Program-made: the position numbers and the translations under genes
Shown: piece after piece, positions 1 through 64,000 of the stretch
Numbering within the stretch: the first letter of the stretch is position 1
Layout of the letters: every line of letters begins with the position of its first letter
Source of the DNA: a virus
Lineage: Duplodnaviria; Heunggongvirae; Uroviricota; Caudoviricetes
Virus record (IMG/VR): IMGVR_UViG_2740892441_000001
Reading direction: 5' to 3' (one strand)
Length of the DNA: 64,000 nt
Notes under the pieces: model-generated
Databases searched by the model: none
Seen by the model: only the letters and a program-made list of their open reading frames with translations
What the model was told of the DNA's origin: nothing

Positions 1-2
1 TG

Positions 3-164
3 GACGCTGGCTATACTCAAGCCAACCAGTTGATCAATCTTTGCGAACGTCTCGGACTTGTTGAAAAAGTCAAAGGAGCTGGGAGCGCAAAAGCTGGTAC
101 TCAGCAATATCGCTTTATCAAGAATGATTTCTACAATTATCTAGCTGATGCTTTCAAAGCGTAA
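3..164 (+). CDS. hypothetical protein, 3-prime fragment (gene starts upstream of window)
   Basis: Open frame from window edge to TAA at 162-164 (53 codons, no start codon in window); followed by hairpin and RBS of next gene. Confidence 0.3.
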   Translation, partial: DAGYTQANQLINLCERLGLVEKVKGAGSAKAGTQQYRFIKNDFYNYLADAFKA

Positions 165-211
165 TTAATGGAATCAAGCGCCCACTATGGGCGCTTTAAA
201 GGAGCTTTAAA

Positions 212-415
212 ATGGTCAGCTATGACAAGATCCGCGCGGAATATCGCGCAAAGTATCGCGCTTACAAACTGGAATTAATCGATGATTTGATCGCGCAACG
301 CGACCAATTAAATTTTACGTTTTCTGATTTGCTTAACAGCAAGCGAGATTGCAAGCGCAAACGTGAATATTTACGTTTAAGCGCATTAATCGGAAAACTT
401 CAAAATTCTATTTAA
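212..415 (+). CDS. hypothetical small basic protein
   Basis: 67 aa ORF; AAGGAG-type RBS about 8 nt upstream of ATG; same RBS as next gene. Confidence 0.45.
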   Translation: MVSYDKIRAEYRAKYRAYKLELIDDLIAQRDQLNFTFSDLLNSKRDCKRKREYLRLSALIGKLQNSI

Positions 416-435
416 TTTTTTTAAGGAGCTTAATC

Positions 436-663
436 ATGTTTGTTCTTATCGCTGGCGTTAACGTCCACAATGAATATTGTGTTAATGATATTGCTGGGAT
501 CGCTGGTTACGCTGGATCTGTTGAGCTTATAGATGAAACGACGCGCAAAATTGACTTATTGAGCGACCAGGAGCGAAAAAAAGCAGACGTGAACGACGCT
601 GATATATTTTTAATGTTAAAAGCGTTTGTAGAAATGGGATTTGAAATCAGTTTACATAAATAA
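436..663 (+). CDS. hypothetical small protein
   Basis: 75 aa ORF; TAAGGAG RBS upstream; followed by intrinsic terminator hairpin. Confidence 0.5.
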   Translation: MFVLIAGVNVHNEYCVNDIAGIAGYAGSVELIDETTRKIDLLSDQERKKADVNDADIFLMLKAFVEMGFEISLHK

Positions 664-668
664 AATCG

Positions 669-692
669 AGCGCCCACTATGGGCGCTTTTTT
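669..692 (+). terminator. rho-independent terminator (GC hairpin AGCGCCCACTATGGGCGCT + T-run)
   Basis: Perfect inverted repeat followed by TTTTTT; same hairpin also at about 176-196. Confidence 0.6.
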
Positions 693-713
693 CGTTTCCA
701 ATACTCCCACCAT

Positions 714-739
714 AACGCGCCATCATTGGCGCGTTTTTT
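714..739 (+). terminator. rho-independent terminator (AACGCGCC..GGCGCGTT + T-run)
   Basis: Inverted repeat followed by TTTTTT. Confidence 0.55.
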
Positions 740-1144
740 ATTGTCTTTAACTCACTCCAACAACATAAAAATAAGCGCCAAAATAACGCCATAGACGCGA
801 TTTTATATCCTCGCCAGTACATACCCATTACTTAACACATTAACGCGCTTAAAACGCGTTATATTGCGCTATAGAGTATGGTTAATCGTTGGCTTTTAGT
901 CTTGCTTTATGATCCGCGTTTATTTGTCGGCGCGGATCGGCATTTTGTTTTGTTCCGTATCCGCTCGCGTATTATGTGCGCGTGATTTTTCACATAATCA
1001 CACCACTTAATCACGTATGTGATTATGCTACGAAAGAAATCTGGATGTCTCAGGCGACGAAAGTCATCATAATTTTCCCCGCTCACCTGTCCGACAACCG
1101 CTGGTTGGATTCAACCAGCTTCCCGATGTTTTTTCTATATAAAG

Positions 1145-1235
1145 GCGAATGCAGCCGTTTCCCGAAAAAATCCTGGCCGTTTCCCGTCGGCTCATGAATG
1201 CGTTCCTCGCCGTTTCTGAAAATTTCCCTGCGGCA
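1145..1235. repeat. three direct copies of GCCGTTTC(C)CGAA-like motif
   Basis: Motif recurs as a 6-copy array at about 4785-4910. Confidence 0.4.
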
Positions 1236-1279
1236 GCTGGTGGCTATAGAGAAAGGGCCGTTTCTGGCCCTCTTCTCAG

Positions 1280-1762
1280 TTACACGCCATCAAGGATGTG
1301 GATGCGGTTGCTTGCGTATACATTCAGCATAAAGTTAGCGCAAAACAGTTTCCATGTATCAACGCCAGCGGTATACGTAATGTTTTTGCATTTAATCGCA
1401 TTGTTGGCGATCCGCATCCCCTGCGATACTGCTTCATCGTCGGAAAATTTGAACGACGATTGAGTTTTAATCCAGACAGAAATCTGCGTAGCGAACTCAA
1501 TCAGCTTGGACTGGCAGAATCGCCCGGAGCGCACCGGAAAGACGAACGTTCCGAATCCAGAATTTACCACATACGCTTTCTCAAATACCCGCGAGTAACG
1601 ACGATTGCCAATGATGTCGCGTGCAATAATGCATTTTTCTTGTGCTGACAGTTCTACCGTCTCATTGTCGCGCCATGCACCAAGTACTCGTTTTTCAATG
1701 TCAGAGAACGTTACAGCGATATTGCCATGTGCGGGTGCGTTTACAGTAGCGATAAAATTCAT
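1280..1762 (-). CDS. hypothetical protein
   Basis: 160 aa ORF; AAGGAAA RBS before ATG; conserved promoter-like motif immediately upstream. Confidence 0.55.
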   Translation of the reverse strand: MNFIATVNAPAHGNIAVTFSDIEKRVLGAWRDNETVELSAQEKCIIARDIIGNRRYSRVFEKAYVVNSGFGTFVFPVRSGRFCQSKLIEFATQISVWIKTQSSFKFSDDEAVSQGMRIANNAIKCKNITYTAGVDTWKLFCANFMLNVYASNRIHILDGV

Positions 1763-1783
1763 GATTATTTCCTTATCGTAAAT

Positions 1784-1830
1784 AACAAATTGTTTTCTTG
1801 TTGGTGTTAATTATCGTTGTACGAATAAGG
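1784..1830 (-). promoter_or_regulatory. conserved early-promoter-like motif (minus-strand reading GATAAT-AACACCAA-AAGAAAACAATTTGTT)
   Basis: About 40 bp element recurring upstream of at least 10 minus-strand genes; contains GATAAT -10-like hexamer and AACAA.TTGTT palindrome. Confidence 0.35.
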
Positions 1831-1844
1831 CGTCAAAGTGGAAA

Positions 1845-1932
1845 GTTGCGGTAGCCGGACGGGAACAGGTGGGTTTTTCGGTTGCCTGGAGGTAAGAGGT
1901 TGGTGTTTTTAGCCTGCGGGAAACAGGATGGT
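1845..1932. repeat. about 80 bp repeat element (GGTAGCC..AGGTGGGT..TTTTCGGT..GCCTG..AAGAGGTTGGT..GTTTTT), second copy at 5505-5590
   Basis: Two copies alignable by eye; each looks like an internal tandem duplication of a ~30 bp unit. Confidence 0.4.
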
Positions 1933-1937
1933 CATTT

Positions 1938-1961
1938 AAGGCCACCAATGCTGGTGGCCTT
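1938..1961 (-). terminator. hairpin AAGGCCACC-AATGC-TGGTGGCCTT, putative terminator or processing site
   Basis: Same hairpin family at 2409-2432, 11238-11258 and 15421-15441, always between a gene end and the next promoter motif. Confidence 0.35.
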
Positions 1962-1966
1962 AGTCT

Positions 1967-2248
1967 TTAGTGGAGCAGACCGATGTCGATGGTATCCCCT
2001 GAATCCCCCACACGGATCATCAGCATGGCGAAGGCGTTTAGTGGATAACTGGCGTGCCATTCAGGGAAGCGGTCATCTCGCATGAAGTCGGCAATGTCGT
2101 AAACGCAGCCCTCAAAGTGGAAGAATCGCGTGCTTACCTGCTCGTCATATTCCACATGATCCATTTCTTGCTGTTCTGTTTCCGGCAAGTCCAGCCATGA
2201 TTCAAGGAATACATTTTGTGCTTTAGGGGTAATGGTGAAATCAGTCAT
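1967..2248 (-). CDS. hypothetical protein
   Basis: Start moved to internal ATG with GAGGA RBS; the longer track ORF would read through the promoter motif. Confidence 0.4.
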   Translation of the reverse strand: MTDFTITPKAQNVFLESWLDLPETEQQEMDHVEYDEQVSTRFFHFEGCVYDIADFMRDDRFPEWHASYPLNAFAMLMIRVGDSGDTIDIGLLH

Positions 2249-2267
2249 GAGCATATCCTCACTGCGT

Positions 2268-2325
2268 AAACATATTGTTTTCTTGTTGGTGTAATTATCG
2301 CAGTGTAGATAAGGCATAAAAGAAG
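2268..2325 (-). promoter_or_regulatory. conserved early-promoter-like motif
   Basis: AAACATATTGTTTTCTTGTTGGTGTAATTATCGCAG matches the recurring motif. Confidence 0.35.
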
Positions 2326-2583
2326 TTAATACAGGCTGAATACACAAGAAAGGTTCTGGAAGTTGATAGCCAGGTTTCAAACTAACCTTCGGTTATTAAA
2401 AGTCATTTAAGACCACCAATGCTGGTGGCCTTAATAATTATCGCCCGATTACGCTAAGGATCTTTTCCTCAACTGATTTGTTGTTGCGACTAAACTGCCT
2501 TGCGTATCTGATGACAGAAGAGGCGTTTTGCTTTCTGACCATCTCGGCTCTTTCCTTCAGGCGTTTCTTGAAATCGCCCATAT

Positions 2584-2976
2584 TTACCACCAGGCGCAGA
2601 ACGTCAGTCTGTTATTGTGAAAGTCGTAATTATTAATCAGCTCTTCTACAAGTGCTTTCAACTCCCCCACGTCACGCCAGTAATCTTCGTCATAATCCAT
2701 GCTGCCAAAGTAAAAACCTCCAGTCGGCTCGAACTCATCCTGAGTAGGCAGAAGGGCTTCGCAATTACTCTCGTTGAGACGAATCAGAGTAGCCTTTAGA
2801 GCGCAAAGATCATTCTTTGTAATTTCTAAAAATTTAAAACTATCAACTTTGCCTACGTTCCGATTCACCCACCCAACAAGCGCATTAAACTTATAAAAAT
2901 AGCCTACTTCCTTTCTGGCTGCTTCGTTATTCAGATCGTTTTTTGGCTGCGTCTCGATATAGATATCAAGTCCCAT
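2584..2976 (-). CDS. hypothetical protein
   Basis: 130 aa ORF with AAGGAAA RBS. Confidence 0.55.
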   Translation of the reverse strand: MGLDIYIETQPKNDLNNEAARKEVGYFYKFNALVGWVNRNVGKVDSFKFLEITKNDLCALKATLIRLNESNCEALLPTQDEFEPTGGFYFGSMDYDEDYWRDVGELKALVEELINNYDFHNNRLTFCAWW

Positions 2977-3100
2977 GATGGTTTCCTTATTAAGTATTAA
3001 GTTGCTTCAGTGAAAGCATTTTCACAAATCAGATAAGGCAGAAAACAAATTATTATCGGGCATAAGAAAATGGCGCGGTTTACGCGCCATTTAAAGAGGA

Positions 3101-3496
3101 TTAAGCGAATACGCTTTCAGGGATTAAGGTATCAGCAGGAATGCCGGATGTAATACGCAGACCGTACTGGCCAATCCAGGTGGTGCTGGTGTTCAGGCTG
3201 GAGGCGAATACGGAATTAACCATATTCATCATGGTTTCAAACACCTCTTCATCAACCTGGCGGAAGTAGTTCTCGATTTTCAGCAGCAGCGGGTCAGTTG
3301 CATCGAGAATGGACTGGTATTGAGTCGCGTACTCGCCGCCGGAGGCATCACCTTTACGCACGATCGTACTGGCCTGTACTTCGGCACCAGTTTCGGTGTT
3401 GTACGTAACAACGGTGATTTTTGCCACATTCTTACCTTCGGCGGTTTCAGAGGCATAGTAAACATCAACTGTCAGTTTTTCGCGTTTAACGGTCAT
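3101..3496 (-). CDS. hypothetical protein
   Basis: Start refined to internal ATG with GGAGAG RBS (131 aa). Confidence 0.5.
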   Translation of the reverse strand: MTVKREKLTVDVYYASETAEGKNVAKITVVTYNTETGAEVQASTIVRKGDASGGEYATQYQSILDATDPLLLKIENYFRQVDEEVFETMMNMVNSVFASSLNTSTTWIGQYGLRITSGIPADTLIPESVFA

Positions 3497-3539
3497 TTCA
3501 CTCTCCGTAGTGTATTGGTTATTTTTATATTCTATGATC

Positions 3540-3555
3540 GTAAGTATGTACTTAC
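3540..3555. promoter_or_regulatory. palindrome GTAAGTA-TG-TACTTAC (operator-like motif B)
   Basis: Member of dispersed ATAAGTA-N-TACTTAT palindrome family. Confidence 0.3.
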
Positions 3556-3560
3556 AAAAC

Positions 3561-3588
3561 AAAAAAGCCCCGTAAGGATGGCGGGGCT
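3561..3588 (-). terminator. rho-independent terminator (GCCCCG..CGGGGC with U-run on minus strand)
   Basis: GC hairpin adjacent to A-run on plus strand; lies just downstream of gene 3623-3934. Confidence 0.5.
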
Positions 3589-3622
3589 GTCGTACTGTCG
3601 ACTAATTACCACTTGCACATTA

Positions 3623-3934
3623 TCAGGCTATTGCCATCACTGATGCTCTCTGAATCTCTTGCTGGGCCACGCGGTTAACTTCCATCAAAGCCAGTTCGAG
3701 CTGATGTTCCGGCCACATTCTTTGAAACGCCATCCAGCCTTTTCCACGCTGGCGGCGAACATTCATTACATAACGAGTAAAGGTGTTTTTATCGAAAGAC
3801 ACCGCTGTTTCACGGAACAGACGAATAGAGGTTCCATTGGCAACGATGTCCAGCAAAGTTAATTGAGCAACCAGCGCAGGCTTCTCTTTTCTCTTCTGGT
3901 CTTTGTCCAGACCAAGAACCAATGATTTTTTCAT
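3623..3934 (-). CDS. hypothetical protein
   Basis: Start refined to ATG with GGAG RBS (103 aa); promoter motif upstream. Confidence 0.45.
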   Translation of the reverse strand: MKKSLVLGLDKDQKRKEKPALVAQLTLLDIVANGTSIRLFRETAVSFDKNTFTRYVMNVRRQRGKGWMAFQRMWPEHQLELALMEVNRVAQQEIQRASVMAIA

Positions 3935-3945
3935 CACAACTCCGT

Positions 3946-3986
3946 AAACAACTTGTTTTCTCAATGGCGTAAATAATACCAGTAAG
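3946..3986 (-). promoter_or_regulatory. conserved early-promoter-like motif
   Basis: AAACAACTTGTTTTCTCAATGGCGTAAATAATACC. Confidence 0.35.
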
Positions 3987-4087
3987 AAAACGGCTACAAA
4001 GCATATTGATCAGGTGCATGAGCGATATGCAGGTTCTTCCCTGCGGCTATAGAGAAATTAAGCCAGCAATGCTGGCTTTGGTTGGGG

Positions 4088-4417
4088 TTACTCGAATACT
4101 TCAAGAAACTCCTGAACGTCCCAATGCTGGACGAGGTGAAGATAGACCTTAGAAATCACGTCATTTTCGCTATCGCATGTGAAGTAGTACTTCTGGCTGC
4201 GGTTGTATGTGTCCACACAAAATTCGCTCATATCCATAAAGTCAGCATCTTCACCCATGTCGCAAATCATCAAAGCAGGTGCGTCATCACGAGTCATCAG
4301 CTCAAGCACCCACCGCGAATTGATCAGAGTGGAAGACCAACCTTCTAACTCATAAAACTGATCAAACTCTTTTTGAGTTAATTTCTTGATTTGGTTGATG
4401 TCGATATTTGCAAACAT
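4088..4417 (-). CDS. hypothetical acidic small protein
   Basis: 109 aa, D/E-rich; promoter motif upstream. Confidence 0.5.
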   Translation of the reverse strand: MFANIDINQIKKLTQKEFDQFYELEGWSSTLINSRWVLELMTRDDAPALMICDMGEDADFMDMSEFCVDTYNRSQKYYFTCDSENDVISKVYLHLVQHWDVQEFLEVFE

Positions 4418-4429
4418 AAATCAATCCTT

Positions 4430-4478
4430 AAACAACATGTTTTCTTATTGGTGTTATTATCGCAATAACGCATAGGCG
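4430..4478 (-). promoter_or_regulatory. conserved early-promoter-like motif
   Basis: AAACAACATGTTTTCTTATTGGTGTTATTATCGCAATAACG. Confidence 0.35.
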
Positions 4479-4784
4479 AAAAAGGATTTTATTCCGGTGA
4501 ATGTGGTTTTGGCAGTGAGTTTTCAGGTTCAGTACCGAGTACACTTTTTACATTATTCTGATTTAGTAGCCGAAGGTGGCTGGTGGGCAGAATAATCATC
4601 TCCCCGAAAACCTACTGAAATCGATTGTGACCCGCTGACTGTCTGGCACAATTACGCTGTAGTTGGGCATTCAGAGGGAATCCAGCGGTAAGTAAGTTCG
4701 CCTGCACGTGAGCGCCTCTCTTCTTCCCGCACATTACAGGTGGATAGCCGCAACTCTCCCTCTCGCTATACCGGTACGCCGCCG

Positions 4785-4910
4785 TTCCTGAACCGGCATC
4801 GAGCCTTTTCCCGAAATCCACACAGGCAACTCGACCGTTTCCCTGAAAACCTCCAGCCGTTCCCCGAAGGCAACCCAGCCGTTTCTGTAGCGGGATGCAG
4901 CCTTTTCCCT
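4785..4910. repeat. six tandem ~20 bp repeats (A)GCCGTTTCCC(T)GAA
   Basis: Direct repeats visible by eye; same motif at 1145-1235. Confidence 0.5.
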
Positions 4911-5089
4911 GTATGGACCGAAGGCTGACCGTAGGGGTGTTACGGGGGATAAAATCAGTAGTTGAATAAATACGAAAAAGGAGGCGACACCCCTCCTTCC
5001 CTCCCCACTTATACATACCTGGCTTCTTCGCTATGCATGTTGTGTTTTCTTCGTGTTTTATCTGTTTCAACCTCTCTATAGGCGTTAAT

Positions 5090-5500
5090 GCTCACTCCTT
5101 CCAGAACGTTCTATACGGCAACTATTTCTGTTGGTGAATTGGGTGTGTTGTTTTCTCTGTCGGTGTATGTGGTTTCGTTCGTTTTGCGGTGGTTCTTCTA
5201 TAGGGTGTTCTCGTCGTTTTGGTGATTGTTCTTCTCCGTCTATGGAGTAATGGCAGGTGGGCGATTCCTTTCGTTATTGTGTTTGAGTTGTTTGTCTGGA
5301 GTGCGTGAAGGGCTTTTGTAGTTATTCGTGTATTGGGTAATGGCGTTTCCCGTGATTGTTCTGTTTCGTGTCTTTTGGGATTGAAGAATCCTTGCGGTAA
5401 CAGGCTTCGTTGGGGTTTCAGTGATTCTGGTGTTTCTTCGCTGTTTGGGTAATGGCGTGTCGTGGGTATCGCGCGTATGAATGTTTTCGGATTGCCTGTG
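5090..5500. repeat. G+T-rich low-complexity tract (plus strand), ORF-free
   Basis: Extreme strand compositional skew; the only ORFs are low-complexity minus-strand artefacts. Confidence 0.45.
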
Positions 5501-5504
5501 AAAG

Positions 5505-5590
5505 TTAGGTTGGTTGTCCGGTAGCCTGGGAAGAAGAGGTGGGTCTTTTCGGTAGCCTGCCATAAAGAGGTTGGTTGTTTTTGGGAATGG
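5505..5590. repeat. second copy of the ~80 bp repeat element seen at 1845-1932
   Basis: Alignable by eye to 1845-1932. Confidence 0.4.
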
Positions 5591-5980
5591 CATATGCGTT
5601 ATTTAGTTGTTTTGTTATGCCTGAAAATAAGTTGTTTATATGGTTATGTAACGCAACGGGAACGATTTTGAGCGTGTGTTTTTGTTGGTAGTGTGTTGGG
5701 TCGTCTGTGGTGAAAATTGGACGCTGTGGCGCTGTCTGCTGCGTAGGATTGCGGGTATAAGAAGTAATGTGTGAAAACGTCAATTTTTTAGACCAAATCG
5801 GGTGAAAGCGTTGACGTTTCGTTGATCTGTTATTCAGTTGTTTTCTTGTTTGTATAAACAACTATAACCTATTGATATTTAAGGGTGTGATTGCAGGTAT
5901 GGAAGGGGAGTAGTGGCGATCAACGGATTCTTATAGAAAAGAATCAAATTGTGACCGCCATTATCAATAAGTTGCAACCG

Positions 5981-6550
5981 TTAGTTGTTCAGATAAACAT
6001 TTGGAACACGGACGTAGAAGTTCCTGTCACCGGTAAGTTCCAGAGTAATGTTAATGTCATTACCATTGTCTAGTGTAGCCGTTGCTCTATAGAACTTATC
6101 CGTCACCTTGTCCTCTATTGTCACCTTCATACATTTTGGTGCAGTCGAACCGTTATTCTCTTTCAGAATAGTTGTCACGAGAGGGCAGGCTGCTTCTTCA
6201 AGAGCAACCTCGTCCTTGTGTGGGATGCCGATGAAGATAATCCAAGCCAGCGACGCAACGATTATGATAAATGGCACTCTGCTGCCTTTTGTAATAGTCG
6301 CGCGCTTCCAGAGATAGACAGGCAGGAGGAATACCCCCCATAGAATTGAAGGTGGTTCACAGCCAGACTCCGATAGAGCCATTCTGTCAGCTACTAACAA
6401 ACCGATGGTAGTTACACCCCCAATTATAATAGCGTAATTGGTATACTCTTCCGGCAATACTCCAAAGAAGAAAGGCATGAACGCTAGAATCCACGCATAA
6501 ATGTTATTCAGAGGTTTTGTTTGTTGGTTCTGGGTTTCCATCACATCCAT
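5981..6550 (-). CDS. hypothetical membrane protein (several hydrophobic segments)
   Basis: 189 aa with multiple hydrophobic stretches. Confidence 0.5.
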   Translation of the reverse strand: MDVMETQNQQTKPLNNIYAWILAFMPFFFGVLPEEYTNYAIIIGGVTTIGLLVADRMALSESGCEPPSILWGVFLLPVYLWKRATITKGSRVPFIIIVASLAWIIFIGIPHKDEVALEEAACPLVTTILKENNGSTAPKCMKVTIEDKVTDKFYRATATLDNGNDINITLELTGDRNFYVRVPNVYLNN

Positions 6551-6702
6551 TCCATCACATAAAAATCGCTTTTATATATTATCAATTTTCTCACTTGTAT
6601 AACCTAAATACGCATCCGTTTATCAATCCACCTTCCACAAACATCAGCTTTGGCTATGAAAAATGACAATCTCAAAGTGAAACCATTATCATAGGATAAC
6701 GA

Positions 6703-6888
6703 TTAGATGAGATGGTCTAATTCATCATCTATCATCGCTTTAACACTTGAGTCATTAACCCCGTATTGATTTATGAGCCGTTTCAGCTCCGGTGAAAACT
6801 GAAGGTAGATATCGTGGGCGTTTTTCACTGTAGGTTCAACGCCACGCATTTCAAGCGCCTTTAGTAGATATGAGTCTTCTTTAAGCAT
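6703..6888 (-). CDS. hypothetical small protein
   Basis: 61 aa ORF in operon context. Confidence 0.35.
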   Translation of the reverse strand: MLKEDSYLLKALEMRGVEPTVKNAHDIYLQFSPELKRLINQYGVNDSSVKAMIDDELDHLI

Positions 6889-6924
6889 AAATTCTCCGTT
6901 ATCTAGTATGAAGCGATTGCCGGA

Positions 6925-7233
6925 TTACCATTGCCAGCACTCAAGCCCTTCAACGACCGGTGCGCCACAATCAAAATGTACAGAGTCAAAGCCTACATCA
7001 AGTACTTTCTGAATGTTCGCAATCGCGCCCTCGGATATACCATATCGACGCAACTCATCTTTCCAGTCATCGTCCTGTAACCCGGCGTGGACAATGCAAC
7101 CGTACTCAATTTGTGAAACCCAATCCAGCTCATTGCTTGCGATCATGAATCGGCGAGCATCTTCCTCTGATGTATGAGATGAGCTGATCAATGCCACCTG
7201 GTAGGCTTGGGTAATGTTCAACATTTCAACCAC
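6925..7233 (-). CDS. hypothetical protein
   Basis: 102 aa ORF; promoter motif pair immediately upstream. Confidence 0.5.
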   Translation of the reverse strand: MVEMLNITQAYQVALISSSHTSEEDARRFMIASNELDWVSQIEYGCIVHAGLQDDDWKDELRRYGISEGAIANIQKVLDVGFDSVHFDCGAPVVEGLECWQW

Positions 7234-7238
7234 TCCGA

Positions 7239-7303
7239 AACAATTTGTTTTCTTATGTGGCTTATTATCTCAATCAACAAAAGGCAGAAAACAAATTGTT
7301 TTA
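7239..7303 (-). promoter_or_regulatory. two adjacent copies of the conserved promoter-like motif; the hairpin that usually follows is missing where host-like DNA begins
   Basis: AAACAATTTGTTTTCTTATGTGG...AAAAGGCAGAAAACAAATTGTTTT. Confidence 0.35.
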
Positions 7304-7337
7304 GGGTTTGTTAAAGTCAGAAGGGATTGTGTCTATA

Positions 7338-7372
7338 TGAAAATGCCCAGCGTATTGCCGGGCATTGTGAAG
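7338..7372 (-). terminator. metG terminator hairpin (AATGCCC..GGGCATT + U-run on minus strand)
   Basis: GC stem followed by TTTT on the metG sense strand just after the stop codon. Confidence 0.5.
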
Positions 7373-7385
7373 AATGGTTGCTTAA

Positions 7386-9419
7386 TTACTTAACCTGGTG
7401 GCCAGGTTTAGCACCAGCATCCGGGCTTAACAGGAAGATGTCTTTCCCGCCGGGGCCAGCAGCCATCACCATGCCTTCGGAGATACCGAAACGCATTTTA
7501 CGCGGAGCCAGGTTAGCCACCATAATGGTGTGACGGCCAATCAGTGCCTGTGGGTCTGGATAAGCGGAACGGATGCCTGAGAAGACATTGCGTTTTTCAC
7601 CGCCGAGATCCAGCGTCAGGCGCAGCAGTTTGTCAGAACCTTCAACAAAGTCTGCGTTTTCGATCAGCGCCACGCGCAGGTCAACTTTGGCAAAGTCGTC
7701 AAAGGTGATGGTTTCCTGAATCGGGTCGTCTGCCAGCGGGCCAGTAACTGGCGCGGCAGTAGCTTTCACTTCTTCTTTAGACGCTTCCACCAATGCTTCC
7801 ACCTGTTTCATGTCGATACGGTTATACAGTGCTTTGAACGGATTCACTTTATGGCCCAGCAGCGGTTGCTGGATACCATCCCAGGTCAGTTCTGTATTCA
7901 GGAATGCTTCTGCACGTTCAGTCAGTTTCGGCAGTACCGGCTTCAGGTACGTCATCAGCACGCGGAACAGGTTAATGCCCATAGAGCAAATCGCCTGCAG
8001 ATCGGCATCGCGTCCTTCCTGCTTCGCCACCACCCACGGAGCCTGTTCATCGACATAGCGGTTAGCCAGGTCAGCCAATGCCATGATTTCACGGATAGCT
8101 TTACCAAATTCGCGGCTTTCCCATGCTTCGCCAATCACTTCAGCGGCATCAGTAAAGGTTTTGTACAGTTGCGAGTCAGCCAGTTCGCTTGCCAGCACGC
8201 CGTCAAAACGCTTGTTGATAAAGCCTGCATTACGGGAGGCCAGGTTAACCACTTTGTTCACGATATCGGCATTCACGCGCTGAACGAAATCCTCCAGGTT
8301 GAGATCGATATCATCAATGCGCGAAGAGAGTTTCGCAGTGTAGTAGTAACGCAGGCTGTCGGCGTCAAAATGATTCATCCAGGTGCTGGCTTTAATAAAG
8401 GTGCCGCGAGACTTGGACATCTTCGCGCCGTTCACCGTCACATAGCCGTGAACAAACAGGTTGGTCGGCTTGCGGAAGTTGCTGCCTTCCAGCATGGCAG
8501 GCCAGAACAGGCTGTGGAAGTAAACGATATCTTTACCGATGAAGTGGTACAGCTCGGCGGTGGAGTCTTTCTTCCAGTATTCATCGAAGCTGGTAGTGTC
8601 GCCGCGCTTGTCGCACAGATTCTTGAAGGAACCCATGTAGCCAATCGGTGCGTCCAGCCAGACGTAGAAATATTTACCCGGCGCGTTCGGAATTTCAAAA
8701 CCGAAGTAAGGTGCGTCGCGGGAGATATCCCACTGTTGCAGACCAGATTCAAACCACTCCTGCATTTTGTTTGCCACCTGCTCCTGCAACGCACCGCTGC
8801 GGGTCCATGCCTGCAACATTTCGCTGAAAGAGGGCAGATCAAAGAAGAAGTGTTCAGAATCACGCATTACCGGCGTAGCGCCAGAAACTACCGATTTCGG
8901 CTCAATCAGTTCAGTCGGGCTGTAGGTCGCGCCGCAAACTTCACAGTTATCGCCGTATTGATCTGGCGCTTTACATTTCGGACAGGTGCCTTTCACAAAA
9001 CGATCCGGCAGGAACATGCCTTTTTCCGGGTCGTACAACTGAGAGATAGTGCGGTTTTTAATAAAACCGTTCTCTTTCAGGCGAGTATAGATAAGCTCAG
9101 ACAGCTGGCGGTTCTCTTCGCTGTGCGTCGAGTGATAGTTGTCATAGCTGATGTTAAAGCCTGCGAAATCAGTCTGGTGTTCCTGGCTCATTTCGCCAAT
9201 CATCTGTTCCGGTGTGATACCAAGCTGCTGTGCTTTCAGCATGATCGGCGTACCGTGGGCATCGTCGGCGCAGATGAAGTTGACCTCGTGGCCGCGCATT
9301 CGCTGGTAACGGACCCAGACATCAGCCTGGATGTGCTCCAGCATATGGCCGAGGTGGATTGAGCCGTTAGCGTACGGCAGCGCGCACGTCACCAGAATTT
9401 TCTTCGCGACTTGGGTCAT
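7386..9419 (-). CDS. metG: methionyl-tRNA synthetase
   Basis: 677 aa translation matches E. coli MetG along its length as recalled from memory ([31 protein letters not shown]...KPGHQVK); start set at the MTQVAKK ATG, upstream extension of the track ORF judged spurious. Confidence 0.95.
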
Positions 9420-9576
9420 AGTAGGCATTACTTCTTTGTAGTGAAAAGGGGCTTGATAGTAACAAAATGGCCTTATGTCTGCCATGTGATAACAGCATTT
9501 CTCATAAATGATTAAATGTCGTAGCTGGAGTACACTACAAGGCGACAATTGCGCAAATTAAAATAAAGGAGACGGG

Positions 9577-10677
9577 ATGAGCGAGTCCAAATCGCCGGAT
9601 GCCCTGAGAGCAATGGTAGCCGGTACGCTGGCTAATTTTCAGCACCCAACCCTGAAGCACAACCTGACTACGCTTAAAGCGTTACACCATGTTGCGTTGA
9701 TGGATGACACACTGCATGTCGAACTAATCATGCCTTTCGTGTGGAATAAGCCTTTTGAAGACCTGAAAGAGCAATGTAGTGGTGATCTGCTCCGTATCAC
9801 TGGCGCAAAGGCTATCGACTGGAAGCTGTCGTACAACATTGCCACGCTTAAGCGCGTCAAAAACCAACCAGGCATTAATGGCGTTAAGAACATCATCGCC
9901 GTCAGCTCAGGCAAGGGCGGTGTAGGCAAATCGTCCACAGCAGTAAACTTGGCACTGGCGTTGGCTGCTGAAGGTGCGAAAGTTGGTATTTTGGATGCCG
10001 ATATCTACGGTCCATCAATTCCAACCATGCTGGGTGCGGAAAACCAACGTCCAACCTCACCGGACGGTACTCACATGGCACCTATCATGTCTCATGGCCT
10101 GGCAACCAACTCTATTGGTTATCTGGTCACCGACGACAATGCAATGGTGTGGCGTGGACCGATGGCCAGCAAGGCGTTAATGCAGATGTTGCAGGAAACT
10201 CTATGGCCTGATCTGGACTATCTCGTTCTCGATATGCCGCCGGGCACTGGTGATATTCAATTGACGCTGGCGCAGAACATTCCTGTAACTGGTGCTGTTG
10301 TGGTAACTACGCCGCAAGATATCGCGCTGATCGATGCGAAGAAAGGCATTGTGATGTTCGAAAAAGTCGAAGTGCCGGTACTGGGTATCGTCGAAAACAT
10401 GAGTGTGCATATTTGCAGTAACTGCGGTCATCACGAGCCAATTTTTGGCACCGGTGGCGCACAGAAGCTGGCCGAGAAATACAACACGCAGTTGTTAGGC
10501 CAAATGCCACTTCATATCTCTCTTCGTGAAGATCTGGATAACGGAACACCAACCGTTATTAGTCGTCCAGATAGCGAATTTACGGCTATTTATCGTGACC
10601 TCGCAGATCGCGTTGCTGCCCAAATGTATTGGCAAGGTGAAGTAATACCTGGCGAAATCGCATTCCGCGCAGTGTGA
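9577..10677 (+). CDS. apbC: Fe-S cluster carrier ATPase ApbC/Mrp
   Basis: 366 aa; strong match to enterobacterial Mrp/ApbC (P-loop SSGKGGVGKS, CSNCGHHEP motif); divergent from metG as in enterobacterial chromosomes. Confidence 0.93.
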   Translation: MSESKSPDALRAMVAGTLANFQHPTLKHNLTTLKALHHVALMDDTLHVELIMPFVWNKPFEDLKEQCSGDLLRITGAKAIDWKLSYNIATLKRVKNQPGINGVKNIIAVSSGKGGVGKSSTAVNLALALAAEGAKVGILDADIYGPSIPTMLGAENQRPTSPDGTHMAPIMSHGLATNSIGYLVTDDNAMVWRGPMASKALMQMLQETLWPDLDYLVLDMPPGTGDIQLTLAQNIPVTGAVVVTTPQDIALIDAKKGIVMFEKVEVPVLGIVENMSVHICSNCGHHEPIFGTGGAQKLAEKYNTQLLGQMPLHISLREDLDNGTPTVISRPDSEFTAIYRDLADRVAAQMYWQGEVIPGEIAFRAV

Positions 10678-10680
10678 TAA

Positions 10681-10704
10681 AAAGGTGGTGCAATGCACCA
10701 CCTA
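10681..10704 (-). terminator. hairpin GGTGGTGCA-ATG-CACCACC with U-run on minus strand (terminator for humD-like gene)
   Basis: Stem-loop followed by TTTTTT on minus strand; T-run overlaps the apbC stop, marking the right junction of the host-like block. Confidence 0.45.
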
Positions 10705-10714
10705 AACAGTTCTC

Positions 10715-11104
10715 CTACATCACAGGACAATCATCAAACTCGCCACTTCTTGCGTCGTTGATAATGTGAGTGATCACACCAAACACGGCATTGCTGCCCG
10801 TGCATCCATCATCATCCTTTGGCAATGCTTCCTTCTTACCAGTTCTTAAATCCTCCAGATGCTGACGTGGATACTTCCGGTATCTTTTTACGCGATATTC
10901 CCCATCCAGAGCACATACAAGAAGAGATCCATCAACAGGAGTGAGTGAGGAATCGACCACCAGCAATGCACCCTGCAATATTCCCTCACGATGATGACTA
11001 TCAGCCGCCCTCATGAAGTAGGTCGCTGAAGGATGTCTAATTATCTGCTGATCAAGAGAAATACGGCTCTCTGCATAATCCGCCGCAGGAGATGGGAAGC
11101 CCAT
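10715..11104 (-). CDS. humD: UmuD'-like S24-family protein lacking the cleavable N-terminal arm (HumD-like)
   Basis: Starts M-GFPSPAADY, aligned to Gly25 of E. coli UmuD (the RecA-mediated cleavage point); in-frame stop 5 codons upstream excludes an N-terminal arm; Ser and Lys of the S24 dyad retained; LexA box upstream. Confidence 0.7.
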   Translation of the reverse strand: MGFPSPAADYAESRISLDQQIIRHPSATYFMRAADSHHREGILQGALLVVDSSLTPVDGSLLVCALDGEYRVKRYRKYPRQHLEDLRTGKKEALPKDDDGCTGSNAVFGVITHIINDARSGEFDDCPVM

Positions 11105-11122
11105 AGCGTTTTCACCTCAAAA

Positions 11123-11142
11123 TACTGTTTATATATACAGTA
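11123..11142. promoter_or_regulatory. LexA (SOS) box TACTGTTTATATATACAGTA
   Basis: Near-perfect CTGT-N8-ACAG palindrome about 20-40 nt upstream of the humD-like start. Confidence 0.65.
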
Positions 11143-11208
11143 TACATGAAAGAAACCCACTTAGTGCAACCGATCGAGACTCTTCACCAAACAAAAATAT
11201 TTTTCTCA

Positions 11209-11258
11209 AATAAGAAAAGGCAGAAAACAAATTGTTTAAGGCCACTAGTTGTGGCCTT
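11209..11258 (-). promoter_or_regulatory. promoter-like motif plus hairpin (AAAAGGCAGAAAACAAATTGTTT + AAGGCCAC..GTGGCCTT)
   Basis: Same composite element as at 15399-15441. Confidence 0.35.
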
Positions 11259-11274
11259 AATGGGGGAGGGGTGC

Positions 11275-11799
11275 TTATTGGCTATGGCTAAAAATCAAAT
11301 GAGACACTTCATGTGGTTGTAGCTCGTCAAGATCCGGGGCCACAAAACCTTTTCCGAAAGACTTCACAAGTGATTCACCAGCCGCATCATTGTCACCTAT
11401 TACGCGAAAGTCATACGGCAGCATTGCCAGTTGACGACGTAATCCTGCTGAGAAAGTCGAACCTAACAGCGCCCACGAATTTCCGCCCGCGTTGTGCACT
11501 GCTGCACTTTTAAAAATCGACTCAGTTATCCATATCGGTCCATCTTTTAAAGGAAGATAGGTTCCCCATAGTAGCTGTCTGCCGTGCGCTCGTGTGAAAT
11601 ACCGGGCCATCTTCGGATTGCTATGCTGCTTAGGAGCGCCTGGTCTGTATGTCTGATACCCGGCCAACATCCCATCAAACCTGTATAGAGGGAACGTAAC
11701 AACTCCTTCGCTTTCATCGATCCACTGTCTATATGGATGCACATCATGGCGGTAGTTGCGAGTTAGCAAATGAGCTTCCAGCTTTCCAAATTTGGTCAT
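11275..11799 (-). CDS. Toprim-like domain protein (tentative)
   Basis: Start refined to ATG with GAGGGA RBS; conserved Glu and VIGDNDAAGE (DxD) motif resembling Toprim. Confidence 0.4.
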   Translation of the reverse strand: MTKFGKLEAHLLTRNYRHDVHPYRQWIDESEGVVTFPLYRFDGMLAGYQTYRPGAPKQHSNPKMARYFTRAHGRQLLWGTYLPLKDGPIWITESIFKSAAVHNAGGNSWALLGSTFSAGLRRQLAMLPYDFRVIGDNDAAGESLVKSFGKGFVAPDLDELQPHEVSHLIFSHSQ

Positions 11800-11812
11800 A
11801 ACTTCGCATCCC

Positions 11813-12667
11813 TCATAACACTTCCCATTTATCACCATATTTCTCCATAGCTCTTAGCCAGTAAACATGGCCACTAGGCATAGTGATGTGAGGCTCGCCA
11901 AACTCTTCTCCATGCACATCAAAGATGTCCCCAACAGAGAATTGGGGGATTTCTACGCCGTTTTCACCTATATGCGTAATTCGTATACGTTTCGGTTGAA
12001 ATTGTCCACCTTTGAGCGAGTTGTTCACTGCTCTGGCAATTTTCTCCCGCAATTGCTGCGTTACGTGGTACTGAACCGCAATATCCCGCAACTCGTTCAC
12101 CAGTTCTCTAATCTGGTGATCTTTAAGCTCATTATTTGGGTGATGGGCAACAACTCTGGTTAATTCACCCTTGTCTTTTGCTCTTACGTATGCAGCTCTT
12201 GTGCATTCGACCCATGTATTACCGCCTACATTAACTTCGTAGATTAGGCTGGACTTATCTGTCAATTCGGAACAAATACGGGCCGTGGTCTGGCAACTAG
12301 AGCATTCGCAGTTATCGCGGAAACCGTGGTCTACTGGCTGCGGTTTCACATCATCAACTTTTTCTACCCTATTGGAATTTAAATACTTCGAAGCCTTGCT
12401 ATGCCAATCGCTGGTTTTAGGATCTTGTCCATCCATCAAACGCCAGGCTTCAGCGATTAACTCATAACTAGTGACTGTAGCTTCCTGCGCATCACCAATA
12501 AGTCGTGTAATCTCTCTTTCAAGCCGACCGCCTAGCTCTGTTTTAGTGCAATGTTCTGACCAATCGCCAGCCTCAAGCAGCGCGAGAATGCTTAAAATAT
12601 CGTCCAATAGAACGGTAGTATTATCGACTTCCTTCTGAAACTCACCGGCTACTGATTTATGCATCAT
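11813..12667 (-). CDS. hypothetical protein with Cys cluster
   Basis: 284 aa ORF; CECSSC motif; operon with flanking genes. Confidence 0.5.
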   Translation of the reverse strand: MMHKSVAGEFQKEVDNTTVLLDDILSILALLEAGDWSEHCTKTELGGRLEREITRLIGDAQEATVTSYELIAEAWRLMDGQDPKTSDWHSKASKYLNSNRVEKVDDVKPQPVDHGFRDNCECSSCQTTARICSELTDKSSLIYEVNVGGNTWVECTRAAYVRAKDKGELTRVVAHHPNNELKDHQIRELVNELRDIAVQYHVTQQLREKIARAVNNSLKGGQFQPKRIRITHIGENGVEIPQFSVGDIFDVHGEEFGEPHITMPSGHVYWLRAMEKYGDKWEVL

Positions 12668-12966
12668 TCGTCATCCTCATCCGAGTCATCCTCATCACAG
12701 GATGAGAGTAGTGGGTTAGTCATTCGCCCTACTTGAGTGGCGTAGCCACGCCGACAGAGATTGCGCAGCACACTGTATATTTCGAACATCTCGGTTCGTT
12801 CATCGCCAACATCAAGCTCAGATGCTATAGCGTGGCATTCAGTCGCGAGAGCCGATATTTTCTGAAATAACTCTGCTTTATTCACTCTTAGACTCCTGCG
12901 GAGGTTCTGGTAGCGGCATCCAGTGAGTTGCTTGCTCAATACCATTACCCGGCTTAATCGTTGCAT
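12664..12966 (-). CDS. hypothetical protein (start uncertain)
   Basis: 100 aa ORF whose 5-prime end overlaps the upstream gene in another frame; true start may be internal. Confidence 0.25.
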   Translation of the reverse strand: MQRLSRVMVLSKQLTGCRYQNLRRSLRVNKAELFQKISALATECHAIASELDVGDERTEMFEIYSVLRNLCRRGYATQVGRMTNPLLSSCDEDDSDEDDE

Positions 12967-13612
12967 CTCCGCGCCGAAAGGTGCTTCCGGTATAGCGTGC
13001 GGAGCATATTAGCGGTTCAACCAGAGAGCTATCGAAATTCACCGAAATAAGCACGTTCTGGCCCTTTTCAGGCATTCGCTCACTACAGCTTATCCAACCA
13101 TCCGGAGTTACCGGATTGTTGCCAGCCTCATACGCGACCCTTATCCAGTGCATAAGCATTTCAGTACTTACACATCCACAATCAACATCAATTTTGTCAT
13201 GCTGCTGTTCCAGCCATTGCTCAAAAGTTAACTTGTAAGTTTGGCTTACAGGTTTGGCTTCCAGTTCTGCTATGTGATTTTTGGCTGATTCCAACTCAAT
13301 CGACAATTTTTCCAACTGCTCTTTATGATTTTTATATTCCTGATATGCGTGCCAAGACTGACCTTTGCGCACACTATCAGTGATATCAGCAACCTGCTCT
13401 GGTGTTAGCGTGGTCAGTGGCTGTGCTGGAAAAATCATCACTTGCCCGGCATCCCAATCAAAACCCGCCTGAATTGACTGAACCTCAACTGATGGTGTTG
13501 AACCGATGCGACCAGGCGAATGAACAACGATCGTTACATCCATATCGCGACGATGGCTGTGGTTGTTGGACAAAATACGATTCACCGACTCAGAAAATTT
13601 GGAAAATTTCAT
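12878..13612 (-). CDS. hypothetical protein with DUF551-like C-terminal motif (tentative)
   Basis: Start set at MKFSKF ATG forming an ATGA overlap with the upstream stop; C-terminal HWMPLPEPP-type motif. Confidence 0.45.
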
Positions 13613-13935
13613 GCTGACCCCTCTTTCTCTCCCCGGATAATTCTGTTGCACACATCCACACACTCGTCGCAGATGAAAACGGCGTCCCCAGCAATTAACT
13701 TTTTGACGGCGTACTGGGATTTGTTGCAGAAGCTGCAACAAAGTGTTCGCCTGGCTGATAAGGATGGAGCGCCAGATGTCAGCCGCTCCATATCGTTCTT
13801 GCGACGCAATATCACACGGCTGAACTCAACCAGTTTCTCCGGGGATATCTCCTCCTCCTCCGTAGCGAGCGTCTCTAGTCGTTCGAGTATGTGGAAGGCT
13901 TTTTCCTGGGTAATTGCAGAATGCGATGTGGTCAT
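13609..13935 (-). CDS. small protein with ClpX-type C4 zinc-binding domain
   Basis: C-terminal [31 protein letters not shown] closely resembles the ClpX N-terminal zinc-binding domain (LYCSFCGKSQHEVRKLIAG..YICDECVDLC, recalled from memory); no AAA+ module follows. Confidence 0.55.
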
Positions 13936-13936
13936 C

Positions 13937-14548
13937 TCACTCTCCTTTGATGCGAATGCCAGGGGCGCGTGGCACATTAACTTCCACGATGCGCACTGTT
14001 GGTTTGTACATCTCAATCGCTGTCAGCCAGTCAGCTCCTGTCATGCGCTTTTCCGCATCGCCATTAGTCCACTGAACCGGTACACCAATAGCCTTCATCG
14101 CGATTTCTATTTCCCCGGCAATGGCGCTTTTTCCGCAACCAGTAAAACCAGATACAACGACCAGAACTTCACCTTTGGCTGGTTTTATTTCCCGTGCTTC
14201 CAGTTCTGCAATGCGCTTACTTCCATCCGAGATAACGCCCTCGTAATACTCACGCTGCTCGTTGAGTTTTGATTTTGCCAACTCCAGTTGTTTTGTTAGT
14301 TCTGCAATACGACAAACATCGTTGATACGCGTTTCCTCTAATGCGTTGCTCTCATCCAGTAGCGCCAGCACGGTTTCTGGTCCGGCCAGAAATTTGAAGG
14401 CGTTGAGGGCATCAATATCAACACCGCTATCTTTAAGTTCCTGTTCGCTTATCAGATCATCATCAACTGGCAACATTAACAGGCGTTCCATTGCCGGAAT
14501 TGCACGCTCTGCCGCCTCACGCAGTGCCTGATAGTCAATCTTGCTCAC
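13937..14548 (-). CDS. hypothetical protein, paralogous module shared with 14545-14988, short Walker-A-like GFTGCGKS
   Basis: 203 aa; shares VLALLDE..LE.T.I..CRI.EL segment with the adjacent gene. Confidence 0.5.
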
Positions 14549-14988
14549 TGGATGACTCCTTTACGAAGCAGTTCAGCAATACTTACGCATATCTCTGCGC
14601 CTCTAATCAGCCCCGGAACGTTCTTGTTTGGCCCAACTTCACCATCAACAAAATCAATCATCGCGTTACGAGCCATATCCACGCCCTGCGCACGTACTTC
14701 AGCCAGAAAAGCATCGGTAGCTGGAGTTTCGCTGTGGTGCAGGGCATCGTTGATAATCATTGCAGCAACTCCGGCCTGCCCTGCATCCGTGACCGACACA
14801 TGCTCAAGAGTTACGGCCATTGCGTGTTTCAGCCCAGCGTTCTCTGCCACCAGCGCAGCGAGATTAGTCTCAAGCTCTGAAATTCGGCACGTGGCATCAA
14901 TATTTGTGTCCTCCAGCCGCTTAATTTCATCCAGTAGTGCCAGCACATCCTGCGGATGCTCTTCGACCTCTTCAAATTCTTCTTCCAT
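14545..14988 (-). CDS. hypothetical acidic protein, paralogous module shared with 13937-14548
   Basis: 147 aa; 4-nt overlap with downstream gene. Confidence 0.5.
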   Translation of the reverse strand: MEEEFEEVEEHPQDVLALLDEIKRLEDTNIDATCRISELETNLAALVAENAGLKHAMAVTLEHVSVTDAGQAGVAAMIINDALHHSETPATDAFLAEVRAQGVDMARNAMIDFVDGEVGPNKNVPGLIRGAEICVSIAELLRKGVIQ

Positions 14989-15022
14989 ATATCACCTCAA
15001 ATAAGTGGTTTGCTGCCTGAGC

Positions 15023-15352
15023 TTATTTTGCTTTGAGCAACTTCATCGCTTCGTCAATGCGTGATTGTGTCCCTGCGTTTGGCTCCACTACCTGAAGGCG
15101 GCGGGCATCTTCAAGAAGTTTCGCAATCATTTCTTTAAGTACTTCGTTATCGTTATTCATGAGCGTGCTCCTGTCAGTTAGCTTTGAGTAACGCGCCGCG
15201 ATTTGCATCTCCACGGTTCCGTCATGCAATGCAACAATCTCTCGGACAGCAACCGGGTGGTTGATGTAGTCTTCGCCGGTATATTTTCTTTTCTGACCAA
15301 CGCCACCATGAGCGCCAGCGGCGAACATATGAGCTTCGGAAATACTAGACAT
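15023..15352 (-). CDS. short HD-domain protein resembling the N-terminal half of Mesh1/SpoT-type (p)ppGpp hydrolases (tentative)
   Basis: AHGGVGQKRKYTGEDYINHPVAV...ALHDGTVE matches the H...HD signature; only 109 aa. Confidence 0.45.
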   Translation of the reverse strand: MSSISEAHMFAAGAHGGVGQKRKYTGEDYINHPVAVREIVALHDGTVEMQIAARYSKLTDRSTLMNNDNEVLKEMIAKLLEDARRLQVVEPNAGTQSRIDEAMKLLKAK

Positions 15353-15360
15353 TCTTAACT

Positions 15361-15441
15361 CCGTTGTTTTCTAGTTGTGGTTATTTTCACAAATAAGAAA
15401 AGGCAGAAAACAATTTATTCAAGGCCACAACTTATGGCCTT
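15361..15441 (-). promoter_or_regulatory. promoter-like motif plus hairpin
   Basis: TTGTTTTCTAGTTGTGGTTATT...AAAAGGCAGAAAACAATTTATTC AAGGCCA..TGGCCTT. Confidence 0.35.
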
Positions 15442-15471
15442 TATTTATTCATGCCGAAGGATTTGTAGCGT

Positions 15472-15852
15472 CTAATTGCCGGATAAAATGGGGTGAGGTG
15501 CTTGCCAGTAGGCCCCACCGTTCCATGTGAACCCCATGCGAATAAGAGTGTTTATTGCGGCTTTGGTAGACTCCGATTCGACACTGGCTTTTCGAAACTC
15601 TTGAACCTCTTTCGCCAACTTGTATGTAATTGTGCAGGGGACGATTGCAGCCCAGCCTTTCTCATGACTGTTAATGACCATCTGGATGTGACCATCCAGA
15701 ATAGGTTGATCAGGCATGTTATTGAAAACGTCTGCCTGTTTTTGAATGTGAAGAAAAAGCCTTGCCAGCTCCATTTGCTCACTACGAGACAAGGGATTAT
15801 CAAGAGGGCTTTTTGCAAAAGCGGCTATACGCTGTGCGTCAATGCCAAACAT
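15472..15852 (-). CDS. hypothetical protein
   Basis: 126 aa ORF, start/stop overlap with upstream gene. Confidence 0.45.
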   Translation of the reverse strand: MFGIDAQRIAAFAKSPLDNPLSRSEQMELARLFLHIQKQADVFNNMPDQPILDGHIQMVINSHEKGWAAIVPCTITYKLAKEVQEFRKASVESESTKAAINTLIRMGFTWNGGAYWQAPHPILSGN

Positions 15853-16556
15853 CAGCGCACCTCACCATCTTTATGGCTGGAGTTAACTTCCGCCATTAAA
15901 TGTCTGACGTAATCGACAAGAGAGCCACCTGGTGGAATCTGGCATTCCTCAACTAACTGGAAGTAGATATCAGCAGCATTACGTGTATTGCTACCCGCGC
16001 ATATTCTTTCTTCCCGAAGTGCATGAAGCTCGTTGATCAAACGGTCACACTCTCCGTTACGCTGATCCACAACAGCCTCAAGTTCTGCGACGCGTTCACC
16101 TGGCGTCTTACCTTCTTTGCGTTGGATGGTAACGACGAAATCGCCCATTTCAGGGACGTTGTAATCCAGCTCAAGGTAGTTTTTGGCACCGCTGCGGACG
16201 AACTCACCCGCGAACATGGTGGCGAACATCGCAGAGGCCATTGTGCCGTTGAAAAGTGACTCCAGATCTAACGGAGTCCCGGCAGCCAGAGCCTCTTTTG
16301 CTGTATCCATTGCATCCATGAACCGATCAAACTCATTGGCGCGCTTTTCCAGGTCTTTCCATTGCTCGCTCCAACGTTTGGCAACGAAGTCTATGAATGT
16401 TTTCGCGGATTCATCAAAATCCCCCTCAAACTTAACGATGCCTTTATCAATAATGATCTGGCCTACCGCATCCTCTGCATAACCTTTCAATGTAAACTTG
16501 AAAGGAAAATCGGAATGGCCTGTGACGTTAAAATGCTCTAACTGGAGGTTGCTCAT
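15852..16556 (-). CDS. hypothetical protein
   Basis: 234 aa ORF. Confidence 0.5.
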   Translation of the reverse strand: MSNLQLEHFNVTGHSDFPFKFTLKGYAEDAVGQIIIDKGIVKFEGDFDESAKTFIDFVAKRWSEQWKDLEKRANEFDRFMDAMDTAKEALAAGTPLDLESLFNGTMASAMFATMFAGEFVRSGAKNYLELDYNVPEMGDFVVTIQRKEGKTPGERVAELEAVVDQRNGECDRLINELHALREERICAGSNTRNAADIYFQLVEECQIPPGGSLVDYVRHLMAEVNSSHKDGEVR

Positions 16557-16617
16557 GTGTTTTTCTCTTATCGTTTAGTTACTACATTCTTACACAAATT
16601 AAGTAAGTATTTACCTA

Positions 16618-18303
16618 TTATTTAACGCGTTTGAAAACGTATACGCTGACTGTGATCCCGGTATCTTCAAACTCGTTGGTAAACGACTTCCCTTTGGCAT
16701 AAACGTAATTATCCATCGTCATCCAGCTCAGGATTGGCGCAGTGCCCGGCAATACTGCTACAAGACGCCCGCCGACTTTCAGATGCCCCAGCGCAGCCAG
16801 CGTGTGCTCTCTATGACGACCAAGCGAGTACGGCGGGTTCATAACGATTTTGTCGAACTGATAACCTGCGTTGTCCTCAGACCACTTTATGAAGTCACAG
16901 CAAATCGTGTTCGTATACCCTTTTCCACGCAGGATATCAGCGAAGAGAGGTGCGATTTCTATGCAGGTAACATCTTCCAGATCGGCGTTAATATAGGCCA
17001 GAAGATCCCCACGTCCGGCTTGAGGCTCCAGCAGCTTCTCACCAGGCTTCAATTCAGTGGCTCTGGCAACGTACTCAGCAATCAAGCGTGGGGTAGGGTA
17101 GAACTGGTGTGATTTTGTATCCGGTATTAAACCGGTAGCCACAATCGTATTTAGCGTATGGCCGATGTCATACGGGAACTGCCAGTGCTTTTTCTCCTGC
17201 ACGCCGCCAATGAAGCTCAGTGTGCGCTCAAGCTCTTCCACCTGCGACTTCTGGAGAGCTGAATCAGAGAAGTACCATACGCCTTTGTCTTTGCTCAATC
17301 GCCCGTCACGAAGCGCAGTGCGAACCGGCACGGAGATCGTCTTCTGGATTAAACCGAACTGCTTTGGTGCCCGTGTTTTTGGCGCAGTTCGGCATGGCGA
17401 GGGGATTGCAGCAGGCATACTGTAAGCCAGCACCTCATTCAACTTCCAGGCCACGTCAGGATGTATTTCAAAGTGAACGTTGCCGTTCTTGAACATCTTC
17501 ACGCGCATCAGATTTCCATCGACGTTCATCCAGTCACCGGTCTGGCAGTCGTTTGCCCTATACGCAGCTGATAGCACCTCAGCAGTGCGGTTGATGGTAA
17601 TAAATTCTTTGTGCGCGAAGAAATGAAGCAAGACACGCAGATCGTCGATGTAGTCCTCTTTGCGATAGTTCACGCTAACGCTGTCCCGCCAGAAATCAGA
17701 AATGCAGTCAGCGATTATCAGACGCTCGCTGAAACCGTTTGTCTTATTTGTCTTGTGCGCAGGACTCAGCGCCTTAAACAAGCCATACACGCGCTCAGAG
17801 AGATATTTGTGCCTGTCATTCAGCAAATTAAGCATCGTGGGTATGACCGTTTCTGCTTTGAACTCCGGTACACCAACGAACTCTTTAACCTTCATCTGGT
17901 AGCCGGTTCTGTCGGTTTTGATGACTTCCTGTTTGCCCTCTATAAACTGCTCGCGCCACTCATCTCGACGGGAAGCTGGCATGATCAGCAAAACGTTAGT
18001 CATGTCCGTGACCTTCCTCCAGTACTCGGCCCAAATATTCTGTTTCACCCATTCCAGATCGACTTTATCCAGCCAAGCTCGATTCAAACGTGAGCGTTCT
18101 TCATCTGGTCGGTGGTTCAGTTGCAGCAGGCGATTAATCATGTTGTGGCGTTCGTCGCCATAAACGAAGTCGTGAACCTGGTACATGAAAGCGATCTCTT
18201 TCTCGCACTCGGCCACAATTTCGTGGATGACGTTCATTTCCTGCCGATAGTCGATAGCAGTGTTTGAGTTGGCATCGTCGATGATGGAAAGGGCTGTATT
18301 CAT
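16618..18303 (-). CDS. N6-adenine DNA methyltransferase, gamma-class motif order, with about 400 aa N-terminal region
   Basis: C-terminal FYPTP...LLEPQAGRGDLL...VMNPPY (motifs I and IV as in TaqI-like N6A MTases); no adjacent restriction gene recognised. Confidence 0.6.
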   Translation of the reverse strand: MNTALSIIDDANSNTAIDYRQEMNVIHEIVAECEKEIAFMYQVHDFVYGDERHNMINRLLQLNHRPDEERSRLNRAWLDKVDLEWVKQNIWAEYWRKVTDMTNVLLIMPASRRDEWREQFIEGKQEVIKTDRTGYQMKVKEFVGVPEFKAETVIPTMLNLLNDRHKYLSERVYGLFKALSPAHKTNKTNGFSERLIIADCISDFWRDSVSVNYRKEDYIDDLRVLLHFFAHKEFITINRTAEVLSAAYRANDCQTGDWMNVDGNLMRVKMFKNGNVHFEIHPDVAWKLNEVLAYSMPAAIPSPCRTAPKTRAPKQFGLIQKTISVPVRTALRDGRLSKDKGVWYFSDSALQKSQVEELERTLSFIGGVQEKKHWQFPYDIGHTLNTIVATGLIPDTKSHQFYPTPRLIAEYVARATELKPGEKLLEPQAGRGDLLAYINADLEDVTCIEIAPLFADILRGKGYTNTICCDFIKWSEDNAGYQFDKIVMNPPYSLGRHREHTLAALGHLKVGGRLVAVLPGTAPILSWMTMDNYVYAKGKSFTNEFEDTGITVSVYVFKRVK

Positions 18304-18406
18304 AATTGCACCATTAAGAAGTGATTTGTTTAATGGTGCAATTATTTCAAAAATGAAAAGGTACTAAATAGAAATAAACAGGCAATCCTTCAAATAAAGG
18401 CATTGG

Positions 18407-19305
18407 CTAATCATACTTGGAGGTATTTATCACCAGAATTTTGTTTGTATAAATCTTCTTAATATCCCATGTGACATTACCGGAATACCATTGACCGTTA
18501 TATACTTGGTTTCCAGTTGCACCTGTCATTGTTACATAGACAGGTCTGTCGTAATCGGTTCGTCTATAGTTATATACCCCAACCATAGCAGGCATTACCG
18601 CACATGGATACCCCATATCTATTGTAAATTGAGGGTCAGAAATAGTGATAAGTTTCGCATCAAGGGGCATCATCTCACCGTGATACACCATTGCGCCTGC
18701 GCTGTTATACATGGCAATGCCATAGCCAGAATGTGGTAACACCATATCAGAAAAAGCATAAACTGTTATTGTTCCGGGGCTACCATTTACCTGATGCAAT
18801 CTGAGAGCATTGTATCCGTTACTATGCTCATGAATAAACATCATGTTCGCCTTATTACTGCTTTTTATGAAAAAAAAACATGATTTGTTTGATGGGATTG
18901 ATGTTTGAAAAACAGAACCTTTAGATGTAGACATTGTCCCTTTATTAATCAGATTTTGCGGAGTAAATTCTGGACTCATCCACAAACTTCCATCTGATTG
19001 AGTAATTGACATCCCGAACATAATTATCCCCAGTATGTGTATATGTAAGAACCAAGCCCTGTATATAAATTTGACCAACTAACCGTATTTCCATTAATTG
19101 TCACTGTTGGAATAGGTAAATCGATATAGTTGTCGTTGTTAAGAGGCATCAGTGACCATACAGCATGTAGCGATTTACCCGGTGGTGGATTGGAGTACGT
19201 CTTAGAGCCTGATGACGCCGTAAATCGATCAAGAAAAAAAATAGGTGTAAGGAAGCCTGTAACGTTAATTCCTTTATTGTTGTAAATCCCTGTACCGTAT
19301 GCCAT
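18407..19305 (-). pseudogene. AT-rich N/Y/G/T-rich ORF split by a frameshift (two overlapping ORFs 19024-19305 and 18407-19078)
   Basis: Markedly lower GC than neighbours; A-homopolymers at the ORF overlap. Confidence 0.35.
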
Positions 19306-19359
19306 TTTTCATCCTTGTTTTTATCAACATAATATGGCCGATCATGCGGCCATATCAGA

Positions 19360-19929
19360 TCAATTAGAGCTTTGAAAGGCTTTGTGTGGCTGTGTTGCGA
19401 GGTTATGTCGATGACTTAACTCACGCATCATGTCTTCAAGGCGACTCTTTGTGTCGTCGAGTTGATCAGCCATTGCTCCCAAAAGCTGACGAACGGCCAT
19501 CGGATCGTCGCTGTTTAGTGATGGCATTTTATAACCCGCCTGAGAAGACATCAGATTGAACGCAGACATCAACATCGTTAGAGAGGATTTAAGCCCGGCA
19601 ATTTCACGATCTTTGCTGGCAATAATCGTCTCACTTTTGTTACCGTCATGAGTTCCTTGAGTCTCGCTCACCATATCCAAAGTCGCTTGCAACTTATCAG
19701 CTCTCTCTTTTTCAGCAAGGTAATGAACACCGAAATGATGTGCTAAAGCTACAACCTGAGTTGGTTCTTCAAAGGTGGAATTAAAATTAAGTACTGTAAA
19801 CAGTCTCTCAAATATGGAAACGTCTTCTGTTCCCCGAACAATGCCTAACATTTTGACAAGTTCATTAGCATCCATTTCTTCGAATAGGGCGTTTTGTTCA
19901 TCAGCTATTGCTTTGCATTTCTCGCACAT
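19360..19929 (-). CDS. hypothetical protein
   Basis: 189 aa; promoter motif upstream. Confidence 0.5.
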   Translation of the reverse strand: MCEKCKAIADEQNALFEEMDANELVKMLGIVRGTEDVSIFERLFTVLNFNSTFEEPTQVVALAHHFGVHYLAEKERADKLQATLDMVSETQGTHDGNKSETIIASKDREIAGLKSSLTMLMSAFNLMSSQAGYKMPSLNSDDPMAVRQLLGAMADQLDDTKSRLEDMMRELSHRHNLATQPHKAFQSSN

Positions 19930-19947
19930 GTGTTTTCCTTAATGCTT

Positions 19948-19995
19948 AAACAAGTTGTTTTCTTATTGGCTTTATTGTGATGTGACATAAAAGGG
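19948..19995 (-). promoter_or_regulatory. conserved early-promoter-like motif
   Basis: AAACAAGTTGTTTTCTTATTGGCTTTATTGTGATG. Confidence 0.35.
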
Positions 19996-20226
19996 GAGCA
20001 AGCTAAACGTAAAGGTGCAAACTCTCTATTTCGGTCAACGAAACACAAGGGCCAAATGGCCCTTGTCATTAACACGTTGCTTTACGGACTAGCGGATAAG
20101 CGAAGTAGATCGCCAGACCAATGAGGACGCCATCAGAAATGACAGACATCATCTTTCCCGTAAAATCCACCAACACCGCCATCACCAGAAGAGCAATGAC
20201 GGTCACAAGCCGGAATCTCTCAAGCA

Positions 20227-20652
20227 TTAGAGATAAGCATCCAGTGACAACTGAAGCGCCTGGGCGATCTTTTTCAGCGCCAGCTCTTCTGGTTCATCAA
20301 TGCCGTCTTGGTCGGCAATATCAAGGCACAGACACAGTACATCTACTGCATCATCAGTCCCGGCCACATCCGCCAGCTCACGTAAAGCCTGGGCATTAGC
20401 ACGGCGCGGTGAGGCTTCGTATTGAGCGCGGATATTGGCGCTCATCTGGGCAATCTCACCAGCAAAAGGAGAAAATGCAGGCAGAGCTGCAATTGTTTTC
20501 TCAAGAATGGAAATTTCTTTTGCGTCACATGTACCGTTGGCATAGGAGATCATGTACCCGCCCCACACGGTGGCTTCAACCGCATCACGGTTCTCCATTT
20601 TTTTGACTTCGATAACTGCTTTACGAGTTTTCTTTTTGAAGAAACCTAACAT
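20227..20652 (-). CDS. TerB-like domain protein (tentative)
   Basis: C-terminal DQDGIDEPEELALKKIAQALQLS resembles the TerB signature. Confidence 0.4.
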   Translation of the reverse strand: MLGFFKKKTRKAVIEVKKMENRDAVEATVWGGYMISYANGTCDAKEISILEKTIAALPAFSPFAGEIAQMSANIRAQYEASPRRANAQALRELADVAGTDDAVDVLCLCLDIADQDGIDEPEELALKKIAQALQLSLDAYL

Positions 20653-20745
20653 GTGTTTTCCTTTTGTTATTTGTCAAAACAAGTTGTTTTCTAGTTAAAT
20701 AAATTGCTTACGCAAAGACGGTCAATGCATAGGCACTAACAGCCG

Positions 20746-20937
20746 TCAGAAATAACCAAGTACCGAACCAACTGGAAAAACAAAAATCCCAACTACACGA
20801 GCCAAGGTCATGCCAGCCTGAAACTGGAGATCACCAGAGCAAACAAGTTTTATAATGTTCGATACCCAACCGGCGGCCATGAGGCCAGAATTGCCAGCCA
20901 AATTTTTCCAAAGTGATTTGAAAACCAGTTCATACAA
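20746..20937 (-). CDS. hypothetical small membrane protein
   Basis: 63 aa hydrophobic ORF. Confidence 0.3.
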   Translation of the reverse strand: MYELVFKSLWKNLAGNSGLMAAGWVSNIIKLVCSGDLQFQAGMTLARVVGIFVFPVGSVLGYF

Positions 20938-20942
20938 CCGCC

Positions 20943-21437
20943 TTAGTCACAGCATGATCCTGAGTAACTGGATGAACTTGAGGTATCGCATCCACCGCCA
21001 TCCCATCCAGAGTGACAGGACGCTCCACTGGAGTGGTGGTAATTGTCGTCGACGAAGGTGTGGTGATGGATGAATCCGGCATCAAAAGGCTCTGACCGGC
21101 TGGAACGGCTACCGTCGCCAGTGAAACTATAATGAGAACGTAGGCCATTGGTTTCAGCCTCTTTCTTTGAAAATTTTCCATCCGAACGGTCCTTGTTATT
21201 TTTCTCCTTCACTAAAGGCCGTGCATTTTTCGCTTCACATGAAGAACTGGAGGTTACAATCGCCCCCACGTTCGCAACAACTGACGCTTGCTTATCTAAA
21301 CGTGCCTTCAGCACCAGAACGGTAGTTTCCAATTCATCAAGACGTGACAGAAGGCGACCGCTAAATAATTCGGCCAAAATTTGACGTAAAGAACGAGGGC
21401 GTTTAGTTGCAGGAGTTAAAAAAAATTGACGTGCCAT
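20943..21437 (-). CDS. hypothetical protein (3-prime part low-complexity, may be out of frame)
   Basis: 164 aa ORF; overlapping alternative ORF 20930-21181 has a signal-peptide-like segment. Confidence 0.3.
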   Translation of the reverse strand: MARQFFLTPATKRPRSLRQILAELFSGRLLSRLDELETTVLVLKARLDKQASVVANVGAIVTSSSSCEAKNARPLVKEKNNKDRSDGKFSKKEAETNGLRSHYSFTGDGSRSSRSEPFDAGFIHHHTFVDDNYHHSSGASCHSGWDGGGCDTSSSSSYSGSCCD

Positions 21438-21582
21438 ATGGACTCCATCCAGTGTCAGAAAGAGTTGCGGCTGGCGATTGCCAGCCGCCTTTCTCGTTCC
21501 ATCCTGGAACTGTGTCTTACCGACACATTGTCATCCTGACGCCGATAAGATACATGATTTAAAATGATAGGTAAACACTTAC

Positions 21583-22176
21583 TTACTGCTTGTTATAAAC
21601 AAAACCAATATCTTTCTTGTGAGGCATATCTGCTGCGGAAAAAGCTGCGATCTTCGCGAGTCGATCACATATTTCATTTTCACGATGCCCGGCGTGACCT
21701 TTAACCCACTTCCAGCGAACATTATGTCGACTTGCGGCCTCATCCAGACGCTTCCACAGATCAACATTCTTTACCGGTTTTTTGTCAGAAGTCATCCATC
21801 CATTGCGTTTCCAGAATTTCATCCACTGTGTCATGCCGTTTTTCAGATACTGGCTATCAGAGTGCATAATAACGTTGCATGGATATTTCAAACGCTCCAG
21901 CCCGATAAGTGCCCCCATCATCTCCATGCGGTTATTGGTGGTGCTATGAAAACCATCTGAGAACTCGCGTTCCTCACCACGATACTGGAGAACTATACCG
22001 TAACCGCCCGGGCCACCCGGATTTTTAAGGCAAGAGCCATCACTGAAGATTTTCACGGTTTTAAGCTGGGGATTGAACTCTACGACAGGCGTTGTGGGAT
22101 TGGTGCGGGGAGAATTTTTGTTTTTGTCTTTTTTGCGAGTTTTTGCTTGCGACCGGGCTGGTGTCTTCGACGTCAT
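21583..22176 (-). CDS. rnhA: ribonuclease HI
   Basis: [10 protein letters not shown]...[11 protein letters not shown]...HSDSQY...[12 protein letters not shown] matches RNase HI; start set at ATG after AGGAG RBS. Confidence 0.75.
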
Positions 22177-22756
22177 ATAAACTCCTGAATCAAGCGCCGC
22201 GCCGTTTTTTCCTCGCGCGTGCGCACACACGTGCGTGTAATAATTATTAAAATAAACAAATTACTTCCCAGTACAGGTTTTTATAAACCTGAACTGAACG
22301 AACGAAGTGAGTGAAGTTCACCTCGAACGAAGTGAGAGGTTGTCTTTTCAGGTAATACTCTCCCAGGGAGGTGAGTATAAAATTCCTCACCAACCTGGTC
22401 GTTTCATAACCTGAAAAGCTATGGTCTAAGTCTACTGCCAGCTTAGACTTGGGAAGTTATGGATGACAGCACCCCAGAACCGAGATCTTCCCACACTTTA
22501 TGAAGGGGAGTACTGGATTCAACCTCTCGAAACACCCCAGACTCGACAATCATAAAGTGACCCTTGTCTCCGCTCACTTTGGTTCCCCCTTCCCCGACAC
22601 CTAAACGGCACCGGTTCTACGCTGGTAGTGAGCTTTTTTAAACCTGACGCCAGTGACGCTTACCCCCACCCATCAGGTCGAGTCTCCAGTCTACGACTGG
22701 AAACTATCAGATCTTAGCACTTACAATTCATCTTATGAATAGTTTGTACTTATCTA

Positions 22757-22987
22757 TCATTTCGATTGATTATTTTCTCGACCATGTAGTTGAACATTCA
22801 AGGCAAACACCTCGTTAATCAACTCACCTAAAAGCTGTTCAACAAGTTCGCGATGCTCCCCAAGATGCAAGCACTTAATTGCCCATTCGTACAAGTTGAA
22901 AGCCTGCTCGCGATCTTTCATCATTTCACGGGCCTGGGCCAGAAAATCGCTCTCTACGAGCGCAACGACATTAGTCGGGTATGACAT
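22757..22987 (-). CDS. hypothetical small protein
   Basis: Start refined to ATG with AAGGAAA RBS (76 aa). Confidence 0.4.
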   Translation of the reverse strand: MSYPTNVVALVESDFLAQAREMMKDREQAFNLYEWAIKCLHLGEHRELVEQLLGELINEVFALNVQLHGRENNQSK

Positions 22988-23172
22988 GTTAGTTTCCTTA
23001 AAGTGATTCATAAAATCGATTTTAAAGCGTCTGGGAAGGGGTTCTAGTGGATTCTGTAGTGATGTTCAGGTCTGGAGTCTCTGATACAAAACAGCCTGCT
23101 TCCGTATATTAATAATTAATATGTAGTTATTTATATATACAGAAGCAGGCTAATTACAGACGCCAGAACAAA

Positions 23173-23766
23173 CTAAGCAGCCTTCTTTGATGGTCTTTTT
23201 TTCCTGATCACATTCGCAGGATCATACCCTCCCAGACTTTTCATGACGTCCAAAGGGATCTTGCTTATAGAGTGCCCAGCGTCCTGACAGAATCCTCGAA
23301 AAACAACGAGCATACTGCCACCTGGGTTGATGTTTACTTCTACCTGACCCAGATTGACGTCAGGCTCGACAAACGCTACGCGGCCACCAGACAGAATAAT
23401 CGTCTCATTCGCACACTCTGTTGCACGCTCATACCACTTTGTATCTAGGGATTGAGGAATTAGCATCACTGTTGTAACTCCGCGAGCCTGCTCACGTATA
23501 GCCGCATCAATCCAGGGGGAGATTTTGGAGTAGGGTGGATTGAGGAAGGCAATTGTACCTGGCTGTCCCCATTCAGATTTCAAAGCATCACGCTCAACGC
23601 CTATGAAATTAGGCAGCTTTGCATTGTCCTTGTTGCAGGCAACGTCAACATCAAATGTCACTCCAAGATAACGTTGAATGGCAGAAAACAGCCAGTCAGG
23701 TGTTCTCCAGAGGTCACGAAGAGAGTTGTCGCGCTTTCGCTGTTTGATTTTTTCGGCTGCAATCAT
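23173..23766 (-). CDS. phage Dam-family N6-adenine DNA methyltransferase
   Basis: LWRTPDWLF...FDVDVA...AFLNPPYS signature of phage-type Dam MTases. Confidence 0.7.
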   Translation of the reverse strand: MIAAEKIKQRKRDNSLRDLWRTPDWLFSAIQRYLGVTFDVDVACNKDNAKLPNFIGVERDALKSEWGQPGTIAFLNPPYSKISPWIDAAIREQARGVTTVMLIPQSLDTKWYERATECANETIILSGGRVAFVEPDVNLGQVEVNINPGGSMLVVFRGFCQDAGHSISKIPLDVMKSLGGYDPANVIRKKRPSKKAA

Positions 23767-23777
23767 CTTCTTTCTCG

Positions 23778-23797
23778 ATAGGTAAGTAAATACCTAT
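23778..23797. promoter_or_regulatory. palindrome ATAGGTA-AGTAAA-TACCTAT (motif B) just upstream of Dam RBS
   Basis: 7-bp inverted repeat. Confidence 0.3.
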
Positions 23798-23949
23798 TTT
23801 TGCATTTGATTTTATGTCTGGCAATCAAATAAAACGCGCCAGAAATGCAAACGAGAAGCTCTCTGGCGCGTTTTTGTGGTGCTGGGTATGTGATTGGCTT
23901 ACCCAGCACTATAAAGCTCTCTATGGGCTTTATTTTCAGTAGGGGAACG

Positions 23950-24759
23950 TCATCCAATAGTGTACTCCGCGACAAACTTCTTAACGATCGGTGATTCTTC
24001 GTTCAATGTTAGATTTCCACCGCCTCTAACGGCAATTCCTGTCGCTGGAAATACAGCCATCATTTGCCCAGCCTGAGTTGACGCAGTGTTAAGCGGATAC
24101 GGTTTTTCTGGATTGCTCATTAAAGCAATCTTAATACTATTACTTGTAGCCTTCTTTTCTGTGAGAAGGTGTCTCATGGAAATTACCGTGTAAACACTAA
24201 TATCTGGACCTCCGCTAAACCAATTAAGAAGGTTTAATATCTTATCCTTTGCTTTGACAGGCGCGTTATCGTAAGCGTCTAAGAAAATATCTTTTTCTAA
24301 GCCCGCTTTATTGAAAAACGAATCATCTTTATCACTTAAAGTAAAACGAGGACCTCTTGCAGTACGAGCTTTTTTATTTGTATTGCTATCATTTGACTGT
24401 TGAACTTTTAATTCATCATTAACCTCAACACACTCTTCAACCTCAATAAATCCCAATTGTTCTGGCTCGTTTTCGGCAGCTTCAACACTTTCAGCGTTAA
24501 TTACGTTTATAGGCTCATGCGCTAACTCCAACTCATTTAAAGCAGAGCTGAAATCACCTGCTTTTTCTTCATTGAACAGTTCTTCGGCAACATCATCAGA
24601 ACTCATGGCTACGCCAGCATCTAGGCCGAGCAGCAGATCGTCAATATCATCAGTATTTTCAACCTGTGCAGCTTTTTTTACTGGTTCATCAAGTGATTGC
24701 AACATGGCTGTCAGCTCGTCCAGATCATCATTTGTCATTACATTTTCAACCGAACTCAT
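23950..24759 (-). CDS. hypothetical acidic protein
   Basis: 269 aa, D/E-rich N-terminal half. Confidence 0.45.
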   Translation of the reverse strand: MSSVENVMTNDDLDELTAMLQSLDEPVKKAAQVENTDDIDDLLLGLDAGVAMSSDDVAEELFNEEKAGDFSSALNELELAHEPINVINAESVEAAENEPEQLGFIEVEECVEVNDELKVQQSNDSNTNKKARTARGPRFTLSDKDDSFFNKAGLEKDIFLDAYDNAPVKAKDKILNLLNWFSGGPDISVYTVISMRHLLTEKKATSNSIKIALMSNPEKPYPLNTASTQAGQMMAVFPATGIAVRGGGNLTLNEESPIVKKFVAEYTIG

Positions 24760-24917
24760 GTAAGTCTCCTTCTGTTTGGTTACATTTGCGTTTCGATGGC
24801 TACATTTTGACTAAACCTATCAGGCGGAAAAGTATTAAATACAGGCAGGAAATGATTGAAAGGCGACTGTTCTTTAAAAGAAAGCCTACTTTAAACTTTT
24901 TAAAGTAGGCTTTTGTT

Positions 24918-25466
24918 TTACACAATTTCAGAGGGTAATTTAAAAAATCCGTACTTATTACGTGCCTTAAAGAAGCATTGCATCATTAAGTTTGTGTCAT
25001 ATAAGGCACTATGTGCTTTGGCATGATCGTATATAAAGCCAAGAGAGAAGGCCAACTCTTCAAGGCGGGGACGTTTACCGTCTTCTGTGGCCCACAGGGA
25101 AAATAGAGTGTCAATCAATGGGATGTCTGGAAGCGAAAAACCGTAACTTTTCAGCTCATGCCTAATAAACGGAATATCGAACGCTTCGCCGTTGTGGGCT
25201 ATCCAAATATCGGAAGAAGAGAGATACGAAGCGACAGATGAAGCGTGATCGGCTAGTAACGGCTCGGCGGCTAAATCTTCAAGACTGATGCCGTGTACCG
25301 CTTGCGCTTTCGGATCGATACTGCGACGCGGGTTGAACCGCATTGCAAAACTATCAACCATTGTCTGTGTCTCAATTTCGTACTTCACCATTGCGATTTC
25401 AATGATTTTATGGCCTGAGAGGAAATCAAGACCTGTTGATTCGATGTCCACCCCTGTAGCAATCAC
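24918..25466 (-). CDS. DnaQ-like 3-5 proofreading exonuclease (DEDDh)
   Basis: Exo motifs DIESTGL, HNGEAFDIPF, HSALYD. Confidence 0.7.
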   Translation of the reverse strand: MIATGVDIESTGLDFLSGHKIIEIAMVKYEIETQTMVDSFAMRFNPRRSIDPKAQAVHGISLEDLAAEPLLADHASSVASYLSSSDIWIAHNGEAFDIPFIRHELKSYGFSLPDIPLIDTLFSLWATEDGKRPRLEELAFSLGFIYDHAKAHSALYDTNLMMQCFFKARNKYGFFKLPSEIV

Positions 25467-26257
25467 TTTTTATCTCCTTTTACTGGTCGTTTGGACGGTG
25501 TGAAGATGGCAGCTTCAACATCCCACCCCCTCAAAATTCGCTGCGAGATAATGGTCGCAGTCAAGCCAACCTCTCTAGCCCATTCGGTAATTCGCTGAGT
25601 TCTGCCGCGACACTCGATCAGACGCTTACTATCTCGGTTGGCATACGTGTCGACGCTGGCGTTAAGCGCGCGATCTAATGGCCACCCTTTCTTGATTCGA
25701 TAGTGAAGAGTTGATGTCTGAATCCCGGCTCTTTTAGCCCATTGTGAGAGAGTCAGCTTTTCCCCCTTATGCTCCAAAATTAAGTTTGAACGCGTGTTAT
25801 TGGCCTGTTCTTCAAAAGTCGCCCATCTGCAATTTTCAGGTTCGTAGTCACCATTCACATCTTTGCGATCAAGAGACATCCCCTCTGGTCGCTCTCCCAT
25901 GTCAGCATAAAAGTTTTCAAATATTTGCCACCGCTCGCAGACTTTGATACCTCGGCCGCCATACCACTTATAGGCGTGATGGGTTGGTTTTTCACATCGT
26001 TCCCGCATACCCAGCCATATACGATAAATTGGCGTTTTACTCATACCATGAGGCTTTACGCTACGGCGATGTGCGTTGTAGACACAGCCACACGATATTG
26101 TCGCCCCGTGATTTAGCTTCCCGTAACTAACCAGGCAGGTGTTGCCGCAATCGCAGATGCAATCCCAAAGTCGCCCTTGTTTGTTTGAAATACCGGAATA
26201 TTTAAGTGCAACCAACTTTCCAAAACGTTTACCTGTTATGTCTACCGGTTGTCCCAT
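25463..26257 (-). CDS. HNH-family homing-endonuclease-like protein
   Basis: Cys cluster; DRKDVNGDYEPENCRWATFEEQANN HNH-like motif; C-terminal helix-turn-helix-like repeats. Confidence 0.55.
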   Translation of the reverse strand: MGQPVDITGKRFGKLVALKYSGISNKQGRLWDCICDCGNTCLVSYGKLNHGATISCGCVYNAHRRSVKPHGMSKTPIYRIWLGMRERCEKPTHHAYKWYGGRGIKVCERWQIFENFYADMGERPEGMSLDRKDVNGDYEPENCRWATFEEQANNTRSNLILEHKGEKLTLSQWAKRAGIQTSTLHYRIKKGWPLDRALNASVDTYANRDSKRLIECRGRTQRITEWAREVGLTATIISQRILRGWDVEAAIFTPSKRPVKGDKK

Positions 26258-26266
26258 TACTACTCC

Positions 26267-26685
26267 TTACAACTTCTTAGCGCCCTTAAGTAGTGCGCTA
26301 CGTACAAATTGAGCCGCTTTTTTCAAAGTTTCTTCACTGGTTTCACAGACAACCGGATCTTTCCACTTACCTGACGCCGTGTTGAGAATGTTGATTTGGT
26401 TGCTATCCAGACAAACAGAGACGTAAAGCACCGTGCCACCAGCCAGCATCAAATGCATAGGAAACAGAGGCTTTTTACTGCCTTCACTGAACTGAGACAT
26501 GGCGATGTTAATGCTTCACCTACTTGTGCGCCAACAAGCCCTTGCGCAATTTCGAATACGGTACGAATAGCCAGACGAGCCTCTCGATCGCTCATAAGCG
26601 ACCGGGAATGTTCGTCCGCTACACGAATCAAAGCCTCTGTTGTTTTCCGATCCAGTTCATCTTCAAGTAACATTTCACTAAACAT
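26267..26685 (-). CDS. hypothetical protein, possibly one gene split by a frameshift (ORFs 26449-26685 and 26267-26500)
   Basis: Two same-strand overlapping ORFs in different frames. Confidence 0.3.
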
Positions 26686-26746
26686 TTTTTATCCTTAACC
26701 CATTTTGAGAGTTTTATTGTCGCAATGTCGAAGAGGCGAACAATTT

Positions 26747-27391
26747 CTAATGAACGGTCACTCGGCCACAGAACCGGTTTTCTATCTTTTCTACAGCGTT
26801 ATCTAGCATTCTCATCACTGATCTGGCTCTTGCTTCAACCGTGCGATATCGGTTGGAAACGACGAAGGTTTGCAGATCCCCCCTTTGCGGATGCAGGTGA
26901 ATTTTTGTCAGTTCCCCGCACATCAACGCATCAATACGAGCGACATACAGACGGTCTAATGATGCTCGTTGTGATCGCAAGTAATCTCGCTCTGAGAGAG
27001 CGACTCCCGGGCGTAAGCCAGCAATGGCGTTAAAGTTTGAAATAGCAGTTTTGTGGCAAAACTTTTCGATATCGAGGGCTAACTCAATACATCGATCTTC
27101 ATTGGTATGGCCGACCAAATCCAACGTGTAGGCCATAACATCAGCAGGTGTGCGATCGATAACAAAGCCTTCAACACCACGCGTAAGTAGCTCTATATGC
27201 TTTGCTATTTCCATTTGAATCTGAAGCCGCTCATATAGAGGCATAGACTCACCTACTCGAACACCGAGTCGGCTCATCAAACTTCCGACACCAGCATCCA
27301 CGTAAGGGATTCCGTAATGTTTGTCGATATATTTTGCCAGGGTTGTTTTCCCACTGCCCTGAGCACCAGTGATCCCAATCCGGTAATCCAT
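26747..27391 (-). CDS. P-loop kinase, putative deoxynucleoside monophosphate kinase
   Basis: N-terminal GITGAQGSGKTT Walker A; nucleotide-metabolism gene neighbourhood. Confidence 0.5.
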   Translation of the reverse strand: MDYRIGITGAQGSGKTTLAKYIDKHYGIPYVDAGVGSLMSRLGVRVGESMPLYERLQIQMEIAKHIELLTRGVEGFVIDRTPADVMAYTLDLVGHTNEDRCIELALDIEKFCHKTAISNFNAIAGLRPGVALSERDYLRSQRASLDRLYVARIDALMCGELTKIHLHPQRGDLQTFVVSNRYRTVEARARSVMRMLDNAVEKIENRFCGRVTVH

Positions 27392-27866
27392 TACGACCTT
27401 CTGTATACGATCTGCGAAAAGCCAGGCTCTTCCTCGCTGGCTCGTTGGGTATAAGCTGTTTCAACAGGCACAAAGCCTAAGTTACGCATCATGCTTGCCG
27501 GGAAGAATGCATCGGCGTTTGGTACATCAACGCCGATGTGGGAGAGCCAAATCTCTTCAACATGCGGCATGAATAGCGAGTAAATTTGTTCCCCGCCAAT
27601 CACCCACACAGGCTCTGGTAATCGCAACACATCATCCACACCAGCAGGTAGAATCCATTTGGTACAAAGCCATGAGAGCGCGTCAAAACGAGGTTATGAC
27701 GCTCTGGAAGAGGGCGTTTGAGACTTTCCATCGTTTTACGCCCCATAACGACAGTGGCGTTTTTGGTGAGTCTCTTAAATAGCTTCAGATCGGTAGAACA
27801 ACGCCAGGGGAGTTCATTCGCTATGCCGATCTCATAGTTACGGCCAACAGCAGCGATCATCTTCAT
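27391..27866 (-). CDS. frd: dihydrofolate reductase, apparent frameshift between N- and C-terminal halves
   Basis: N-half [21 protein letters not shown]...VMGRKT and C-half [10 protein letters not shown]... match DHFR in two overlapping frames. Confidence 0.6.
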
Positions 27867-28276
27867 TTGCTCACCTCATAGATGACCGGTCGATGGTGAG
27901 AGTCGGCTAAAGCGGCACGGAGTCGAGGATCGTGCACCAGCGCAGCGATAAGCAGATCGCCTTTATGCTCCGCTAATGTGCGCTTAATATGCTTCTCATA
28001 ACTGGTGCCATTCGGTACGAGATGAAGCCAGTCATAATCAACGCCAAAATCTTTCAGCCATCGTTTAGTTGGCGCTTCAAGAGTTTCAGAGCGGCTACTG
28101 ATAAGCACCACTTCAGCCCCTGAGCGAGCAAAACCACGCAACATACGGCTGGTGGGGAAAATGAGTTCATCACCGGCAATGAGCTGGCCTGCATCCGCGT
28201 CAGATACTGATTTACGATGGCTGGCATTTGCCAGCACACCTTCAATTTCGCATAAGACATACATACCTCTTGCCAT
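27863..28276 (-). CDS. hypothetical protein
   Basis: Start set at internal ATG adjacent to thyA stop. Confidence 0.4.
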
Positions 28277-28277
28277 A

Positions 28278-29381
28278 TCACACCGCCACTGGAACCTTGA
28301 TCCACGGTAGAGGGTCATAGCCAAGAATTAAAACCTCGTCCCATTTGAAATCATCCAACTCTGACCATTCATGAGGGAAAATAACGACCGGATCTGAATG
28401 CTCTGGAGCCTGTCGTTTCATTAGCTCACACACACCTTCCATGTGGTTGTTGTACAAATGCACGTCAAAGCCAAAATGCACAAATGCACCGGCCATGTGA
28501 CCCGTAATCTTCGCGAGAAAATGAGTGAGAATGCCATAGCCAGCAATATTGAATGGCATACCAACAAAAGTGTCTACGCTACGCTGTACGAGGCAGGAGT
28601 TGAGGATGCGTTTGGGGATTCCAAGTTCATCCAGTTCAGCTTCAGTAACACTGCCGTCCATCTCCAGATCGTATAGCATCTTGGTGTAGATAGACTCGTA
28701 ACCGAGGCGACTGTGTTGAAGACCAATGTCAGTTGCCATCGTTAAACGGGTTTCAAAATCCAGCTCACGACTCCACAAAGAGAAGACAAAGTGGCAAGGT
28801 GGCAGTTTCATATCCTCAAGCTCGCCTACGTTCCATGCGTTAAGCATGATGCGACGATCGGTGGGGTTCGTGCGCAGTGTATCGACAATACGCTGTAGCT
28901 GATCGATTTCACGGGACAGCACTACGCGATCTTCACTGATACCCAGGTATCCCTCGACTTTGTACCCGCGTTCACGGAAAGTATCGATCTTGCTCAGATA
29001 TTCACTATGGCTCACGATGCGGGTATCTTCCCATCGACGCCACTGCTTACCGTAAACCGGCCCCAAATCGCCATTCTCATCGGCCCATGCATCCCAAATC
29101 TTAACGCCGTTATCCTTGAGAAATTGGATGTTGCCCGTGCCTTTCAGATACCACTCAAGTTCGACAAGTAGTGGCTTAAGATTTACCGCCTTTCCAGAAA
29201 TAAGCGGCACAGTCCCACCAGTAAGCATGTAGTAAGAGGGAACATAGCAGGTGCTTAAAGTACCAGTGCCTGTGCGATCATCAGCCTGCACGCCGCTTTT
29301 AAGCACCGTCTCAATAACTTTTGCATACGATGCGTTTGTTACCTGACCGTTCGTATGCTCTCGATTCAAAAGGAGTGACAC
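28278..29381 (-). CDS. thyA: thymidylate synthase family protein (ThyA-like with two insertions)
   Basis: DRTGTGTLS, RRIMLNAWNVGEL, LPPCH catalytic motif; GTG start with GAGG RBS; 367 aa versus about 264 for E. coli ThyA. Confidence 0.7.
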   Translation of the reverse strand: MSLLLNREHTNGQVTNASYAKVIETVLKSGVQADDRTGTGTLSTCYVPSYYMLTGGTVPLISGKAVNLKPLLVELEWYLKGTGNIQFLKDNGVKIWDAWADENGDLGPVYGKQWRRWEDTRIVSHSEYLSKIDTFRERGYKVEGYLGISEDRVVLSREIDQLQRIVDTLRTNPTDRRIMLNAWNVGELEDMKLPPCHFVFSLWSRELDFETRLTMATDIGLQHSRLGYESIYTKMLYDLEMDGSVTEAELDELGIPKRILNSCLVQRSVDTFVGMPFNIAGYGILTHFLAKITGHMAGAFVHFGFDVHLYNNHMEGVCELMKRQAPEHSDPVVIFPHEWSELDDFKWDEVLILGYDPLPWIKVPVAV

Positions 29382-29396
29382 AAAAACCTCACAAAG

Positions 29397-29412
29397 ATAA
29401 GTAATTACTTAT
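29397..29412. promoter_or_regulatory. perfect palindrome ATAAGTAATTACTTAT (motif B) upstream of thyA RBS
   Basis: 16-bp palindrome. Confidence 0.3.
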
Positions 29413-29551
29413 TCATCGTGTGAGTTTACATTCATTGAGAGAACAAGACCAGACAGATAAAAAAATGGTGGCCATAGGCCACCAAAACGAATAGTCATTC
29501 CAGAGTTTTATTACGCATGTTAAATATACACAGATAGATAACTACCTACAA

Positions 29552-30421
29552 TTATTTTTTGATCATTCCGTACATTGCTGAGGCTTTAGCTTGCTCAACA
29601 AAGGAGGATAAATCGACATCACTATAGGTTGGAGACTTCAGAATCTTTCCATCGGAAATTCGAAAACCGATCATCTTATCGGTGCCATCAGCATGGCGGA
29701 ATCCCAGATCTGAAGAGTCGTATTTGCAGTTGGCCACAGCCTGGCGACGTTCCTCAACATCAGCAGGCCATAATTTTGTCATGTTAGACCGATGAATTTC
29801 GCCAACCAGCTCGACGACATTGATACCGAGGAAATCAGCCAGTCGATAAGTCATCATGCACGCCACATAGATTTTGTTCATTACACGGCGCAGTTCCTGA
29901 ATCAGCTCAGAATCCTTAACAGTCTTCTTCTCAAGTTTATCTGCCAGCTCTTCGAGCATACATGACGCCTCACGAGCTTCCTGAAATGGCATTGCCATAT
30001 CATCGAAAACAGTGTTACCGGGCACAAAAATTGTCTGCATAAAGCGATCAATGCTCTGTTCCTGCGTGTAATAGGTCATGCCGGTAGAAATACCACCTTT
30101 GATGGAGACCATCGTACCAACACCAACGTATAAAAAGTCGGCCATTGCATCCAGCAGTTGCTCAATATCCCCATTCATTGCGGCTGGAATACCTTCCACT
30201 ACAGCTTCTTCATGAATCAGGCTTGCACGGAGACGAAGCAGCTCTGGTGTCGGCATAACGCGTCTCGGATGCTGGAAGAGTTCATGAAACTGATCGACCA
30301 TCTTGTAAATACTTTCAGTGGCTACACCATGGCCTTCATGCAACTCATATGGTTCTGGCTTAAATCCAATGAGTCGATCGGTGGCAAGTTTCAGGTGGTC
30401 AGTCAGTTTGGTAAAGTTCAT
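29552..30421 (-). CDS. putative MazG-like nucleotide pyrophosphohydrolase (tentative)
   Basis: Start refined to MNFTK ATG with AAGGAA RBS; two helical EE..D-type repeats. Confidence 0.4.
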   Translation of the reverse strand: MNFTKLTDHLKLATDRLIGFKPEPYELHEGHGVATESIYKMVDQFHELFQHPRRVMPTPELLRLRASLIHEEAVVEGIPAAMNGDIEQLLDAMADFLYVGVGTMVSIKGGISTGMTYYTQEQSIDRFMQTIFVPGNTVFDDMAMPFQEAREASCMLEELADKLEKKTVKDSELIQELRRVMNKIYVACMMTYRLADFLGINVVELVGEIHRSNMTKLWPADVEERRQAVANCKYDSSDLGFRHADGTDKMIGFRISDGKILKSPTYSDVDLSSFVEQAKASAMYGMIKK

Positions 30422-30498
30422 GCTAGTTTTGTTCCTTCTTAATTCTTGTGATCCATTGTGGCCCAGCGTTGCCAGGCCACATAATGCTTTGTATCGGT

Positions 30499-31641
30499 TT
30501 ACAGGTCTGCAAACTGGCTTAGAGAAGCCTTGTCCACGGTAGAATCGATCTGACCTACCAGATATGTGCTTTGCTCTGCCTCTTGTGGTGCAATTTGCAG
30601 TGTGTCGGTTAACAACCACTTGTTCATCCAGACCAGCGGATCTGTGGTAACTTCTGGAAATAAAGCCTTCAGGCCAAGACGATTCATAGCCAGATTGGTG
30701 CGGTATTTTACATAGGTCTTCAGAATATCCGCGTTTAAACCAATCATCGAACCGTCTTTGAAGAGATAGTCTGCCCAGTTCATTTCTTGTTCGGCGACTG
30801 ATTTCATGGTGTCGTAAATGACGTTTTCTTCATCAGCAGCAATCTCTTTCCACAATAAACCTTCGCGACCGGTACGCATGAAGCGGATCATGCGTTCAGT
30901 TCCTTCGCAATGCAGAGCTTCATCACGGGCAATAAAGCGCATAATTTTGGTGTTACCCTCAAGCAACTTCCGTTCGCCAAAGGCAAACGTACATGCAAAA
31001 CTTACATAGAAACGGATCGCCTCAAGCGCATTAATGGACACCAACGTGCGGAAAAGCTGACGGTGCAAAGGGTATGGCTCCCAGCCATATTCATTTACGT
31101 ACAGACGTTCAAACTCTTTCTCACCTAACGACTGGCGCTCGCAGGTCATCCCATAAAGCCTGTCATATTCAGCAGAGATACTGATCGCTCGGTTGATGAT
31201 TTCTTCATCCGTAACAATACCGTCAAAAACAATACTCGGATCGTCCACCATGCCACGAATAATGTGGGTGTAGCTGCGGCTATGGATAGTCTCAGAGAAA
31301 GACCACGTTTCAACCCACGTTTCCAGTTCAGGAATAGAGATAAGCGGCAGCAGAGTTGCGTTTGGGCTACGTCCCTGAACTGAATCGAGCAACGTTTGAT
31401 AACGGAGATTACTCAGGAAAATGTGGCGTTCGTGGTCCCGCAGCTTCGTATTGAAGTCGATGCGATCGCTCGAAATATCAACTTCTTCCGGCCGCCAGAA
31501 GAAAGACAATTGACGTTCAATCAACTTTTCAAAATCACGGTATTTTTGTTGATCGTAACGAGCCACGTTGACAGATTGTCCGAGGAACATAGGCTCTTTG
31601 GTTGCATCATTAGCACCCAAACGGAACGTTGAATATGACAT
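30499..31641 (-). CDS. nrdB: ribonucleotide reductase beta subunit
   Basis: Matches E. coli NrdB over its length as recalled ([36 protein letters not shown]...[15 protein letters not shown]...ARDEALH). Confidence 0.9.
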
Positions 31642-31663
31642 GTGTTTTTCCTTTTTTGATGTG

Positions 31664-31700
31664 TTTAAACAAGTTGTTATCTTATGTGTTTAAACAAGGC
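31664..31700 (-). promoter_or_regulatory. promoter-like motif upstream of nrdB
   Basis: GTTTAAACAAGTTGTTATCTTATGTGTTTAAACAAGG. Confidence 0.3.
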
Positions 31701-31741
31701 TTACAAATCAAAGATAAGGTGGGGATATACCCCACCATATG

Positions 31742-34056
31742 TCAGATTTTGCAGGCTCCGTCGCACTCATCTTCTGGCTCGACGGCTACAGCTTGCGTAA
31801 GTGGATTCTGCGCTTCGTCGTCATCACGCTTTCCTGCACCATCTCTGGTGTTGTGGTAGTAAAGCGTTTTAACTCCCATCTTGTAGGCGAGAAGCAAATC
31901 TGACAGTAGCGTCATCATTGGGACTTTATCGCCTTCAAAGCGAGAAGGGTCATAGTTGGTATTGGCTGAAATAGCCTGGTCAAAGAACTTCTGGATGATC
32001 GCCACCTTTGTCAGATAGCCGCGGTTGTCCGGCATATCCCACAGGTATTCATACTGTTCCTTCAGTTTTTCAAACTCAGGCACGACCATCTTGACGATGC
32101 CGTCCTTAGAAGATTTCACTGACACCGGGCCACGAGGCGGTTCGATGCCGTTGGTGGAATTAGTGATCTGGCTGGAAGTCTCGCATGGCATTTGTGCCGT
32201 CAGTGTGGAGTTGCGAAGGCCGTATTTTGCAATACGTTCACGCAGTTCTTCCCACGGCATCTTTAACTCAAAGTTGGTTTCGCCGCTTTCGTCTAATGAA
32301 GAACGGTAATGGTCGATCGGCAACTGACCAATTGCGTATTTGGTCTGCTCAAACCAGTCACACTCACCTTTTGCTTCAGCAAGTCGGCAGCTGGCGTCAA
32401 GAAGGTAATACTGGATAGCTTCGAACGTTTCATGCACCAGTTTATTGCCAGCGGTATCAGAATAACGAACGCCATTCTTTGCCAGGTAATAAGCAAAGTT
32501 GGTTACACCAATTCCCAGGCTACGACGAGCTTTGGCAGGCACTTCGGCTGCCTCCATCGGATAGTCTTGATAATCCAGTAACGAATCCAGTGCAGCAACG
32601 GCATAGAACGCCACCTCTTTAAGAGACTCCAGTGAACGGATGGCTCCGAGGTTAAAAGCGGATAAAGTGCATAGCGCGATCTCACCGTTCGGGTCGTCGG
32701 TAAATGCCAGTGGACGGGTGGGTAGAGTGATCTCCATGCACAGGTTTGACTGGCGAACAGGTGCAAGAGCAGGAATGAAAGCGCCATGCTCGTTAATATG
32801 ATCGACGTTCGCAATATAAATTCGGCCCGTGGACGCTCGTTCCTGCATCAGAGATGAGAACAGCTCAATGGCAGGTACTGACTTCTTGCGAATTGAATCA
32901 TCGGCTTCGTATTTATGGTACAGCTTTTCAAACAGATCCTGGTCTGTGAAGAAGGCTTCGTACATATCAGGCACATCATGCGGCTGAACAGAGTGATGTT
33001 CTCGCTTCTGACGAGTCGACGGTACATTAGACGGTTACTCATGACGCCGTAATCAAGATGGCGAACGCGGTTTTCATCAATACCACGGTTATTTTTCACC
33101 ACCAGCAGACTTTCAACCTCAAGATGCCAAATCGGGTAAAACGCTGTTGCTGCGCCACCACGAACACCACCTTGCGAACAAGATTTAACAGCCGTCTGGA
33201 AATGCTTCAGGAATGGAATAACTCCGGTATGGGTGGCTTCACCATTGCGGATCTCACTGCCCAGCGCACGGATACGGCCAAAACCAATACCAATTCCAGC
33301 ACGACGTGAAACGTAGTCGATAATTGCGGCTGAAGCTGCACTAATCCCTTTCAGACTATCGCCAGACTCAATCAGCACACAACTGGAGAACTGACGGGTT
33401 GGAGTACGGACGCCGGCCATGATTGGTGTGGGCAGAGACAGCTTGAACGTACTTGTAACGTCATAGAAACCTTTGACCATCTCCATACGTGTTTTGCCCG
33501 CGCAGTCGTCTTCCCAATTCTGGAACAGACACATGCCCACCAGCATATAGATATGTTGCGGGCCTTCGTGAATCTCACCAGTAACACGGTTTTGAACGAG
33601 GTATTTGCTTTGCAACTGCACCGTAGCTGCATAGCCAAAAAGATCGTCACGTTTCGGCTTAATGTAATTGCCGAGTTCTTCGATCTCTTCAAATGAATAA
33701 TGTGTCAGCAAATCCTTGTCATAAACGCCCTTGTTAACGTTCTTGACAATGTGTTGGTAGAAGTTCGGATAGTCGTAACGACCGAAGGCATCTTTGCGGA
33801 TTTTAAAAATGTTCAGGCGGGCAGCCACCTGCGAGTAATTTGGTGCATCTGGTGAGATCAAATCAGCGGCAGATTTAACCAAAGCCTCATGCAACTGGCT
33901 GGTGGTAATCCCATCAAAAATGCTGGTCGCAGCTCCCATTGCTACAGCGGATGCGCTTACACCACGAATGCCTTCTACGCCATACATTACGACGCGGTTG
34001 TATTTTTCTTCGGATAACGGCTCTGTTTGGCCGTTACGTTTTACGATGCTTATCAT
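31742..34056 (-). CDS. nrdA: ribonucleotide reductase alpha subunit, split by a single-base frameshift near 32975-32985
   Basis: ORFs 32848-34056 and 31742-32974 both match E. coli NrdA; restoring one C after ...TLFS reconstitutes FSPHDVPDMYEAFF. Confidence 0.85.
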
Positions 34057-34129
34057 GTATCACCAAATAAAGAGGGCCACTATATTTAGTGGCCCATGTT
34101 AATAGATAAGCACTCACCTATCAATGAGA

Positions 34130-34699
34130 TCAAATGAGAGACTTGAGAACATCGCGCACCTGGCGAAACTGATCTGTTTGCATACCGGTATGGATGGCAG
34201 CCACCGCATCAGCCAAATGTTCGTTTTTGTTCACGAGAACATCCTGTCCAGATTGCTTACGACGCAGCCACGGTGCTTTAGGGTGTTTTTTCGTAGCCCA
34301 CTGGATAATCTCTTCTTTCGATGTTGTAAGTTTATTGCCGACAAAATGTTTAATTTCGTTTGGAGTAACCTGGATCAATGGCTTATCTACGCACGCAAGT
34401 ACACCGATGCAAATACCGTAAGACGTCTGCGAACGAGAGTTTTGGCTCCCAACCGGTAGCTCACAAAAAACCATATTTGCCTTATCAATGATTGGCTTCG
34501 CAACACGCCATATTTCACTGGCACGGCGCAGATCGTCACTGTTCACACGAACGGTCTTTTTGTTACTCCCCGCTTTAGTCTCAACAAGAGTAAGGCCGTG
34601 AATCTCAAGTTCGTCCGTTTCAAGGTCTAAAGTGCCCACAGCAAGCCCAAAGTTGCTCATAGAGGGATCAACACCAACTACGCTGATTTTTTTACTCAT
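34130..34699 (-). CDS. RuvC-like Holliday junction resolvase
   Basis: N-terminal VVGVDPSMSNFGLAV and C-terminal EHLADAVAAIHTG resemble RuvC catalytic motifs. Confidence 0.6.
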   Translation of the reverse strand: MSKKISVVGVDPSMSNFGLAVGTLDLETDELEIHGLTLVETKAGSNKKTVRVNSDDLRRASEIWRVAKPIIDKANMVFCELPVGSQNSRSQTSYGICIGVLACVDKPLIQVTPNEIKHFVGNKLTTSKEEIIQWATKKHPKAPWLRRKQSGQDVLVNKNEHLADAVAAIHTGMQTDQFRQVRDVLKSLI

Positions 34700-34708
34700 A
34701 TAGTCTCC

Positions 34709-35451
34709 TTACCATGTTCCCCATAGAGGGTTTTCCAATAATCTCGCCTCCAACGAATTGGCTACTATTGCCGTTTGCAACGTTGGTTGGGGATAGTTTG
34801 CAAAGTCTGAATACTCATTTTCCTGCGTGACACGTTTATCTACGGCATGTTTAACGCCACTTGCTATGAAATGACGCATGATACCCAACAGCCTCCGACT
34901 GTCTGCACTATCGTTTGCTAAAACATGAGGGAGCTGAAGTTCGATTTCTACCATTTCTCCATACTTACCAACAAACTGTAGTTTGTCCGCACTGTACTTT
35001 TTATCCCTCCTTTGGATAAGGAAACCAGTAAAAGCATCACCTGGCGATGCCAAACTATCCACCCGCTTATTGGCAAGTCGAATAAGGTTCGTGAAAGCCA
35101 TACAGTGATGCGCCCCCATTCCCCCAAAGAATCCTTCGCTATTAATGTTAAGATCTTCAGTTTCATGGGATGCAATAAACCCAGGCCCGACGTTGGGAGA
35201 TATCCCCCCTCAACAAAAGGATTAATCAGGATCGGCGCAATACATCCAGGTGGTAGTGATTTCAAACTTTGCATCAATGGTGTCTCGGATATTAGACCAA
35301 GCAACGCGGCGAATTGTACTCCGTCAATATTGTTGCTGCCCCACAGAATACGTGGAGCCGCACCATTGGAAGTATGCCCATTGATCAGTTTTATCGACTG
35401 CATCACTGCAAATACCTGCAAAAACTGCGAGCGGCTTAATTTAAACGACAT
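34709..35451 (-). CDS. hypothetical protein, apparently frameshifted (ORFs 34948-35451 and 34709-35119)
   Basis: Overlapping same-strand ORFs; C-homopolymer at about 35205. Confidence 0.3.
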
Positions 35452-37357
35452 AGCTGCGCCCCTCTTTAACTTCCAGCGTAATAGTTTCCCGGAACCATGA
35501 CTTCATCTCTTTATGGGAGATAATCAGCACAGTACCTCGCTCGCGAGCTTTGGACTCCAGAATACCCATGAGGCGTTCAAGACCGGCTGTATCGAGTGCA
35601 TCGTCAATTTCGTCGCCGATAAACAAATCGATGTTTTTACTCGCCCGGTTACTAACCAGATCCTGCAATGCCAAAGAACACGCAATGCGAACCTTCCGCT
35701 TCTCACCACCAGAGAGGGTTTGGAACGACTTACTTGAACCTTTCTTCTGCACACTAATGTTGAATTTGTCGCGATACTCACCTTTTTTAGTGACATCCAT
35801 CGTCGACCACTCAGCAGTAATGTTCCCGTCAGACAACGTATTGAGATATTCTGCTGTGCGTGTATTCAGGAAAGGCGTAACAGACGTCAAAATATGAGAA
35901 CGCACCCCGGCAGGAGAGTAGACCTGACGAGCTTTTTCCAATAGCAACGTTTGTTCCTGAATAGCCTTCAACTCATCTTTTAAGGACTTGAAGGTAGACT
36001 TACTGGATACCAGGTTATCTTCGTGTCTGGCGATAAGAGCAATAAACGGATTAATCTCTTTTGATATACGATCGACCTCAGTACGAGCACGAGTCACAAG
36101 AGACTCAATAGCAACAACCTCCTTCTCACGATGACGCAAAGATGAGAGTTGTTTCGTAAGCTCTTCAATCCGGGCAATGATAGCCGTTACATCAGGTGTC
36201 GTTTTAACAAGGGCAGACTCAATGCTTAACGCTTTCTCAAGATTCGTTTTGTGTTTAGCCATTGCCTCTGCAAGTGTCTTCGCCTGACCAATTTCCTGAC
36301 GTGCTTGTTCAATGAAATTCTCCTTCACCGTTGATAGATCTTCTTCGCAGTAGGCTTTGCCACAAGTAGGGCATGGTGATCCCACTTTAGTACCAACCTC
36401 TTCTGCTTTGGTCTTAAAATTACGCGCACGGTTCATTGCATCAGCCTGACTATTTTCTGTAGCTTTGATGCTTGCCCGAATATCAGTTATCGCACCACGA
36501 ACTTTGAGCAACTTGGCGTCATGTTCTTCTTTTGAGGCTAACTTTTTGCGCTCACTTTCGATTGCCTTCTCGGTATCACGTATCTGTTCGGGAAGAGTGC
36601 GGATCTCAAGTTCAACTTCCGTTAACTCAACTTCGGCACTGGCCAGCCCAGCCAGGGCATCGTCATAACGTTTAGAACGCTCTTGCTCCCATGATTCAGA
36701 GGAGGCTTTCGCTGACTCAATTTCTGACTGTGTTGCCTCAATGGTCGAGATTGTCGACTCCAATTTGGTTTTAACCACATCCATACGTGCGGCAGCTGCA
36801 TTAGCTCGCTCACGAGCAATAGCGTAGGCGCGTGTCAGTCTGTCAACGCCAGCGGCTTCTTCTACGATGGTTTTGAGGTTTTTGTCGGACATTCCAGGTA
36901 AATCTGGCATAGCTTCTTGGCTCGCATAGATGGAAGCCATGAAAACCTCTTTAGATGCACCAATCAGGCGTTCAACGAACTCCTGCGTCAGCGTGTCCTT
37001 GCCTTTGGTCATGTCACCGTCTTCACCGCGGACGATCAGCCGGTTCTTGAACTCTTTGTGTTTACGGTGACGAATGATCGCGTATCTCTTGCCTTCATCC
37101 TCAACAGTCACCATTACACGACAGTTTTTCTCGTAGCCTGTAGACAGCACGTCGTCACCTTTGACTCCATGCGCAGTTTCGCCATACAGACACCACATCA
37201 GGCTGTTCATCAAAGTAGATTTACCAGCGCCATTACTTGATGCGGAACTATCATCACTATTAACACCCTGAATGAGCACTAAACCACGCTGATCTAACTC
37301 GACCTCCGCGCTGGCGATAGCCATAAAATTCTCAACCTGGAGCTTTAAAAACTTCAT
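35441..37357 (-). CDS. SbcC/Rad50-like recombination nuclease ATPase subunit
   Basis: Walker A NGAGKST, long coiled coil, CPTCG zinc hook-like motif, C-terminal LSGGEKRK signature and Walker B. Confidence 0.75.
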   Translation of the reverse strand: MKFLKLQVENFMAIASAEVELDQRGLVLIQGVNSDDSSASSNGAGKSTLMNSLMWCLYGETAHGVKGDDVLSTGYEKNCRVMVTVEDEGKRYAIIRHRKHKEFKNRLIVRGEDGDMTKGKDTLTQEFVERLIGASKEVFMASIYASQEAMPDLPGMSDKNLKTIVEEAAGVDRLTRAYAIARERANAAAARMDVVKTKLESTISTIEATQSEIESAKASSESWEQERSKRYDDALAGLASAEVELTEVELEIRTLPEQIRDTEKAIESERKKLASKEEHDAKLLKVRGAITDIRASIKATENSQADAMNRARNFKTKAEEVGTKVGSPCPTCGKAYCEEDLSTVKENFIEQARQEIGQAKTLAEAMAKHKTNLEKALSIESALVKTTPDVTAIIARIEELTKQLSSLRHREKEVVAIESLVTRARTEVDRISKEINPFIALIARHEDNLVSSKSTFKSLKDELKAIQEQTLLLEKARQVYSPAGVRSHILTSVTPFLNTRTAEYLNTLSDGNITAEWSTMDVTKKGEYRDKFNISVQKKGSSKSFQTLSGGEKRKVRIACSLALQDLVSNRASKNIDLFIGDEIDDALDTAGLERLMGILESKARERGTVLIISHKEMKSWFRETITLEVKEGRSYVV

Positions 37358-37632
37358 ATAACACCTCTGATATCGTGTGTTAGCTTTTGGCCTTCTTTCA
37401 ATCTGAACTCCGTATGCGCCGGGAAGGATCTGCGCCTCAATACGCCTTTTCTTGTTAACCTTCCAAGATAAAACGCTACGGGATTTCCTTGTGGCGGGTA
37501 GGGCTTGTGAAACATCACCGTCTGGCCTCGTTCAAGTCTTTTCATCGTGATGGCAAAGTCTCGAAAGCTCCCATAACGACTTTGCTTCACACAGCCTCCG
37601 AACTCTCCGCTTCGGTGAGGATTTCCTGACAC
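37354..37632 (-). CDS. hypothetical small protein between the sbcD-like and sbcC-like genes
   Basis: 92 aa ORF overlapping both neighbours; may be spurious. Confidence 0.2.
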   Translation of the reverse strand: MSGNPHRSGEFGGCVKQSRYGSFRDFAITMKRLERGQTVMFHKPYPPQGNPVAFYLGRLTRKGVLRRRSFPAHTEFRLKEGQKLTHDIRGVI

Positions 37633-38672
37633 AAAATATCCAATTTGCTCAGATCAAATCCGCCGTCAGTATCGTGGACAATCTTGCAATAAGCAGATAC
37701 CGACTCTCCCAGGCTATCGATTTTGCTGGTTTCAGTTGTGCTGGCTGTCCCTTCCATCATTGATGACTTACGGATGAAGTTGCACACGACACCTTTTGCA
37801 CCCATTGTTTTGAGGATGTTCTGGTACTTAATGCCTTCTTCATCGTTCTCAATTACGGCGCGGAAACGCACGTAGTTGCCGCGAATTTGGTCATCAGCAA
37901 CATCATCTTCCAGGTTAATGAATTTAGGCGCACTGGTTTCGTAGTGACTGAAACTGCCGTCCGGGTTTACGATCATGTAGCCAGCCAGAGATCCAACATC
38001 TCCCCAATTTTGATGAGTCAGTGCACCGACACTGATAACTCCAGGAATGACCTCTTTGTGGTTGTGGTAATGCCCACTAAGCACGAGACGAAAGCCGATA
38101 TCCTTTAACTCCTGCGCATCGATACCGACGTCAGGCATTGTTGGAATGGCTTTGTTAATGGATGTATGGATAACAACGTCATGATTATCACCTTCTACGC
38201 TCTTACGTAATGCTTTCAGATCGCTGATAAGCTCCGCATGATTGTTACGCCAGCTAATCAGGTGGACAGTGACATCACCAATTTTTATTGAGTGTGGGCG
38301 TTTTCCACATACGATTACCACGCCGATAGAACTCAGCGATGCTGCTGCGTTGGCGCTATATACTGAATCGTTGGTTTCAAGATCGTGATTACCGGCCAGC
38401 ATTACTACTGTCAGATCAAGCTCGTTGATAATCCACTTGTACGTTTCAGTTACGTAATGCAGAACAGAAGGGGACACAGTTCCTCGGACGTGAAATGTAT
38501 CACCGGCAACCAACATGTACTTACAACCAGCCTTCTTCATGGCGATGGCGGCTTCTTTCGTTGCTTCCAACTGTATTTCAAGTCTGGAGTTAAGCCCCTC
38601 AGCGTTCGTCGTGGAGAACGCATCCCATTTGTGGTAGTGGCAGTCAGAAATGACGCCGTATGGCAAAGTCAT
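37587..38672 (-). CDS. SbcD/Mre11-like nuclease subunit
   Basis: Calcineurin-like phosphoesterase motifs (DCHYH, GDTFH, GNHD); start refined to ATG with AAGGAAAAA RBS. Confidence 0.75.
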   Translation of the reverse strand: MTLPYGVISDCHYHKWDAFSTTNAEGLNSRLEIQLEATKEAAIAMKKAGCKYMLVAGDTFHVRGTVSPSVLHYVTETYKWIINELDLTVVMLAGNHDLETNDSVYSANAAASLSSIGVVIVCGKRPHSIKIGDVTVHLISWRNNHAELISDLKALRKSVEGDNHDVVIHTSINKAIPTMPDVGIDAQELKDIGFRLVLSGHYHNHKEVIPGVISVGALTHQNWGDVGSLAGYMIVNPDGSFSHYETSAPKFINLEDDVADDQIRGNYVRFRAVIENDEEGIKYQNILKTMGAKGVVCNFIRKSSMMEGTASTTETSKIDSLGESVSAYCKIVHDTDGGFDLSKLDILCQEILTEAESSEAV

Positions 38673-38785
38673 GTGTTTTTCCTTTGTGGTTATTTTGATA
38701 CAGATATTAAGTGTGTTTGAGAGGCGAACAATCCAGATAACACGGCCATTAAGAATGTTCACAGACACATGATTATGGCAAATTC

Positions 38786-38805
38786 ATAGGTAAGTGAATA
38801 CCTAT
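38786..38805. promoter_or_regulatory. palindrome ATAGGTA-AGTGAA-TACCTAT (motif B)
   Basis: 7-bp inverted repeat. Confidence 0.3.
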
Positions 38806-38898
38806 TTTTATGGGCAACAAAGATTTCTAGATGTTACAAGCCACTCTATAATCGCAGTCACTTAATGATGACAACCAAACGAAAAAGGAGAACTGACG

Positions 38899-39402
38899 GT
38901 GAAACGCGTAATTATAGGGACGATGGCCATTGCTCTGATCGGATGCGTACCAAAACCACCTCAAGATGAAAAGTCAGCTGGCGGGTACGTTGATATTTAC
39001 TCCACTTCAAGCGTAGCAATTGCCCAAGACAGAGCCGACAAATTGTGTGGAAGCCATGCCTATTATGTCTCTAACGACAATGATTTAACCAAAGTCATGG
39101 GTAGATACGCGCCTTCATTCCCAAAAATCAGGTTCAACTGTGATCTTGAAATGGCCGCTTATCTGGGCAGCAAAGAGGCAAAGGAGATCAAAATGAAACG
39201 CATAGAGGAAGCCTACAAGGAGATGTACAAGGCCCAATATGAGCTGAAAGAAGTGCGCCGTAAGAACGCTGATCCGAAGAAGCTGGAGTCTTACACAGAA
39301 CGCGATCCGGACGGTACTATTCGCAGCTACAGCTTCTTGAATGGCAAGTCGTGCGAATCAATCGTGTACCCAGACGGCACGGGCAAAACGACTTGTGATT
39401 AA
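38899..39402 (+). CDS. lipoprotein (signal peptide with lipobox LIGC)
   Basis: GTG start after AAGGAG RBS; N-terminal hydrophobic segment + Cys; own terminator; plus strand amid minus-strand genes. Confidence 0.6.
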   Translation: MKRVIIGTMAIALIGCVPKPPQDEKSAGGYVDIYSTSSVAIAQDRADKLCGSHAYYVSNDNDLTKVMGRYAPSFPKIRFNCDLEMAAYLGSKEAKEIKMKRIEEAYKEMYKAQYELKEVRRKNADPKKLESYTERDPDGTIRSYSFLNGKSCESIVYPDGTGKTTCD

Positions 39403-39410
39403 TTCTTCAG

Positions 39411-39436
39411 GAGCACCTCGTATGGGGTGCTTTTTA
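39411..39436 (+). terminator. rho-independent terminator
   Basis: GCACC..GGTGC hairpin followed by TTTTTATTTT. Confidence 0.55.
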
Positions 39437-39439
39437 TTT

Positions 39440-39874
39440 TGGGTCGCGAAACAGCATGTCGGCCATTTGCGAGGATTTGACGTAGCACTTTGCCATCATC
39501 GGCTGACTAGGGTTTGATGCGATCATGTCGGACACCAGCATTGACCCATAGCCTTTTCCGCGAAGCTCTTTGACAATACTGACGGCACGGAGTTCAAGTC
39601 AAGGTGCGCCAGTCGGATCGAGTGCGGCACAGAACCAGATTAGTCCTACTTTTTGTCATCAGAACGATGCAGCAGGATGTAGATAAAATGCCCGGAGTAT
39701 TGGCCCCGCTCGTTCGTCTTGATTGCCAGTCTGGTCTGCTGCTCAAAGGTTTTACCCCCCCTTTGATGTGAGGATCTCTTCGTAGAAGTGACCTTTGCGT
39801 GCGCCGTCCTCGAACTCAGCCATGATAAAAGGCATGTCTGTCACAGTTGCTGCCCTTGAATAAAATTCACTCAT
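39440..39874 (-). pseudogene. GNAT-family acetyltransferase remnant with frameshifts
   Basis: MSEFYSRAATVTDMPFIMAEFEDGARKGHFYEE in one frame and KGYGSMLVSDMIASNP in another; G7 homopolymer at the shift. Confidence 0.35.
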
Positions 39875-39930
39875 GTATTAATCCTAAAAGCCCTCAGTGT
39901 CTTTCTAATGCACCATATTTTATGCCTCGG

Positions 39931-40593
39931 TTAAACCCTGAGATTACGTTTAAAACGTCTCAGTGGCTTTTTACGCGCTGCGTTTATGCTTATGACGCCA
40001 GCTTTTGGACGTGGGTCAACAAGGTTAAGCTCTTCTTCGCTGTGGTATTCGAGGTCGAACTCACGTTTTACATGTCTGATGTAGATTGCGGTGAGCAGGC
40101 TATCTTTGGTCAGAAAGTGTCCGTAGGATTTGCGGATCACTTCTTCTACCTTCTCGATTTTCTCACCACCCATACAGAGATGATTAAACCGGCTGTGTTT
40201 CCGCAACATTTCGTCTACTGGGCCTGAGTAAACCTTGTCTACTTTCCCAAAACGGATGATTTTCCCTGTGTCTGCGGATACGAGGCAAATCAGCTTGTCT
40301 GGTGATAAACGATCTCGCCACGTCACACCTGAACGGAGTGTGTTGAAGTAGGGCGCATCCAATCCGATGATCGGTTTACGAAATGCGAGCAATGGAACGT
40401 ACCTGATACAACTATTCAAATGAAAGTTCACACCAGCCTTATCAAGTTTAATTCTGGTTTCGTAGATCGGGCACTTCGCCGCTATACCGCAGATATCACA
40501 AAGTAACTTCTGCTTATTCAGGTTGGAATTTGATTCGATAGTGTAGGAGCCGTCCTCAAGACGACGAACCCAGCGCGTGCGTTTTAGATCCAT
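39931..40593 (-). CDS. hypothetical protein with N-terminal CxxC pair
   Basis: 220 aa ORF. Confidence 0.5.
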   Translation of the reverse strand: MDLKRTRWVRRLEDGSYTIESNSNLNKQKLLCDICGIAAKCPIYETRIKLDKAGVNFHLNSCIRYVPLLAFRKPIIGLDAPYFNTLRSGVTWRDRLSPDKLICLVSADTGKIIRFGKVDKVYSGPVDEMLRKHSRFNHLCMGGEKIEKVEEVIRKSYGHFLTKDSLLTAIYIRHVKREFDLEYHSEEELNLVDPRPKAGVISINAARKKPLRRFKRNLRV

Positions 40594-40692
40594 AATCGTT
40601 TTTTCAGTAGTTATTGGCCGATGCTACGATAACTCATTAGGCATACCTTAATCTGCATTTGCCTGTTTTACTTATCCCAGTTATCCACTGGA

Positions 40693-40752
40693 TAGATCCA
40701 AATAAGAGATCCCAAGTAAGATCAAATAGAAGATCCAAAGAGATCCCCGATC
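40693..40752. promoter_or_regulatory. GATC (Dam site) cluster, six sites in about 60 bp
   Basis: GATC repeated at 10-13 bp spacing; typical of Dam-controlled origins. Confidence 0.45.
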
Positions 40753-40792
40753 GCCTCTAGCCGTTGCGGTTACTGGTCTGAAAGGGTGTTGC

Positions 40793-40900
40793 CATCCACT
40801 ATGGAGAGCAAAGAAACCTCTGTAGAGAGCTGAATAACCGCTATGAAGAGTAAAACAACCACTCTGGAGAGCTGTATATATCCACTGTAGAGAGTAGAGC
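40793..40900. repeat. iteron array 1 (about five ~21 bp direct repeats, ACCACT.T.GAGAG-type)
   Basis: Direct repeats at regular ~21 bp spacing. Confidence 0.5.
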
Positions 40901-41006
40901 ACATTGTCTTTTATGGATAACTTAATGACTTAATTCTTCATTAACATACTGATATACATAGATATATTTTAAACTCTACTCTTAGTCATGATTCTTATGT
41001 CCTTAA

Positions 41007-41015
41007 ATATCCACA
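41007..41015. promoter_or_regulatory. DnaA-box-like ATATCCACA
   Basis: 8/9 match to TTATCCACA. Confidence 0.4.
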
Positions 41016-41053
41016 GAAGAGTAGAGTTACCTGTTCTTGAAATCCTCTGATTT

Positions 41054-41062
41054 TTATCCACA
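41054..41062. promoter_or_regulatory. DnaA box TTATCCACA
   Basis: 9/9 match to consensus. Confidence 0.5.
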
Positions 41063-41171
41063 GGCCCGATCCAGTAATTCAGATCACAAAGAGAACCAAA
41101 GAGACCCATAAAGACCCAATAAGATCCCCGCCCACCTCAAACCGTTGTGCCATCTGCCTTCAGACATGATC

Positions 41172-41300
41172 GATATCCACTATAGAGAGCGAATAATCCA
41201 CTATAGGGAGCAAAGCAACCACTATAGAGAGGAGAAAAACCACTATAGACGGTAGGATAACCGCTGTGATGAGTGCTACTATCCACTGTAATCAGCAAAG
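41172..41300. repeat. iteron array 2 upstream of repA (six ~21 bp direct repeats ATCCACTATAGAGAG-type)
   Basis: Regular direct repeats ending about 35 bp before the repA start. Confidence 0.6.
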
Positions 41301-41336
41301 GCCACCAAAGCCGTCGAATAACAAGAGACATTTGGA

Positions 41337-42392
41337 ATGAGCGAAAACGGCAATAAAAACATAGCGATCGTTGAAGCATTTTCAGAAACAGATAAAAAGA
41401 CAGGCGAAGTTGTTACGTTGGTTCCTAACACTAATAACACTGTTCAGCCTGTTGCTTTGATGCGTCTGGGCCTCTTCGTTCCGACGCTGAAATCGACATC
41501 CAGAGGAAGAAAGGGGCAAATGGTCTCTATGGATGCCTCTGCTGAACTCAAACAGCTGTCTCTGGCAAAAGCCGAAGGGTACGAAGACATAAGGATCTCT
41601 GGCCTTCGGCTTGATATGGATAACGACTTTAAAACGTGGGTGGGAATAATCCACGCGTTTGCCAAACACAAGGTCGTTGGCGATACTGTCACGTTGCCGT
41701 TCGTTGAGTTTGTAAGGCTGTGTGGCATTCCGACCGCCAGGTCATCAGCGAAGTTACGCAAACGCCTGGACAGTTCGCTAAGCCGTATTGCCACAAATAC
41801 CATCTCGTTCCGTAGCAAAGGCTCTGATGAGTTTTACGTAACGCATCTTGTGCAAACGGCAAAATATAGTGTCAAGCACGATACGGTCGAACTGAAAGCA
41901 GATCCCAAGATTTTCGAACTCTACCAGTTCGACAAAAAGGTTCTTCTGCAACTCCGGGCTATAAACGAACTCTCAAGAAAAGAATCCGCTCAGGCGCTTT
42001 ATACTTTTATTGAAAGTTTGCCGCCTGATCCGGCACCAATATCACTAGCCCGTTTACGCGCCAGACTTAATCTGACAAGTCGCACTATTACTCAGAATGC
42101 GACGGTAAGAAAGGCTATGGAACAGCTGCGAGAGATAGGATATCTCGATTACACGGAAGTTAAGCGCGGAAACTCGGTCTACTTCGTCATCCACTATAGG
42201 CGGCCAAAGTTACGCCAGGCACAAATATCAACAAAAATCGATAATGATGAGACGGAATATAGCCTCCCAGATGAGAATCAAGATGACATTATCGACGTTG
42301 TGCCTGACGAAAAAGAAGGCAAAATGGTCATGTTGAGTAAAGAAGAACTGGCGCTTCTCGAAGAGTTGCGCAAGGCAAAGACTCGCAAATAG
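41337..42392 (+). CDS. repA: plasmid replication initiator RepA (P1/P7-type, iteron-binding)
   Basis: [16 protein letters not shown] and [19 protein letters not shown] resemble P1 RepA as recalled; flanked by iteron arrays. Confidence 0.8.
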
Positions 42393-42404
42393 CCCAACCA
42401 CTGT

Positions 42405-42875
42405 AGTTAGTAGTAAGGCTCACTATCCACTGTAGTGAGCCTTACTTATATCTGTAATTCGCTATCCACTATAGTGAGTATCGTTATCTGTTGATAACCA
42501 CTGTAGGCAGTAGAATGCAAATACTGAATCAAATGTTAGTGATCACTAACACTGATGAAACAAGGGCTGCGAGGTTAGTGGTCACTGGGTATCTTGGAAA
42601 ATTTACTGTCTATAGTGGTTGTTGTCGCCCTCATCTTTGAGCGTATCCACTGTGGCGAGTGGATATCCACTGAAAACAGCAAAGGCTTACTCACCATAGT
42701 GGATACCCGCTGGACATCTCACTCCAATACTCACCATAGTGGTTGTTTGATGCGAATGAAAGGCTGTCTACTCGCTACAGTGGTTAGCAGATATGTAGGA
42801 AGAGAGGACTGCAGACCACAGTGGATAATGAGCTGATACGAATGCGGTGAGCTGGCTACTCACCGCAGTGGTTGG
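42405..42875. repeat. iteron array 3 downstream of repA (about 12 copies of CCACT(A/G)TAG in both orientations)
   Basis: Same core as the upstream iterons; resembles P1 incA-type copy-control arrays. Confidence 0.6.
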
Positions 42876-42880
42876 TGCTA

Positions 42881-43093
42881 TTAGTGTATTTTCTTCAACA
42901 GGCCCCAAAGTGTTCCGGCTTTTGTAGTCAGTTTTCCTGTTTCTGGATCGTACATACGCCATTCACGCCGCTGGTGGACGATATACCCATCTTCACGTTC
43001 CAGACGCTCAAGAATGCCAGGCTGCTTGAAACCCTTAGCACGCCAGTATCCGCTTGTTTTCTCGATTTCCAGACCTGCCAGTGTTAATGCCAT
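42881..43093 (-). CDS. hypothetical small protein
   Basis: 70 aa ORF. Confidence 0.3.
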   Translation of the reverse strand: MALTLAGLEIEKTSGYWRAKGFKQPGILERLEREDGYIVHQRREWRMYDPETGKLTTKAGTLWGLLKKIH

Positions 43094-43428
43094 TATCCAA
43101 CCTCCTTGCAGTCATCGAAAAGGTAGCTTTGCTGAGAAGCGTGCACGCCATAGAAGCCCTTGTATTTGTTGTATACGAAGTGGTCTTCTCCGACGCCGGT
43201 TAATTTGCCATTACGGTTTGTGAGATATGGGGATGACAATACTCGATCGTCACGCACAACATAGAACTGGTCGCCGCTGTCTACGACCATCGCTCCATAT
43301 GGTGCTTTTATGACGTCGGTAAGAGCGCCATTCTTAACGTCGGCTACAGACATTTCACACTGATAAACAGTGGTGTCGGCCACAACGATCGAGGAAAGGA
43401 ACAACAGAGCGAATGGGATGGCCTTCAT
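43093..43428 (-). CDS. hypothetical secreted protein (N-terminal signal peptide)
   Basis: MKAIPFALLFLSSIVVA hydrophobic leader. Confidence 0.45.
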   Translation of the reverse strand: MKAIPFALLFLSSIVVADTTVYQCEMSVADVKNGALTDVIKAPYGAMVVDSGDQFYVVRDDRVLSSPYLTNRNGKLTGVGEDHFVYNKYKGFYGVHASQQSYLFDDCKEVG

Positions 43429-43643
43429 GCTGCCACCTCTTTGATTACATCAAATGCTGAATTAAATACGAGCACGATAGCCAAAGCGTTTATGACTACA
43501 TCGTTCACCGGGGAAAAGACTTTACGAATGACACCAGTGAAAATGCAGTCGATGACAAAAGCTATTGACACGATGAGTAACAAGTATTCAATAAAAATCT
43601 TCATGATAGGTAGATACTAACTTATATAAATTTTACTGTAAAC

Positions 43644-43919
43644 TCACTCAAAAGTGCTGATGCTTAAAATACGCTCAAGATGTGCGGCATCTTCATCACT
43701 GATTTGTTGAGTCTCTTCTACGTACCAACAGTTGCCGTTATGCCAACAAACACCATCATCATCAACCATCACTGAATCAGCGTCATAACCTGTATATCCA
43801 ACGAGAATACGCTGGATCAGCGCGTCAGTTTCTTCGTCGTTAAGGCCATCGGCTTTGACCATAAAAAGCGGAAACACGTCATAGACAGTGCTGGTAACGA
43901 TTCGAACTAAAACTCTCAT
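43644..43919 (-). CDS. hypothetical protein
   Basis: 91 aa; AAGGAAAAACAC-ATG initiation region. Confidence 0.5.
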   Translation of the reverse strand: MRVLVRIVTSTVYDVFPLFMVKADGLNDEETDALIQRILVGYTGYDADSVMVDDDGVCWHNGNCWYVEETQQISDEDAAHLERILSISTFE

Positions 43920-43974
43920 GTGTTTTTCCTTTTGTGGTTAGTGTTTACTTATTTTGTTAGTTATGAATAGGCGA

Positions 43975-44400
43975 TCAATCTTCTTGTTTAGGGAAAAACT
44001 GTTCAATAACTCTGTCAACGGCTGTGTCTATATGGAGTAGATGCCACACAACCATATCTTTGCTTCCCATGCCTTGTGTGAATATCACGTCATACTTACG
44101 CCATGCGCAGTGGAACCAATATGCTGAGTCATCAATTGGTAAATCCTCTCCCGCCTCTTTGAAGTATTTCAGCAGCATTGCTTGCTCTGCCGTTGGCGTT
44201 GGGCCTATTTCCTGAGCGTACATACGGATAAATCGCTGCCAGTCTGTCTCGTCGGGGGTTGGATCTGGTGGGGTCATTTCTGCGATAGCGTTTCGTAGCT
44301 GATGTGCCCAATCAGGTTCAGGAAAGCCTTTTGATACTTCATCATCAATAACATCCAGAGCCACGTTTGCGGCATCGTAGAGTTTCTTAATAGCTGTCAT
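43975..44400 (-). CDS. hypothetical protein
   Basis: 141 aa; promoter motif upstream. Confidence 0.5.
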   Translation of the reverse strand: MTAIKKLYDAANVALDVIDDEVSKGFPEPDWAHQLRNAIAEMTPPDPTPDETDWQRFIRMYAQEIGPTPTAEQAMLLKYFKEAGEDLPIDDSAYWFHCAWRKYDVIFTQGMGSKDMVVWHLLHIDTAVDRVIEQFFPKQED

Positions 44401-44416
44401 GTTTTCTTATCCTTTT

Positions 44417-44458
44417 AAACAAATTGTTTTCTTAATAAGATAATTGCGATAAAAAAGG
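44417..44458 (-). promoter_or_regulatory. conserved early-promoter-like motif
   Basis: AAACAAATTGTTTTCTTAATAAGATAATTGCGAT. Confidence 0.35.
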
Positions 44459-44481
44459 CGTCCAACTGGACGCCTGAACTT
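44455..44481 (-). terminator. rho-independent terminator (AGGCGTCC..GGACGCCT + U-run)
   Basis: Hairpin with T-run on minus strand just after the SPFH gene stop. Confidence 0.5.
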
Positions 44482-44491
44482 TTTAGGGGAG

Positions 44492-45322
44492 TTATTTCAC
44501 TGTAATGAAAGGAGTGTTAGCCCCTTGAGTCATGTACTGCGGTAACTGGCCATTCCATTTATTGATGGCTTCCAGTTCCATAACGTTCGGGTTTTGACGC
44601 AGAGCTTCACCGCGCAGACGAATGGCGTCTGCTTCTGCTTGCGCACGAGCACGGATAGCATCAGCTTCACCATTAGCCTGTTCACGTAGCATATTCGCCT
44701 CAGCTTTACGTTGTTCAACTTCCTGCTGACGTTGCAGAGTACGCTGGTTAGCCGTTACTTTGGCGTTAATAGATTCAATGACAGTTTTTGGGTAATCAGG
44801 CTTTCCAACCCATGACAGGCTCAGTACCTCAATACCAACCGGAGACATCTCTTTCTGAATATCTTTCAGTGCGTTGTCCAGCAATTGTGCCTTACCACCG
44901 TCGATAAATGAGTCAGTGGTCATACGGCTGGCCAAACGGTTTAGAGAGTCGGCAATTTTCTGACGCAGATCTGATTCGGTGATATCGTCTACGCCTTTGC
45001 GATAGGTCTGGAACACCGTAGTTACCTTGTCACGATTAACCAGATACGCAACGCCAATTTTGTGACCAATAGCAGTACCGTCACTCATCTGGAATGTGAA
45101 CGGCTCGTCGTAGGTCTTCATTTGTTTGAAGGTCGGGAATACGTAAAGTTCGGTGTTAAGACCTGTCCATTGGCGACCAACGCCAACCACTTCACCAATC
45201 CCTTTGTCTTCACCTAATTTGTTTACTTTGATGCCAACGTATCCAGGCTCAACGCGATCGCAGCCAGTAAGACCCATTGTGCAAATAGCCGCCAGAGCAA
45301 CTGCAAGTAAACCTTTCTTCAT
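44492..45322 (-). CDS. SPFH/band-7 domain lipoprotein
   Basis: Lipobox LTGC; band-7 core; C-terminal coiled coil rich in A/E/R/Q. Confidence 0.65.
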   Translation of the reverse strand: MKKGLLAVALAAICTMGLTGCDRVEPGYVGIKVNKLGEDKGIGEVVGVGRQWTGLNTELYVFPTFKQMKTYDEPFTFQMSDGTAIGHKIGVAYLVNRDKVTTVFQTYRKGVDDITESDLRQKIADSLNRLASRMTTDSFIDGGKAQLLDNALKDIQKEMSPVGIEVLSLSWVGKPDYPKTVIESINAKVTANQRTLQRQQEVEQRKAEANMLREQANGEADAIRARAQAEADAIRLRGEALRQNPNVMELEAINKWNGQLPQYMTQGANTPFITVK

Positions 45323-45325
45323 TAC

Positions 45326-45526
45326 TTACTTCTCCTTCGAATTGATGAGTGACTTTAGAAACTTACGACCTGCAATAAACCCGATCACAGGAGCACCAAA
45401 AGCAACGATGATTCCAAGCATTACGGCAATGTCGCTTTTAGCAGAGATCAGCGACGGAACCAGCAAACAGTAGATGAAAACTACAGATAGACCTGTAACT
45501 ACTGCCATAAGATAGAGTTTGATCAT
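45326..45526 (-). CDS. small membrane protein (NfeD-like partner candidate)
   Basis: 66 aa, two hydrophobic helices, immediately upstream of the SPFH gene. Confidence 0.45.
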   Translation of the reverse strand: MIKLYLMAVVTGLSVVFIYCLLVPSLISAKSDIAVMLGIIVAFGAPVIGFIAGRKFLKSLINSKEK

Positions 45527-45558
45527 GTGTTTTCCTATGTGGTTATTGTGTGCTAATG

Positions 45559-45574
45559 ATAAGTAAGTACTTAT
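45559..45574. promoter_or_regulatory. palindrome ATAAGTA-AG-TACTTAT (motif B)
   Basis: 7-bp inverted repeat. Confidence 0.3.
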
Positions 45575-45592
45575 ACATTTTCAACATACAAT

Positions 45593-45614
45593 AAAGGCGT
45601 CCGTTTGGACGCCT
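45593..45614 (-). terminator. rho-independent terminator after the recA-like gene
   Basis: AGGCGTCC..GGACGCCT hairpin + T-rich tail on minus strand. Confidence 0.45.
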
Positions 45615-45619
45615 GATAA

Positions 45620-47959
45620 TTAATCTTCTAGTTCTTCTGTTGGTGATGTCTTCTCTCGTCGGTCATCTATCGCCTGTAACGCAGCAATGATTTCAGCCAG
45701 TGGCTTCTCCCGATACATCTCGACGATCTGCGATTTGGTGTATTTCTTGTCACCAATTTCAACTCTCCCGCTGGCGTTCTTTGGCAGGTATCCTTCTTCC
45801 AGCATGTACTCGACGAGCGATTCGATAACGTCGAGGCCACGAGTAGGATCGAAGTAGAATTTCCAGGTGCATTTGCCATACGGTGGTGCAACTTTGTTTT
45901 TGATGCACTCTGCGCCTACGTCCTGACCGATCTTCTCTTTCCCATCCTTCATCACCGATGCACCGAGACGGATGCGCACAGAAGCGTAAAACTTCGGTGA
46001 ATCGCCGCCTGGAGACGTAGTAGGGTCGCCAAACATTACACCGATTTTTGTGCGAACCTGATTCAAGAAGATGATGCAGGCGTTGTATTTGCGTGCCCAC
46101 AAAGCCAGAGTAGGGAAGTTCGCACTCGTCGCACGCGCCAGTGCCGTATTGTCGTTCATGTTTAGCTGATCTTTGTCTTTGGCTGTGCCTTCAGCCATCT
46201 TTTCGAACTTCTCGGCTTTGGAGTTCGGAACCATAGACGCAAGAGAGTCAGCCACGATACAGATAGGTGCTGATTCGGGGATAAGCTCTTCATCACGAAC
46301 CAATTTAAGTATTGTGCCGATCAACTCTACAGAGTCTTCGAAGGTATCTGGCTGCTTGTATACCCACTGACCGTCATCCTCATCTGCATTCAAACCATTG
46401 GCTACAGCCAGGCCAACGTCAAAACTGTTTTCATGATCGAGGAATACCGCCAGACCATCTTGTTTTTGAGCGGAGATCATCGCTGCTGTTGCAAGGAATG
46501 TGTTGTGGCTGATAATCCCGTTAGACCAGAAAGAGTGTGTTTCCGGCATCGCTACGTCGAACGTTGGTGCTTCACCTTCCTCAATAGCCACGACTTCGTC
46601 GTAGAACAAGTTAGAGCCAATTACCGCTGCCAGTTGTGCAAACAGATGCTCGTTAAAACGATTCTTTCTGCCAATGAAGGAGACATAGATTTCTCGCAGT
46701 TTGTCTATTCCGACACGATCGCCGCGGCCAATAACGTGGTCTACCAGAGCGTAGTCTTCACGGGTGGTCTTGGTGAGCGACTCGTAGAGTGATTTCACTA
46801 AGCCGCTGATGTGCGGAACATAGCCTGAGTAAGTGCGGTCAAAACCAATGTCCCGTTTGGTTGCCACTGATAAACGTGCCGGAGATTCGAAACCAATCGT
46901 TGACAGAAAAAGGTCGTAATTAGAGCCACTGAATGACAGCCGGTAATATGTATTTTCATAACCCGCGACGTGTTTTTCAGAGATAGTTGACGTAATCCCC
47001 AGATTCAGGAGCATGAGGCGAATTTGCTGTAGCAGCAGCCCACTCGCGCTCACAACCTCAATGCAGCGACCATCATTGACGTGGCATTCCAGCTCAAAGT
47101 AGCCGCGAAGGAATGCAATTTGAGCCTCGCTATTGGCGCGACGCACACTCAACGGAACCTGCTTGCCAGCAGCTTTCTCATACTCCAGACCATATTCTTT
47201 AAAAAGCAGCGAACGCACCTCTTTGCTAAACAGCACATGGTCTTCCGAGCCGTTATGTTTTCTCGTAACTGGCATCTTGTCTGATACCAGCGAAATGAGG
47301 CGGTAGTACTCATCCTTGATGAAAGGATCTGTGTTAGAAAAATTCACTGAATTTTCAGAGGCCACGTATCCGTCAGCAATTAAATAGCCCATCAGTTTTG
47401 CGATATTGGCATCCAGGTGCTGATCGCCGAATTGATGTGTGCCAACCATTGAAGGAATCGTGTCGCCTACACTGATTTTTTCAGCATGTCGCCAGACGAC
47501 ATTACCTAAGTCGTCAACCACACGGATTGGGTGACGGAACGTAGCCTCGATATAACCGCCTGATGCCAGCTTAATACGCTTGAATTTGCGACGGTTGTTC
47601 CATGTCAGGTGTGAGGTCTTCTCTATCACGCCATTTTCATTGATGAGTCCAACGTTATGCTCTACATCGCGAGTAGTGCATGTCGCTTTGTACCCTTCAA
47701 TCTCAAACAACTCTTTCACTGTTACCATTCCACGCTCCGTCAGCAGCATGGTGTCTGCGGTAACACATTTCCCCGCACTTGGAGGACCGAATACTTCGAC
47801 GATACGACCACATGGGAAACCGCCATCGTAACGACCGGAAATCGCTTTGTTTAACGGAGGAAAGCCTGTGTCAATCCAATGAGTTACTTTCTGAATTTCG
47901 TCGTTGCTACCGATTTTCTTTTTCAGAGCAAGTGCCAGTGCGGATTTTCCTTTTGCCAT
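45620..47959 (-). CDS. recA: RecA-like recombinase interrupted by an in-frame intein
   Basis: Exteins give GPPSAGK|TFLAT (Walker A) and a RecA-like C-terminal core (IFLNQVRTKIGVMFGDPTTSPGG..KFYASVRIRL); about 357 aa without the intein. Confidence 0.8.
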   Translation of the reverse strand: MAKGKSALALALKKKIGSNDEIQKVTHWIDTGFPPLNKAISGRYDGGFPCGRIVEVFGPPSAGKCVTADTMLLTERGMVTVKELFEIEGYKATCTTRDVEHNVGLINENGVIEKTSHLTWNNRRKFKRIKLASGGYIEATFRHPIRVVDDLGNVVWRHAEKISVGDTIPSMVGTHQFGDQHLDANIAKLMGYLIADGYVASENSVNFSNTDPFIKDEYYRLISLVSDKMPVTRKHNGSEDHVLFSKEVRSLLFKEYGLEYEKAAGKQVPLSVRRANSEAQIAFLRGYFELECHVNDGRCIEVVSASGLLLQQIRLMLLNLGITSTISEKHVAGYENTYYRLSFSGSNYDLFLSTIGFESPARLSVATKRDIGFDRTYSGYVPHISGLVKSLYESLTKTTREDYALVDHVIGRGDRVGIDKLREIYVSFIGRKNRFNEHLFAQLAAVIGSNLFYDEVVAIEEGEAPTFDVAMPETHSFWSNGIISHNTFLATAAMISAQKQDGLAVFLDHENSFDVGLAVANGLNADEDDGQWVYKQPDTFEDSVELIGTILKLVRDEELIPESAPICIVADSLASMVPNSKAEKFEKMAEGTAKDKDQLNMNDNTALARATSANFPTLALWARKYNACIIFLNQVRTKIGVMFGDPTTSPGGDSPKFYASVRIRLGASVMKDGKEKIGQDVGAECIKNKVAPPYGKCTWKFYFDPTRGLDVIESLVEYMLEEGYLPKNASGRVEIGDKKYTKSQIVEMYREKPLAEIIAALQAIDDRREKTSPTEELED
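46502..47767 (-). mobile_element. intein with LAGLIDADG homing-endonuclease domain inserted in the RecA P-loop
   Basis: Begins with Cys after GPPSAGK, ends ...SHN before Thr; LAGLIDADG-like blocks LMGYLIADGYV and FLRGYFELECHV; 422 aa. Confidence 0.7.
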
Positions 47960-47961
47960 GA

Positions 47962-48234
47962 TCAGGCTCCTTTTGTTTCGTTGATTCGTTTTAAAGCGGC
48001 GGATTCGTCGAATACAATCGCATCGTGGTTAAGGAGTCTGGATACACGAGCGAGGATTTTTACGACCTGCTCGCTGACTAATCCAAACTCGCGATCTGTC
48101 GCTTTCATTCCGGCAGCGCCTAGAATTGACGGCAGTGCGATGACAGCGTACTCACCGTGATAAAAGACAATCTCTTTTGCCAGTTGGGCAGGGGTGGTTG
48201 TAGCGCCATTAATAATCGATTTAAGCATTAGCAA
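47962..48234 (-). CDS. hypothetical protein
   Basis: 90 aa ORF. Confidence 0.45.
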   Translation of the reverse strand: MLMLKSIINGATTTPAQLAKEIVFYHGEYAVIALPSILGAAGMKATDREFGLVSEQVVKILARVSRLLNHDAIVFDESAALKRINETKGA

Positions 48235-49171
48235 TACCTTTCGAATGGAAGAACAAACACTTCAAGGTCTTCAAGGAACGAACGGAAATTCAGCTCGTAG
48301 CACAGTTGCTCGAATGCTTTCACGTCACGATTGCCTTTGATTGTTTCGATTTCGGTAGGCGGAAACTTCGTCTCAATCAGGTTCATTAGCGTGATGTTTC
48401 TCTTGAACGCTTCGAGCATTCGACAGCCTGTTTTCTCGTTGAAGGCATTCTTCGCTAGTTTGTTGAAGGCGGTCTTATGGCGTCCTTTGTCAACCACGAT
48501 TGAGCCGTCGTTGATGCCGCGTACCATCGTTGCGACACTTCCCCATTCATGCAGCAGCTCTTTCGCACCGCCAGCACCAATGCCACCAACACCGCTAATG
48601 TTGTCCGATTTATCGCCTTGTAATGCTTTTGCTTCCAAAAATGCGCGAGGAGTAGCGAATCCTGTCAGCTCCGCAAATTGCTCAAAATTAACCTGCTTGT
48701 TTTTGGCGTCTTCGCGCAGGCTTACCCAGCTTACGTTTTCGCGAACTAACTGAAGCCAGTCGCTATCGCCTGTTAACAGATAGATGTGTTCAACGGTTGG
48801 CTGCGCTGCCATGCGGGATACCAGCAGCCCGGCCAGATCATCCGCTTCTGCATCTTTTGCAATGAGTTGGGTAACTCCAAGCGCGGTCATCATTTTGAGG
48901 ATGTATGGCTTCTGGATAGCAAAGCCTTCCTTCATCTTTTTCATATCAGGATCGTCGTCGCGATTTGCTTTGTAGTCCGGGTAAAAGTCGCGACGCTTGT
49001 CACTAAATCCATCCCAAAGAATCATAGGTCGGGCATGGAGGATGGAGGCATAACGACGGACGTTCTTAACAAAGCCGAAAGCAGCCTGTACTTCCATTTC
49101 GCCGTTGTGCAATTTGTCAGATTGTTGGTGGTAATAACCCAGCTATTGCCATCTACGAAGAGATAATTCAC
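48228..49171 (-). CDS. flap endonuclease / 5-3 exonuclease, apparent frameshift near 49100
   Basis: C-terminal ORF has YKANRD, EADD, GDSD, GDKSDNISGVGGIG motifs; N-terminal LFVDGNSWV is in ORF 49022-49222 in another frame; proposed GTG start with GGAAGGAA RBS. Confidence 0.7.
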
Positions 49172-49190
49172 CGGTACATTCCTTCCAAAA

Positions 49191-49216
49191 AGTAAGGCGT
49201 CCGTAGACGCCTTACT
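49191..49216 (-). terminator. rho-independent terminator after the SSB gene
   Basis: TAAGGCGTC..GACGCCTTA hairpin + TTTTT on minus strand. Confidence 0.5.
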
Positions 49217-49231
49217 GGTCACGTAATGGGA

Positions 49232-50260
49232 TTACAGAGAGTCCAGCTCTCTCAGTAGGTCATCCAGACCTTCATCTTCCGTCGCAGATGCGGCTGCTAC
49301 AGATGTCGCTGCGACTGCTTCAGACTCTTTGACTGATACTGCAACGGCAGCGGAACTTGCTTCTGGTTTAAATTCAGTTTCAACGGCACGGAGGATTTCT
49401 TCATCAACCAGACTGGTTGGTTCAGAAGCCGGTGTGTGCGCGGTTGCTACAGCCGTCGCTCCTTCTGTATGACCAGTGACAGAGCCAAATCCAGGTAGTG
49501 CCGCAGCCGATGTTTTCGCGGTTGAGGAAATTGCTGGTGCAGATGCTGCGGCAGTTGGTGCAGCGATGCCAATCAGACGACCCATAGTGCGAACTGTCGA
49601 CAGAAGACGAGTTTCATCAGCCTGATTTGCGTATGCGATCAGATCATGCTGGGTGTTCCAGAATTTATCTTCGATATCGCCTTTGTAGACTTTACGCTTA
49701 GGCGAGACGTCATATTTGGTATCGCGACCAGAGCCAGTACGTTTAATCAGGAATGCGTAGCCTTCCTCTTTGCTCAGTGGATTGCCGATATCATCAGCGA
49801 TGTCTTCGGTGATTGCTTTGCAGATATCATCGAATACAGTAGACGGCAGCTCGATTAACTGGCATTTCTCAGCATCTGCGAAATCCTCACGAGCAGAAAG
49901 AATGCCGTTGACCAGGTAGCGAGGAGTGGCACGCATTTGACCGATGCGTTCTTCCATTGCTTTGTTACCCTTGTGACGAGCGCGACCTTCCATCACCATT
50001 TCGCATAGCTGACAAGCGCGACCGTGAGTATGTTGCTCACAAATATAAGCGTTGGTTGCTTCTTTACCTTCCTCGTTCTGATACTTAACGTAGTGCATAC
50101 CGAAAGTCTGGAAGAACTTACCGTTTGGGTCGTCTTTATTCGGGAAGATGCGGATATAGTTGACGCCGTCTTTTAAGCGAGTCAGATCAACGTTGTTGCC
50201 ACGTTTGGCGGCAATGTCTTCACGAGTTTTGTTAAGCAAATCAAGTAATGTCTTAGACAT
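49232..50260 (-). CDS. putative ssDNA-binding protein (zinc-ribbon-like motif, acidic C-terminal tail)
   Basis: CEQHTHGRACQLC metal-binding-like cluster; Ala/Ser/Thr-rich linker; C-terminal EDEGLDDLLRELDSL acidic tail. Confidence 0.5.
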   Translation of the reverse strand: MSKTLLDLLNKTREDIAAKRGNNVDLTRLKDGVNYIRIFPNKDDPNGKFFQTFGMHYVKYQNEEGKEATNAYICEQHTHGRACQLCEMVMEGRARHKGNKAMEERIGQMRATPRYLVNGILSAREDFADAEKCQLIELPSTVFDDICKAITEDIADDIGNPLSKEEGYAFLIKRTGSGRDTKYDVSPKRKVYKGDIEDKFWNTQHDLIAYANQADETRLLSTVRTMGRLIGIAAPTAAASAPAISSTAKTSAAALPGFGSVTGHTEGATAVATAHTPASEPTSLVDEEILRAVETEFKPEASSAAVAVSVKESEAVAATSVAAASATEDEGLDDLLRELDSL

Positions 50261-50377
50261 GTGTTTCTCCTTGTTGTGATTTGGCCGATGGCGCTATGCG
50301 CGTTGGGCTTTCGTTCATTCGTGGCTCTTTCGAGCTGTTAAATGATAGATCAGTACTTACTTATTATCTATCAAAAA

Positions 50378-50809
50378 TCAACGGGGAGTAATAAAGCGTT
50401 CAGAGCCTAATCGCTCTAATTCAACGATGGCCATCTTTGACGCCTGAACGATCATGTCTCGGCGATGCGAAAAGGCGGCGACAGCATGTTTGTATATGTC
50501 TGCGATGTGCCGTGCTTCATCCAACTTCTGCCGTTTAGACAGATACTGTGGGTTTGTTTTAACCTTAGCGTCCAGTACAGACTCGTTGAACTTAATGCCG
50601 TTCATACTCAAGTTCTTACGCTCTGTGTCGTATAGCTTTGCTTCAACAGCTTCAAGGTTAAGTTTTGCCTCTGCGACATCTCGATCTGCCTGCGCTAGTT
50701 TTGACCCATACTCCATTAAAAGCCGTGGCTGTTTACGCCATACTTCCTCAAGGTTGTCGCGGTCGAACTCCAGATCGGCCATGATTTTAGAAAAAATATC
50801 AGTGTTCAC
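50378..50809 (-). CDS. hypothetical protein
   Basis: 143 aa ORF. Confidence 0.5.
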   Translation of the reverse strand: MNTDIFSKIMADLEFDRDNLEEVWRKQPRLLMEYGSKLAQADRDVAEAKLNLEAVEAKLYDTERKNLSMNGIKFNESVLDAKVKTNPQYLSKRQKLDEARHIADIYKHAVAAFSHRRDMIVQASKMAIVELERLGSERFITPR

Positions 50810-51017
50810 TCTAATAGGTTCCTACTTATAAAATCTGTATCAATTATATCAAACAGAGAACGGGTTTATGGCGTCATGTCAACTTTGTTCAGGGGAAGAT
50901 ATTGAGATCACCGAAGATAATTAGTTGTCTTATTTTGGTAAGCTGTGCTGACCATCTTTAGGTCACATACATGAGATGGATGGGGGTGTGGCATGAACGG
51001 ATGAAATTCAGTCGCCG

Positions 51018-51046
51018 TTGACAGATGTCAACACTGTGAATAGAAT
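51018..51046 (+). promoter_or_regulatory. sigma70-type promoter (TTGACA-17-TAGAAT) with overlapping palindrome GTTGACA-GAT-GTCAAC
   Basis: Consensus-like -35/-10 with 17-nt spacer; inverted repeat across the -35 suggests autoregulation. Confidence 0.55.
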
Positions 51047-51063
51047 ACTATTATCGGAGGCGA

Positions 51064-51288
51064 ATGAAGCAACATCCGAATAAGCATATTCAAGCAGCCA
51101 TTGACTATGCATTAAGTAAAGGCTGGATCTGGGTAGCAGCTGGTGGTGCTGCACATTGTTTTTGCAGACTGCGATGCGGTAATCCAGAAGGTGAACACAA
51201 AACTCACCAAATGAGCGTATGGTCGACTCCGGGTAATCCCGAAAACCATGCCAAACAGATCAAACGAATGGTTGATCGTTGTAAATGA
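51064..51288 (+). CDS. HicA-like toxin (tentative)
   Basis: 74 aa; KGWIWV..GGAAHCF...STPGNPENH...QIKRMV loosely follows the HicA pattern; GGAGG RBS. Confidence 0.35.
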   Translation: MKQHPNKHIQAAIDYALSKGWIWVAAGGAAHCFCRLRCGNPEGEHKTHQMSVWSTPGNPENHAKQIKRMVDRCK

Positions 51289-51348
51289 TTTCAAGGCGGC
51301 ATTAGCCGCCTTTTGCAGAAACTGTCCAACTATCTTCAAAGGAAAACT

Positions 51349-51912
51349 ATGGCGCTTTATAACTTCACTCTGACGCTCTCAGGCGTATCGTATGAGACGG
51401 AAGGACTGGAAGACGCGCTGTACCAAAACGGCTGTGACGATGCGCTAATTTGCGCATATGGAAACTCCGTCTATGTAGAATTTGACCGCGAAGCACAATC
51501 ACTTGATGCAGCTATCGCATCTGCGGTCGACAATATTGAATCAGCCGGTATCGGTGCAATTGTTGAATCCGTCGACTCGGCTCTTGTGGGCTTAAGCGAT
51601 ATCGCGGAACTGACAGACCTGTCTCGCCAGGCAGTGGCGTTGCTCAAAGACGGTAAGCGCGGAAGCGGCGACTTCCCTTGCCCTGTACAACGCATAAAAG
51701 GCCAGTCTCCTCTCTGGGATTGGGCTGATGTGGCTGAATGGCTCATGAATAACGGACGACTTAAAGAGGGCGATCAAATTGTCCAAAATGCCCGAACTTT
51801 GAGTAAATGGAATCTGGCGCTTCGAAACAGCGTCTCGAAAGATTTCAACGAAATAGAGCAAATTGCGGAGAAACTGATTAAACGCCGCAAAGATATTGCG
51901 AAATGCGCATAA
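51349..51912 (+). CDS. HicB-like antitoxin with C-terminal HTH (tentative)
   Basis: Start set at ATG after AAAGGAAAA RBS; C-terminal LSDIAELTDLSRQAVALLKDGKRG..WDWADVAEWL helix-turn-helix-like. Confidence 0.35.
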   Translation: MALYNFTLTLSGVSYETEGLEDALYQNGCDDALICAYGNSVYVEFDREAQSLDAAIASAVDNIESAGIGAIVESVDSALVGLSDIAELTDLSRQAVALLKDGKRGSGDFPCPVQRIKGQSPLWDWADVAEWLMNNGRLKEGDQIVQNARTLSKWNLALRNSVSKDFNEIEQIAEKLIKRRKDIAKCA

Positions 51913-51913
51913 T

Positions 51914-51945
51914 GATGCCCGCCAATTGGCGGGCATCTGTTCTCT
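51914..51945 (+). terminator. hairpin GATGCCCGCC-AATT-GGCGGGCATC after the two-gene cassette
   Basis: 10-bp GC-rich stem; weak T-tail. Confidence 0.4.
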
Positions 51946-52241
51946 GTAAAGGTGTCTGGCATCGTCTGGTTCGTTAACGTTTACTAAACCAATGGTGACA
52001 AAAATTAGTTATCTTTGAAAAATAAAGGTTGCATGAAAAGAAGGGGTATGCGTTAATAGCATCGTTGGTTTGCAATACAGACCTTATGTAAGCAGTTTTA
52101 GTAAAGCAGTCTCAGTTCAGTGTTATCTTCTGATTTCCCTTCTTCGTGAGTCTCCTCCTTAAGTGCCTAAGTAAGTCCCAATCTATACAGATCAAATTCT
52201 CGCCGCACTATGTGGCTCACAAAATTAAGAAGGTAATATCT

Positions 52242-52457
52242 ATGTCTAATAAAATGACTGGTTTAGTAAAATGGTTTAACTCTGATAAAGGCTTTGGCTT
52301 TATTTCTCCTGCTGATGGCAGTAAAGATGTTTTTGTACATTTTTCGGCAATTCAGAGTAATAATTTCCGCACTTTGGAAGAAGGCCAGCAGGTCGAATTC
52401 TCTATCGAGAATGGGGCTAAAGGCCCAGCAGCAGCAAATGTCGTTGCTCTAAGTTGA
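52242..52457 (+). CDS. cspA: cold-shock protein, CspA family
   Basis: [38 protein letters not shown]...[10 protein letters not shown] matches CspA-family proteins; long ORF-free leader upstream. Confidence 0.8.
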
Positions 52458-52733
52458 TTCAACGCTGATGATCCTCATTTCTACAATAACGAAGACGGTG
52501 TAAGCCTGAGTGGATAGATTTGTAGGATTGTACAAGTTGAATAAATTAGCATGGTAAGGCCATGCTAATTAAATCGACACAACGGCCAGTTTATTCCATA
52601 AAAGTGAATTGCCCATTGTGGCGAAATGCGGGGTTGCCGCATGAATAGTCAAAGGCAGAAGCTAACTGCCGGCATGGCAAAACAAAGTGCGTAAGAGGAG
52701 TGACTTCCTCAACAAGCGTCATAATTCTTTATA

Positions 52734-52757
52734 AACCCGCCAACAGGCGGGTTTTCT
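52734..52757. terminator. bidirectional terminator hairpin AACCCGCC-AACA-GGCGGGTT
   Basis: GC stem with T-run on plus strand and T-rich tail on minus strand; lies between csp and the dnaE-like stop. Confidence 0.5.
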
Positions 52758-52760
52758 TTA

Positions 52761-55700
52761 TTACTTATTTATTGTCTCCGCGATATCAGCCAGAATGGCC
52801 TCCAGTCGCTCTCCTTCTTCCGGTCGGAAGTACAGGATATTCGGGTTAAATCCGTAGAAGACGGTTGCATCAAGCTCTGGGAAGTACTCCTTACGACCAA
52901 TCAGATCTGATGGTTTACTCTTATTGTTAAATAGTGCGGTTGAACGACTACCACACGTCAAAATGTAGGTCGGACGCACCAGATTGATCTCTTCACGCAT
53001 AAAGTCGGTGAACTGGCCGATCTCGTCTTTGGTGTAGTCTTTTTCTTTGTCTTTAACCTTCTTGCAAACGCCTGTGACATAGAGATCGCCCATGCGTAAA
53101 TCTCCAGCCGTCAATAGCTTGGCCTTAAAGTCGTCGTATCCGTTCTCCATGAAGTAACCGGTTCGAGCATCATTGCCGTTCGCATTGTCCAGAATGATCA
53201 TGATTTTCGGCTTAATACCAATGCTGGGGCGGATTAGTTCATCACCTAAGCCCATTTCAGCCGCCATCCGTGTCATGAGCACGTTAATCTCAGCCGAACG
53301 TTTGGGGTTCATCTCAAACGGACGTGAGGCTTTAACTGCGTCTATGACAAGGTTTCCCATCAATTCAGCCTGGTCGCGTAGGCGCTCTGGATCAGTTGCT
53401 GGCAGACTACCTGGCTCGATGGATGCAAACGCCCCTACTTTTTGCAGCGATTCGCGCACTCGACTATTACAGGCACGTTTCTCGACAGCTTCTTCGAATT
53501 GCGCCAGTGACTCGAATTTGCCGCCAACTTTTTCTCGCGCTCTCATGATGGCTTGGCAGCCATTCTCAGAACACCCCTTCACAGCAGAGAAGGGCGCATA
53601 CAGCACCTGGCTGCCATCTTCAAGCGTGCGGATCTCGATTCGGTTAGATGACACGTTAACGTCTGGTGGCAATACGCGAATACCATAGGTCAGCGCATCT
53701 TTAACCAGCCCCTGGTGTTTATCTTCGCCAAGAATAGTGAGAGCAGCAGCGAAAAACTCTGCGGGATAATGAGTTTTCAACCACATAGATTGATAACTGA
53801 TTAAGGAGTAGGCAACAGAGTGTGATTTATTGAACTGGTAGGCACCATTTTTTTCGAATGCGGTCCAGATCTCCTTCGCTTTCATCTCTGATAGCCCTGG
53901 ATGTGACGCTGTAACGCGTACTGCGTTTATAGGTAGTTTTGCGCCGTGCTCAAGTGCCTCTTCGACAGTTTTCAGAGTTCCGTCTTCGCATTTAAAATGT
54001 TCCGCACGGTGAATGCGCTGTGTAGTGCCATCTTCCAGCTCAACGTCTATCCAGCCAGCTTGAGCCTGAACGATGAACTTCTCGCCCATGCTCTTCATTT
54101 TTTCCATGTTCTTCTTACCGATTGCGGAACGCACACCGTCAGCTTCAGCCATTGTGAAGCCGGCAAGCAATCGAGTCGCGTTCATCGTCTGTTCCTGATA
54201 GAGAATCACGCCATTTGTTTCCGCGGTAAGTTCATCAAGAACGGGGTGTAATGATTCCGGCGTCATAAAGCCTTTGGCGACAGAAACATAGTCGTCCAAC
54301 ATGCCGGATTGGATCGGGCCAGGTCGGAAGAGTGCGGTCGTGGCGACAACGGTTTTAAAGCTCATTGGCTCAATGCCACCGCCTAGATCTTTAAGCAGCT
54401 TGCGCATGGGGCCGGACTCCAGCTGGAATACGCCCTGTGTATACCCTGCAGCAAAACCATCCAGCACCTTGCGATCTTCAAGAGAAATGGCATCAAGATT
54501 GATATCTTCACCTGTGTTCTCTTTTATGTAGCGTTTTGCACTATCGAGCAAATCGAGAGTTGCCAGGCCAAGCACGTCCAGCTTAATTAGGCCCATAGCC
54601 TCGCAGTAACGCTTGTCAAATGCGATACAACGCGCGTCACCACGGCGCTCAACCGGTGTACGTTCTGTCAGAGGAACACCTGCTACAATCATCCCTGCCG
54701 CATGTCTACCAAAGCCACGCATAAGGCTTTGTAACTTGCAGGCTGCATTGAATGCATCAGGATATTTTGTTGCGTATTTGTCGAGACTTGCCAGTTGTTC
54801 GCGCAGCTCTTCCAATGGAAGGCTATCATCCTCGACGTTCTTCAGTTCTTTTGATACCGCCATATCTGCGGACTCCACACCATAAATACGAGCGGTGTCA
54901 CGTAGTGCAGAGCTGCGCCCAGGTAGGTGAAGTTCGGAATGCCTGCAACGTAATCTTCGCCGTAGCGTTCATTCAGATACTCGATCACCTCATGGCGACG
55001 TGCCTGGCTGAAGTCCAAGTCCGCATCCGGCAAGTCGAGACGCTCAGGGTTGATGAAACGCTCAAACAGAAGACCGTGACGGATTGGGTCGACGTTGGTT
55101 ATGCCTATGCACCACGCCACCAGAGAACCGGCAGAGGAACCACGACCAGGCCCGACAGGAATGCCAGTTTCACGGCTGTGATTCATCAGATCGCGTACCA
55201 TCAGGAAGTAACCACAAAATCCCAGGCGAGTCAGCGTGTTCATTTCGTACTTTAGCCGCTCAACATAAACCCTGTTCTCAGAAGCAGGTGGTGTGTATCC
55301 AAACTCTTTTGTGGTAAGACGTTTACGCAGCCCTGCAACAGCCAGTTTCATCAGCGTTGCAGGTTCGTCGTCTGCCATCTTGGGCAGTGCTGGTGGCAAT
55401 TCATGCCAGCGCCATGTGCAGGCATCGATAATGGAGTCCTGCGTTGTTGAGGCCATTGCAGCTGTTACCGGCACATCCATGCGAACGGAGAAGGCTTTAA
55501 GCGCCTCAAGGAGATGGCGACGACCATTGATGGCGTTATCTCGCTGGTGGGGGATACGCAGACGATGCGGCTGGTCGATTTTTATGTTGTTCGTAACCAT
55601 GTGCGCAATGTCTTTAATGTCTGCATCGTCGATCGATTCGTAATAAGCGGGATAGAACGCTACTGGCTCTATTTTCAGTGCGCTGGCTACTTTCATCGCT

Positions 55701-56278
55701 CGGACGTTAATCTGGTCGTAGAATGGGGTAGGGTGCGGATAAACCACGCTATAGAAGTTGTCTTTCCCGCCCGCTGTAATCAGTGAGCTTATGATTTTTG
55801 CAAAATCGTTGCGTTGGAACACGCTACCGATGTCGGAAGTGAGCAGGATGATGTTGCCTTTGGCATATGTAGAAACCAACTGTTCGAGCGAGAGACGCGG
55901 TACAAAGTAGAACTGTTCTCGTGTGTTGGCCACCGTCATTAGTTCGCAGATGTCGCGATATCCTTGCTCATTTTTAATTAGAGCGGTAAACGAGTAGTTA
56001 CGTCCCCGCTCTAATGATTCCATACATCTCATAGATTCTTTAGCAAGTTTAGCCCGGTGCTCGTATGTGGGATCATCAACGATATTTAGTTTCACACCAC
56101 AAATAACCGCCATGTCGTCACCAGCGGCACGTTGTAGTGGAATAACACTCGCAATATTCATGCTATCTGCTGAAATTACAGCGGTGTAGCCAGCTTCTCT
56201 GGCAATCTTCACCGCGTTTTCTGCTTTTAGAGCCGACTCCCCAAGTGAGAAGTCAGTTCGAACCATCAGTGCTTTCAT
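52761..56278 (-). CDS. dnaE: DNA polymerase III alpha-like (DnaE-type) polymerase, apparent frameshift near 54842-54878
   Basis: N-terminal ORF has PHP domain and GIPVGPGRGSSAGSLVAW..DPIRHGLLFERFINPER; C-terminal ORF has GLIKLDVLGLATL, GVFQLESGPM, FNKSHSVAYSLISYQSMWLKTHYPAEF. Confidence 0.8.
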
Positions 56279-56457
56279 GTGTTTTTACCTTTATGGTTTT
56301 TTTGATTTTGTCATTGGGGAAGCTACGAACTTCCCATACATCGAAATCGCAACTTCTTTTGCTGATTGGTGACAATCGGGCTTGTCTGGACATACCAGAC
56401 AAGCCTTACCAGTTTCAGAAGCAGCGATAAGAGAGCCGAAACATCCTTTACGCACGA

Positions 56458-57693
56458 TCAACCAAATATTTTTTGAACAACTTCACGAGCCGCTTGTGCA
56501 GAAGCTGAAGGGAGTTTGTTAATGAAAGAACGCTCAATACCTGTCACAAAGTCGCCTCGCATCATTCCAATCTTGGCCGACAACAAAAGTTCACGAGGGC
56601 CAATTGGCTGACTGATAAGGTGTTCTTCGTATCCATCGCGAACGATACCGGCAAACTTAACCATCTTTTCTGCGTATTCATCCACGATACCGGCATTTAT
56701 CAACATGTTGATCTCTGCCTCTTTGCTCATGTATTTCACATTCGAAACGATGCCAAAACGCGAAAAGTTCGCGGCGTTCTGGATGTTTGTACCCTGGTAC
56801 AAGCCGGTTTCATCACCAGATCCGTTCGTGTTGCCAGTGCCAATGAAAGCAAACCGTTCATGCGGAGTAATGCGACGCCATTCTGGAGTCGCCTCTTTGA
56901 TGACTAACGCTTCACCTTCCAGCACTGGCTGATACACGCCAAGAATTTGTGGAAACGCAAAGTCATATTCATCCGCGAGGTAAACCCAGCCATGCTTCAT
57001 TGCGAGCGCAAGCAAGCCAGGCTCGAAATACGTAGAGCCATCACGCGCCAGAATTTGTCCCGTAACATGTGCCTCTTCCATTGATGCTGTATGTTGGGCA
57101 CGGATCAACGGACGATTGAGCAAAGCACATAGCTGTGTAGGCAATGACGATTTGCCTGTTCCTGCATGACCCCACAAATAGCCTGGTATGCCAAGTTCAA
57201 GCATCATGAAAATGTCTTTGATCAGTTCGAAGTCGCCATATACGTATCCCTTCTTCACTTCTGGAACGAACTCTGGAAACGGCGTATTGACGTTGACGCT
57301 AACCATGAGCGGCGTCCCACGTTTTGTTCCGAGTTCTTTCACCGTTACGTTTAGCAGTTCGTGAGCTGCGACCAGATCTGTCTTGTACTCAACTGTGCCT
57401 GTGTAGCCTGGGCTACTGGTCACGCCAGATGATTTGGCCATTTCGCTTTTTTGCTCGGCACGTTTAGCTTGAATTGCATCAAGTGCCTTTTTCGATAGCG
57501 TTGGCTCATCTGGAAACTGTGTTGTGTACATTTTCAGTACGGTGTCAGGATCGGCATCTTTTACTGACTCAGGAATGCCCTCGCAATTACCATTGGCTAC
57601 ATGGGACTTAAAATAGTGAAATGATTTTCCGCACCACTTGCAAACAAGGTAATCAGAAGGATTTTTTTCATTTTGCAGTGCAGTAGTAGTCAT
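56458..57693 (-). CDS. CobS/MoxR-like AAA+ ATPase
   Basis: Walker A GHAGTGKS and AAA+ core; paired with the vWA protein. Confidence 0.65.
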   Translation of the reverse strand: MTTTALQNEKNPSDYLVCKWCGKSFHYFKSHVANGNCEGIPESVKDADPDTVLKMYTTQFPDEPTLSKKALDAIQAKRAEQKSEMAKSSGVTSSPGYTGTVEYKTDLVAAHELLNVTVKELGTKRGTPLMVSVNVNTPFPEFVPEVKKGYVYGDFELIKDIFMMLELGIPGYLWGHAGTGKSSLPTQLCALLNRPLIRAQHTASMEEAHVTGQILARDGSTYFEPGLLALAMKHGWVYLADEYDFAFPQILGVYQPVLEGEALVIKEATPEWRRITPHERFAFIGTGNTNGSGDETGLYQGTNIQNAANFSRFGIVSNVKYMSKEAEINMLINAGIVDEYAEKMVKFAGIVRDGYEEHLISQPIGPRELLLSAKIGMMRGDFVTGIERSFINKLPSASAQAAREVVQKIFG

Positions 57694-57755
57694 GCGTTTT
57701 TCCTTTGTTTTCTAATGAGCGTTCAACTTCTTATATAAATATATCATTATCTATC

Positions 57756-57771
57756 GTAAGTGGTTACTTAT
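57756..57771. promoter_or_regulatory. palindrome GTAAGT-GGTT-ACTTAT (motif B)
   Basis: Inverted repeat upstream of the cobS-like gene. Confidence 0.3.
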
Positions 57772-57788
57772 CGTTAAGGCTGTTTTGT

Positions 57789-59896
57789 TCACTTTAAAAT
57801 GATACGAGATAGTTCAGTAACTACAGATGAACCAAGACTATCAACGCTCGTTACCAGGGCATGATTTGAGTAAAATCTCTCCGGTGCGTCAGTCATGATG
57901 CCAATTGCCATCAAATCAATGTCAGTCTGCGTTTCAATTTGCTTCGCAACCGAACGCAAATGAGCGTCAAAACCTCTCCCAACAGCCCACGGCTCGCCAT
58001 CACTCAGAACAAGCATGATCTTCCTGTCCTCCATGCGACCGGAAAATAACGATGCAAGACTGGCTATGCTTTCACCATCCACGTTATTAAGAAGTGGGAA
58101 TGTGTAGCCTACGCACCCCATACGTGAGCGAACTTCGCGAGAATTTACCTTTTCATTCCAATTTTTGATGATAGGTAGCATTAAAGATTCAAAGCGAGAG
58201 AACTCATACTTGACAGCCTTAAGTTCTCCTGCCGCCATATGACTACCAAATGTAGTGAAGCCGGTGATAATGTTGGGAACATTTATTCGATCAAGGGCAT
58301 CGGCGATGGTATATGCACTTGCAAGAGCTAGTTTTATCGTTTCGCCACTCATTGAACCTGATAAATCAATCACTTGCTGAACACAGGCGTTAACGGCTTT
58401 AGATTCTTCTTTTTTACGAAACACGCGATCATCATTCATTGCTAATCTGTAGATACTAGAGCCATGAATGCGCCCCCGACGCTGGCCCGGTATAAACTGA
58501 ACTCTGTTTCTGCTTGCTATTGCACGTTCCAGGTCTTTTGCTAGCGTCGACGAAACACCTGACGAAAGATGCTTTTCAATATATTTGTCGAAGAGCTGGT
58601 TGCCTTCAGGAACGATGCGATAGCGGCTGATTGGATATCCTCCCAAATCAATATCGGAGAATGTTTTAATAAGCCGTTTGATATGGCTTCTGCCTGATCA
58701 ATCGAGCCGATGAAGTCGTATGAGCGATTGTATGGCCTGTATTCGCTTTTCGAGCTTTCTGTTAACTCGCTTTTAATCGTTTCGGATAGAGCATCTTCTG
58801 TCATGCCTCCGACTTCATCTTCTATGCTATCCAGCTCCTCTAAAGCCTCTTCCAGACTCATTTTTGACGGAGTTGGGATATCTGAAGAGCCGTCTTCTGT
58901 CGTTTTTCTTTTTTCGTGGTCAGCGGTTAATGATTCTGACGCCGCGTTATCAGAAGCATCAGAATCTGATACCTCTTTATCATTTTCTGTATCATCGAAT
59001 ATTGTTTCTGATGATTCAGAATTATCTGAATCATCACTGTTGTTATTATCATGTTTGTGCTTACTATGTGATTCTGATTTGATAGATTTGTGATTATCTA
59101 ACGATGAAGGTGTCTCATGATCTTCGTTGTCTTCATTGTTTTCTCCAGAGGCATCCGTCTGGTCAGCGTCAGAAGGATCGGAAGTTTTTCCCGGAGCTGA
59201 CTCCTTACCTTTGCTTTCACTTTCAGTGTCTTTGAGGATCTTAGCTATGGTCGCAGCCACCTTTACACAATCCTCGGTGCAAGACATGTTACGCACGGCC
59301 ACATCGATACCATATTCTTTTAATAATGAAATTGGTTTCTCAATGACAGGCCAGTATTCATCCATGAAATCTACGAACGGTGCTTGGCCATCCCAGGCTC
59401 TTACAACCGGACAGAGAAAGAAGTTTAGAAAAAGCGCGCGCTGATCTTTGCCACAATAAGCAATAGCCTCTGAAGCCTTTGGTTTAAAGACTTTTTCGAT
59501 TATAAGGCGCTGAGTTGCCATCAGATTACGTCTTGTTCCGTTAAAGACCTGACCCATTTTTCGCTCGATGAACACGTCTTCTAAGGCATTCCATAGCGAC
59601 CAGGAAGGAACGCGTCCTTTTTCTCTCATTTTGTTGGACACACGAATATCGGTAAACAAAATGTGAGCAACCTCATGATCGAGAAATCCGCGCACAGCAT
59701 TCATCAATGCCGGTGTTGCGTTATCCGGGATTGATGGGATGTTTACGAGAATTGGCTCTCCATCATCGTTATAGCGTACATAAGCGTCGTCCCCTCGTTC
59801 TGCAACAGGGATGTTTTTACCTGAAAGGAGAGCGACTACTCGTTTTACACTGTCACGGAAGTCCTGAACCTCTTTGATGGAACGTTTTTTAGACAT
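57789..59896 (-). CDS. CobT-like von Willebrand factor A protein with acidic Ser/Asp-rich linker, apparent frameshift near 58541-58646
   Basis: C-terminal ORF has MIDAS motif DLSGSM; N-terminal ORF carries an acidic low-complexity linker; the two overlap in different frames. Confidence 0.55.
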
Positions 59897-59994
59897 GGCT
59901 AATCCTTTGTTATGAAAACAAATTATTTACTAGTGTGTTTAATGTAGCACTGCGCGAACAGGGAACTAAGCCATTCGCGCAGGGAGAAGAGGGG

Positions 59995-60207
59995 TTAACA
60001 GATTCTGACGGCTAAAGACCCGGAGCCGGTATTGAGAAGCGTGAAGCGTTTGTTGTTAAGTTCGAATATAAATCCAGTTGTGTCATTCACACCAACCTGA
60101 ATCTGCTCATTCGGTAGATCGGTGAGGATGTCAGCTACACACTCATCAGCTAATTTCTGTACGTGTCCGATCTCAAGAGCGATTAGGCTGGAAATAGTGG
60201 TTTTCAT
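59995..60207 (-). CDS. hypothetical small protein
   Basis: 70 aa ORF. Confidence 0.3.
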   Translation of the reverse strand: MKTTISSLIALEIGHVQKLADECVADILTDLPNEQIQVGVNDTTGFIFELNNKRFTLLNTGSGSLAVRIC

Positions 60208-60384
60208 TCAATCAATCCATTCTAACTTATACTATGGTAAGGAATACTACTAAAATTTGTATCAATACTGAATACATTCATATCATATGAAAGTTGATTT
60301 TCTTACCTATTTTGGGCTAATTTTTCTCCGTGCAATGGCCTTTAACCGGTCTTTTAAGTGCCTATCGAAAAAAATGATAATAGC

Positions 60385-60412
60385 TTTACAACCCTAACCT
60401 TTGATGTAATAT
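60385..60412 (+). promoter_or_regulatory. sigma70-type promoter (TTTACA-16/17-TAATAT) for the HTH regulator
   Basis: -35/-10-like hexamers with suitable spacing upstream of 60459. Confidence 0.45.
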
Positions 60413-60413
60413 C

Positions 60414-60427
60414 GGTAAGCACTTACC
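60414..60427. promoter_or_regulatory. operator-like palindrome GGTAAG-CA-CTTACC at the regulator promoter
   Basis: Half-sites resemble the dispersed motif B palindromes. Confidence 0.4.
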
Positions 60428-60458
60428 AGAGAGAATTGAACGCGCAAAGGTTGTAACC

Positions 60459-60845
60459 ATGTCTGATAACAAGATTGAATTTATAGAAAGTCGCTACGCT
60501 GCTTTTATCGCAGGGTTGATTGAATCCTCACCTATGAGCCAGGCCCAGATAGCCAAAACAATTGGGTATAAAAACGCCAACAACCTTTCTTTAATTAAAA
60601 GCGGCAAAATTCCTTTGCCTATCGATAAGGTTCGTCCGCTGGCGCTGGCACTGGGTATTGAGCCAAGTCGTCTTATGATGATGGTGCTGGAAGAACGCCA
60701 ACCCGAACTCGCAGCATTTTTATACAAAGAAGGCACTGCTCCTCTTAACGAGGACGAAAAACAGGTTCTTGCTGCATATAACGAGCGATTCGGTAAAGAG
60801 AAAGGCGCATCACAAAAGGTTGTTGAGGCCATAAAGTCTCTATGA
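60459..60845 (+). CDS. XRE/Cro-CI-type HTH transcriptional regulator
   Basis: SQAQIAKTIGYKNANNLSLIKSGK helix-turn-helix; 128 aa. Confidence 0.65.
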   Translation: MSDNKIEFIESRYAAFIAGLIESSPMSQAQIAKTIGYKNANNLSLIKSGKIPLPIDKVRPLALALGIEPSRLMMMVLEERQPELAAFLYKEGTAPLNEDEKQVLAAYNERFGKEKGASQKVVEAIKSL

Positions 60846-61943
60846 AAAATTTACACGAATAAGCTCTGTTGATAGACGATCTCCCTTAAATTTGTGGTCA
60901 ATTTCGTCTAAATCCGGTTGCTCTACGATTGATGCGATGTACGTCGAGAAACTTTCTAAGGCGTCTCGCATCTCGTCCATATAATCGTGCCGGTCGTAGA
61001 CCCGATCTATCCCCTCAAGACTGTGGTTCATGATTTTACGTGATACCTCCTGGCTTATGCCTAATGCTGGGAAGTAACTACGCGCAGTACGGCGCAAATC
61101 TCGGGGTGTAAATGGCTCAAGCTCCATCAGTTCTGGTCGTTCCAGAATACGACGTAATGCCTGGGCTATTGCTACTTTAGACATAGGAAGGTCTTTCCCG
61201 ATTTTTTTATTCGAAGGCACGAGCCACTGGCTGTCTTTACCGTATTCGAACAACTCTTCAATGCATGTGCGCATTAATGTGCTTAAAGGCAGCGAATGCT
61301 CACGTGCTGACTTGTTTCTCTTGCCTTGATTCCAAACTCCACGCTTAAGATTGAACTCACTTTTTTTAGCCCGCAGTACTTCGTCAGGTCGTCTTGCTGA
61401 TACAAGACACAGCCTGGCCGCCCATTTTGTACCAGCGCACACATTGAAGTAGTCCCATACATTCCAGAACACCCATACCTCTGCGTCGGTCAGCTTCCGC
61501 TCGCGAGGCGTGGGCTTTGCGCCACCGGCAACTTTGTTTAGTGACATATCGTTTAACGGTGACACGTCTATCATCCCCTGGAAGGCGCACCAGCTAAGGA
61601 ACTGCTTCATCAGAGAGAAAACGCGGCGGCCCATAACAATTTTGCCATCCAGTATTAGTGGGTTGACCAGTTGGTTCACCATGAACCTATTAATGTCACT
61701 TACTTTTACATCGGCAATGTGCGGCAAAACATGTATCAAAATACAATGAACAGCGATCTCTGGCCGACGTCTTGTTATCAGCAGAGATAAGCGAGTGAAT
61801 AACATGAATGCGTCCGAGAATCTCATGTCATTGATAACCTGCGAGATCATAACGGCCTGCATTTGAGATGCTCTTTCGAGATACTCAATCGCTTCTTTTG
61901 AGGTGTTCTCCGCTGCGCGTGCTCTGTCAAAGCTATTTTTCAT
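60840..61943 (-). CDS. tyrosine recombinase/integrase
   Basis: C-terminal catalytic region SARRPDEV...HSLPLS...FTPRDLRRTARSYFP...NHS..GIDRVYDRHDY (R..K..H-R-H..Y pattern). Confidence 0.6.
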   Translation of the reverse strand: MKNSFDRARAAENTSKEAIEYLERASQMQAVMISQVINDMRFSDAFMLFTRLSLLITRRRPEIAVHCILIHVLPHIADVKVSDINRFMVNQLVNPLILDGKIVMGRRVFSLMKQFLSWCAFQGMIDVSPLNDMSLNKVAGGAKPTPRERKLTDAEVWVFWNVWDYFNVCAGTKWAARLCLVSARRPDEVLRAKKSEFNLKRGVWNQGKRNKSAREHSLPLSTLMRTCIEELFEYGKDSQWLVPSNKKIGKDLPMSKVAIAQALRRILERPELMELEPFTPRDLRRTARSYFPALGISQEVSRKIMNHSLEGIDRVYDRHDYMDEMRDALESFSTYIASIVEQPDLDEIDHKFKGDRLSTELIRVNFS

Positions 61944-61970
61944 ATGACAATCACCGAGTTACGCCGATGC

Positions 61971-61989
61971 ACTGTATAAGTAAACAGTA
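61971..61989. promoter_or_regulatory. LexA-box-like ACTGTATAAGTAAACAGTA upstream of the recombinase gene
   Basis: CTGT-N8-ACAG palindrome about 30-45 nt upstream of the start. Confidence 0.4.
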
Positions 61990-62125
61990 TGTTAGGCATA
62001 GATTCTTATAGGATCAAGAGTAAAAGTAACTCATTTTTACTAATGATTCCATACATAGTAGGTATGGAATCATTTAGACGTTGTTTTTTGAATTTTAAGG
62101 GAAATAGGAGTGAGTTTGGTGGGAA

Positions 62126-62150
62126 TAAAAAACGGCTCATGTGAGCCGTT
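62126..62150 (-). terminator. rho-independent terminator after the glutaredoxin gene
   Basis: ACGGCTCA..TGAGCCGT hairpin + TTTTTT on minus strand. Confidence 0.5.
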
Positions 62151-62154
62151 AAAA

Positions 62155-62400
62155 TCAGAGGGTGCTGACGTATGCAGCCAGTTCTGTGTATCCGCCAATC
62201 GGTTGGCCATCGATCAGCACCTGGGGGATAGTCTCTACCGGTTTACCAACAATTTCACTTAGTTTTTTCTTGTCGATACCGGCAGTGGTGATGTCGATGT
62301 ACTCATAATCACCGTAGCCATGTCCCTTTAGTTGCTTCGCCAGCTCGACCGCACGTTTGCAGTATGAGCAGTTATCTCGTCCGTAGATAGTGATCGTCAT
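62155..62400 (-). CDS. glutaredoxin/NrdH-like redoxin
   Basis: 81 aa; CSYC active site near N-terminus; thioredoxin-fold pattern. Confidence 0.7.
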   Translation of the reverse strand: MTITIYGRDNCSYCKRAVELAKQLKGHGYGDYEYIDITTAGIDKKKLSEIVGKPVETIPQVLIDGQPIGGYTELAAYVSTL

Positions 62401-62747
62401 TGCTTTGCCTCATGCCACTTTTGCTTCAGGAGATAGCCTTCCAGGGGCCAGATTTGATCGATAGCATCTTTTCGAGCGTACTCGCGACCAACATCAAAGT
62501 TGAAGATTTCTGGTCTTACGCACGCAGATTTTCCCGTTACGGTATATCCATTTTTGAGAACCATAACGCAGAACGTTAAGAGTTTTAACGACTCATGACC
62601 TTTGTCGATATCTGTTTTTGAATTGTAAACAGAGATGAAGTTATCCCCGTGGCTGGCATCATATGCAGTGAAATAATGTTCACTTTGAATGAGTTGTTCA
62701 ATGTGTTCAGAGGTGACTTTTAGTGGTGTGTTCTCTTTGCTGGTCAT
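62397..62747 (-). CDS. hypothetical protein
   Basis: 116 aa; GGAAGAAATA RBS; overlaps glutaredoxin start by 4 nt. Confidence 0.5.
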   Translation of the reverse strand: MTSKENTPLKVTSEHIEQLIQSEHYFTAYDASHGDNFISVYNSKTDIDKGHESLKLLTFCVMVLKNGYTVTGKSACVRPEIFNFDVGREYARKDAIDQIWPLEGYLLKQKWHEAKQ

Positions 62748-62790
62748 TATTTCTTCCTACAAAGTTCGTAGACTTGACTCTTTCAGTTGC

Positions 62791-62820
62791 AAAAAAGGGG
62801 CCGAAGCCCCTTTGAATTTT
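62791..62820 (-). terminator. rho-independent terminator downstream of the tRNA cluster
   Basis: GGGGCCGAAGCCCC hairpin with TTTTTT on minus strand. Confidence 0.55.
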
Positions 62821-62968
62821 GCGCTGAAAAAAAGTGTTGCTATGATGTTAGCAAGCTATGGTTAAGAACGTCTGCCGTAATTGTCTATCACAGCGTTGAG
62901 CGGTCTGGTTTATGTTAGCGGAGTCTTAATCGAGTTGATTAAAAGGCCAAACCGCTCAACGCTGTGTC

Positions 62969-63055
62969 TGGCGGAGAGTAATGGAATCGAACCATCATCG
63001 CTTGCGCAATGGGACGGTTTTCAAGACCGCTTGAGCACCATGCTCTCTACTCTCC
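62969..63055 (-). tRNA. tRNA-Ser(TGA)
   Basis: Hand-folded: acceptor GGAGAGT/ACTCTCC, anticodon loop CTTGAAA, long variable arm, T-loop TTCGATT, encoded CCA; 87 nt. Confidence 0.7.
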
Positions 63056-63063
63056 AATTGTGT

Positions 63064-63139
63064 TGGTGCCGGTTAACGGATTCGAACCGCTGACATCCTG
63101 CTTACAAGGCAGGTGCTCTACCAACTGAGCTAAACCGGC
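63064..63139 (-). tRNA. tRNA-Thr(TGT)
   Basis: Hand-folded: acceptor GCCGGTT/AACCGGC, D-arm GCTC-AGTTGGTA-GAGC, anticodon loop CTTGTAA, T-loop TTCGAAT, encoded CCA; 76 nt. Confidence 0.8.
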
Positions 63140-63141
63140 AT

Positions 63142-63216
63142 TGGCGATGGTGGGTGGATTCGAACCACCGACCAGTTGGTTAACAGCCAACTGCTCTACC
63201 GCTGAGCTACACCATC
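63142..63216 (-). tRNA. tRNA-Asn(GTT)
   Basis: Hand-folded: acceptor GATGGTG/CACCATC, anticodon loop CTGTTAA, T-arm GGTGG-TTCGAAT-CCACC, encoded CCA; 75 nt. Confidence 0.8.
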
Positions 63217-63978
63217 AATTCGGCACTGCCAGTATTTTTTACTCAACAGTGCCAATCGCGACGGTTTAGTTTCTGCCAGGAAACGCACCGCTACTTGCAC
63301 TTTTCGTTAGTGCCAGACGCTTTCGACTTCGCTCAATAGTAGAAGGCAAAATCTTTAAGTAGATGATGTTTCTGAGGACAGCACCTACTTTGTAATTTAT
63401 ACAATGTGATGTATGGAATCATTTGTTGTGAAAACAGGCACCAATGGCAACAGTGGTTAAACCTACACAACAATCCTGTCTTCACAACGTTGAGGCCACT
63501 ACTCCGATTGAATGTTTGCCCAACATGTTACATATCAACGCTCGCCGGTATCTCTGTGAATAGAACCTTAGAATTGATAAAAATGTAATGGCCTCAACGT
63601 TGTGTGCTGGCTAACCATACCAGCCGGGCTACGTCGCCGCTTTTTAACCCAGTATAAACGACATAATTGAACAAAATGACGTAACAGGATGGGCGGTCAG
63701 TGGCTAAGAATCCGGGAGTCCATATGGGGTTGAAAATATACCAACCGCCCATTCTGTTACTTCATCGAATAGGGCATAGTGGTTTGGCTGTCTATGCCCT
63801 ATCCTGCGTTCTGCAATCACACTCGCTCAGTGTGTCCCATTTCGGTAACGAGGCTGGAAACTGACCTCGCTGGTGTTTGGCTTATTAGGCTACTGCCAGA
63901 TAGACTTCTTCGTTTGCACTTGTATTTAAGTTCAAACAGTCGCGTCTCAACGAAAACAAAGTCATCTTATACACAAAA

Positions 63979-64000
63979 GATAAGTAAGTAAATACTTATC
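63979..64000. promoter_or_regulatory. palindrome GATAAGTA-AGTAAA-TACTTATC (motif B) at window edge
   Basis: 8-bp inverted repeat. Confidence 0.3.

Follow-up and report, generated by a model that had tools for sequence, protein, structure and literature searches.

We propose, with moderate confidence, that the region upstream of the RNase HI gene in the SSU5/pHCM2-type phage-plasmid from E. coli studied here (a 64 kb stretch of DNA, hereafter the window) is a stand-alone, lysogeny-expressed gene for a new structured non-coding RNA (ncRNA) of ~450 nt, encoded on the minus strand and probably acting in trans. The whole predicted RNA (~450–460 nt) occupies positions 22245–22705 of the minus strand, on the evidence of sharp conservation boundaries, structural support and a transcript signal in the published data of a lysogen (PMC9928086, Table 1 and S1). 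The original prediction, drawn from the sequence of the window, had located a feature at 22231–22756; the observation was confirmed, but the functional unit extends slightly past it, with a promoter reaching to 22739 and an alternating tract at 22214–22239. Among the roles then suggested, that of a regulatory RNA holds in its broad sense, on the strength of a conserved promoter, a covariation-supported fold and the published transcript signal from lysogens.

Genomic context and conservation

The predicted RNA gene is followed by rnhA (21583–22179, minus strand), which codes for RNase HI (Pfam RNase_H, E = 2.6e-44; annotated as rnhA in relatives), and preceded by an open reading frame (ORF) for an uncharacterised 76-aa protein (22757–22987, minus strand; PHROG 5343). 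These flanking genes had been described as convergent, which is wrong, since they lie in tandem, both on the minus strand. The 76-aa gene is found upstream of the RNA gene in all annotated relatives examined, and the relatives of its product in IMG/VR are all SSU5-like and all at least 79% identical, that is, they belong to the same clade. For the neighbouring proteins, Pfam and PHROG searches yielded no hint of a function apart from RNase H. In some relatives rnhA is swapped for cargo and the RNA gene is intact there, which indicates that the RNA gene is independent of rnhA. Between the RNA 3′ end and rnhA there is a perfect alternating pyrimidine–purine tract of 26 nt (22214–22239), which may belong to the RNA unit. 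No other run of this kind in the window exceeds 15 nt; an alternating run of 16–29 nt, variable in sequence and length, is present in 62 of 62 aligned sequences (61 relatives and the window).

Positions 22262–22682 are 93–99% identical across relatives from Escherichia, Salmonella, Klebsiella, Enterobacter and Cronobacter, whereas the flanking genes are 70–80% identical, and the boundaries of the conserved element are sharp. Measured against SSU5 and a Klebsiella phage, the element holds the 200-bp segment that ranks first in conservation over the 64 kb (minimum identity 96.5%, against 90% for the second best and a median of 75%), and at the nucleotide level no real gene in the window is as well conserved. 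The other highly conserved segments checked (~17.1–18.3 kb and 53.5–56.3 kb) fall within long ORFs. A block of 55 bp (22289–22343) is invariant in all 52 distinct relatives. Comparison with relatives, put forward earlier as a check, thus gave a conserved core sequence and, as described below, a structure supported by covariation.

The element was found in 687 PLSDB plasmids, all of them phage-plasmid-sized and never small plasmids, and in 232 of 5426 complete E. coli genomes (~4%), where the copies are all full-length (232 on plasmids and 2 on chromosomes, with no partial matches); in none of these plasmid and genome matches is it annotated as such. Searches for divergent homologues (blastn, nhmmer) beside RNase H genes in IMG/VR with 38–49% identity recovered no element, and a degenerate core pattern run against 185,579 species genomes matched two Kluyvera contigs only.

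Coding potential and known RNA families

The claim that the region is free of ORFs was upheld, as it contains only short ORFs of 30–48 aa, none of which is conserved. One of them, a 44-aa ORF (22443–22577, minus strand), corresponds to CYRAN_81, which was annotated as a ‘hypothetical protein’ in phage Cyrano and has been listed as an expressed ‘moron’ (PMC9928086). We judged that it is not a gene, since frameshifts or truncations affect the ORF in lineages L008, L028 and L039, in the Klebsiella group, and in L073 and L074. An explanation of the region as a gene for this small protein, or for another micro-ORF, is therefore unlikely in the extreme: indels of 1–3 nt break the 44-aa frame in five lineages or more, the lineages taken together share no other ORF of at least 25 aa, and the conservation, higher than that of any real gene in the window, is not relaxed at third codon positions.

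An Rfam/Infernal scan, also suggested at the outset, was run with all 4227 Rfam 15 models and yielded no match at the gathering threshold; at E-values up to 10, cmscan of 22100–23200 gave nothing beyond 13 weak chance matches, microRNA-like and none of them to C4. The Rfam 15 models for GOLLD, ROOL, OLE, HEARO, raiA, 6S, CsrB, RNase P RNA and tmRNA had no match, and an ARAGORN scan for tRNA and tmRNA returned nothing. In the literature we found no paper describing an ncRNA at this locus, and a text search of papers for five sequence strings retrieved only an unrelated primer. Judged by sequence and covariance models, the predicted RNA belongs to no known family.

Putative promoter and predicted transcript ends

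Upstream of the conserved element, in an otherwise variable flank, the alignment reveals a putative sigma-70 promoter with an extended −10 element on the minus strand. The −35 hexamer (TTCATA, 22734–22739) occupies the same position in every lineage, with the variants TTCATA, TTTAAA, TTCAAA, TTTACG and TTTACT and a spacer of 17 nt. The extended −10 element (TGcTAAGAT, 22711–22719) follows the pattern TGnTA(A/G)(A/G)AT in most lineages; the Klebsiella group keeps the hexamer as TAGAAT and lacks the TG upstream of it (it reads TTG). A promoter scanner called this site independently in SSU5 and in lineage L074, with the TG before the hexamer, as the sole promoter-like sites in 700 bp; the window’s own promoter, at 8 of 12, is below the scanner cut-off and was missed. 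From the position of these elements, transcription is predicted to start near 22705. On the opposite strand of the window, of SSU5 and of L074, the scanner found no promoter-like site directed towards the element, and a plus-strand promoter seen by eye at 22236–22244 was discarded, being neither conserved nor called by the scanner.

The 3′ end is presumed to lie at a U-rich tract (22245–22267, minus strand), ~70 nt before the rnhA start codon. This tract, which may be the 3′ end or a terminator, follows the invariant GGGAAGUAA and is U-rich in five of six lineages. In L074, the scanner called a terminator-like site, formed by ACUUCC...GGGAAGU and then AAGUUCUUUU. With 7–9 nt between the last hairpin and the U-tract, the arrangement departs from that of a classical terminator, and in the Klebsiella lineage the tract is weak.

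Secondary structure and covariation

Both strands of the region fold far better than shuffled sequence (z = −5.5 and −4.2). The consensus fold has 137 pairs, with 98.8% of the cells paired. Nine pairs show double, compensatory changes, a number reached in none of 500 shuffles, and the covariation score is 0.083, against at most 0.027 when the partners are slid (3-fold lower in the slid controls); the aligned relatives differ by only 1–15%, so these values rest on few events. Among the 122 pairs that are Watson–Crick in their commonest state, 16 have variants that remain paired on the minus strand only and four have variants that do so on the plus strand only, an asymmetry of wobble pairs that points to the minus strand as the transcript strand. 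The predicted secondary structure of the RNA is thus supported by compensatory changes, and this support applies to the pairs that vary, since most helices, including the hairpin formed with one of the repeats (see below), never do.

The predicted transcript begins with a 5′-terminal hairpin (22681–22705, minus strand) that folds in all eight lineages tested. Its sequence differs from lineage to lineage and always pairs (UCCAGU/ACUGGA, CCGGA/UCCGG, GCUGGCAGA/UCUGCCAGC and GAUUUCGA/UCGAAAUC); in three lineages it needs U·G pairs, which are possible on the minus strand only. Five domains follow on the same strand. Domain I (22641–22679) is a hairpin of 15 bp whose apical loop is of the type G-N-R-A-G (GUAAG, GAUAG, GAAAG and GGUAG are the variants) and compensatory changes at three pairs (22642/78, 22643/77 and 22647/73). 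A lambda boxB-like element was considered for domain I and rejected, as its loop departs from the G-N-R-(N)-A pattern. Domain II (22572–22633) has a GCUCACU/AGUGAGC stem, backed by pair variation, that closes a branched region with the G-rich GGGGAAGGGGG; its pair 22574/22631 occurs as U-A, as C-G and as the intermediate U·G, which again pairs on the minus strand only.

Domain III (22334–22570), as defined by the RNAalifold consensus, is a multi-branch core with four hairpins (22494–22559, 22450–22493, 22424–22448 and 22344–22418) and compensatory changes at 22496/22557, 22425/47 and 22426/46. The last of these hairpins contains the GGTGAG/CTCACC element noticed in the original prediction, which we confirmed in the sequence (GGTGAG at 22370–22375 and CTCACC at 22386–22391); it is nested within CCAGG/CCTGG and an outer stem of 13 bp (22344–22356 with 22406–22418), and in this hairpin the stems are invariant and the apical loop (22376–22385) is variable. 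Domain IV is the hairpin formed with a repeat, and hairpin V (22268–22297) is the last stem-loop, in which two pairs of the upper stem switch from U-A to G-C and the loop varies freely.

Direct repeats

A direct repeat around a palindrome had also been noticed in the region. The 13-nt repeat CGAACGAAGTGAG is indeed present in two exact copies on the plus strand (22299–22311 and 22324–22336), a number reached in none of 100 shuffled sequences (mean of 0.13 matches), and it has no third copy in the window even when one mismatch is allowed. The GTGAAGTTCAC described between the copies is found at 22311–22321, yet it is a near-palindrome and not a perfect one (GTGAA/TTCAC around a central G). On the RNA, the repeats read CUCACUUCGUUCG and form, with the middle segment, a unit (22299–22336, minus strand) for which sequence and the RNAalifold consensus provide the evidence. 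In the predicted fold, hairpin IV is composed of the middle segment and the downstream repeat (CGAGGUGA/UCACUUCG), and the upstream repeat takes part in the closing helix of domain III. Covariation neither supports nor refutes these helices, because 22289–22343 is identical in the 52 distinct relatives. The middle segment CGAGGUGA could pair with the UCACUUCG of either repeat, the upstream one included.

Could this be instead a DNA-level site (iterons, a partition or a recombination site), with a protein binding to the 13-bp repeats and transcription being incidental? The two exact repeats are 25 bp apart, ~2.4 helical turns, within the 55-bp absolutely invariant block, in line with such a reading, and three of the listed records (H61, H72 and H79) begin or end within ~300 bp of the region, probably through arbitrary linearisation of circular assemblies. 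Nevertheless, no further near-copies of the 13-mer occur in ~250 kb of related sequence (SSU5, the first 50 kb of Cyrano and a Klebsiella phage), a tandem-repeat scan of the region gave nothing, and none of the adjacent genes is a rep, par or recombinase gene, the neighbours being RNase H and uncharacterised proteins. The conservation covers 420 bp, beyond any single site, a conserved promoter feeds the region, and the compensatory changes and strand-specific wobble pairs point to selection on RNA pairing. With only two copies, both inside predicted RNA helices, the earlier suggestion of a partition or recombination site found no support, and we regard any DNA-level site as very unlikely; in the preferred reading, the direct repeats are segments of the predicted RNA and not protein-binding iterons.

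Published transcript signal in lysogens

The RNA-seq data asked for by the original prediction exist in published form and show a signal over this segment. In the LF82/Cyrano lysogen, the segment of the element is ~12-fold above both neighbours, in counts given with neither strand nor ends (PMC9928086): CYRAN_81, inside the element, has 113 and 121 normalised reads, CYRAN_80 has 10 and 9, and rnhA has 6 and 11. The signal tracks that of the putative repressor across five conditions, at repressor-like levels, and the lytic genes on both sides are silent, with rnhA at background (PMC9928086). CYRAN_40, another Cyrano ‘moron’, is antisense to tRNA genes, and the published counts are possibly unstranded; for the reads over the element, we infer the minus strand.

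An RNA that is abundant in lysogens beside an rnhA at background would also be expected from a cis-acting, self-terminating leader of the P4 CI, N15 CA or P1 c4 type, in which a constitutive promoter produces a long leader and the repeats and middle segment set a terminator before rnhA and the genes behind it. In lysogens such a leader would terminate and accumulate, and in lytic growth read-through would express the module. P4 immunity follows a pairing logic of seqA, seqB and seqC, which is resembled by the ability of the middle segment to pair with either repeat. The resemblance to P4 CI, N15 CA and P1/P7 c4 goes further: these RNAs are encoded by temperate phages (N15 and P1 being phage-plasmids), are driven in lysogens by a constitutive promoter that heads a lytic or anti-immunity operon, and have repeats complementary to an internal segment, with transcription halting before the first downstream gene. 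Here, the RNA is upstream of an operon that in SSU5 and pHCM2 holds a Rha/antirepressor-family gene, three genes downstream of the RNA, and the L074 terminator-like stem uses the invariant GGGAAGU immediately before the U-tract.

However, the RNA of ~450 nt and five domains is six times longer than the immunity RNAs (~70–80 nt after processing, for C4-type RNAs by RNase P) and conserved over its whole length; it is nearly identical across five genera and not immunity-specific, whereas immunity determinants normally diverge between related phages. The antirepressor gene is absent from the E. coli, Klebsiella and Cronobacter lineages, the RNA is kept in a lineage where unrelated cargo stands in place of rnhA, and neither inspection nor the 11-mer comparison revealed complementarity to the rnhA translation start region. 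We therefore consider the leader an unlikely explanation. The more specific assignment to the antisense immunity RNAs of P1-type phages, made in the original prediction, fails, as there is no C4 covariance match, the length is ~450 against ~77 nt and no complementary target was found in the phage-plasmid sequence available. A P1-type immunity RNA is a possible analogy, suggested by the inter-repeat segment that may pair with either repeat and by the location upstream of the antirepressor-family operon in SSU5 and pHCM2.

Relation to the RNase HI gene and replication

The position directly upstream of the RNase HI gene, in a block of DNA-replication genes, also raises the question of whether the transcript is the pre-primer RNA of an RNA-primed origin, ColE1 RNA II-like or of the R-loop kind. 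It would stay hybridised near the downstream AT-rich and alternating tract, and RNase H would make from it the primer with which lytic or plasmid replication begins. G-richness of the 5′ half (GC skew of +0.22, eight G-clusters) speaks for this role, and the order of elements (promoter, long structured RNA, AT-rich stretch, conserved Z-DNA-prone tract and A-run) would suit such an origin. ColE1 RNA II and the ncRNA-dependent origins reported for extrachromosomal prophages of cluster A mycobacteriophages (PMC7157519) likewise involve long structured, promoter-driven transcripts expressed in the maintained state, and in ColE1 there is a functional link to RNase H. The near-invariance of the element could also stem from overlapping constraints on DNA and RNA, as at an origin.

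On the other hand, these elements already have a RepA/iteron (IncFIB-type) replicon elsewhere, no opposite-strand promoter for an antisense control RNA, RNA I-like, was found in any of the three sequences scanned (the window, SSU5 and L074), and there is no GC-skew switch and no similarity in sequence or model to those origins. The confinement of the element to phage-plasmid-sized replicons also argues against an origin, as does the RNA itself, which, in our reading of the published counts, builds up to repressor-like levels as a species that is discrete and stable. Lineages without an adjacent rnhA persist, though host RNase HI could substitute there. On the whole, a pre-primer role seems rather improbable.

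Proposed mode of action

According to the preferred explanation, a stand-alone structured ncRNA, RNA polymerase would start at the sigma-70 extended −10 promoter (−35 at 22739–22734, −10 at 22719–22711) and produce a transcript that begins with a protective 5′ hairpin. The five domains would then fold, namely the long hairpin with its GNRA-like loop, the G-rich branched domain, the four-hairpin core, the repeat hairpin, for which one repeat would provide the 3′ arm while the other helps to close the core domain, and the terminal hairpin. The RNA would be made in the dormant plasmid-prophage state, at about the level of the putative repressor, and its 3′ module would also stop transcription from entering rnhA.

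Action in trans as a folded molecule seems the most likely, because loops and stems are near-invariant over five genera and no complementary target was found in the available sequence; antisense pairing appears less likely. In the target search, which was confined to phage-plasmid sequence and covered part of it, complementarity to the rest of the window stayed at chance level (10 shared 11-mers, against 14 expected). Purely as an inference, then, the folded RNA would act in trans during the plasmid-prophage state through a conserved partner, which may be a protein or complex of the host or of the phage core.

The proposed mode is that of the 6S and CsrB-type RNAs, which are abundant, stable and trans-acting and bind proteins rather than base-pair; unlike them, the present RNA has, by sequence inspection, no open-promoter mimic and no GGA-loop array, and it matches neither model. 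With GOLLD and ROOL, large ncRNAs associated with phages and prophages, and with the large bacterial ncRNAs OLE, raiA and HEARO, it shares a size of >400 nt, multiple domains with conserved junctions and variable peripheral hairpins, and a location in mobile or phage DNA. It differs from these by its narrower range (one clade of enterobacterial phage-plasmids), the lack of an Rfam match, a far lower diversity and a much less well supported tertiary architecture. Tentatively, it may represent a new class of large, compact ncRNA specific to SSU5-type phage-plasmids, which as a ribonucleoprotein (RNP) or decoy would bind a host or phage machine conserved across Enterobacteriaceae (for example RNA polymerase, a nuclease, or a factor of replication or defence) and so keep the plasmid-prophage state or protect the element.

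Implications for phage-plasmid biology

If the RNP or decoy reading is true, this would be the first large structured RNA with a role in lysogeny in phage-plasmids. Few large structured RNAs are found in bacteria, and every new class of them has led to new biology. With the stand-alone ncRNA proposed here, the most conserved segment of these phage-plasmids would be an unannotated RNA gene active in dormancy, the ‘hypothetical protein’ or ‘moron’ annotation of CYRAN_81 would be corrected, and the RNA gene would offer a DNA marker, short and highly specific, for phage-plasmids of this group. Clinical Enterobacteriaceae commonly harbour SSU5/pHCM2-type phage-plasmids, some of which carry resistance genes; should lysogeny, copy number, replication or defence be under the control of this RNA, it would give a means of influencing how stably these elements are kept and how they spread.

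Genomic context and conservation

We propose that the region at 22231-22756 is very probably a stand-alone gene for a structured ncRNA of about 450 nt, transcribed from its own promoter in the lysogenic/plasmid state and ending before rnhA. In database comparisons, this region and its flanks match phage-plasmids of the SSU5/pHCM2 type. The Escherichia phages CMS-2020a, PhiR41_1 and Cyrano are 96-99% identical, Salmonella phage SSU5 and several Klebsiella phages 86-91%, and the E. coli plasmid NZ_AP017612.1 carries the element at 100% identity. The region sits within a long minus-strand run of DNA-metabolism genes (5' to 3': nrdAB, thymidylate synthase, DHFR, 3'-5' exonuclease, adenine methylase, a 76-aa ORF, the region itself, RNase HI and further genes), and the two flanking genes, described as convergent in the original prediction, are in fact in tandem on the minus strand.

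The region is strongly conserved in sequence, far above the flanking genes. Among seven relatives aligned over 6 kb, 22300-22600 is 93-99% identical to the window, against 70-85% for the flanking genes, and among 61 distinct relatives the near-invariant block extends with sharp edges from 22262 to about 22682. The segment 22289-22343, which contains both direct repeats, is identical across all distinct relatives. Against SSU5 and a Klebsiella phage jointly, no 200-bp stretch of the 64 kb is better conserved than 22301-22500 (minimum identity 96.5%; next-best stretch 90%; median 75%), and the other highly conserved stretches that were checked fall within long ORFs.

PLSDB contains 687 plasmids with the element (Klebsiella, Escherichia, Enterobacter, Salmonella, Citrobacter, Cronobacter and others), and 232 out of 5426 complete E. 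coli genomes carry it; neither PGAP nor RefSeq annotates anything at this position. All SSU5-like IMG/VR loci with upstream sequence carry it, except two deletion variants (L065 and L071, contigs of 19.7 and 38 kb), in which window position ~34018 is fused to rnhA at ~22109. This deletion of about 12 kb removes the RNA gene together with the nrd, thymidylate synthase, DHFR and methylase genes, and the two variants could be natural knock-outs or defective elements. Protein-anchored and pattern searches found no more distant homologues, and on these data the RNA appears restricted to a single tight clade of phage-plasmids from enterobacteria.

The region contains short ORFs only (30-48 aa). The 44-aa ORF annotated in Cyrano as CYRAN_81 (window 22443-22577, minus strand) is disrupted by frameshift or truncation in L008, L028, L039, L073, L074 and the entire Klebsiella group, and no ORF of at least 25 aa common to all lineages was found, which makes a micro-protein unlikely.

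Several other features were observed in the window. The phage RNase HI (21583-22230) has an N-terminal extension of about 40 aa, rich in lysine, proline and threonine and poorly kept between lineages (50-63% nucleotide identity at 22100-22200), and its start codon differs among annotators (198, 215 or 254 aa). An AT-rich long inverted repeat, AGCCTGCTTC...GAAGCAGGCT (23066-23172), between the 76-aa ORF and the methylase gene, to which weak microRNA-like Rfam matches were traced, is probably an intergenic terminator. The Rfam cspA thermoregulator matches over its full length at 52064-52481 (plus strand, 189.7 bits), so the phage-plasmid has a gene for a cold-shock protein together with its long regulatory 5' UTR. 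Three consecutive tRNA genes are located at 62972-63216 (minus strand), the third being a weak match (32.7 bits, 84 nt span); tRNA-Ser is present in the tRNA cluster of Cyrano.

Promoter, strand and predicted fold

In the minus-strand alignment, the variable DNA that separates the conserved block from the stop codon of the 76-aa ORF holds a position-fixed sigma-70 promoter (TTCATA-17-TGcTAAGAT at 22739-22711 in the window, minus strand; TTTAAA-17-TGaTAAAAT in SSU5; TTTACG-17-TAGAAT in Klebsiella; TTTACT-17-TGcTAAAAT in the relative L074). In 700 bp of SSU5, and likewise of L074, a pattern scanner returned exactly this site, with a TG preceding the -10, and no other promoter-like site; in the window the corresponding site reaches 8/12, under the scanner cut-off. 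A predicted 5' hairpin (22705-22681) starts 3-4 nt past the predicted transcription start and folds in 8/8 lineages with a different sequence in each, depending in three of them on U.G pairs that would be C.A mismatches on the opposite strand. Variants that pair on the minus strand only occur at 16 of 122 predicted pairs (commonest state Watson-Crick), against four on the plus strand only; for pairs predicted on both strands, the count is 38 cells (minus) versus 9 (plus). Because of the promoter, the 5' hairpin and the wobble pairs, we conclude that the functional strand is the minus strand, as for the neighbouring genes.

Both strands fold much better than shuffled sequence. The RNAalifold consensus of the minus strand, from 16 diverse sequences, has 137 pairs in 18 helices, with 98.8% of cells being standard pairs. 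Nine pairs change on both sides, a number reached in 0 of 500 shuffles (mean 4.5), and the covariation score is 0.083, versus at most 0.027 with partners slid by one to three columns. Compensated pairs fall in five different helices (22278/87, 22425/47, 22426/46, 22496/22557, 22574/22631, 22642/78, 22643/77 and 22647/73).

Downstream of the 5' hairpin, the predicted minus-strand fold comprises Domain I (22679-22641), a 15-bp hairpin capped in all cases by an apical G-N-R-A-G loop; an A-run; Domain II (22633-22572), G-rich and branched; Domain III (22570-22334), a four-hairpin core with closing helices GAGA/UCUC and GGU/ACC; hairpin IV (22329-22299); hairpin V (22297-22268), which covaries; and a tail (22267-22245) consisting of the invariant GGGAAGUAA followed by a U-rich stretch. 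Most helices, including hairpin IV, are invariant among these closely similar relatives and stand as predictions. Sequence variation clusters in apical loops and peripheral hairpins, a pattern expected of a folded RNA.

Repeats and hairpins

The repeats and hairpin of the original prediction were all recovered: the 13-mer CGAACGAAGTGAG is exact at 22299-22311 and 22324-22336, with the near-palindromic segment GTGAAGTTCAC (22311-22321) between the copies, and GGTGAG (22370-22375) and CTCACC (22386-22391) form a hairpin nested inside two more inverted repeats. This hairpin belongs to predicted Domain III and its loop varies freely. Read as RNA, the repeats are CUCACUUCGUUCG; the middle segment and the downstream copy (3' arm) form predicted hairpin IV, CGAGGUGA/UCACUUCG, and the upstream copy supplies CUC to the predicted closing helix of Domain III. 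Inspection suggests an alternative in which the middle segment would pair with the upstream copy. An ACUUC motif, present three times, is also complementary to the GAAGU that is invariant in the tail, so that alternative pairings may form near the 3' end.

In shuffles, CGAACGAAGTGAG had a mean of 0.13 matches and two were reached in 0 of 100; the window holds no third copy, even allowing one mismatch. Further copies are also absent from SSU5 (100 kb), Cyrano (first 50 kb) and the Klebsiella phage (50 kb), which argues against iterons. A pure DNA site, such as the partition or recombination site also suggested originally, is unlikely, given this lack of copies and the compensatory changes in RNA pairs.

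Downstream tract and cargo junction

Between the RNA 3' end and rnhA lies a perfect 26-nt alternating pyrimidine-purine tract (CA/CG/TG; 22214-22239), Z-DNA-prone and longer than any other such run in the 64 kb (next, 15 nt). An alternating run of 16-29 nt is present in 62/62 aligned sequences (61 relatives and the window) with changing sequence and length; after it come a conserved GAGG and then an A-run of 5-8. In Salmonella pCFSAN006211 (L007, ~2900-3013) and Enterobacter p3804_3 (L168, ~3900-4013), rnhA is replaced by differing cargo, an IS110 transposase and a hypothetical gene in one and betT and a DUF2254 gene in the other, with a common junction just past the A-run (equivalent to window ~22190). 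In both plasmids the RNA gene and the AT-rich spacer remain, together with a shorter form of the alternating tract; a Citrobacter plasmid has the same match boundaries. These arrangements point to a cargo-insertion hotspot immediately downstream of the RNA unit.

An RNA-primed replication origin has a precedent in mycobacterial extrachromosomal prophages (PMC7157519) and would suit the adjoining RNase H gene, the G-rich 5' half of the RNA and the downstream order of AT-rich stretch and Z-prone tract. We nevertheless consider it improbable, as a RepA replicon is present elsewhere, no promoter for an antisense partner was detected in the window, SSU5 or L074, no skew switch was seen and the RNA behaves like a stable transcript.

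Expression in lysogens

In RNA-seq of LF82/Cyrano lysogens, CYRAN_81, located inside the element, has 113 and 121 normalised reads, the neighbouring CYRAN_80 10 and 9, and rnhA 6 and 11 (PMC9928086, S1 table). Since these counts far exceed those of both neighbours, a discrete RNA, reaching neither neighbour, would be produced from this segment in lysogens. Over five conditions, CYRAN_81 log2 values range from 6.8 to 10.35 and track the putative repressor CYRAN_45 (PMC9928086). Stranded coverage profiles are shown in that study; the gene counts may nevertheless be unstranded, because CYRAN_40, antisense to tRNA genes, was also called 'expressed', and the strand of the RNA thus rests on the promoter and wobble-pair evidence. 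The 'moron' CYRAN_40 (39021-39356 in Cyrano) overlaps three oppositely oriented tRNA genes. Of the 13 'morons' reported for Cyrano, at least two, CYRAN_40 and CYRAN_81, are therefore probably RNA genes, not proteins. With a conserved promoter, a covariation-supported fold and a published transcript signal in lysogens, the proposal of a regulatory RNA stands in its broad sense.

The silent downstream genes, the repeat logic and the antirepressor-family gene located downstream in SSU5 and pHCM2 would also fit a self-terminating leader in the style of P4, N15 or P1. This reading conflicts with the size and invariance of the RNA, with lineages devoid of an antirepressor-family gene and with retention of the RNA where rnhA is replaced, and is rather unlikely.

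Proposed role and novelty

We tentatively favour, while giving it somewhat less than an even chance, an RNA that would act in trans as a folded molecule, binding a conserved partner. This mode is suggested because near-invariance across elements from five genera extends to single-stranded as well as paired positions, because no complementary target was found in the phage-plasmid sequence searched, because the RNA level follows that of the repressor, and because the RNA gene is intact in the lineage with rnhA replaced, and so has no cis dependence on rnhA. Antisense immunity determinants normally diversify. Taken as a whole, ncRNA identity plus trans-acting mode is the best explanation, at slightly better than even odds.

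The element matches none of 4227 Rfam models (whole window at gathering scores; 22100-23200 at E-values up to 10), and ARAGORN found nothing in it. C4/CI-type immunity RNAs, and with them the P1-like antisense immunity RNA of the original prediction, RNA I, CopA-type control RNAs, 6S, CsrB, RNase P RNA, GOLLD, ROOL, OLE, HEARO and raiA are therefore excluded as family assignments. No description of this RNA was found in the searchable literature or Rfam. Among phage ncRNAs expressed in lysogeny, a broad kind already known, the element forms a new RNA family, unusual in size and extreme conservation. Large structured bacterial RNAs are rare, and the interest of this one rests on that rarity and on the clinically widespread elements that host it.

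Follow-up and report, generated by a model that had tools for sequence, protein, structure and literature searches.

Dispersed 18-bp palindromes as candidate operators of a genome-wide repressor in an SSU5-like phage-plasmid

SSU5-like and AB-like elements belong to the most frequent phage-plasmids of Klebsiella, Escherichia, Enterobacter, Salmonella, Yersinia pestis (pMT1) and Acinetobacter, the terminase (TerL) of the family is present in 996 PLSDB plasmids, and some members carry resistance genes (PMC9600943). In the literature we found no description of how SSU5-like and AB-like phage-plasmids switch between plasmid life and lysis. The stretch of DNA analyzed here, a window of 64,000 nucleotides, shares ~98% identity with Cyrano, an E. 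coli phage-plasmid of the SSU5 family. The first-pass annotation had reported a family of AT-rich palindromes close to gene starts, one of them at the promoter of a helix-turn-helix (HTH) regulator, and had likened them to a P1-style network of operators bound by one repressor, with RNA hairpins as fallback. This raises the question which molecule reads these sites and what its binding does to the neighboring genes. The reading that we favor with some reserve is that a phage-encoded repressor acts genome-wide through the palindromes as its double-stranded DNA operators, and that the HTH protein is the most likely repressor.

The eight sites cited earlier are all present at their positions (Table 1). 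A shuffled control placed the motif far above chance: ATAAGTA-N2-6-TACTTAT occurs 3 times in the window versus 0.00 in 100 dinucleotide shuffles, and the pattern TARGTA-N0-10-TACYTA yields 11 matches, corresponding to 9 distinct sites, versus 0.07 in shuffles. Scanning the window with a symmetric weight matrix, for which three related genomes served as training set, returned 17 sites at a score of at least 12 bits (shuffles 0.14) and 18 at a score of at least 10 bits (shuffles 0.48); the true register at 63981-63998 is absent from the matrix list because the matrix needs flanking bases at the window end. Including the sites that are marked as additional in Table 1, the family proposed before is real and wider than its stated coordinates, as it spans 3541 to 63998 and not only 23778-60427. 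Many copies of one operator-like sequence are scattered far above chance, as is characteristic of dispersed operators.

Table 1. Palindromes, regulator promoter and regulator gene in the window. Coordinates are window positions, bits are weight-matrix scores, distances are given from the palindrome end, related sites are orthologous unless noted otherwise, and "additional" marks sites beyond the earlier list.
Feature	Position	Strand	Bits	Setting	Predicted promoter	Related sites
Motif site TTTGTAAGTACATACTTA (lytic-strand reading)	3541..3558		20.6	after terminator; CYR107-like gene start 44 nt downstream	minus strand, overlapping, TTGTAA-17-TAGAAT, 10.9 bits	Cyrano 96687, SSU5 93166, Kp 28032
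Motif site TAGGTAAATACTTACTTA (additional)	16600..16617		30.4, top score in window	abuts stop codon of DUF4942 methylase-like gene; Ead/Ea22-like gene 43 nt downstream		Cyrano 84621, SSU5 84179, Kp 20936
Motif site TAAGTAAGTGTTTACCTA (additional)	21568..21585		24.5	overlaps RNase H stop codon		Cyrano 79652, SSU5 79905, Kp 16843
Motif site TAGATAAGTACAAACTAT (additional)	22739..22756		21.5	abuts stop codon of CYR80-like gene		
Possible weak site TAAATAACTACATATTAA (additional)	23116..23133		20.3	downstream of dam; AT-rich, without conserved G4/C15, family membership uncertain		
Motif site TAGGTATTTACTTACCTA	23779..23796		27.5	Dam methylase start codon 12 nt downstream	TTGCCA-17-AAAAAT, terminates at motif base 1	Cyrano 77437, SSU5 77652, Kp 14622 (flanks diverged)
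Motif site TGAATAAGTAATTACTTA (earlier ATAAGTA-AT-TACTTAT)	29398..29415		24.1	thymidylate synthase start 16 nt downstream		Cyrano 72596, SSU5 72512
Weaker site ATTGTAGGTAGTTATCTA (additional)	29535..29552		14.3	abuts MazG stop codon	overlapping TTGTAG-17-TATATT, 8.9 bits	
Motif site TAGGTGAGTGCTTATCTA (additional)	34103..34120		23.6	RuvC/NrdA interval, followed by GC-rich hairpin	TTGATA-17-TAACAT, 11.2 bits (antisense 1.8 bits)	
Motif site TAGGTATTCACTTACCTA	38787..38804		24.1	upstream of sbcD		Cyrano 63200, SSU5 63081, Kp 344
Motif site TAAGTTAGTATCTACCTA (additional)	43607..43624		23.6	CYR60-like start codon 2 nt downstream	TTTACA-17-TAGTAT, 10.3 bits	same 18-mer at Cyrano 59400 and SSU5 58075; close variant at Kp 104806
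Weaker site TAAGTAAACACTAACCAC (additional)	43934..43951		12.6	CYR59-like gene 14 nt downstream		Cyrano 59073, SSU5 57747
Motif site TGTATAAGTACTTACTTA	45560..45577		26.3	after terminator of RecA-like gene; membrane-protein gene 33 nt downstream	fills 17-bp spacer of TTGAAA-17-TATCAT, 12.5 bits	
Motif site TAAGTAAGTACTGATCTA (additional)	50346..50363		29.5	UvsY-like/gp32-like SSB interval	-10-like TATCAT from motif position 17	
Motif site TAAGTAACCACTTACGAT	57753..57770		13.3	cobS 59 nt downstream		Cyrano 45264, SSU5 45125
Candidate site TAGATAATCACAAATCTA (additional)	59083..59100		13.7	intragenic, within cobT; function uncertain		comparable cobT-internal sites, SSU5 43662, Kp 91933
Predicted promoter of HTH regulator	60385..60412	+	9.9	TTTACA 60385-60390, TAATAT 60407-60412	TTTACA-16-TAATAT	sequence kept in Klebsiella
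Candidate operator TCGGTAAGCACTTACCAG (+ strand reading)	60412..60429		10.2	regulator's own promoter; inner 14 bp perfect, outer TA pairs gone		
XRE/Cro-CI type HTH regulator, 128 aa, candidate repressor	60459..60845	+				100% identical to CYRAN_45
Motif site TAAGTATTTACTTACTTA	63981..63998			window end; heads ~760-nt non-coding region, then tRNA cluster		Cyrano 38253, SSU5 41774, Kp 83367

In an alignment, one gapless 18-bp palindrome, TARGTAAG-TA-CTTACYTA, accommodates every site; each arm is built from two TAAG units with a period of 4 bp, T5 and A14 never vary, and the center reads TA, TG or CA. The variable spacer of 2-6 nt described before was an alignment artefact: the spacer is fixed, and an apparent spacer of 2 or of 6 arises because the inner or the outer TAAG unit is degenerate in that site. 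The most conserved blocks, G4-T5 and A14-C15, lie 10 bp and thus one helical turn apart, which fits two helix-turn-helix units on the same face of the DNA. The arms do not covary: paired cells amount to 79.5% versus 79.9% in shuffles, the covariation score is 0.128 versus 0.133, pairing at each arm position equals the expectation under independence, and at positions 3/16 the combinations G..T and A..C are both found 12 times on the sense strand (Fisher p=0.29). A true palindrome without arm covariation makes a hairpin unlikely and a dimeric DNA-binding protein the likely reader.

Predicted sigma-70-type promoters of lytic transcription units, oriented with the genes, overlap the sites. Scored with promoter matrices that are our own approximations, complete -35/spacer/-10 arrangements over the sites reach on average 7.88 bits in the gene direction versus 6.24 bits antisense (Wilcoxon p=1.8e-7), and at least 8 bits are attained at 64/115 sites forward and 20/115 antisense, compared with 4.7% of random positions. 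In Cyrano, each of the six top-scoring lytic-strand promoter predictions coincides with a motif site, and TTGAAA-17-TATCAT of site 45560 ranks first in the whole genome. Promoter scores are modest at about half of the sites, the -35 stands at no fixed distance, and the start of the -10 relative to the palindrome varies (motif position 17, 20, -4, 25 or -7); a promoter overlap at variable geometry is expected of a repressor operator more than of an activator site. Flanks resembling a -10 are symmetric and equally frequent on either side of the palindrome, so that the palindrome itself accounts for some of the promoter-likeness; this symmetry also speaks against the site of an activator. The next start codon follows the palindrome end by 12-59 nt at the Dam, thymidylate synthase, membrane-protein, CYR107-like and cobS genes (Table 1), and by 114 nt at sbcD, counted from the start codon that matches the Cyrano annotation. 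In Cyrano, 24/25 sites are within or touch non-coding DNA, which makes up 13% of the genome, and sites also precede structural and lysis operons.

The motif is found at orthologous intergenic positions in Cyrano (25 sites), Salmonella SSU5 (27) and Klebsiella pJN2-26 (29). Between Cyrano and SSU5 it is 88% identical (94% at the 10 strongest positions), while the 40-nt flanks are 73-77% identical (p=2e-4 and 1.6e-3). An Acinetobacter phage-plasmid holds 34 motif matches versus 7.2 in shuffles, and its consensus, TTAGTAAG-CG-CTTACTAA, has the core AGTAAG-NN-CTTACT in common with the enteric motif.

The protein encoded at 60459-60845 is modeled with a five-helix lambda-repressor-like HTH domain of the XRE/Cro-CI type. 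The AlphaFold model has a pLDDT of 84-88 over residues 11-80, and Foldseek matches the N-terminal domain to C.AhdI and 434 Cro/cI (rmsd 1.5-1.9 Å over 61-63 residues, at weak E-values of 0.006-0.1); PHROG 8 'transcriptional regulator' is matched at E=1.3e-11 and Pfam HTH_19 weakly, at 19.7 bits and below the cut-off of 30.2. As noted at the outset, a GGTAAG-CA-CTTACC site follows the -10 of the regulator promoter; it corresponds to the inner 14 bp of the 18-bp model, begins at the last T of the -10, and the layout of TTTACA-16-TAATAT with an immediately following palindrome is kept in Klebsiella pJN2-26 and in a second E. coli lineage (plasmid with P0032). Upstream of the Acinetobacter homologue, three sites are clustered in ~280 bp. 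The helix 'GYKNxNNLSLIKSGKIPLP' is nearly invariant in the enteric homologues that share the motif, and in PLSDB the HTH homologues occur in 995 plasmids next to the 996 with the family's TerL, with near-identical genus counts. CYRAN_45 is transcribed in an LF82 lysogen, 10-fold over background, and among the lysogen-expressed genes listed there none is directly downstream of a Cyrano site (PMC9928086). Phage SSU5 keeps 27 good sites, yet a homologue of the HTH gene was not found in it, which we explain by a recent deletion in a putatively free-living lytic isolate. Furthermore, the protein drops to 38% identity in Acinetobacter and its putative recognition-helix residues differ while the motif core is kept; a core maintained from Enterobacterales to Acinetobacter is unusual for an immunity repressor and counts against the HTH protein in this role. 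The plasmid with P0032, a regulator variant with altered helix, has only 5 motif sites within 20 kb. On balance, we regard the HTH protein as the binder of the sites only tentatively, at slightly less than even chances, and repression as the probable mode of action; its main competitor for the sites is a small, conserved winged-helix protein encoded outside the window.

In the mechanism that we propose, a symmetric dimer of the phage-encoded repressor would bind TARGTAAG-TA-CTTACYTA. The lytic units (replication, recombination and nucleotide metabolism, genome-wide also structural and lysis functions) would each begin with a sigma-70-type promoter overlapped by a palindrome that mostly takes up the 17 bp separating -35 and -10 and elsewhere covers the -10 or the start point, and the bound repressor would exclude RNA polymerase. 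At sites squeezed between stop and start codons it could also block read-through in a manner resembling the 'stoperators' of mycobacteriophages. In this way ~100 kb may be kept silent as long as the element persists as a plasmid; the plasmid and toxin-antitoxin genes, at which the site is absent, would remain on, and the weaker site over the start point of the strong HTH gene promoter could provide negative autoregulation. The defined 18-bp candidate operator, the map of ~25 putatively controlled promoters and a named candidate repressor make the switch question experimentally direct, and the map offers a route to transcription-unit annotation, to the prediction of cross-immunity and to derepressed (lytic) or locked derivatives.

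The P1-style network remains the best-fitting reading, owing to the palindrome without covariation, the promoter overlap and the site on the HTH promoter; the analogy is functional only, and the identity of the binder is one that we infer. The operators of P1 C1 are asymmetric 17-mers, whereas the site here is an 18-bp perfect-type palindrome that also stands ahead of structural and lysis operons. Both elements are phage-plasmids of similar size and lifestyle with a site at the own promoter of the (candidate) repressor. An assignment to the P1 C1 family by homology was rejected, as the regulator matches XRE-type HTH models and folds only and the site is palindromic. The lambdoid Cro/CI repressors (434, P22 c2, lambda), with operators of 14-18 bp, share with this system the protein fold, a palindromic operator with half-site centers one helical turn apart and a pyrimidine-purine center, and an operator over the repressor's own promoter. 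In lambdoid phages the operators are grouped in two control regions beside the repressor gene, whereas here ~25 copies are distributed across the whole 100-kb genome and the candidate protein has no S24 peptidase domain. In P1, one repressor acts on operator copies near promoters round the genome and keeps lytic functions off (PMC8198154). Most late genes of P1 are driven indirectly via the activator Lpa. In cluster A mycobacteriophages (L5, Bxb1), 20-30 repressor sites, the stoperators, occupy the short gaps between genes in early as well as late operons; some of them are true promoter operators and others block elongation (PMC6550527). Stoperators are 13-14 bp long, without dyad symmetry, oriented with transcription and mostly off promoters, and their consensus differs between heteroimmune subclusters (PMC6550527). 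Site number and the tight placement between stop and start codons match the sites described here, which in contrast are symmetric, located mostly at promoters and nearly constant in consensus across Escherichia, Salmonella and Klebsiella; they are not stoperators in the sense of an asymmetric, oriented 13-14 bp site, being symmetric 18-mers with symmetric flanks.

A less likely explanation is that the palindrome is the site of a phage activator or dual regulator and forms a phage-specific promoter with a -10-like hexamer at position 17, the best candidate being CYRAN_123, a small winged-helix protein encoded outside the window just upstream of the terminase genes, which would turn off repressor synthesis at the HTH promoter. 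A -10-like hexamer from position 17 occurs in about half of the enteric and most of the Acinetobacter sites, compared with 1-2% of random positions, and this reading would also accommodate the -35 at no fixed distance from the palindrome as well as the depletion of sigma-70-like promoters across 16-35 kb (16 found versus 28.5 expected). CYRAN_123 homologues are present in all motif-bearing genomes, including SSU5 and, weakly, Acinetobacter, and have a putative recognition helix (T[KR]Q[SA]I...) that has changed less than its counterpart in the HTH protein. It is typical for core transcription signals to be retained from one host order to another. Against an activator, the best gene-direction promoters differ in their geometry relative to the palindrome, and several sites reside in complete promoters, such as TTGAAA-17-TATCAT, whose good -35 and optimal spacing of 17 bp should let them fire unaided. 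Moreover, at 29/106 sites the start codon is at most 20 nt away from the palindrome, and transcripts initiated 10-11 nt downstream would there lack the ribosome-binding site. It is similarly doubtful, though conceivable, that the motif is a pan-family 'master switch' of SSU5-like and Acinetobacter AB-like phage-plasmids (~1000 in PLSDB), read by a small conserved winged-helix protein or a two-protein system and not by a CI-like repressor. The winged-helix protein would then activate ~25 promoters that are weak on their own and turn off the promoter of the repressor, with a specificity kept across two bacterial orders; if true, this would be a non-diversifying cross-genus regulatory code that implies cross-talk or cross-immunity among the phage-plasmids of E. 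coli, Salmonella and Klebsiella.

Returning to the repressor, which we prefer, two further readings have to be set against it. Binding by the ParB-like CYRAN_119/120, for which the palindromes would be dispersed centromeres or KorB-like sites and link partition with global silencing, is very improbable, as is a role in a different DNA transaction, for example replication or packaging. Dispersed palindromic operators of the ParB family exist in IncP KorB and dispersed centromeres in N15, all four lineages have kept the ParB-like pair, and its operon is preceded by a motif site, at a distance of 18 nt in Cyrano and at close range in the Acinetobacter counterpart; however, both proteins match the ParB N-terminal domain only, an HTH domain not being detected in them, the sites follow the gene-direction promoters of lytic operons, and there is no centromere-like cluster. 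The least probable reading takes the sites as RNA or single-stranded DNA hairpins, i.e., processing sites, mRNA stabilizers, terminators or translational operators beside ribosome-binding sites. In its favor, the intergenic spacers with the sites are transcribed and the following start codon is often 2-20 nt away, the palindrome is able to form an AU-rich stem of 6-7 bp, and an FljA homologue is encoded in the family just outside the window, FljA proteins being blockers of fliC mRNA translation (PMC2652032); but the Acinetobacter element, in which no FljA homologue was found, keeps the motif, a T-run is absent, an Rfam search of 62800-64000 found no family, and, as with the arm statistics above, pairing is not what is selected, since both arms are kept in sequence beyond mere pairing and inner-arm mismatches go uncompensated between orthologues.

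The eight palindromes listed by the first-pass annotation are all present in the window (8/8), and the exact pattern ATAAGTA-N2-6-TACTTAT occurs three times compared to 0.00 times in shuffled controls, a looser pattern yielding 11 matches (9 distinct sites; 0.07 in shuffles). With a symmetric weight matrix built from the aligned sites of Cyrano, SSU5 and the Klebsiella phage-plasmid pJN2-26, 17 window sites score at least 12 bits and 18 score at least 10 bits, compared to 0.14 and 0.48, respectively, in shuffles. This adds ten sites, at 16600, 21568, 22739, 23116, 29535, 34103, 43607, 43934, 50346, and 59083, the membership of site 23116 being doubtful, and the motif family extends well past the stretch to which it had originally been assigned. 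Every site can be aligned without gaps to the 18-bp palindrome TARGTAAG-TA-CTTACYTA, with T5 and A14 conserved in 100% of 81 sites, T1/A18 in 91/94%, A6/T13 in 91/90%, G4/C15 in 84/80%, and the central T-A in 86/88%. Each arm consists of two TAAG units and the A/T-rich flanks are symmetric too. The variable spacer assumed initially can be ruled out, since the fixed 8-2-8 register suits all sites; where a TAAG unit is degenerate the remainder reads ATAAGTA-N2-TACTTAT or its N6 version and the spacer therefore appears to vary. The sequence GGTAAG-CA-CTTACC near the regulator gene was correctly placed in the family, as it represents the inner 14 bp of the motif. Literature searches on the motif strings and on SSU5 regulation yielded nothing of relevance, and no published account of the motif came to light. 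The half-site bears what we take to be a resemblance to NarL heptamers, RcsAB boxes, and DtxR boxes.

By megablast, window positions 23000-46000 match Escherichia phage Cyrano (OV696614.1), an SSU5-like phage-plasmid of E. coli LF82, with 98.5% identity and 90% query cover in reverse orientation, while the match to Salmonella phage SSU5 is at approximately 79% and Klebsiella phage-plasmids are more distant. Mapping of the translated Cyrano genes places the window between CYRAN_113 (partial) and a point just beyond CYRAN_40, its minus strand carrying nearly all lytic genes, including those for recombination, nucleotide metabolism, DNA polymerase III, and cobS/cobT-like proteins. The complete genomes of Cyrano, SSU5, and pJN2-26 contain 25, 27, and 29 copies of the motif, respectively, and it precedes the operons of every lytic module, including the portal, tail, tail-fibre, and holin genes. 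No copy falls in the accessory region (window about 4-16 kb), and no site immediately precedes any of the genes listed as expressed in the LF82 lysogen. In Cyrano, 24 of the 25 sites lie in or touch non-coding DNA, which makes up 13% of the genome. Between Cyrano and SSU5 the motif is 88% identical (94% at the strongest positions) and its flanks 73-77% (p=2e-4 and 1.6e-3). Orthologous sites are kept even where their flanks are no longer recognisably similar, for instance in front of dam and of the thymidylate synthase gene. The motif is also found in a second Klebsiella lineage. In the 111-kb Acinetobacter baumannii phage-plasmid NZ_CP016301.1, with core proteins 35-60% identical, 34 matches to TTAGTAAG-CG-CTTACTAA occur compared to 7.2 in shuffles, the core AGTAAG-NN-CTTACT being common to this element and the enteric motif.

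A simple consensus scan returned 16 sigma-70-like promoters in the 16-35 kb region compared to 28.5 expected, and two of its minus-strand matches coincide with motif sites. With -35/-10 matrices that are our own approximation, each of the top six lytic-strand promoter predictions genome-wide in Cyrano coincides with a motif site (6/6); at one of them, window 45560-45577, the palindrome occupies the spacer of TTGAAA-17-TATCAT. On the opposite strand, toxin-antitoxin loci (adjacent to HicA and to the KacT/antitoxin genes) provide the best-scoring intergenic predictions, and the list also includes the regulator's promoter. Across 115 sites in four genomes, the promoter score over the palindrome is 7.88 bits in the gene direction and 6.24 bits antisense (Wilcoxon p=1.8e-7), and scores of at least 8 bits are reached at 64/115 sites forward, at 20/115 antisense, and at 4.7% of random positions. 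Because the palindrome adds equally to both strands, the excess in the gene direction reflects directional promoter elements; this directionality is seen in full promoter scores only, the -10-like flanks alone showing no bias. The -10 element starts most commonly at motif position 17, but also at 20, -4, 25, and -7, and no -35 or extended -10 at a fixed distance from the motif was found. This variable geometry and the full promoters with optimal spacers favour an operator at which RNA polymerase would be occluded over an activator site; a site for an activator or dual regulator is considered unlikely. The next start codon is at most 20 nt away in 29 of 106 sites and many sites touch the preceding stop codon or extend into it, a placement similar to that of the stoperators of mycobacteriophage L5. 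On balance, the palindromes are probably repressor operators, and together they would serve to repress genes across the whole genome. The earlier comparison to P1 would hold for a dispersed operator set, but does not extend to the protein family. P1 C1 operators likewise form a dispersed repression set and L5 stoperators an analogous genome-wide one, whereas the sites described here are palindromic and their putative reader belongs to a different protein family than in either system. This opens the choice between lysis and plasmid life in a very common family of phage-plasmids to direct testing.

The reader of the sites could be the 128-aa regulator CYRAN_45, an assignment we make tentatively. 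It is an XRE/Cro-CI HTH protein, with a PHROG match to 'transcriptional regulator' (1.3e-11), a Pfam HTH_19 match below its cut-off, and an AlphaFold model with pLDDT 84-88 for residues 11-80. Foldseek matches have weak E-values of 0.006-0.1; C.AhdI and 434 Cro/cI superpose most closely (rmsd 1.5-1.9 Å), and Stl, HigA, and lambda repressor are also listed. The putative recognition helix is nearly invariant in the enteric homologues, which have the motif in common. Three sites are grouped within about 280 bp upstream of the Acinetobacter homologue. As proposed in the first-pass annotation, the palindrome directly follows the -10 of the regulator's predicted promoter, starting at the last T of TAATAT and therefore covering the start point. 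Both pJN2-26 and an E. coli plasmid whose regulator is 62% identical keep this layout. The LF82 lysogen expresses CYRAN_45, and genotoxic stress induces Cyrano (PMC9928086). Among PLSDB plasmids, 995 carry regulator homologues and 996 the family terminase with near-identical genus counts, these being aggregate counts rather than co-occurrence within single records. Two observations speak against the assignment: the Acinetobacter homologue is only 38% identical and has a differing helix, and in SSU5 the integrase/HTH module is absent and the sites are kept; as SSU5 is a free phage isolate used in biocontrol cocktails, a recent deletion of the module is plausible. A motif/regulator covariation trial with the P0032 variant had too few sites in 20 kb. 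Between the regulator's promoter and a divergent small gene lie two isolated half-sites 60 bp apart, TATGGTAAG (60233-60241) and CTTACCTA (60302-60309), which may together form a split operator or serve as auxiliary half-sites. The operator is also flanked by an inverted repeat, AACCTTTG (60396-60403) and CAAAGGTT (60445-60452); it was rejected as a second operator family, as it occurs only at this spot and is not conserved in pJN2-26.

Coordinates of the regulator locus, accessory genes, and further genes considered
Feature	Location	Strand	Remark
Predicted regulator promoter	TTTACA 60385-60390, 16 bp, TAATAT 60407-60412	+	palindrome begins at last T of TAATAT
Cro/CI-like gene	60459-60845	+	100% identical to CYRAN_45 'putative repressor'; integrase adjoining
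UmuD-like S24 peptidase	10718-11104		accessory; without DNA-binding domain
Methionyl-tRNA synthetase	7389-9419		accessory
HicAB toxin-antitoxin pair	51064-51909		accessory; very strong predicted promoter
tRNA cluster Ser-tga, Thr-tgt, Asn-gtt	62969-63216	minus	as annotated in Cyrano
CYRAN_114, FljA homologue (phase-1 flagellin repressor)	Cyrano 100780-101301		just outside window start; Pfam Flag1_repress 1e-80
Sigma-70-family sigma factor	NZ_CP016301.1 30780-31445		adjoins cobS/MoxR-like gene

Besides the regulator, only two candidate families are shared by the four lineages, both encoded outside the window: the small winged-helix protein CYRAN_123, just upstream of the terminase genes, and two ParB-N-domain proteins. 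A ParB-like or other DNA role for the sites is regarded as very improbable. The Acinetobacter sigma factor was dismissed as reader, having no homologue in Cyrano, SSU5, and Klebsiella. Least probable of all are RNA hairpins, the fallback offered initially, which were rejected on the lack of covariation between the arms: among 76 distinct 18-mers, 79.5% of cells in the arms are paired compared to 79.9% in shuffles (371/500 shuffles at least as high), and the covariation score is 0.128 compared to 0.133. The four combinations at R3/Y16 are independent (Fisher p=0.29), with G..T and A..C found 12 times each and hence no sense-strand G.U bias; inner-arm changes between orthologues occur without compensation. 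Both arms are conserved in sequence and their blocks are spaced by 10 bp, which argues for a symmetric dimer as the reader of double-stranded DNA. The close FljA homologue CYRAN_114, which also has weak Hfq/LSM-like matches, was rejected as RNA-level binder, because its gene is outside the window and the motif-keeping Acinetobacter element yielded no homologue. SSU5 likewise has the gene, and pJN2-26 carries it by annotation; CYRAN_114 is probably a moron silencing host flagellin.

A motif-like site lies inside the cobT-like coding sequence at a similar place in three lineages (window 59083-59100, SSU5 43662, pJN2-26 91933) and may be an internal promoter or operator. The genes for DNA polymerase III alpha (52761-56278), NrdA (31742-34056), and cobT (57789-59896) are each represented by two overlapping ORFs in the window and by a single ORF in Cyrano; either sequencing errors introduced frameshifts or the genes of this copy have decayed. 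A non-coding stretch of approximately 760 nt (63217-63980, minus strand) separates the tRNA cluster from the motif site that ends the window; it begins with ttgttttcgttgagacgcg, which is conserved in SSU5 and Klebsiella. This stretch gave no Rfam match and carries a predicted promoter, TTTACT-17-TAAGAT; it could represent an extended leader of the tRNA operon or an unknown RNA belonging to that operon.

Follow-up and report, generated by a model that had tools for sequence, protein, structure and literature searches.

Why does a viral genome show so many of its conserved genes as pairs of overlapping open reading frames (ORFs), each pair needing only one base to become a single gene? The window, i.e. 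the whole 64,000-nucleotide stretch of DNA analysed here (IMG/VR record IMGVR_UViG_2740892441_000001), is 100% identical to contig JUDX01000018.1 of assembly GCA_001630835.1. It shares 98-99% nucleotide identity with many E. coli plasmids of the SSU5/pHCM2/pLF82 group and with phage Cyrano, and 79% with Salmonella phage SSU5; an identity of >98% to pLF82 is given in the paper describing the source isolate (PMC5517970). The gene order repA, nrdAB, thyA, frd, sbcCD, recA, dnaE, cobT is common to the window and to SSU5/pHCM2/pLF82-like phage-plasmids. This combination of high identity and synteny, repA and the DNA-metabolism module included, identifies the replicon as an SSU5/pLF82-like phage-plasmid carried by Escherichia isolate RCE03 (E. 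coli). Its repA gene (41337-42392) is intact.

A preliminary description of the sequence listed eight genes split into two overlapping same-strand ORFs and proposed homopolymer sequencing error as the cause. Seven of them, all inside the flagged span (26267-59896), are indeed pairs of overlapping minus-strand ORFs produced by one missing base. Two events had been overlooked, namely a frameshift at 39965, which makes an eighth broken gene, and an intergenic deletion at 56323. The affected features are the following.

26267-26685, minus strand: 420-bp hypothetical gene; 1-nt deletion at 26513 (GG in relatives, G in the window; coding AGCC to AGC)
27391-27866, minus strand: dihydrofolate reductase gene frd; 1-nt deletion at 27647-27648 (GGG to GG)
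31742-34056, minus strand: nrdA, class Ia ribonucleotide reductase alpha subunit; deletion at 32982-32983 (GGG to GG; coding CAGCCCGC to CAGCCGC)
34709-35451, minus strand: 744-bp hypothetical gene; 1-nt deletion at 35195-35198 (GGGAAG or GGGGAG in relatives, GGGAG in the window)
39931-40593, minus strand: 645-bp hypothetical gene; 1-nt deletion at 39965-39966 (GGG to GG)
48228-49171, minus strand: 5'-3' exonuclease / flap endonuclease gene; 1-nt deletion at 49142 (GG to G; coding AGCCTGG to AGCTGG)
52761-56278, minus strand: dnaE-like gene, DNA polymerase III alpha subunit; 1-nt deletion at 54912 (GG to G)
56323, no strand assigned: intergenic 1-nt deletion (CC to C), in an AGCC context on the plus strand, 45 nt upstream of the dnaE start
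57789-59896, minus strand: CobT-like (cobaltochelatase CobT-related) gene; 1-nt deletion at 58685-58686 (GGG to GG)

The remaining locus of the original list, 18407-19305, does not show this pattern and consists of two adjacent complete genes.

18407-19021, minus strand: complete gene, 204 aa, annotated in relatives as a 615-bp coding sequence (CDS)
19024-19305, minus strand: complete gene, 93 aa, annotated in relatives as a 282-bp CDS

The two are unrelated: the 204-aa product matches PHROG 425 over its full length (3-224 of 224), and the 93-aa product does so for a different family, PHROG 557 (1-92 of 100). The window has no indel here against any relative, and the junction between the genes reads GATAATTATG; their apparent overlap arose because the mechanical ORF list used an upstream TTG. 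An additional candidate frameshift, at 5385, is uninterpretable, as the region 5100-5900 is unannotated and its ORF breaks differ in every relative.

Orthologue comparison and single-base correction, both put forward in the preliminary description as checks, give concordant results. For the seven split genes starting at 26267, 27391, 31742, 34709, 48228, 52761 and 57789, annotated relatives carry one intact CDS of 420, 477, 2316, 744, 945, 3519 and 2109 bp, respectively. Adding one G on the plus strand at each site rebuilds every orthologue-length ORF, with 140, 161, 772, 264, 334, 1174 and 712 codons in the same gene order. The earlier observation that one extra C restores the nrdA frame is correct on the coding strand, where the repair yields the 772-codon ORF. 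The frd orthologue is named DfrA51 in RefSeq. The deletion at 39965 alters the last ~10 codons, such that the product measures 220 aa in the window and 214 aa in relatives.

The deletion alleles are absent from all of the 6-38 relatives available per site, except for nrdA in one IMG/VR contig. At 26513, the extra G is found in 12/12 relatives spanning the site; the frd site (27647) is intact in 16/16 relatives, the nrdA site (32982) in 27/28 loci and the 39965 site in 6/6 relatives. One more base is present at 35195-35198 in 21/21 relatives (A in 18, G in 3), which leaves this deletion ambiguous between the G-run and AA. The exonuclease site (49142) is intact in 35/35 loci and 31/31 IMG/VR contigs, the dnaE site (54912) in 33/33 loci and 20/20 contigs, and the cobT-like site (58685) in 38/38 loci and 35/35 contigs, and the extra C at 56323 occurs in 35/35 loci. 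When viral contigs were searched for the 39965 site, no match was obtained, probably owing to SNPs in the flanks. Wider searches returned the exact dnaE deletion allele in none of the GTDB genome contigs, the exact cobT allele in none of the JGI metagenome contigs, and the nrdA deletion in 0/172 PLSDB plasmids and 0/200 complete E. coli genomes. In a search of about 15 billion proteins, four of the truncated products turned up solely in a second assembly of this isolate, the Logan assembly of SRR1596056. Another 478-aa DnaE fragment (P0017) does not represent the same allele; the -1 deletion behind it is a different one, located 8 nt away in a Logan contig that is unrelated and of low quality.

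Two overlapping same-strand ORFs that jointly encode a full protein have the superficial anatomy of a recoding site, and programmed recoding (ribosomal frameshifting or transcriptional slippage) or homopolymer phase variation could in principle produce such an arrangement. Phase-variable tracts are long homopolymers or simple repeats, typically of 7 or more units. The runs affected here comprise 2-4 bases, invariant across 6-38 relatives, and are reduced to 1-3 bases in the window, far shorter than tracts at which slippage or phase variation can occur. Orthologues in hundreds of relatives are single uninterrupted ORFs, so there is no conserved shift site, and the conserved two-frame architecture of a programmed frameshift does not occur in the relatives examined. 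Eight unrelated genes would moreover need independent recoding in a single isolate. This mechanism is so improbable that it can be discounted.

Nine indels are private to the window and all are 1-nt deletions; there are no private insertions. Their density is 0.23 per kb (9 in about 38.6 kb), whereas related loci totalling 1.24 Mb have 0.041 per kb. All nine lie in runs of 2-4 bases, as measured in relatives, and eight are unambiguously in C/G runs. An AGCC(C) context surrounds 7/8 of the unambiguous deletions, against a background of 11.9% (p = 2.4e-6), and 9/11 when events restricted to the second assembly are counted as well (p = 2e-7). The motif lies on the minus strand in 6/7 AGCC-type events, a mild strand bias (p = 0.04). 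None of the A/T runs of at least 6 bases (n=36, within 22.8-64 kb) is affected. The earlier statement that the shifts sit at short homopolymers stands in so far as runs are hit; these runs have only 2-4 bases, and the errors follow context rather than run length. Mismatch-repair-deficient slippage was rejected, as long A/T and C runs are unaffected, and Dcm or Dam methylation motifs as an error context fit only one site (49142, CCTGG). Eight of the nine private deletions fall in coding sequence, near the coding density, and the intergenic deletion at 56323 belongs to the same context class as the coding ones, which indicates that the events neither avoid nor prefer coding sequence. Their concentration between 26 and 60 kb departs only mildly from random, no coding frameshift being detected in the first 26 kb (post-hoc p about 0.01-0.03). 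Natural indels that vary among relatives, in contrast, lie between genes, come in multiples of 3 or are compensated. The intergenic differences at 22238, 22383 and 23074 are natural polymorphisms common to several relatives and not private errors.

Genuine pseudogenisation would mean that lytic and replication-module functions were lost by real frameshifts, the element persisting as a plasmid by virtue of repA and partition. With repA intact, plasmid maintenance would not require nrdA, dnaE, cobT and the like. The argument, made in the preliminary description, that too many core functions are broken for a viable replicon is weak for precisely this reason. NCBI gene calls on the deposited contig leave out cobT and dnaE, as would be expected of pseudogenes, and rnhA is annotated as frameshifted in the relative pAMPD01, so this phage-plasmid family does contain frameshifts, whether real or apparent. 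However, decaying genes should display a mixed mutation spectrum and relaxed selection, whereas only -1 deletions, only short C/G runs and a single sequence context are seen here. Neither nonsense mutations nor insertions, IS elements or larger deletions are present in the split genes. Outside one recombinant tract, the 45 private substitutions (roughly 23 synonymous, 18 nonsynonymous and 4 intergenic) show purifying selection and include no nonsense change. No disabling allele is shared with close relatives, the one exception being a single contig with the nrdA deletion.

The provenance of the sequence bears directly on this choice. JUDX00000000 represents isolate RCE03; its reads came from an Ion Torrent PGM with a 318 chip and the 200-bp kit, and MIRA 4 was the assembler (PMC5517970). 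Correction was reference-guided only (HomoHomo), and the RCE03 authors caution that artificial frameshifts remain, this step having cut them only about 2.5-fold (PMC5517970). The window is thus the product of a flow platform without orthogonal polishing, and the Ion Torrent PGM is documented as a source of exactly such artefacts (PMC5517970, and the account of high-frequency indels in PMC3623719).

The Logan assembly of SRR1596056, made independently from one run of the isolate, can be compared with the window, part of the deposited meta-assembly, over about 37 kb, in which there are 0 substitutions and 7 one-base indel differences. Two of the window deletions are intact in the Logan assembly (at 26513-26514 and 39967). 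Conversely, five indels occur in Logan only: 26883 (C6 to C5), 35966 (AGCC to AGC), 43847 (GGCC to GGC), 57453 (T6 to T7) and 63889 (AGGCT to AGCT). At all five sites the window matches every relative, and three genes are broken in Logan only, encoding an AAA_28 ATPase (26883), an sbcC-like protein (35966) and an AAA_5 ATPase (57453). Base calls thus differ from one assembly of RCE03 to the other, and only by single-base indels, with no accompanying substitutions; this instability, like the C/G-deletion bias of the window-private indels in short homopolymers, is expected of Ion Torrent PGM artefacts. Disabling alleles of true pseudogenes should be reproducible and common to clonal relatives, and two of these alleles are not reproduced.

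The remaining 7/9 deletions are common to both assemblies, among them those at the frd (27647) and nrdA (32982) sites and in the exonuclease gene, at which Logan contig L128 is identical, deletion included. This sharing could be taken as support for pseudogenisation. Because both assemblies derive from Ion Torrent reads of RCE03, their agreement at these deletions proves neither error nor reality; given the same chemistry in both, we infer that the seven common deletions are also errors. The case for artefact rests on the mutation spectrum and on the disagreement between assemblies, not on viability, and pseudogenisation appears very unlikely. Homopolymer sequencing error, proposed earlier from the sequence, is now documented by the PGM/MIRA 4 provenance and by the indel-only disagreement of the two assemblies.

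The nrdA deletion requires separate consideration. An identical deletion, CAGCCCGC to CAGCCGC, occurs in an unrelated IMG/VR contig, L030 (UViG_2617271087_000005, from IMG genome 2617271087), on a different SNP haplotype. With 99.0% identity to the window (76 mismatches), L030 was rejected as its source; shared descent of the deletion was also rejected, since the SNP haplotypes around it diverge within 140-190 nt on either side. In other respects L030 is clean; over about 30 kb it is nearly identical to plasmid pTIC (MF554642.1), the nrdA deletion being its only coding indel. The truncated NrdA of L030 is absent from the protein collection. L030 was also considered as a further assembly from the RCE03 Ion Torrent project; its near identity is to pTIC instead.

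These observations raise the possibility of a mixed case, in which the nrdA frameshift is a real, independently recurrent inactivation of a plasmid-borne ribonucleotide reductase (RNR) and the other deletions are artefacts. If true, recurrent nrdA loss would hint at selection against phage RNR expression during plasmid carriage. However, the deletion is found in 0/372 finished plasmids or genomes, a CCC run is an implausible slippage hotspot, and the site has the same AGCCC context as the other artefacts. Flow sequencing is known for site-specific high-frequency indels, as described in PMC3623719, and IMG genome 2617271087 may also have been flow-sequenced. The mixed case is thus unlikely.

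The split genes are very probably residual Ion Torrent PGM base-calling under-calls, the so-called high-frequency indels, carried over into the consensus as deposited. This analysis established the origin of the sequence and its platform, the spectrum of the indels, the privacy of the alleles to this isolate and the disagreement of two assemblies. In the proposed sequence of events, the signal of a short C/G run would at times be read one base short on the flow-based platform. At certain contexts, mainly AGCC(C), or (G)GGCT on the other strand, most reads would carry the deletion, and MIRA 4 would then place the shortened run into the consensus. Reference-guided correction with HomoHomo would clear only part of these errors, and a deletion surviving within a gene would shift the frame and leave two overlapping ORFs.

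The finding is accordingly an ordinary one: the genes are really broken in the deposited sequence, but almost certainly through sequencing errors. Its value is in quality control and implies no new biology. Eight genes of JUDX01000018.1 (GCA_001630835.1) are falsely broken, and assemblies built from Ion Torrent data alone would mislead analyses of gene content, pseudogenes or "defective phage-plasmids". Their truncated proteins also enter large protein databases as singletons. The strong AGCC(C) context could serve to flag or correct such errors.

Relative to SSU5/pHCM2/pLF82-like phage-plasmids, the window differs notably only by the artefactual frameshifts and ordinary mosaic variation. A true division of dnaE does exist among relatives: L109, L116 and L118 likewise carry the gene as two ORFs (787 aa and 389 aa), but their halves are separated by a 244-aa HNH homing endonuclease gene, whereas the window has a private 1-nt deletion instead. 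The split in these relatives is a real mobile-element insertion, seen in several independent assemblies.

Frameshifts in draft genomes from 454 and other flow chemistries similarly split conserved genes into two overlapping ORFs that are mended by one base. Errors of the 454 platform become more frequent as runs lengthen, with insertions and deletions about equally common. The events in the window, by contrast, occur in short runs and all nine are deletions.

The closest likeness is to the PGM high-frequency indels described by Bragg et al. 2013 (PMC3623719), with which the window events share their single-base size, the dominance of C/G deletions, the 2-3-base runs and a dependence on context rather than length. 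In that study, high-frequency indels arise at a rate of about one per kb of reference, mostly as A/T insertions or C/G deletions; the strand-asymmetric ones are mainly C/G deletions, 82% of them in homopolymers of 2-3 bases (PMC3623719). The window shows the residue left after consensus building and reference-guided correction, about 0.23 per kb. The AGCC(C) context is evident in the window, and a description of such a context does not appear in the parts of PMC3623719 consulted. As described there, PGM high-frequency indels are not fully reproducible between runs, and the window and the Logan assembly likewise disagree at 7 sites.

By sequence, the window is a phage-plasmid of the SSU5/pHCM2/pLF82-like type from Escherichia, with 98-99% nucleotide identity to many E. 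coli plasmids and phage Cyrano and 79% to Salmonella phage SSU5; the collections of phages, plasmids and complete E. coli genomes contain no identical record. Its gene order is common to three annotated plasmids, ESBL242 (L001, NZ_KP792123), pE16EC0562-7 (L002, CP088541) and pAMPD01 (L003, NZ_CP058309). Missing bases were located by BLAST alignment to these plasmids, and about 100 related loci were compiled for allele comparison at the deletion sites. All seven genes reported as split at 26-60 kb in the preliminary description are single intact CDSs in the three plasmids, and each lacks one base in the window. That list overlooked two further deletions, one coding (39965) and one intergenic (56323).

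Single-base deletions in the window, with the intact allele among related loci and the repaired reading frame
26513: hypothetical gene, 420 bp in relatives; intact in 12/12 loci; repaired to 140 codons
27647: DHFR, 27391-27866 (-), 477 bp in relatives; intact in 16/16; 161 codons
32982: nrdA, 2316 bp in relatives; intact in 27/28; 772 codons
35195: hypothetical gene, 744 bp in relatives; intact in 21/21; 264 codons
39965: hypothetical gene, 645 bp, near the 3′ end; intact in 6/6; 224 codons
49142: 5′-3′ exonuclease, 945 bp in relatives; intact in 35/35; 334 codons
54912: dnaE, 52761-56278, 3519 bp in relatives; intact in 33/33; 1174 codons
56323: intergenic, 45 nt upstream of dnaE; intact in 35/35
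58685: CobT-related gene, 2109 bp in relatives; intact in 38/38; 712 codons

Addition of one base at each of the eight coding sites regains full, uninterrupted ORFs that agree with the orthologues. The region 18407-19305, previously described as an eighth split gene, shows no indel relative to its relatives; two adjacent genes are annotated there, and their products match two different PHROG families, each at full length. Indels at 22238, 22383 and 23074 were rejected as errors, being intergenic natural polymorphisms common to several relatives. RefSeq gives the pAMPD01 orthologue of this DHFR the name “trimethoprim-resistant dihydrofolate reductase DfrA51”, so that a core phage nucleotide-metabolism gene is now catalogued as a resistance determinant.

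All nine private events are single-base losses, with no private insertion relative to the ~100 related loci. As had been proposed, the shifts lie at short homopolymers: at least eight of the nine fall in C/G runs that are 2-4 bases long in relatives, while the ninth (35195-35198) can be read as GGGG to GGG or as AA to A. Read on the strand that carries the C run, seven of the eight unambiguous deletions occur in an AG|CC or AG|CCC context, which is found in 11.9% of the region's C/G runs of length 2-3 (binomial p = 2.4e-6). The sites at which true replication slippage concentrates are unaffected across the stretch analysed (22.8-64 kb): the 36 A/T runs of at least six bases, and likewise the longest C/G runs. 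The deletions are coding in 8/9 cases, approximately the coding density, whereas natural indels among relatives are intergenic, multiples of three, or locally compensated. Private 1-nt indels reach 0.23 per kb in the window versus 0.041 per kb in related loci (1.24 Mb). In the first 26 kb the comparison revealed no frameshift. Errors in 1-16 kb may have escaped detection because the relatives covering it are few and more divergent. This 26-kb gap and a mild strand bias of the deletions are weakly non-random (p ~0.01-0.04, post hoc).

Within the window's minus-strand 5100-5900 region, unannotated overlapping ORFs (5240-5593 and 5505-5861) show breaks and indels that differ in each of three relatives. 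This may be a naturally decaying gene; with so few relatives, it is not attributed to sequencing error. A 10-bp deletion at 20884 (AGCTATGAAA), relative to three of four relatives, lies inside a small hypothetical gene of 198 bp. The event differs from the Ion Torrent error type and may be natural variation.

The window's provenance was traced through the integrase. Carrying two private amino-acid changes, it matches exactly the Logan assembly of run SRR1596056 and contig JUDX01000018.1 (108,886 nt) of GCA_001630835.1, which is 100% identical to the window at 50840-64000. JUDX00000000, called “RCE03”, is a meta-assembly that combines three colonies from one patient with Crohn's disease; sequencing was by Ion Torrent PGM (318 chip, 200-bp kit v2), with MIRA 4.0 as the assembler. 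The RCE03 plasmid shows >98% identity to pLF82, from E. coli LF82 (Rakitina et al., BMC Genomics 2017, PMC5517970). When looked up by exact match, the truncated fragments of NrdA, DnaE, CobT and the exonuclease all pointed to Logan assemblies of this single run, SRR1596056. Three Logan contigs overlap the window by ~37 kb with no substitutions, and therefore derive from the same isolate; they differ from the window at seven single-base indels. At 26514 and 39967, Logan carries the intact allele, as do all relatives. Its own indels lie at 26883 (C6 to C5), 35966 (AGCC to AGC), 43847 (GGCC to GGC), 57453 (T6 to T7) and 63889 (AGGCT to AGCT), where the window agrees with every relative. Three of them break genes intact in the window (AAA_28 ATPase, sbcC-like gene, AAA_5 ATPase); those at 43847 and 63889 produce no visible split of a called gene in the gene tables examined. 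With Logan-only events included, 9/11 short-run C/G deletions share the AG|CC(C) context (p = 2e-7). The decisive evidence is thus that two consensuses from one isolate's reads differ at nothing but one-base indels, alike in kind and context.

Genuine pseudogenisation of the phage-plasmid genes would be compatible with viability: with an intact repA, the element could be maintained as a plasmid, which weakens the earlier argument that so many disrupted core functions are implausible in a viable replicon. The spectrum, one-sided and context-specific, nonetheless contradicts pseudogenisation, as do the alleles private to the window and the discord between assemblies of the same isolate. Moreover, no other disabling change is present. 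The 45 private substitutions outside a 290-bp recombinant tract (~23 synonymous, 18 nonsynonymous, 4 intergenic) include no nonsense change, hence ordinary purifying selection and no further sign of decay in the lineage. The tract itself (36950-37240, within the sbcC-like AAA ATPase at 35441-37357, minus strand) bears 43 substitutions absent from 17-21 relatives, 35 synonymous and 8 nonsynonymous, and resembles an import by recombination from an unsampled lineage. The defining tests of programmed recoding and of phase variation turn out negative: each orthologue is a single ORF, and the runs, invariant among relatives, are too short.

In wider collections, a 70-nt query around the nrdA site hit 172 PLSDB plasmids and 200 complete E. 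coli genomes, every one with the extra base, and IMG/VR, scanned with patterns accepting either allele, returned only the intact form at the exonuclease (31/31), dnaE (20/20) and cobT (35/35) sites. The exact dnaE deletion allele was not found in the GTDB genome set, nor the cobT one in the JGI metagenome set. Among ~15 billion proteins, the four truncated proteins occur in only one contig apiece. Another Logan contig (L129, SRR18254048_7307) has a different -1 deletion (CTGGGCG to CTGGCG) at the equivalent of ~54920, 8 nt away from the dnaE site of the window, giving a DnaE fragment of the same 478 aa; such truncated singletons therefore recur in unpolished assemblies. The nrdA deletion itself recurs in an unrelated IMG/VR contig, UViG_2617271087_000005 (L030; its position 3553 corresponds to 32982), on a different local SNP haplotype; it is absent from the 372 finished plasmids and genomes. 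Over ~30 kb, L030 and plasmid pTIC (MF554642.1) are nearly identical, with this deletion as the sole coding indel. Either a site-specific flow-chemistry error recurred in a second draft, or the nrdA mutation is real and recurrent; the latter is quite improbable.

An intein with a LAGLIDADG homing endonuclease lies within the window's RecA gene (45620-47959, minus strand; 779 aa), and identical proteins carry Pfam Intein_splicing, LAGLIDADG_3 and RecA_N. Within this plasmid family the intein is polymorphic, as sister plasmids L109, L111 and L112 encode RecA without it (342 or 357 aa). In L109, L116 and L118, independent relatives, dnaE (52761-56278 in the window) consists of two ORFs (787 aa and 389 aa) separated by the gene for a 244-aa HNH endonuclease. 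That is a genuine mobile-element interruption, whereas the split of dnaE in the window is very probably an artefact.

The split genes are very probably a sequencing artefact and biologically nothing new, and the original observation was largely correct. Spectrum, private alleles and disagreement between assemblies support its sequencing-error interpretation; very probably, the cause is residual Ion Torrent under-calls, which would have been left over and fixed in the consensus to split the genes. Bragg et al. 2013 (PMC3623719) describe “high frequency indel” errors of the PGM, with roughly one per kb of reference; a second run often fails to reproduce them, and most commonly they are A/T insertions or C/G deletions. 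Among strand-asymmetric indels, C and G deletions dominate, 82% of them in homopolymers of two or three bases. The indels of the window and of Logan match this spectrum, including Logan's single T insertion.

Follow-up and report, generated by a model that had tools for sequence, protein, structure and literature searches.

In P1 and P7 the plasmid replicon runs oriR/incC, repA, incA; the annotation of P1 places PrepA inside the incC iterons, and P1 incA consists of three plus-strand and then six minus-strand iterons, starting at the stop codon. Classical RepFIB replicons (P307, F, pO157) have the order DnaA box, GATC cluster, spacer, upstream iterons, rep, hairpin, and downstream control iterons, an order shared with the locus described here. 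The elements SSU5, pHCM2, pMT1, and Cyrano (pLF82) carry the same replicon as this locus, typed IncFIB by MOB-suite; the corresponding PlasmidFinder type is IncFIB(pHCM2). Cyrano has a plasmid state of ∼5.5 copies per cell and also makes virions (PMC9928086).

Positions 40672-42873 of the window (the whole 64-kb stretch of viral DNA analyzed) very probably contain a theta replicon of the iteron-controlled P1/RepFIB family, the one by which an SSU5/pHCM2/pMT1-type phage-plasmid maintains itself as a plasmid. The 2.3-kb replicon is 100% identical to that of the E. coli plasmid pEcoFMU073332c (typed IncFIB, with repA annotated), 99.4% identical to the phage-plasmid Cyrano/pLF82, and 82% identical to Salmonella phage SSU5. 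Outside the replicon, the window matches a circular E. coli plasmid of 113 kb, whose sole type is IncFIB, at 95-98.6% identity. Because the closest of these phage relatives exists both as plasmid and as virions, and because the rest of the window resembles an IncFIB plasmid, these matches support the assignment of the element to the phage-plasmids. The phage structural genes lie outside the 64-kb window. An earlier note, made from the letters of this DNA, had read the locus as a P1-type replicon of a plasmid-replicating phage-plasmid, and that reading is supported by RepA homology, by a layout that follows P1 element by element, and by the known plasmid and phage matches; the DnaA boxes, GATC sites, iterons, repA, and downstream array that it listed are all in place. 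Since the replicon matches annotated plasmids and phages at 82%-100%, however, the reading was already known: Dozens of annotated plasmid records and one studied phage-plasmid contain the identical sequence, the replicon type is already catalogued, and we are dealing with the ordinary plasmid-replication unit of an E. coli SSU5/pHCM2-type phage-plasmid. Identification as a plasmid-borne prophage rather than a lytic phage is correct but nothing new. The one less obvious trait is that the origin-like block 5′ of repA is doubled in tandem, with both copies conserved. The features are as follows.

40672-40689, plus strand: paired DnaA-box-like 9-mers TTATCCCAG and TTATCCACT (the one at 40681 with 1 mismatch), aligning base for base with the 18-bp DnaA site that is annotated in P1 oriR.
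40695-40752: six GATC sites in AGATCC-type heptamers ∼10 bp apart, the densest GATC cluster in the window, aligning with the five Dam sites annotated in P1 oriR.
40753-40793: G+C-rich spacer (59% GC), equal in position to the GC-rich spacer of P1 oriR.
40794-40900, plus strand: distal array of five direct iterons (starts 40794, 40815, 40836, 40857, and 40880; spacing 21, 21, 21, and 23 bp), from pattern and matrix scans.
40901-41053: inter-module spacer (28.6% GC), evolving at about the neutral rate (64% identity against a synonymous proxy of ∼67%).
41054-41062, plus strand: DnaA box TTATCCACA, the only perfect copy in the window.
41065-41130: heptamer repeat region with three GATC sites (41068, 41082, and 41123) and three conserved non-GATC heptamers (AGAACC, AGACCC, and AGACCC).
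41175-41301, plus strand: proximal array of six direct iterons (starts 41175, 41196, 41217, 41238, 41259, and 41281; spacing 21, 21, 21, 21, and 22 bp), the last ending 36 nt 5′ of the repA start codon.
41337-42392, plus strand: repA, encoding a predicted iteron-binding initiator of 351 amino acids with Rep_3 WH1 and WH2 (ORF call, Pfam, and BLAST; annotated in identical plasmid and phage records).
42189-42205, plus strand: borderline iteron-like 17-mer within repA, found in every relative at an equal offset.
42396-42873, both strands: incA-like array of 11 strong iterons and one weak, the first four on the plus strand from 4 nt past the repA stop and the rest mostly on the minus strand with ∼40-bp spacing.
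42412-42446, plus strand: perfect 15-bp hairpin directly 3′ of the repA stop, found by folding, whose loop and 3′ arm contain the iteron at 42425.

The two-winged-helix Rep_3 architecture of RepA is recovered by Pfam (Rep3_N, 1.3e-10, 42.2 bits against a cut-off of 22.4; Rep3_C, 1.3e-4, 22.6 bits against 21.1), and the protein matches phrog_775 at 6.8e-146. No NCBIfam model matches it, and a sequence search detected no solved structure resembling it. Its relationship to P1 and P7 RepA, proposed in the earlier note, is borne out by tblastn (47.5% identity over amino acids 40-293, E = 1e-71) and, for P1, by BLASTP (49% over 267 amino acids, E = 5e-93). The label "P1-type" is therefore apt for homology and layout but not for nearest kinship: RepA is 61%-66% identical to the RepA of classical RepFIB, the nearest named replicon, and these comparisons place it in the pHCM2/pMT1/SSU5 branch of the RepFIB family. 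Among relatives, codon positions 1 and 2 of repA are 94%-96% identical and position 3 only 66%, indicating strong purifying selection. A sigma-70 consensus scan for the repA promoter gave only weak, nonconserved candidates and no credible promoter, the top match lying in the lineage-specific AT-rich spacer; by analogy with incC in P1, the promoter and operator would lie within the proximal iterons. The hairpin 3′ of the gene (−26.9 kcal/mol, z = −4.8) has an equivalent inverted repeat 3′ of rep in classical RepFIB and is a possible repA terminator.

There are 22 strong iterons in the replicon, with the consensus A[A/T]CCACT[A/G]T[A/G]G[A/T]GAG; those upstream are in 21-bp phase. The core AWCCACTRTRG with at most one mismatch occurs 28 times in the window against 5.5 ± 2.5 expected, a count equaled in none of 100 shuffles, and 21 of the 28 matches fall in 40794-42873. 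A 17-nt weight matrix, trained on the same 22 sites that it scores, gives them 18-26 bits, compared with at most 13.9 bits elsewhere in the window, outside the region. Two sites are borderline: 42665, with 16.0 bits, and 42189, within repA, with 14.6 bits. The latter encodes IHYRR and may be kept by coding conservation alone; scoring barely over background, it was dropped as a genuine iteron. Downstream of repA the plus-strand iterons are at 42396, 42425, 42464, 42496, and 42645, with the weak copy at 42665, and the minus-strand 17-mers start at 42604, 42688, 42728, 42769, 42810, and 42857, in agreement with the "about 12" copies in both orientations claimed previously. In FIB replicons, downstream iterons serve incompatibility and control through handcuffing (PMC11983097). 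Searching 40000-43500 against Rfam returned no RNA family and so gave no hint of antisense-RNA copy control. At 2-kb resolution, GC skew runs through 41 kb without a switch and carries no origin signal at that scale, and it was set aside as an origin locator. Two small minus-strand ORFs (40681-40902 and 41137-41379) were likewise rejected as genes, being read-throughs of the origin repeats.

The two upstream arrays of ∼21-bp iterons reported earlier are present, but they are not parts of one origin: Each belongs to a separate copy of a whole P1-oriR-like module, the two copies standing in tandem with a period of 381 bp and 77% identity. The order in both is DnaA box or boxes, GATC heptamers, spacer, and iterons. 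The predicted DnaA boxes of the earlier note are found upstream of repA in both modules, whereas its two GATC clusters fare unequally. The distal cluster has six sites in 58 bp, in the densest 100 bp of a window whose background is 0.42 per 100 bp, and has kept all six; the proximal one is only partly real, half-decayed to three sites plus another at 41168. Three GATC per 100 bp are found at five places in the window, and the second cluster is meaningful only because it is a paralog of the first in which three heptamers have changed.

Sequence conservation was judged against a synonymous-site proxy of ∼67% identity, with six aligned relatives that amount to only about three independent lineages. 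By this measure, conservation in SSU5, pMT1, pHCM2, and others exceeds that of synonymous sites in each of the two iteron arrays and in the proximal heptamers. Compared with SSU5, for which synonymous sites are 68% identical, the distal iterons are 85% identical (P = 4e-5) and the proximal heptamers 95% (P = 4e-8; 93%-95% overall), and the proximal iterons reach 89%-90% against the proxy. Of the two modules, the proximal one shows the stronger conservation. In the distal module, all 24 GATC bases are invariant across the six diverged relatives while the intervening bases vary, and by analogy these heptamers are a putative Dam/SeqA target. The relatives have TTATTCACA at the distal pair of DnaA boxes, fitting a TTWTNCACA consensus, and TTATACACA at the position of the perfect box at 41054. 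The inter-module spacer holds two conserved DnaA-box-like islands (40912-40920, minus strand; 41007-41015, plus strand).

Two modules are present in the SSU5-type elements and in Pantoea plasmids; only one is found in P1, classical RepFIB, and the Klebsiella relatives. The proximal module lies where P1, classical RepFIB, Klebsiella pKpn-type, and PhiR41_1 replicons have their single origin. In Moellerella pW1-b, one DnaA/GATC cluster with four iterons is followed by a DnaA box with four iterons directly before rep, a layout whose sequence marks out origin and operator parts already apart. A matrix of pairwise identities among nine origin modules is flat (0.68-0.90, and 0.68-0.83 throughout between different elements), and we rejected it as a test of a single duplication event in Pantoea and SSU5. 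Layout features common to the two (paired distal boxes, a single proximal box, and irregular spacing of the last iteron) nevertheless suggest one event. The literature searched does not describe the doubled origin; pMT1 papers of 1998 and a plasmid-prophage survey of 2018 fall outside it and may contain a description. We tentatively suggest that the SSU5/pHCM2/pMT1 branch and its Pantoea relatives possess two complete, selected modules in a two-origin or origin-plus-decoy design, one that could separate methylation-gated initiation from RepA autoregulation. The doubling makes this a natural model in which to study how two adjacent origin-like sites share Dam/SeqA gating, DnaA, and iteron handcuffing, and it matters for the design of mini-replicons or curing cassettes against pHCM2/pMT1-type elements.

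By extension from P1, F, and RepFIB, RepA monomers would occupy the iterons of an origin module, which are in 21-bp phase, and with host DnaA on the boxes alongside would open the adjacent GATC-heptamer region, where the host replisome would load. Methylation of the GATC cluster would license the origin, and SeqA on the hemimethylated cluster would delay its re-firing. RepA on the iterons next to repA would repress the gene, and the 12 downstream iterons would titrate RepA and handcuff the origin iterons, giving a low copy number. As a working model, the distal module (40672-40900) would be the Dam-dependent origin proper, because its DnaA-box pair and its six GATC sites have all been kept, and the proximal module (41054-41301) would be mainly the repA promoter and operator and an extra control element binding RepA and DnaA, because half its GATC sites are gone, yet the block is conserved and abuts repA. 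We favor this division of labor because the invariance of the distal GATC sites amid drifting bases is the constraint expected of Dam sites, because the proximal heptamer block is conserved throughout, non-GATC heptamers included, and because pW1-b has separate origin and operator parts. Against it, by position and stronger conservation the proximal module could equally be the main origin, and in Pantoea this module still has four of its five GATC heptamers.

The roles may indeed be reversed, a reading to which we give limited credence: The proximal module would then be the working origin and repA operator, as incC/oriR is in P1, and the distal module an auxiliary, incA-like control site acting by handcuffing or titration through extra RepA, DnaA, and SeqA sites. 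Its location, that of the single origin in the one-module replicons, together with the perfect DnaA box and the greater conservation, fits this reading. The function of the P1 origin depends critically on its GATC heptamers, however; three of the six proximal heptamers lack GATC, a loss that is itself conserved, and the distal module keeps a full P1-like origin set that a pure titration site would not need. It is rather unlikely that both modules are working origins under different conditions, for example a Dam/SeqA-gated once-per-cycle maintenance origin and a less methylation-dependent one that fires despite sequestration. All origin elements are present in both modules in P1-like geometry, purifying selection acts on both, the pair is kept in SSU5-type elements and in the distant Pantoea plasmids, and the element encodes its own Dam-family methyltransferase (23173-23766), but in other plasmids extra iteron arrays usually serve control and not as second origins. 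That the region is an inactive relic, the element being kept by another replicon or by phage-type replication only, is highly improbable. The element does encode many replication proteins itself, DnaE, RecA, and enzymes of nucleotide metabolism among them; yet repA is intact and under the selection described above, the iterons are conserved, IncFIB is the only type assigned to the matching circular plasmids, and the region occurs in at least 335 plasmid records.

The replicon is 80%-82% identical to SSU5, pMT1, and pHCM2, and the SSU5/pHCM2/pMT1/Cyrano group has both modules, with 5 + 6 upstream iterons at equal offsets. Flanking genes shared with the window comprise SbcCD (SbcC/SbcD), an ASCH-like gene, repA, and a cra-like gene, and a further shared neighbor is a RecA gene whose annotation names a LAGLIDADG homing endonuclease. 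Unlike in these relatives, the inter-module spacer of the window is AT-rich, and the left end of the distal module (TTATCCACTGGATAGATCC) resembles that of P1 and Klebsiella relatives, not SSU5; the downstream iterons number 12, compared with 12-15 in the relatives. The RepFIB-like replicons of Pantoea (e.g., pASB05p2), compared by replicon only in a plasmid of 207 kb, have the same iteron core, AACCACTATAGCGAG, a RepA that is ∼69% identical, and two tandem origin-like modules with paired DnaA boxes in the distal one; unlike the window, whose proximal module has lost half of them, they keep nearly all GATC heptamers in both.

The tandem DnaA site and GATC heptamers of P1 align base for base with the distal module, P1 has five phased iterons, and its incA is like the downstream array of the window. 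P1 differs in having one origin module and another iteron, GATGTGTGCTGGAGGGAAA, and its par operon directly follows incA, where the window has small unrelated genes. RepA of the window has ∼20 extra N-terminal and ∼58 extra C-terminal residues compared with P1 RepA. Classical RepFIB has the closest RepA outside the clade, but a single origin module as against two here, and its iterons (FIB of pU13A_A) are of the ATAAGCTGTGGCATG type as against ATCCACTATAGAGAG in the window. Given this difference, a different specificity is expected, and probably compatibility. These comparisons indicate that the replicon of the window is a sister type within the RepFIB family, distinct in predicted specificity from classical FIB.

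The 2.3-kb replicon shares 100% identity with the Escherichia coli plasmid pEcoFMU073332c (113 kb, circular and non-mobilizable, with repA annotated and IncFIB as its only replicon type), at least 99% with 52 plasmid records, 99.4% with the phage-plasmid Cyrano (pLF82), and 82% with Salmonella phage SSU5. Cyrano and SSU5 also carry the flanking genes found here (SbcC, SbcD, an ASCH-like gene, repA, and a cra-like gene). Cyrano is present at ∼5.5 copies per cell and produces virions (PMC9928086), and elements of the SSU5 type form a recognised supergroup of phage-plasmids (PMC7969092). Given these identities, the earlier note was right to read the element as a plasmid-replicating phage-plasmid, and the replicon itself, which belongs to an established family, has been catalogued before.

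Most of the remaining window is 95%–98.6% identical to pEcoFMU073332c, with a few unmatched stretches. One of these, 11154–17855, is a variable cargo island: The plasmid has a type I restriction-modification system there (hsdM, hsdS, hsdR), and the window instead has unrelated sequence whose products include proteins with DUF551 and DUF4942 domains, alongside several ORFs that have no Pfam match. At 45619–47958 (−) lies a 779-aa ORF that the plasmid record labels "LAGLIDADG family homing endonuclease" and the Cyrano record "RecA"; an intein probably interrupts a RecA gene here.

All repeats in the replicon are explained by one iteron motif, A[A/T]CCACT[A/G]T[A/G]G[A/T]GAG[T/C]A, and fall into three arrays.

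Iteron arrays of the replicon
40794–40900, + strand: distal array, five iterons spaced 21, 21, 21, and 23 bp
41175–41301, + strand: proximal array, six iterons spaced 21, 21, 21, 21, and 22 bp
42396–42873, both strands: downstream array, eleven strong sites and one weak

The 11-nt iteron core, at up to one mismatch, has 28 matches in the 64-kb window (5.5 ± 2.5 expected; 28 reached by none of 100 shuffles), 21 of them within 40794–42873. With a 17-nt weight matrix, 22 sites in the replicon region score 18–26 bits and sites outside that region at most 13.9, a separation that is partly by construction because these 22 are the matrix's own training sites. The downstream array begins 4 nt past the repA stop codon with four + strand iterons, followed by mostly − strand copies spaced ∼40 bp; annotated P1 incA is laid out likewise, with three iterons on the + strand from the stop codon and then six on the − strand. 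The two upstream arrays of ∼21-bp iterons and the roughly 12 incA-like downstream copies described in the earlier note are thus all present.

The DnaA boxes it placed in the origin are likewise borne out. The window's sole perfect TTATCCACA box lies at 41054, and two abutting boxes farther upstream, TTATCCCAG/TTATCCACT (40672–40689), align with the 18 bp annotated as the DnaA site in P1 oriR. Two GATC clusters had been proposed. The first holds up: with six sites at 40695–40752, no other 100 bp of the window is as rich in GATC (background, 0.42 per 100 bp), and the sites align with the five annotated Dam sites in P1 oriR. The second, however, has only three GATC (41068, 41082, and 41123) plus 41168, a count that, taken alone, is not unusual in the window. 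The element also encodes a Dam-family N6-adenine methyltransferase (23173–23766, −; Pfam PF05869, 2.5e-38); if this predicted enzyme acts on GATC, it could control methylation of the origin's GATC clusters independently of host Dam.

repA is the ORF at 41337–42392 (+), encoding a 351-aa protein in which Pfam Rep3_N (WH1) and Rep3_C (WH2) both exceed curated cut-offs and which PHROG 775 matches end to end (6.8e-146). Its proposed homology to P1/P7 RepA is confirmed, at 47.5% identity to both over residues 40–293 (tblastn, E = 1e-71) and 49% to P1 RepA across 267 residues (BLASTP, E = 5e-93). Outside its own clade, it is closest to the RepFIB initiators carried by IncF plasmids (61%–66% identity over 80%–94% of length). 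A sequence-based search detected no structure homologue of RepA, consensus scanning found no repA promoter, and the replicon region yielded no Rfam families; GC skew was uninformative. A perfect 15-bp hairpin directly 3′ of the stop codon (42412–42446, +; −26.9 kcal/mol, z = −4.8) probably serves as terminator of repA; one iteron occupies its loop and 3′ arm, and classical RepFIB has an equivalent inverted repeat 3′ of rep (record L012, 2314–2366). Within repA, an iteron-like 17-mer, ATCCACTATAGGCGGCC (42189–42205, +; 14.6 bits), has an identical offset (+852) in all six relatives and could be a RepA site or a mere by-product of the conserved IHYRR peptide.

The region upstream of repA is a tandem duplication: 40660–40905 aligns to 41033–41300 at 77% identity over its full length, with a 381-bp period. 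Both modules contain every component of P1 oriR: DnaA box(es), AGATCC-type heptamers at ∼10-bp spacing, a spacer rich in G+C, and phased iterons. All six GATC sites are intact in the distal module, which has paired DnaA boxes; three heptamers of the proximal one are changed (AGAACC, AGACCC, and AGACCC). The 150 bp between them are 28.6% GC in the present lineage. At its left end (40672–40700) the distal module of this E. coli lineage reads TTATCCACTGGATAGATCC, as in P1 and the Klebsiella relatives; SSU5, pMT1, and pHCM2 carry TTATTCACAGGCCCGATCC (columns 78–106 of the alignment of relatives), and the segment looks like a short patch acquired by recombination or gene conversion from a different origin of the P1 family.

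Both modules recur in SSU5, pMT1, pHCM2, an Enterobacter hormaechei plasmid, and E. coli pP59A-2, each of the five with 5 + 6 iterons at identical offsets from repA. Matches spanning 80% or more of the upstream region occur in at least 335 plasmid records. As a neutral proxy we took the third positions of those repA codons whose amino acid is identical (67% identity, window versus others).

Identity of upstream segments, window versus relatives (mean over five relatives), with single-pair binomial P against SSU5 where computed
Inter-module spacer: 64%, about neutral
Distal GATC region: 78%; taken whole, P only 0.04
Distal iterons: 85%; P = 4e-5
Proximal DnaA box: 94%
Proximal heptamers: 93%; P = 4e-8
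Proximal iterons: 89%; P = 7e-9
Leader: 92%

Across the six aligned sequences, which represent about three independent lineages, 24 out of 24 GATC bases of the distal region are invariant while the intervening bases vary, and the proximal non-GATC heptamers are themselves largely invariant. Selection therefore maintains both modules, apparently for different reasons, to judge from these patterns.

By analogy with P1, mini-F, and RepFIB (P1 annotation; PMC11983097; PMC6090056; textbook P1 oriR), RepA monomers would load the phased iterons and DnaA the flanking boxes, opening the heptamer region; Dam methylation would license the origin, and SeqA would sequester the hemimethylated GATC cluster. 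RepA would repress its own promoter, and the downstream array would titrate RepA and handcuff the origin. With the intact GATC sites in one module and the altered heptamers in the other, we tentatively favor a distal module acting as methylation-gated origin and a proximal module serving as operator and control element. The reverse assignment, in which the proximal module, with its perfect DnaA box, is the origin and the distal one the control element, seems somewhat less likely; that both are working origins, each having the full set of components, we consider less likely still.

Only the conserved tandem modules may have gone undescribed so far, the likeliest sources lying outside the literature covered. 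Layouts elsewhere in the family are as follows.

Origin layouts in related replicons
P1: one module
Classical RepFIB on IncF plasmid: one module
Klebsiella pKpn-type relatives and E. coli phage PhiR41_1: one module; iteron differs (GTATGCTGTCAGCGGTA)
Pantoea agglomerans pASB05p2: two tandem modules; paired DnaA boxes in the distal
Moellerella wisconsensis pW1-b (record L015, 1600–1925): one DnaA/GATC cluster, four iterons, DnaA box, four iterons, rep

The Moellerella plasmid is SSU5-like with an intermediate layout, its middle DnaA box (AAAACTATCCACACA) being a P1-like right-hand box. A module identity matrix gave no proof of single versus multiple origin of the doubled arrangement. The pASB05p2 RepA is ∼69% identical to ours and its iteron core is the same; its two-module layout recurs in ∼50 Pantoea plasmids and in two diverged species of the genus. 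Across the family, it is therefore the branch with ACCACTATAG iterons that has the doubled or split arrangement, which predates the SSU5 clade.
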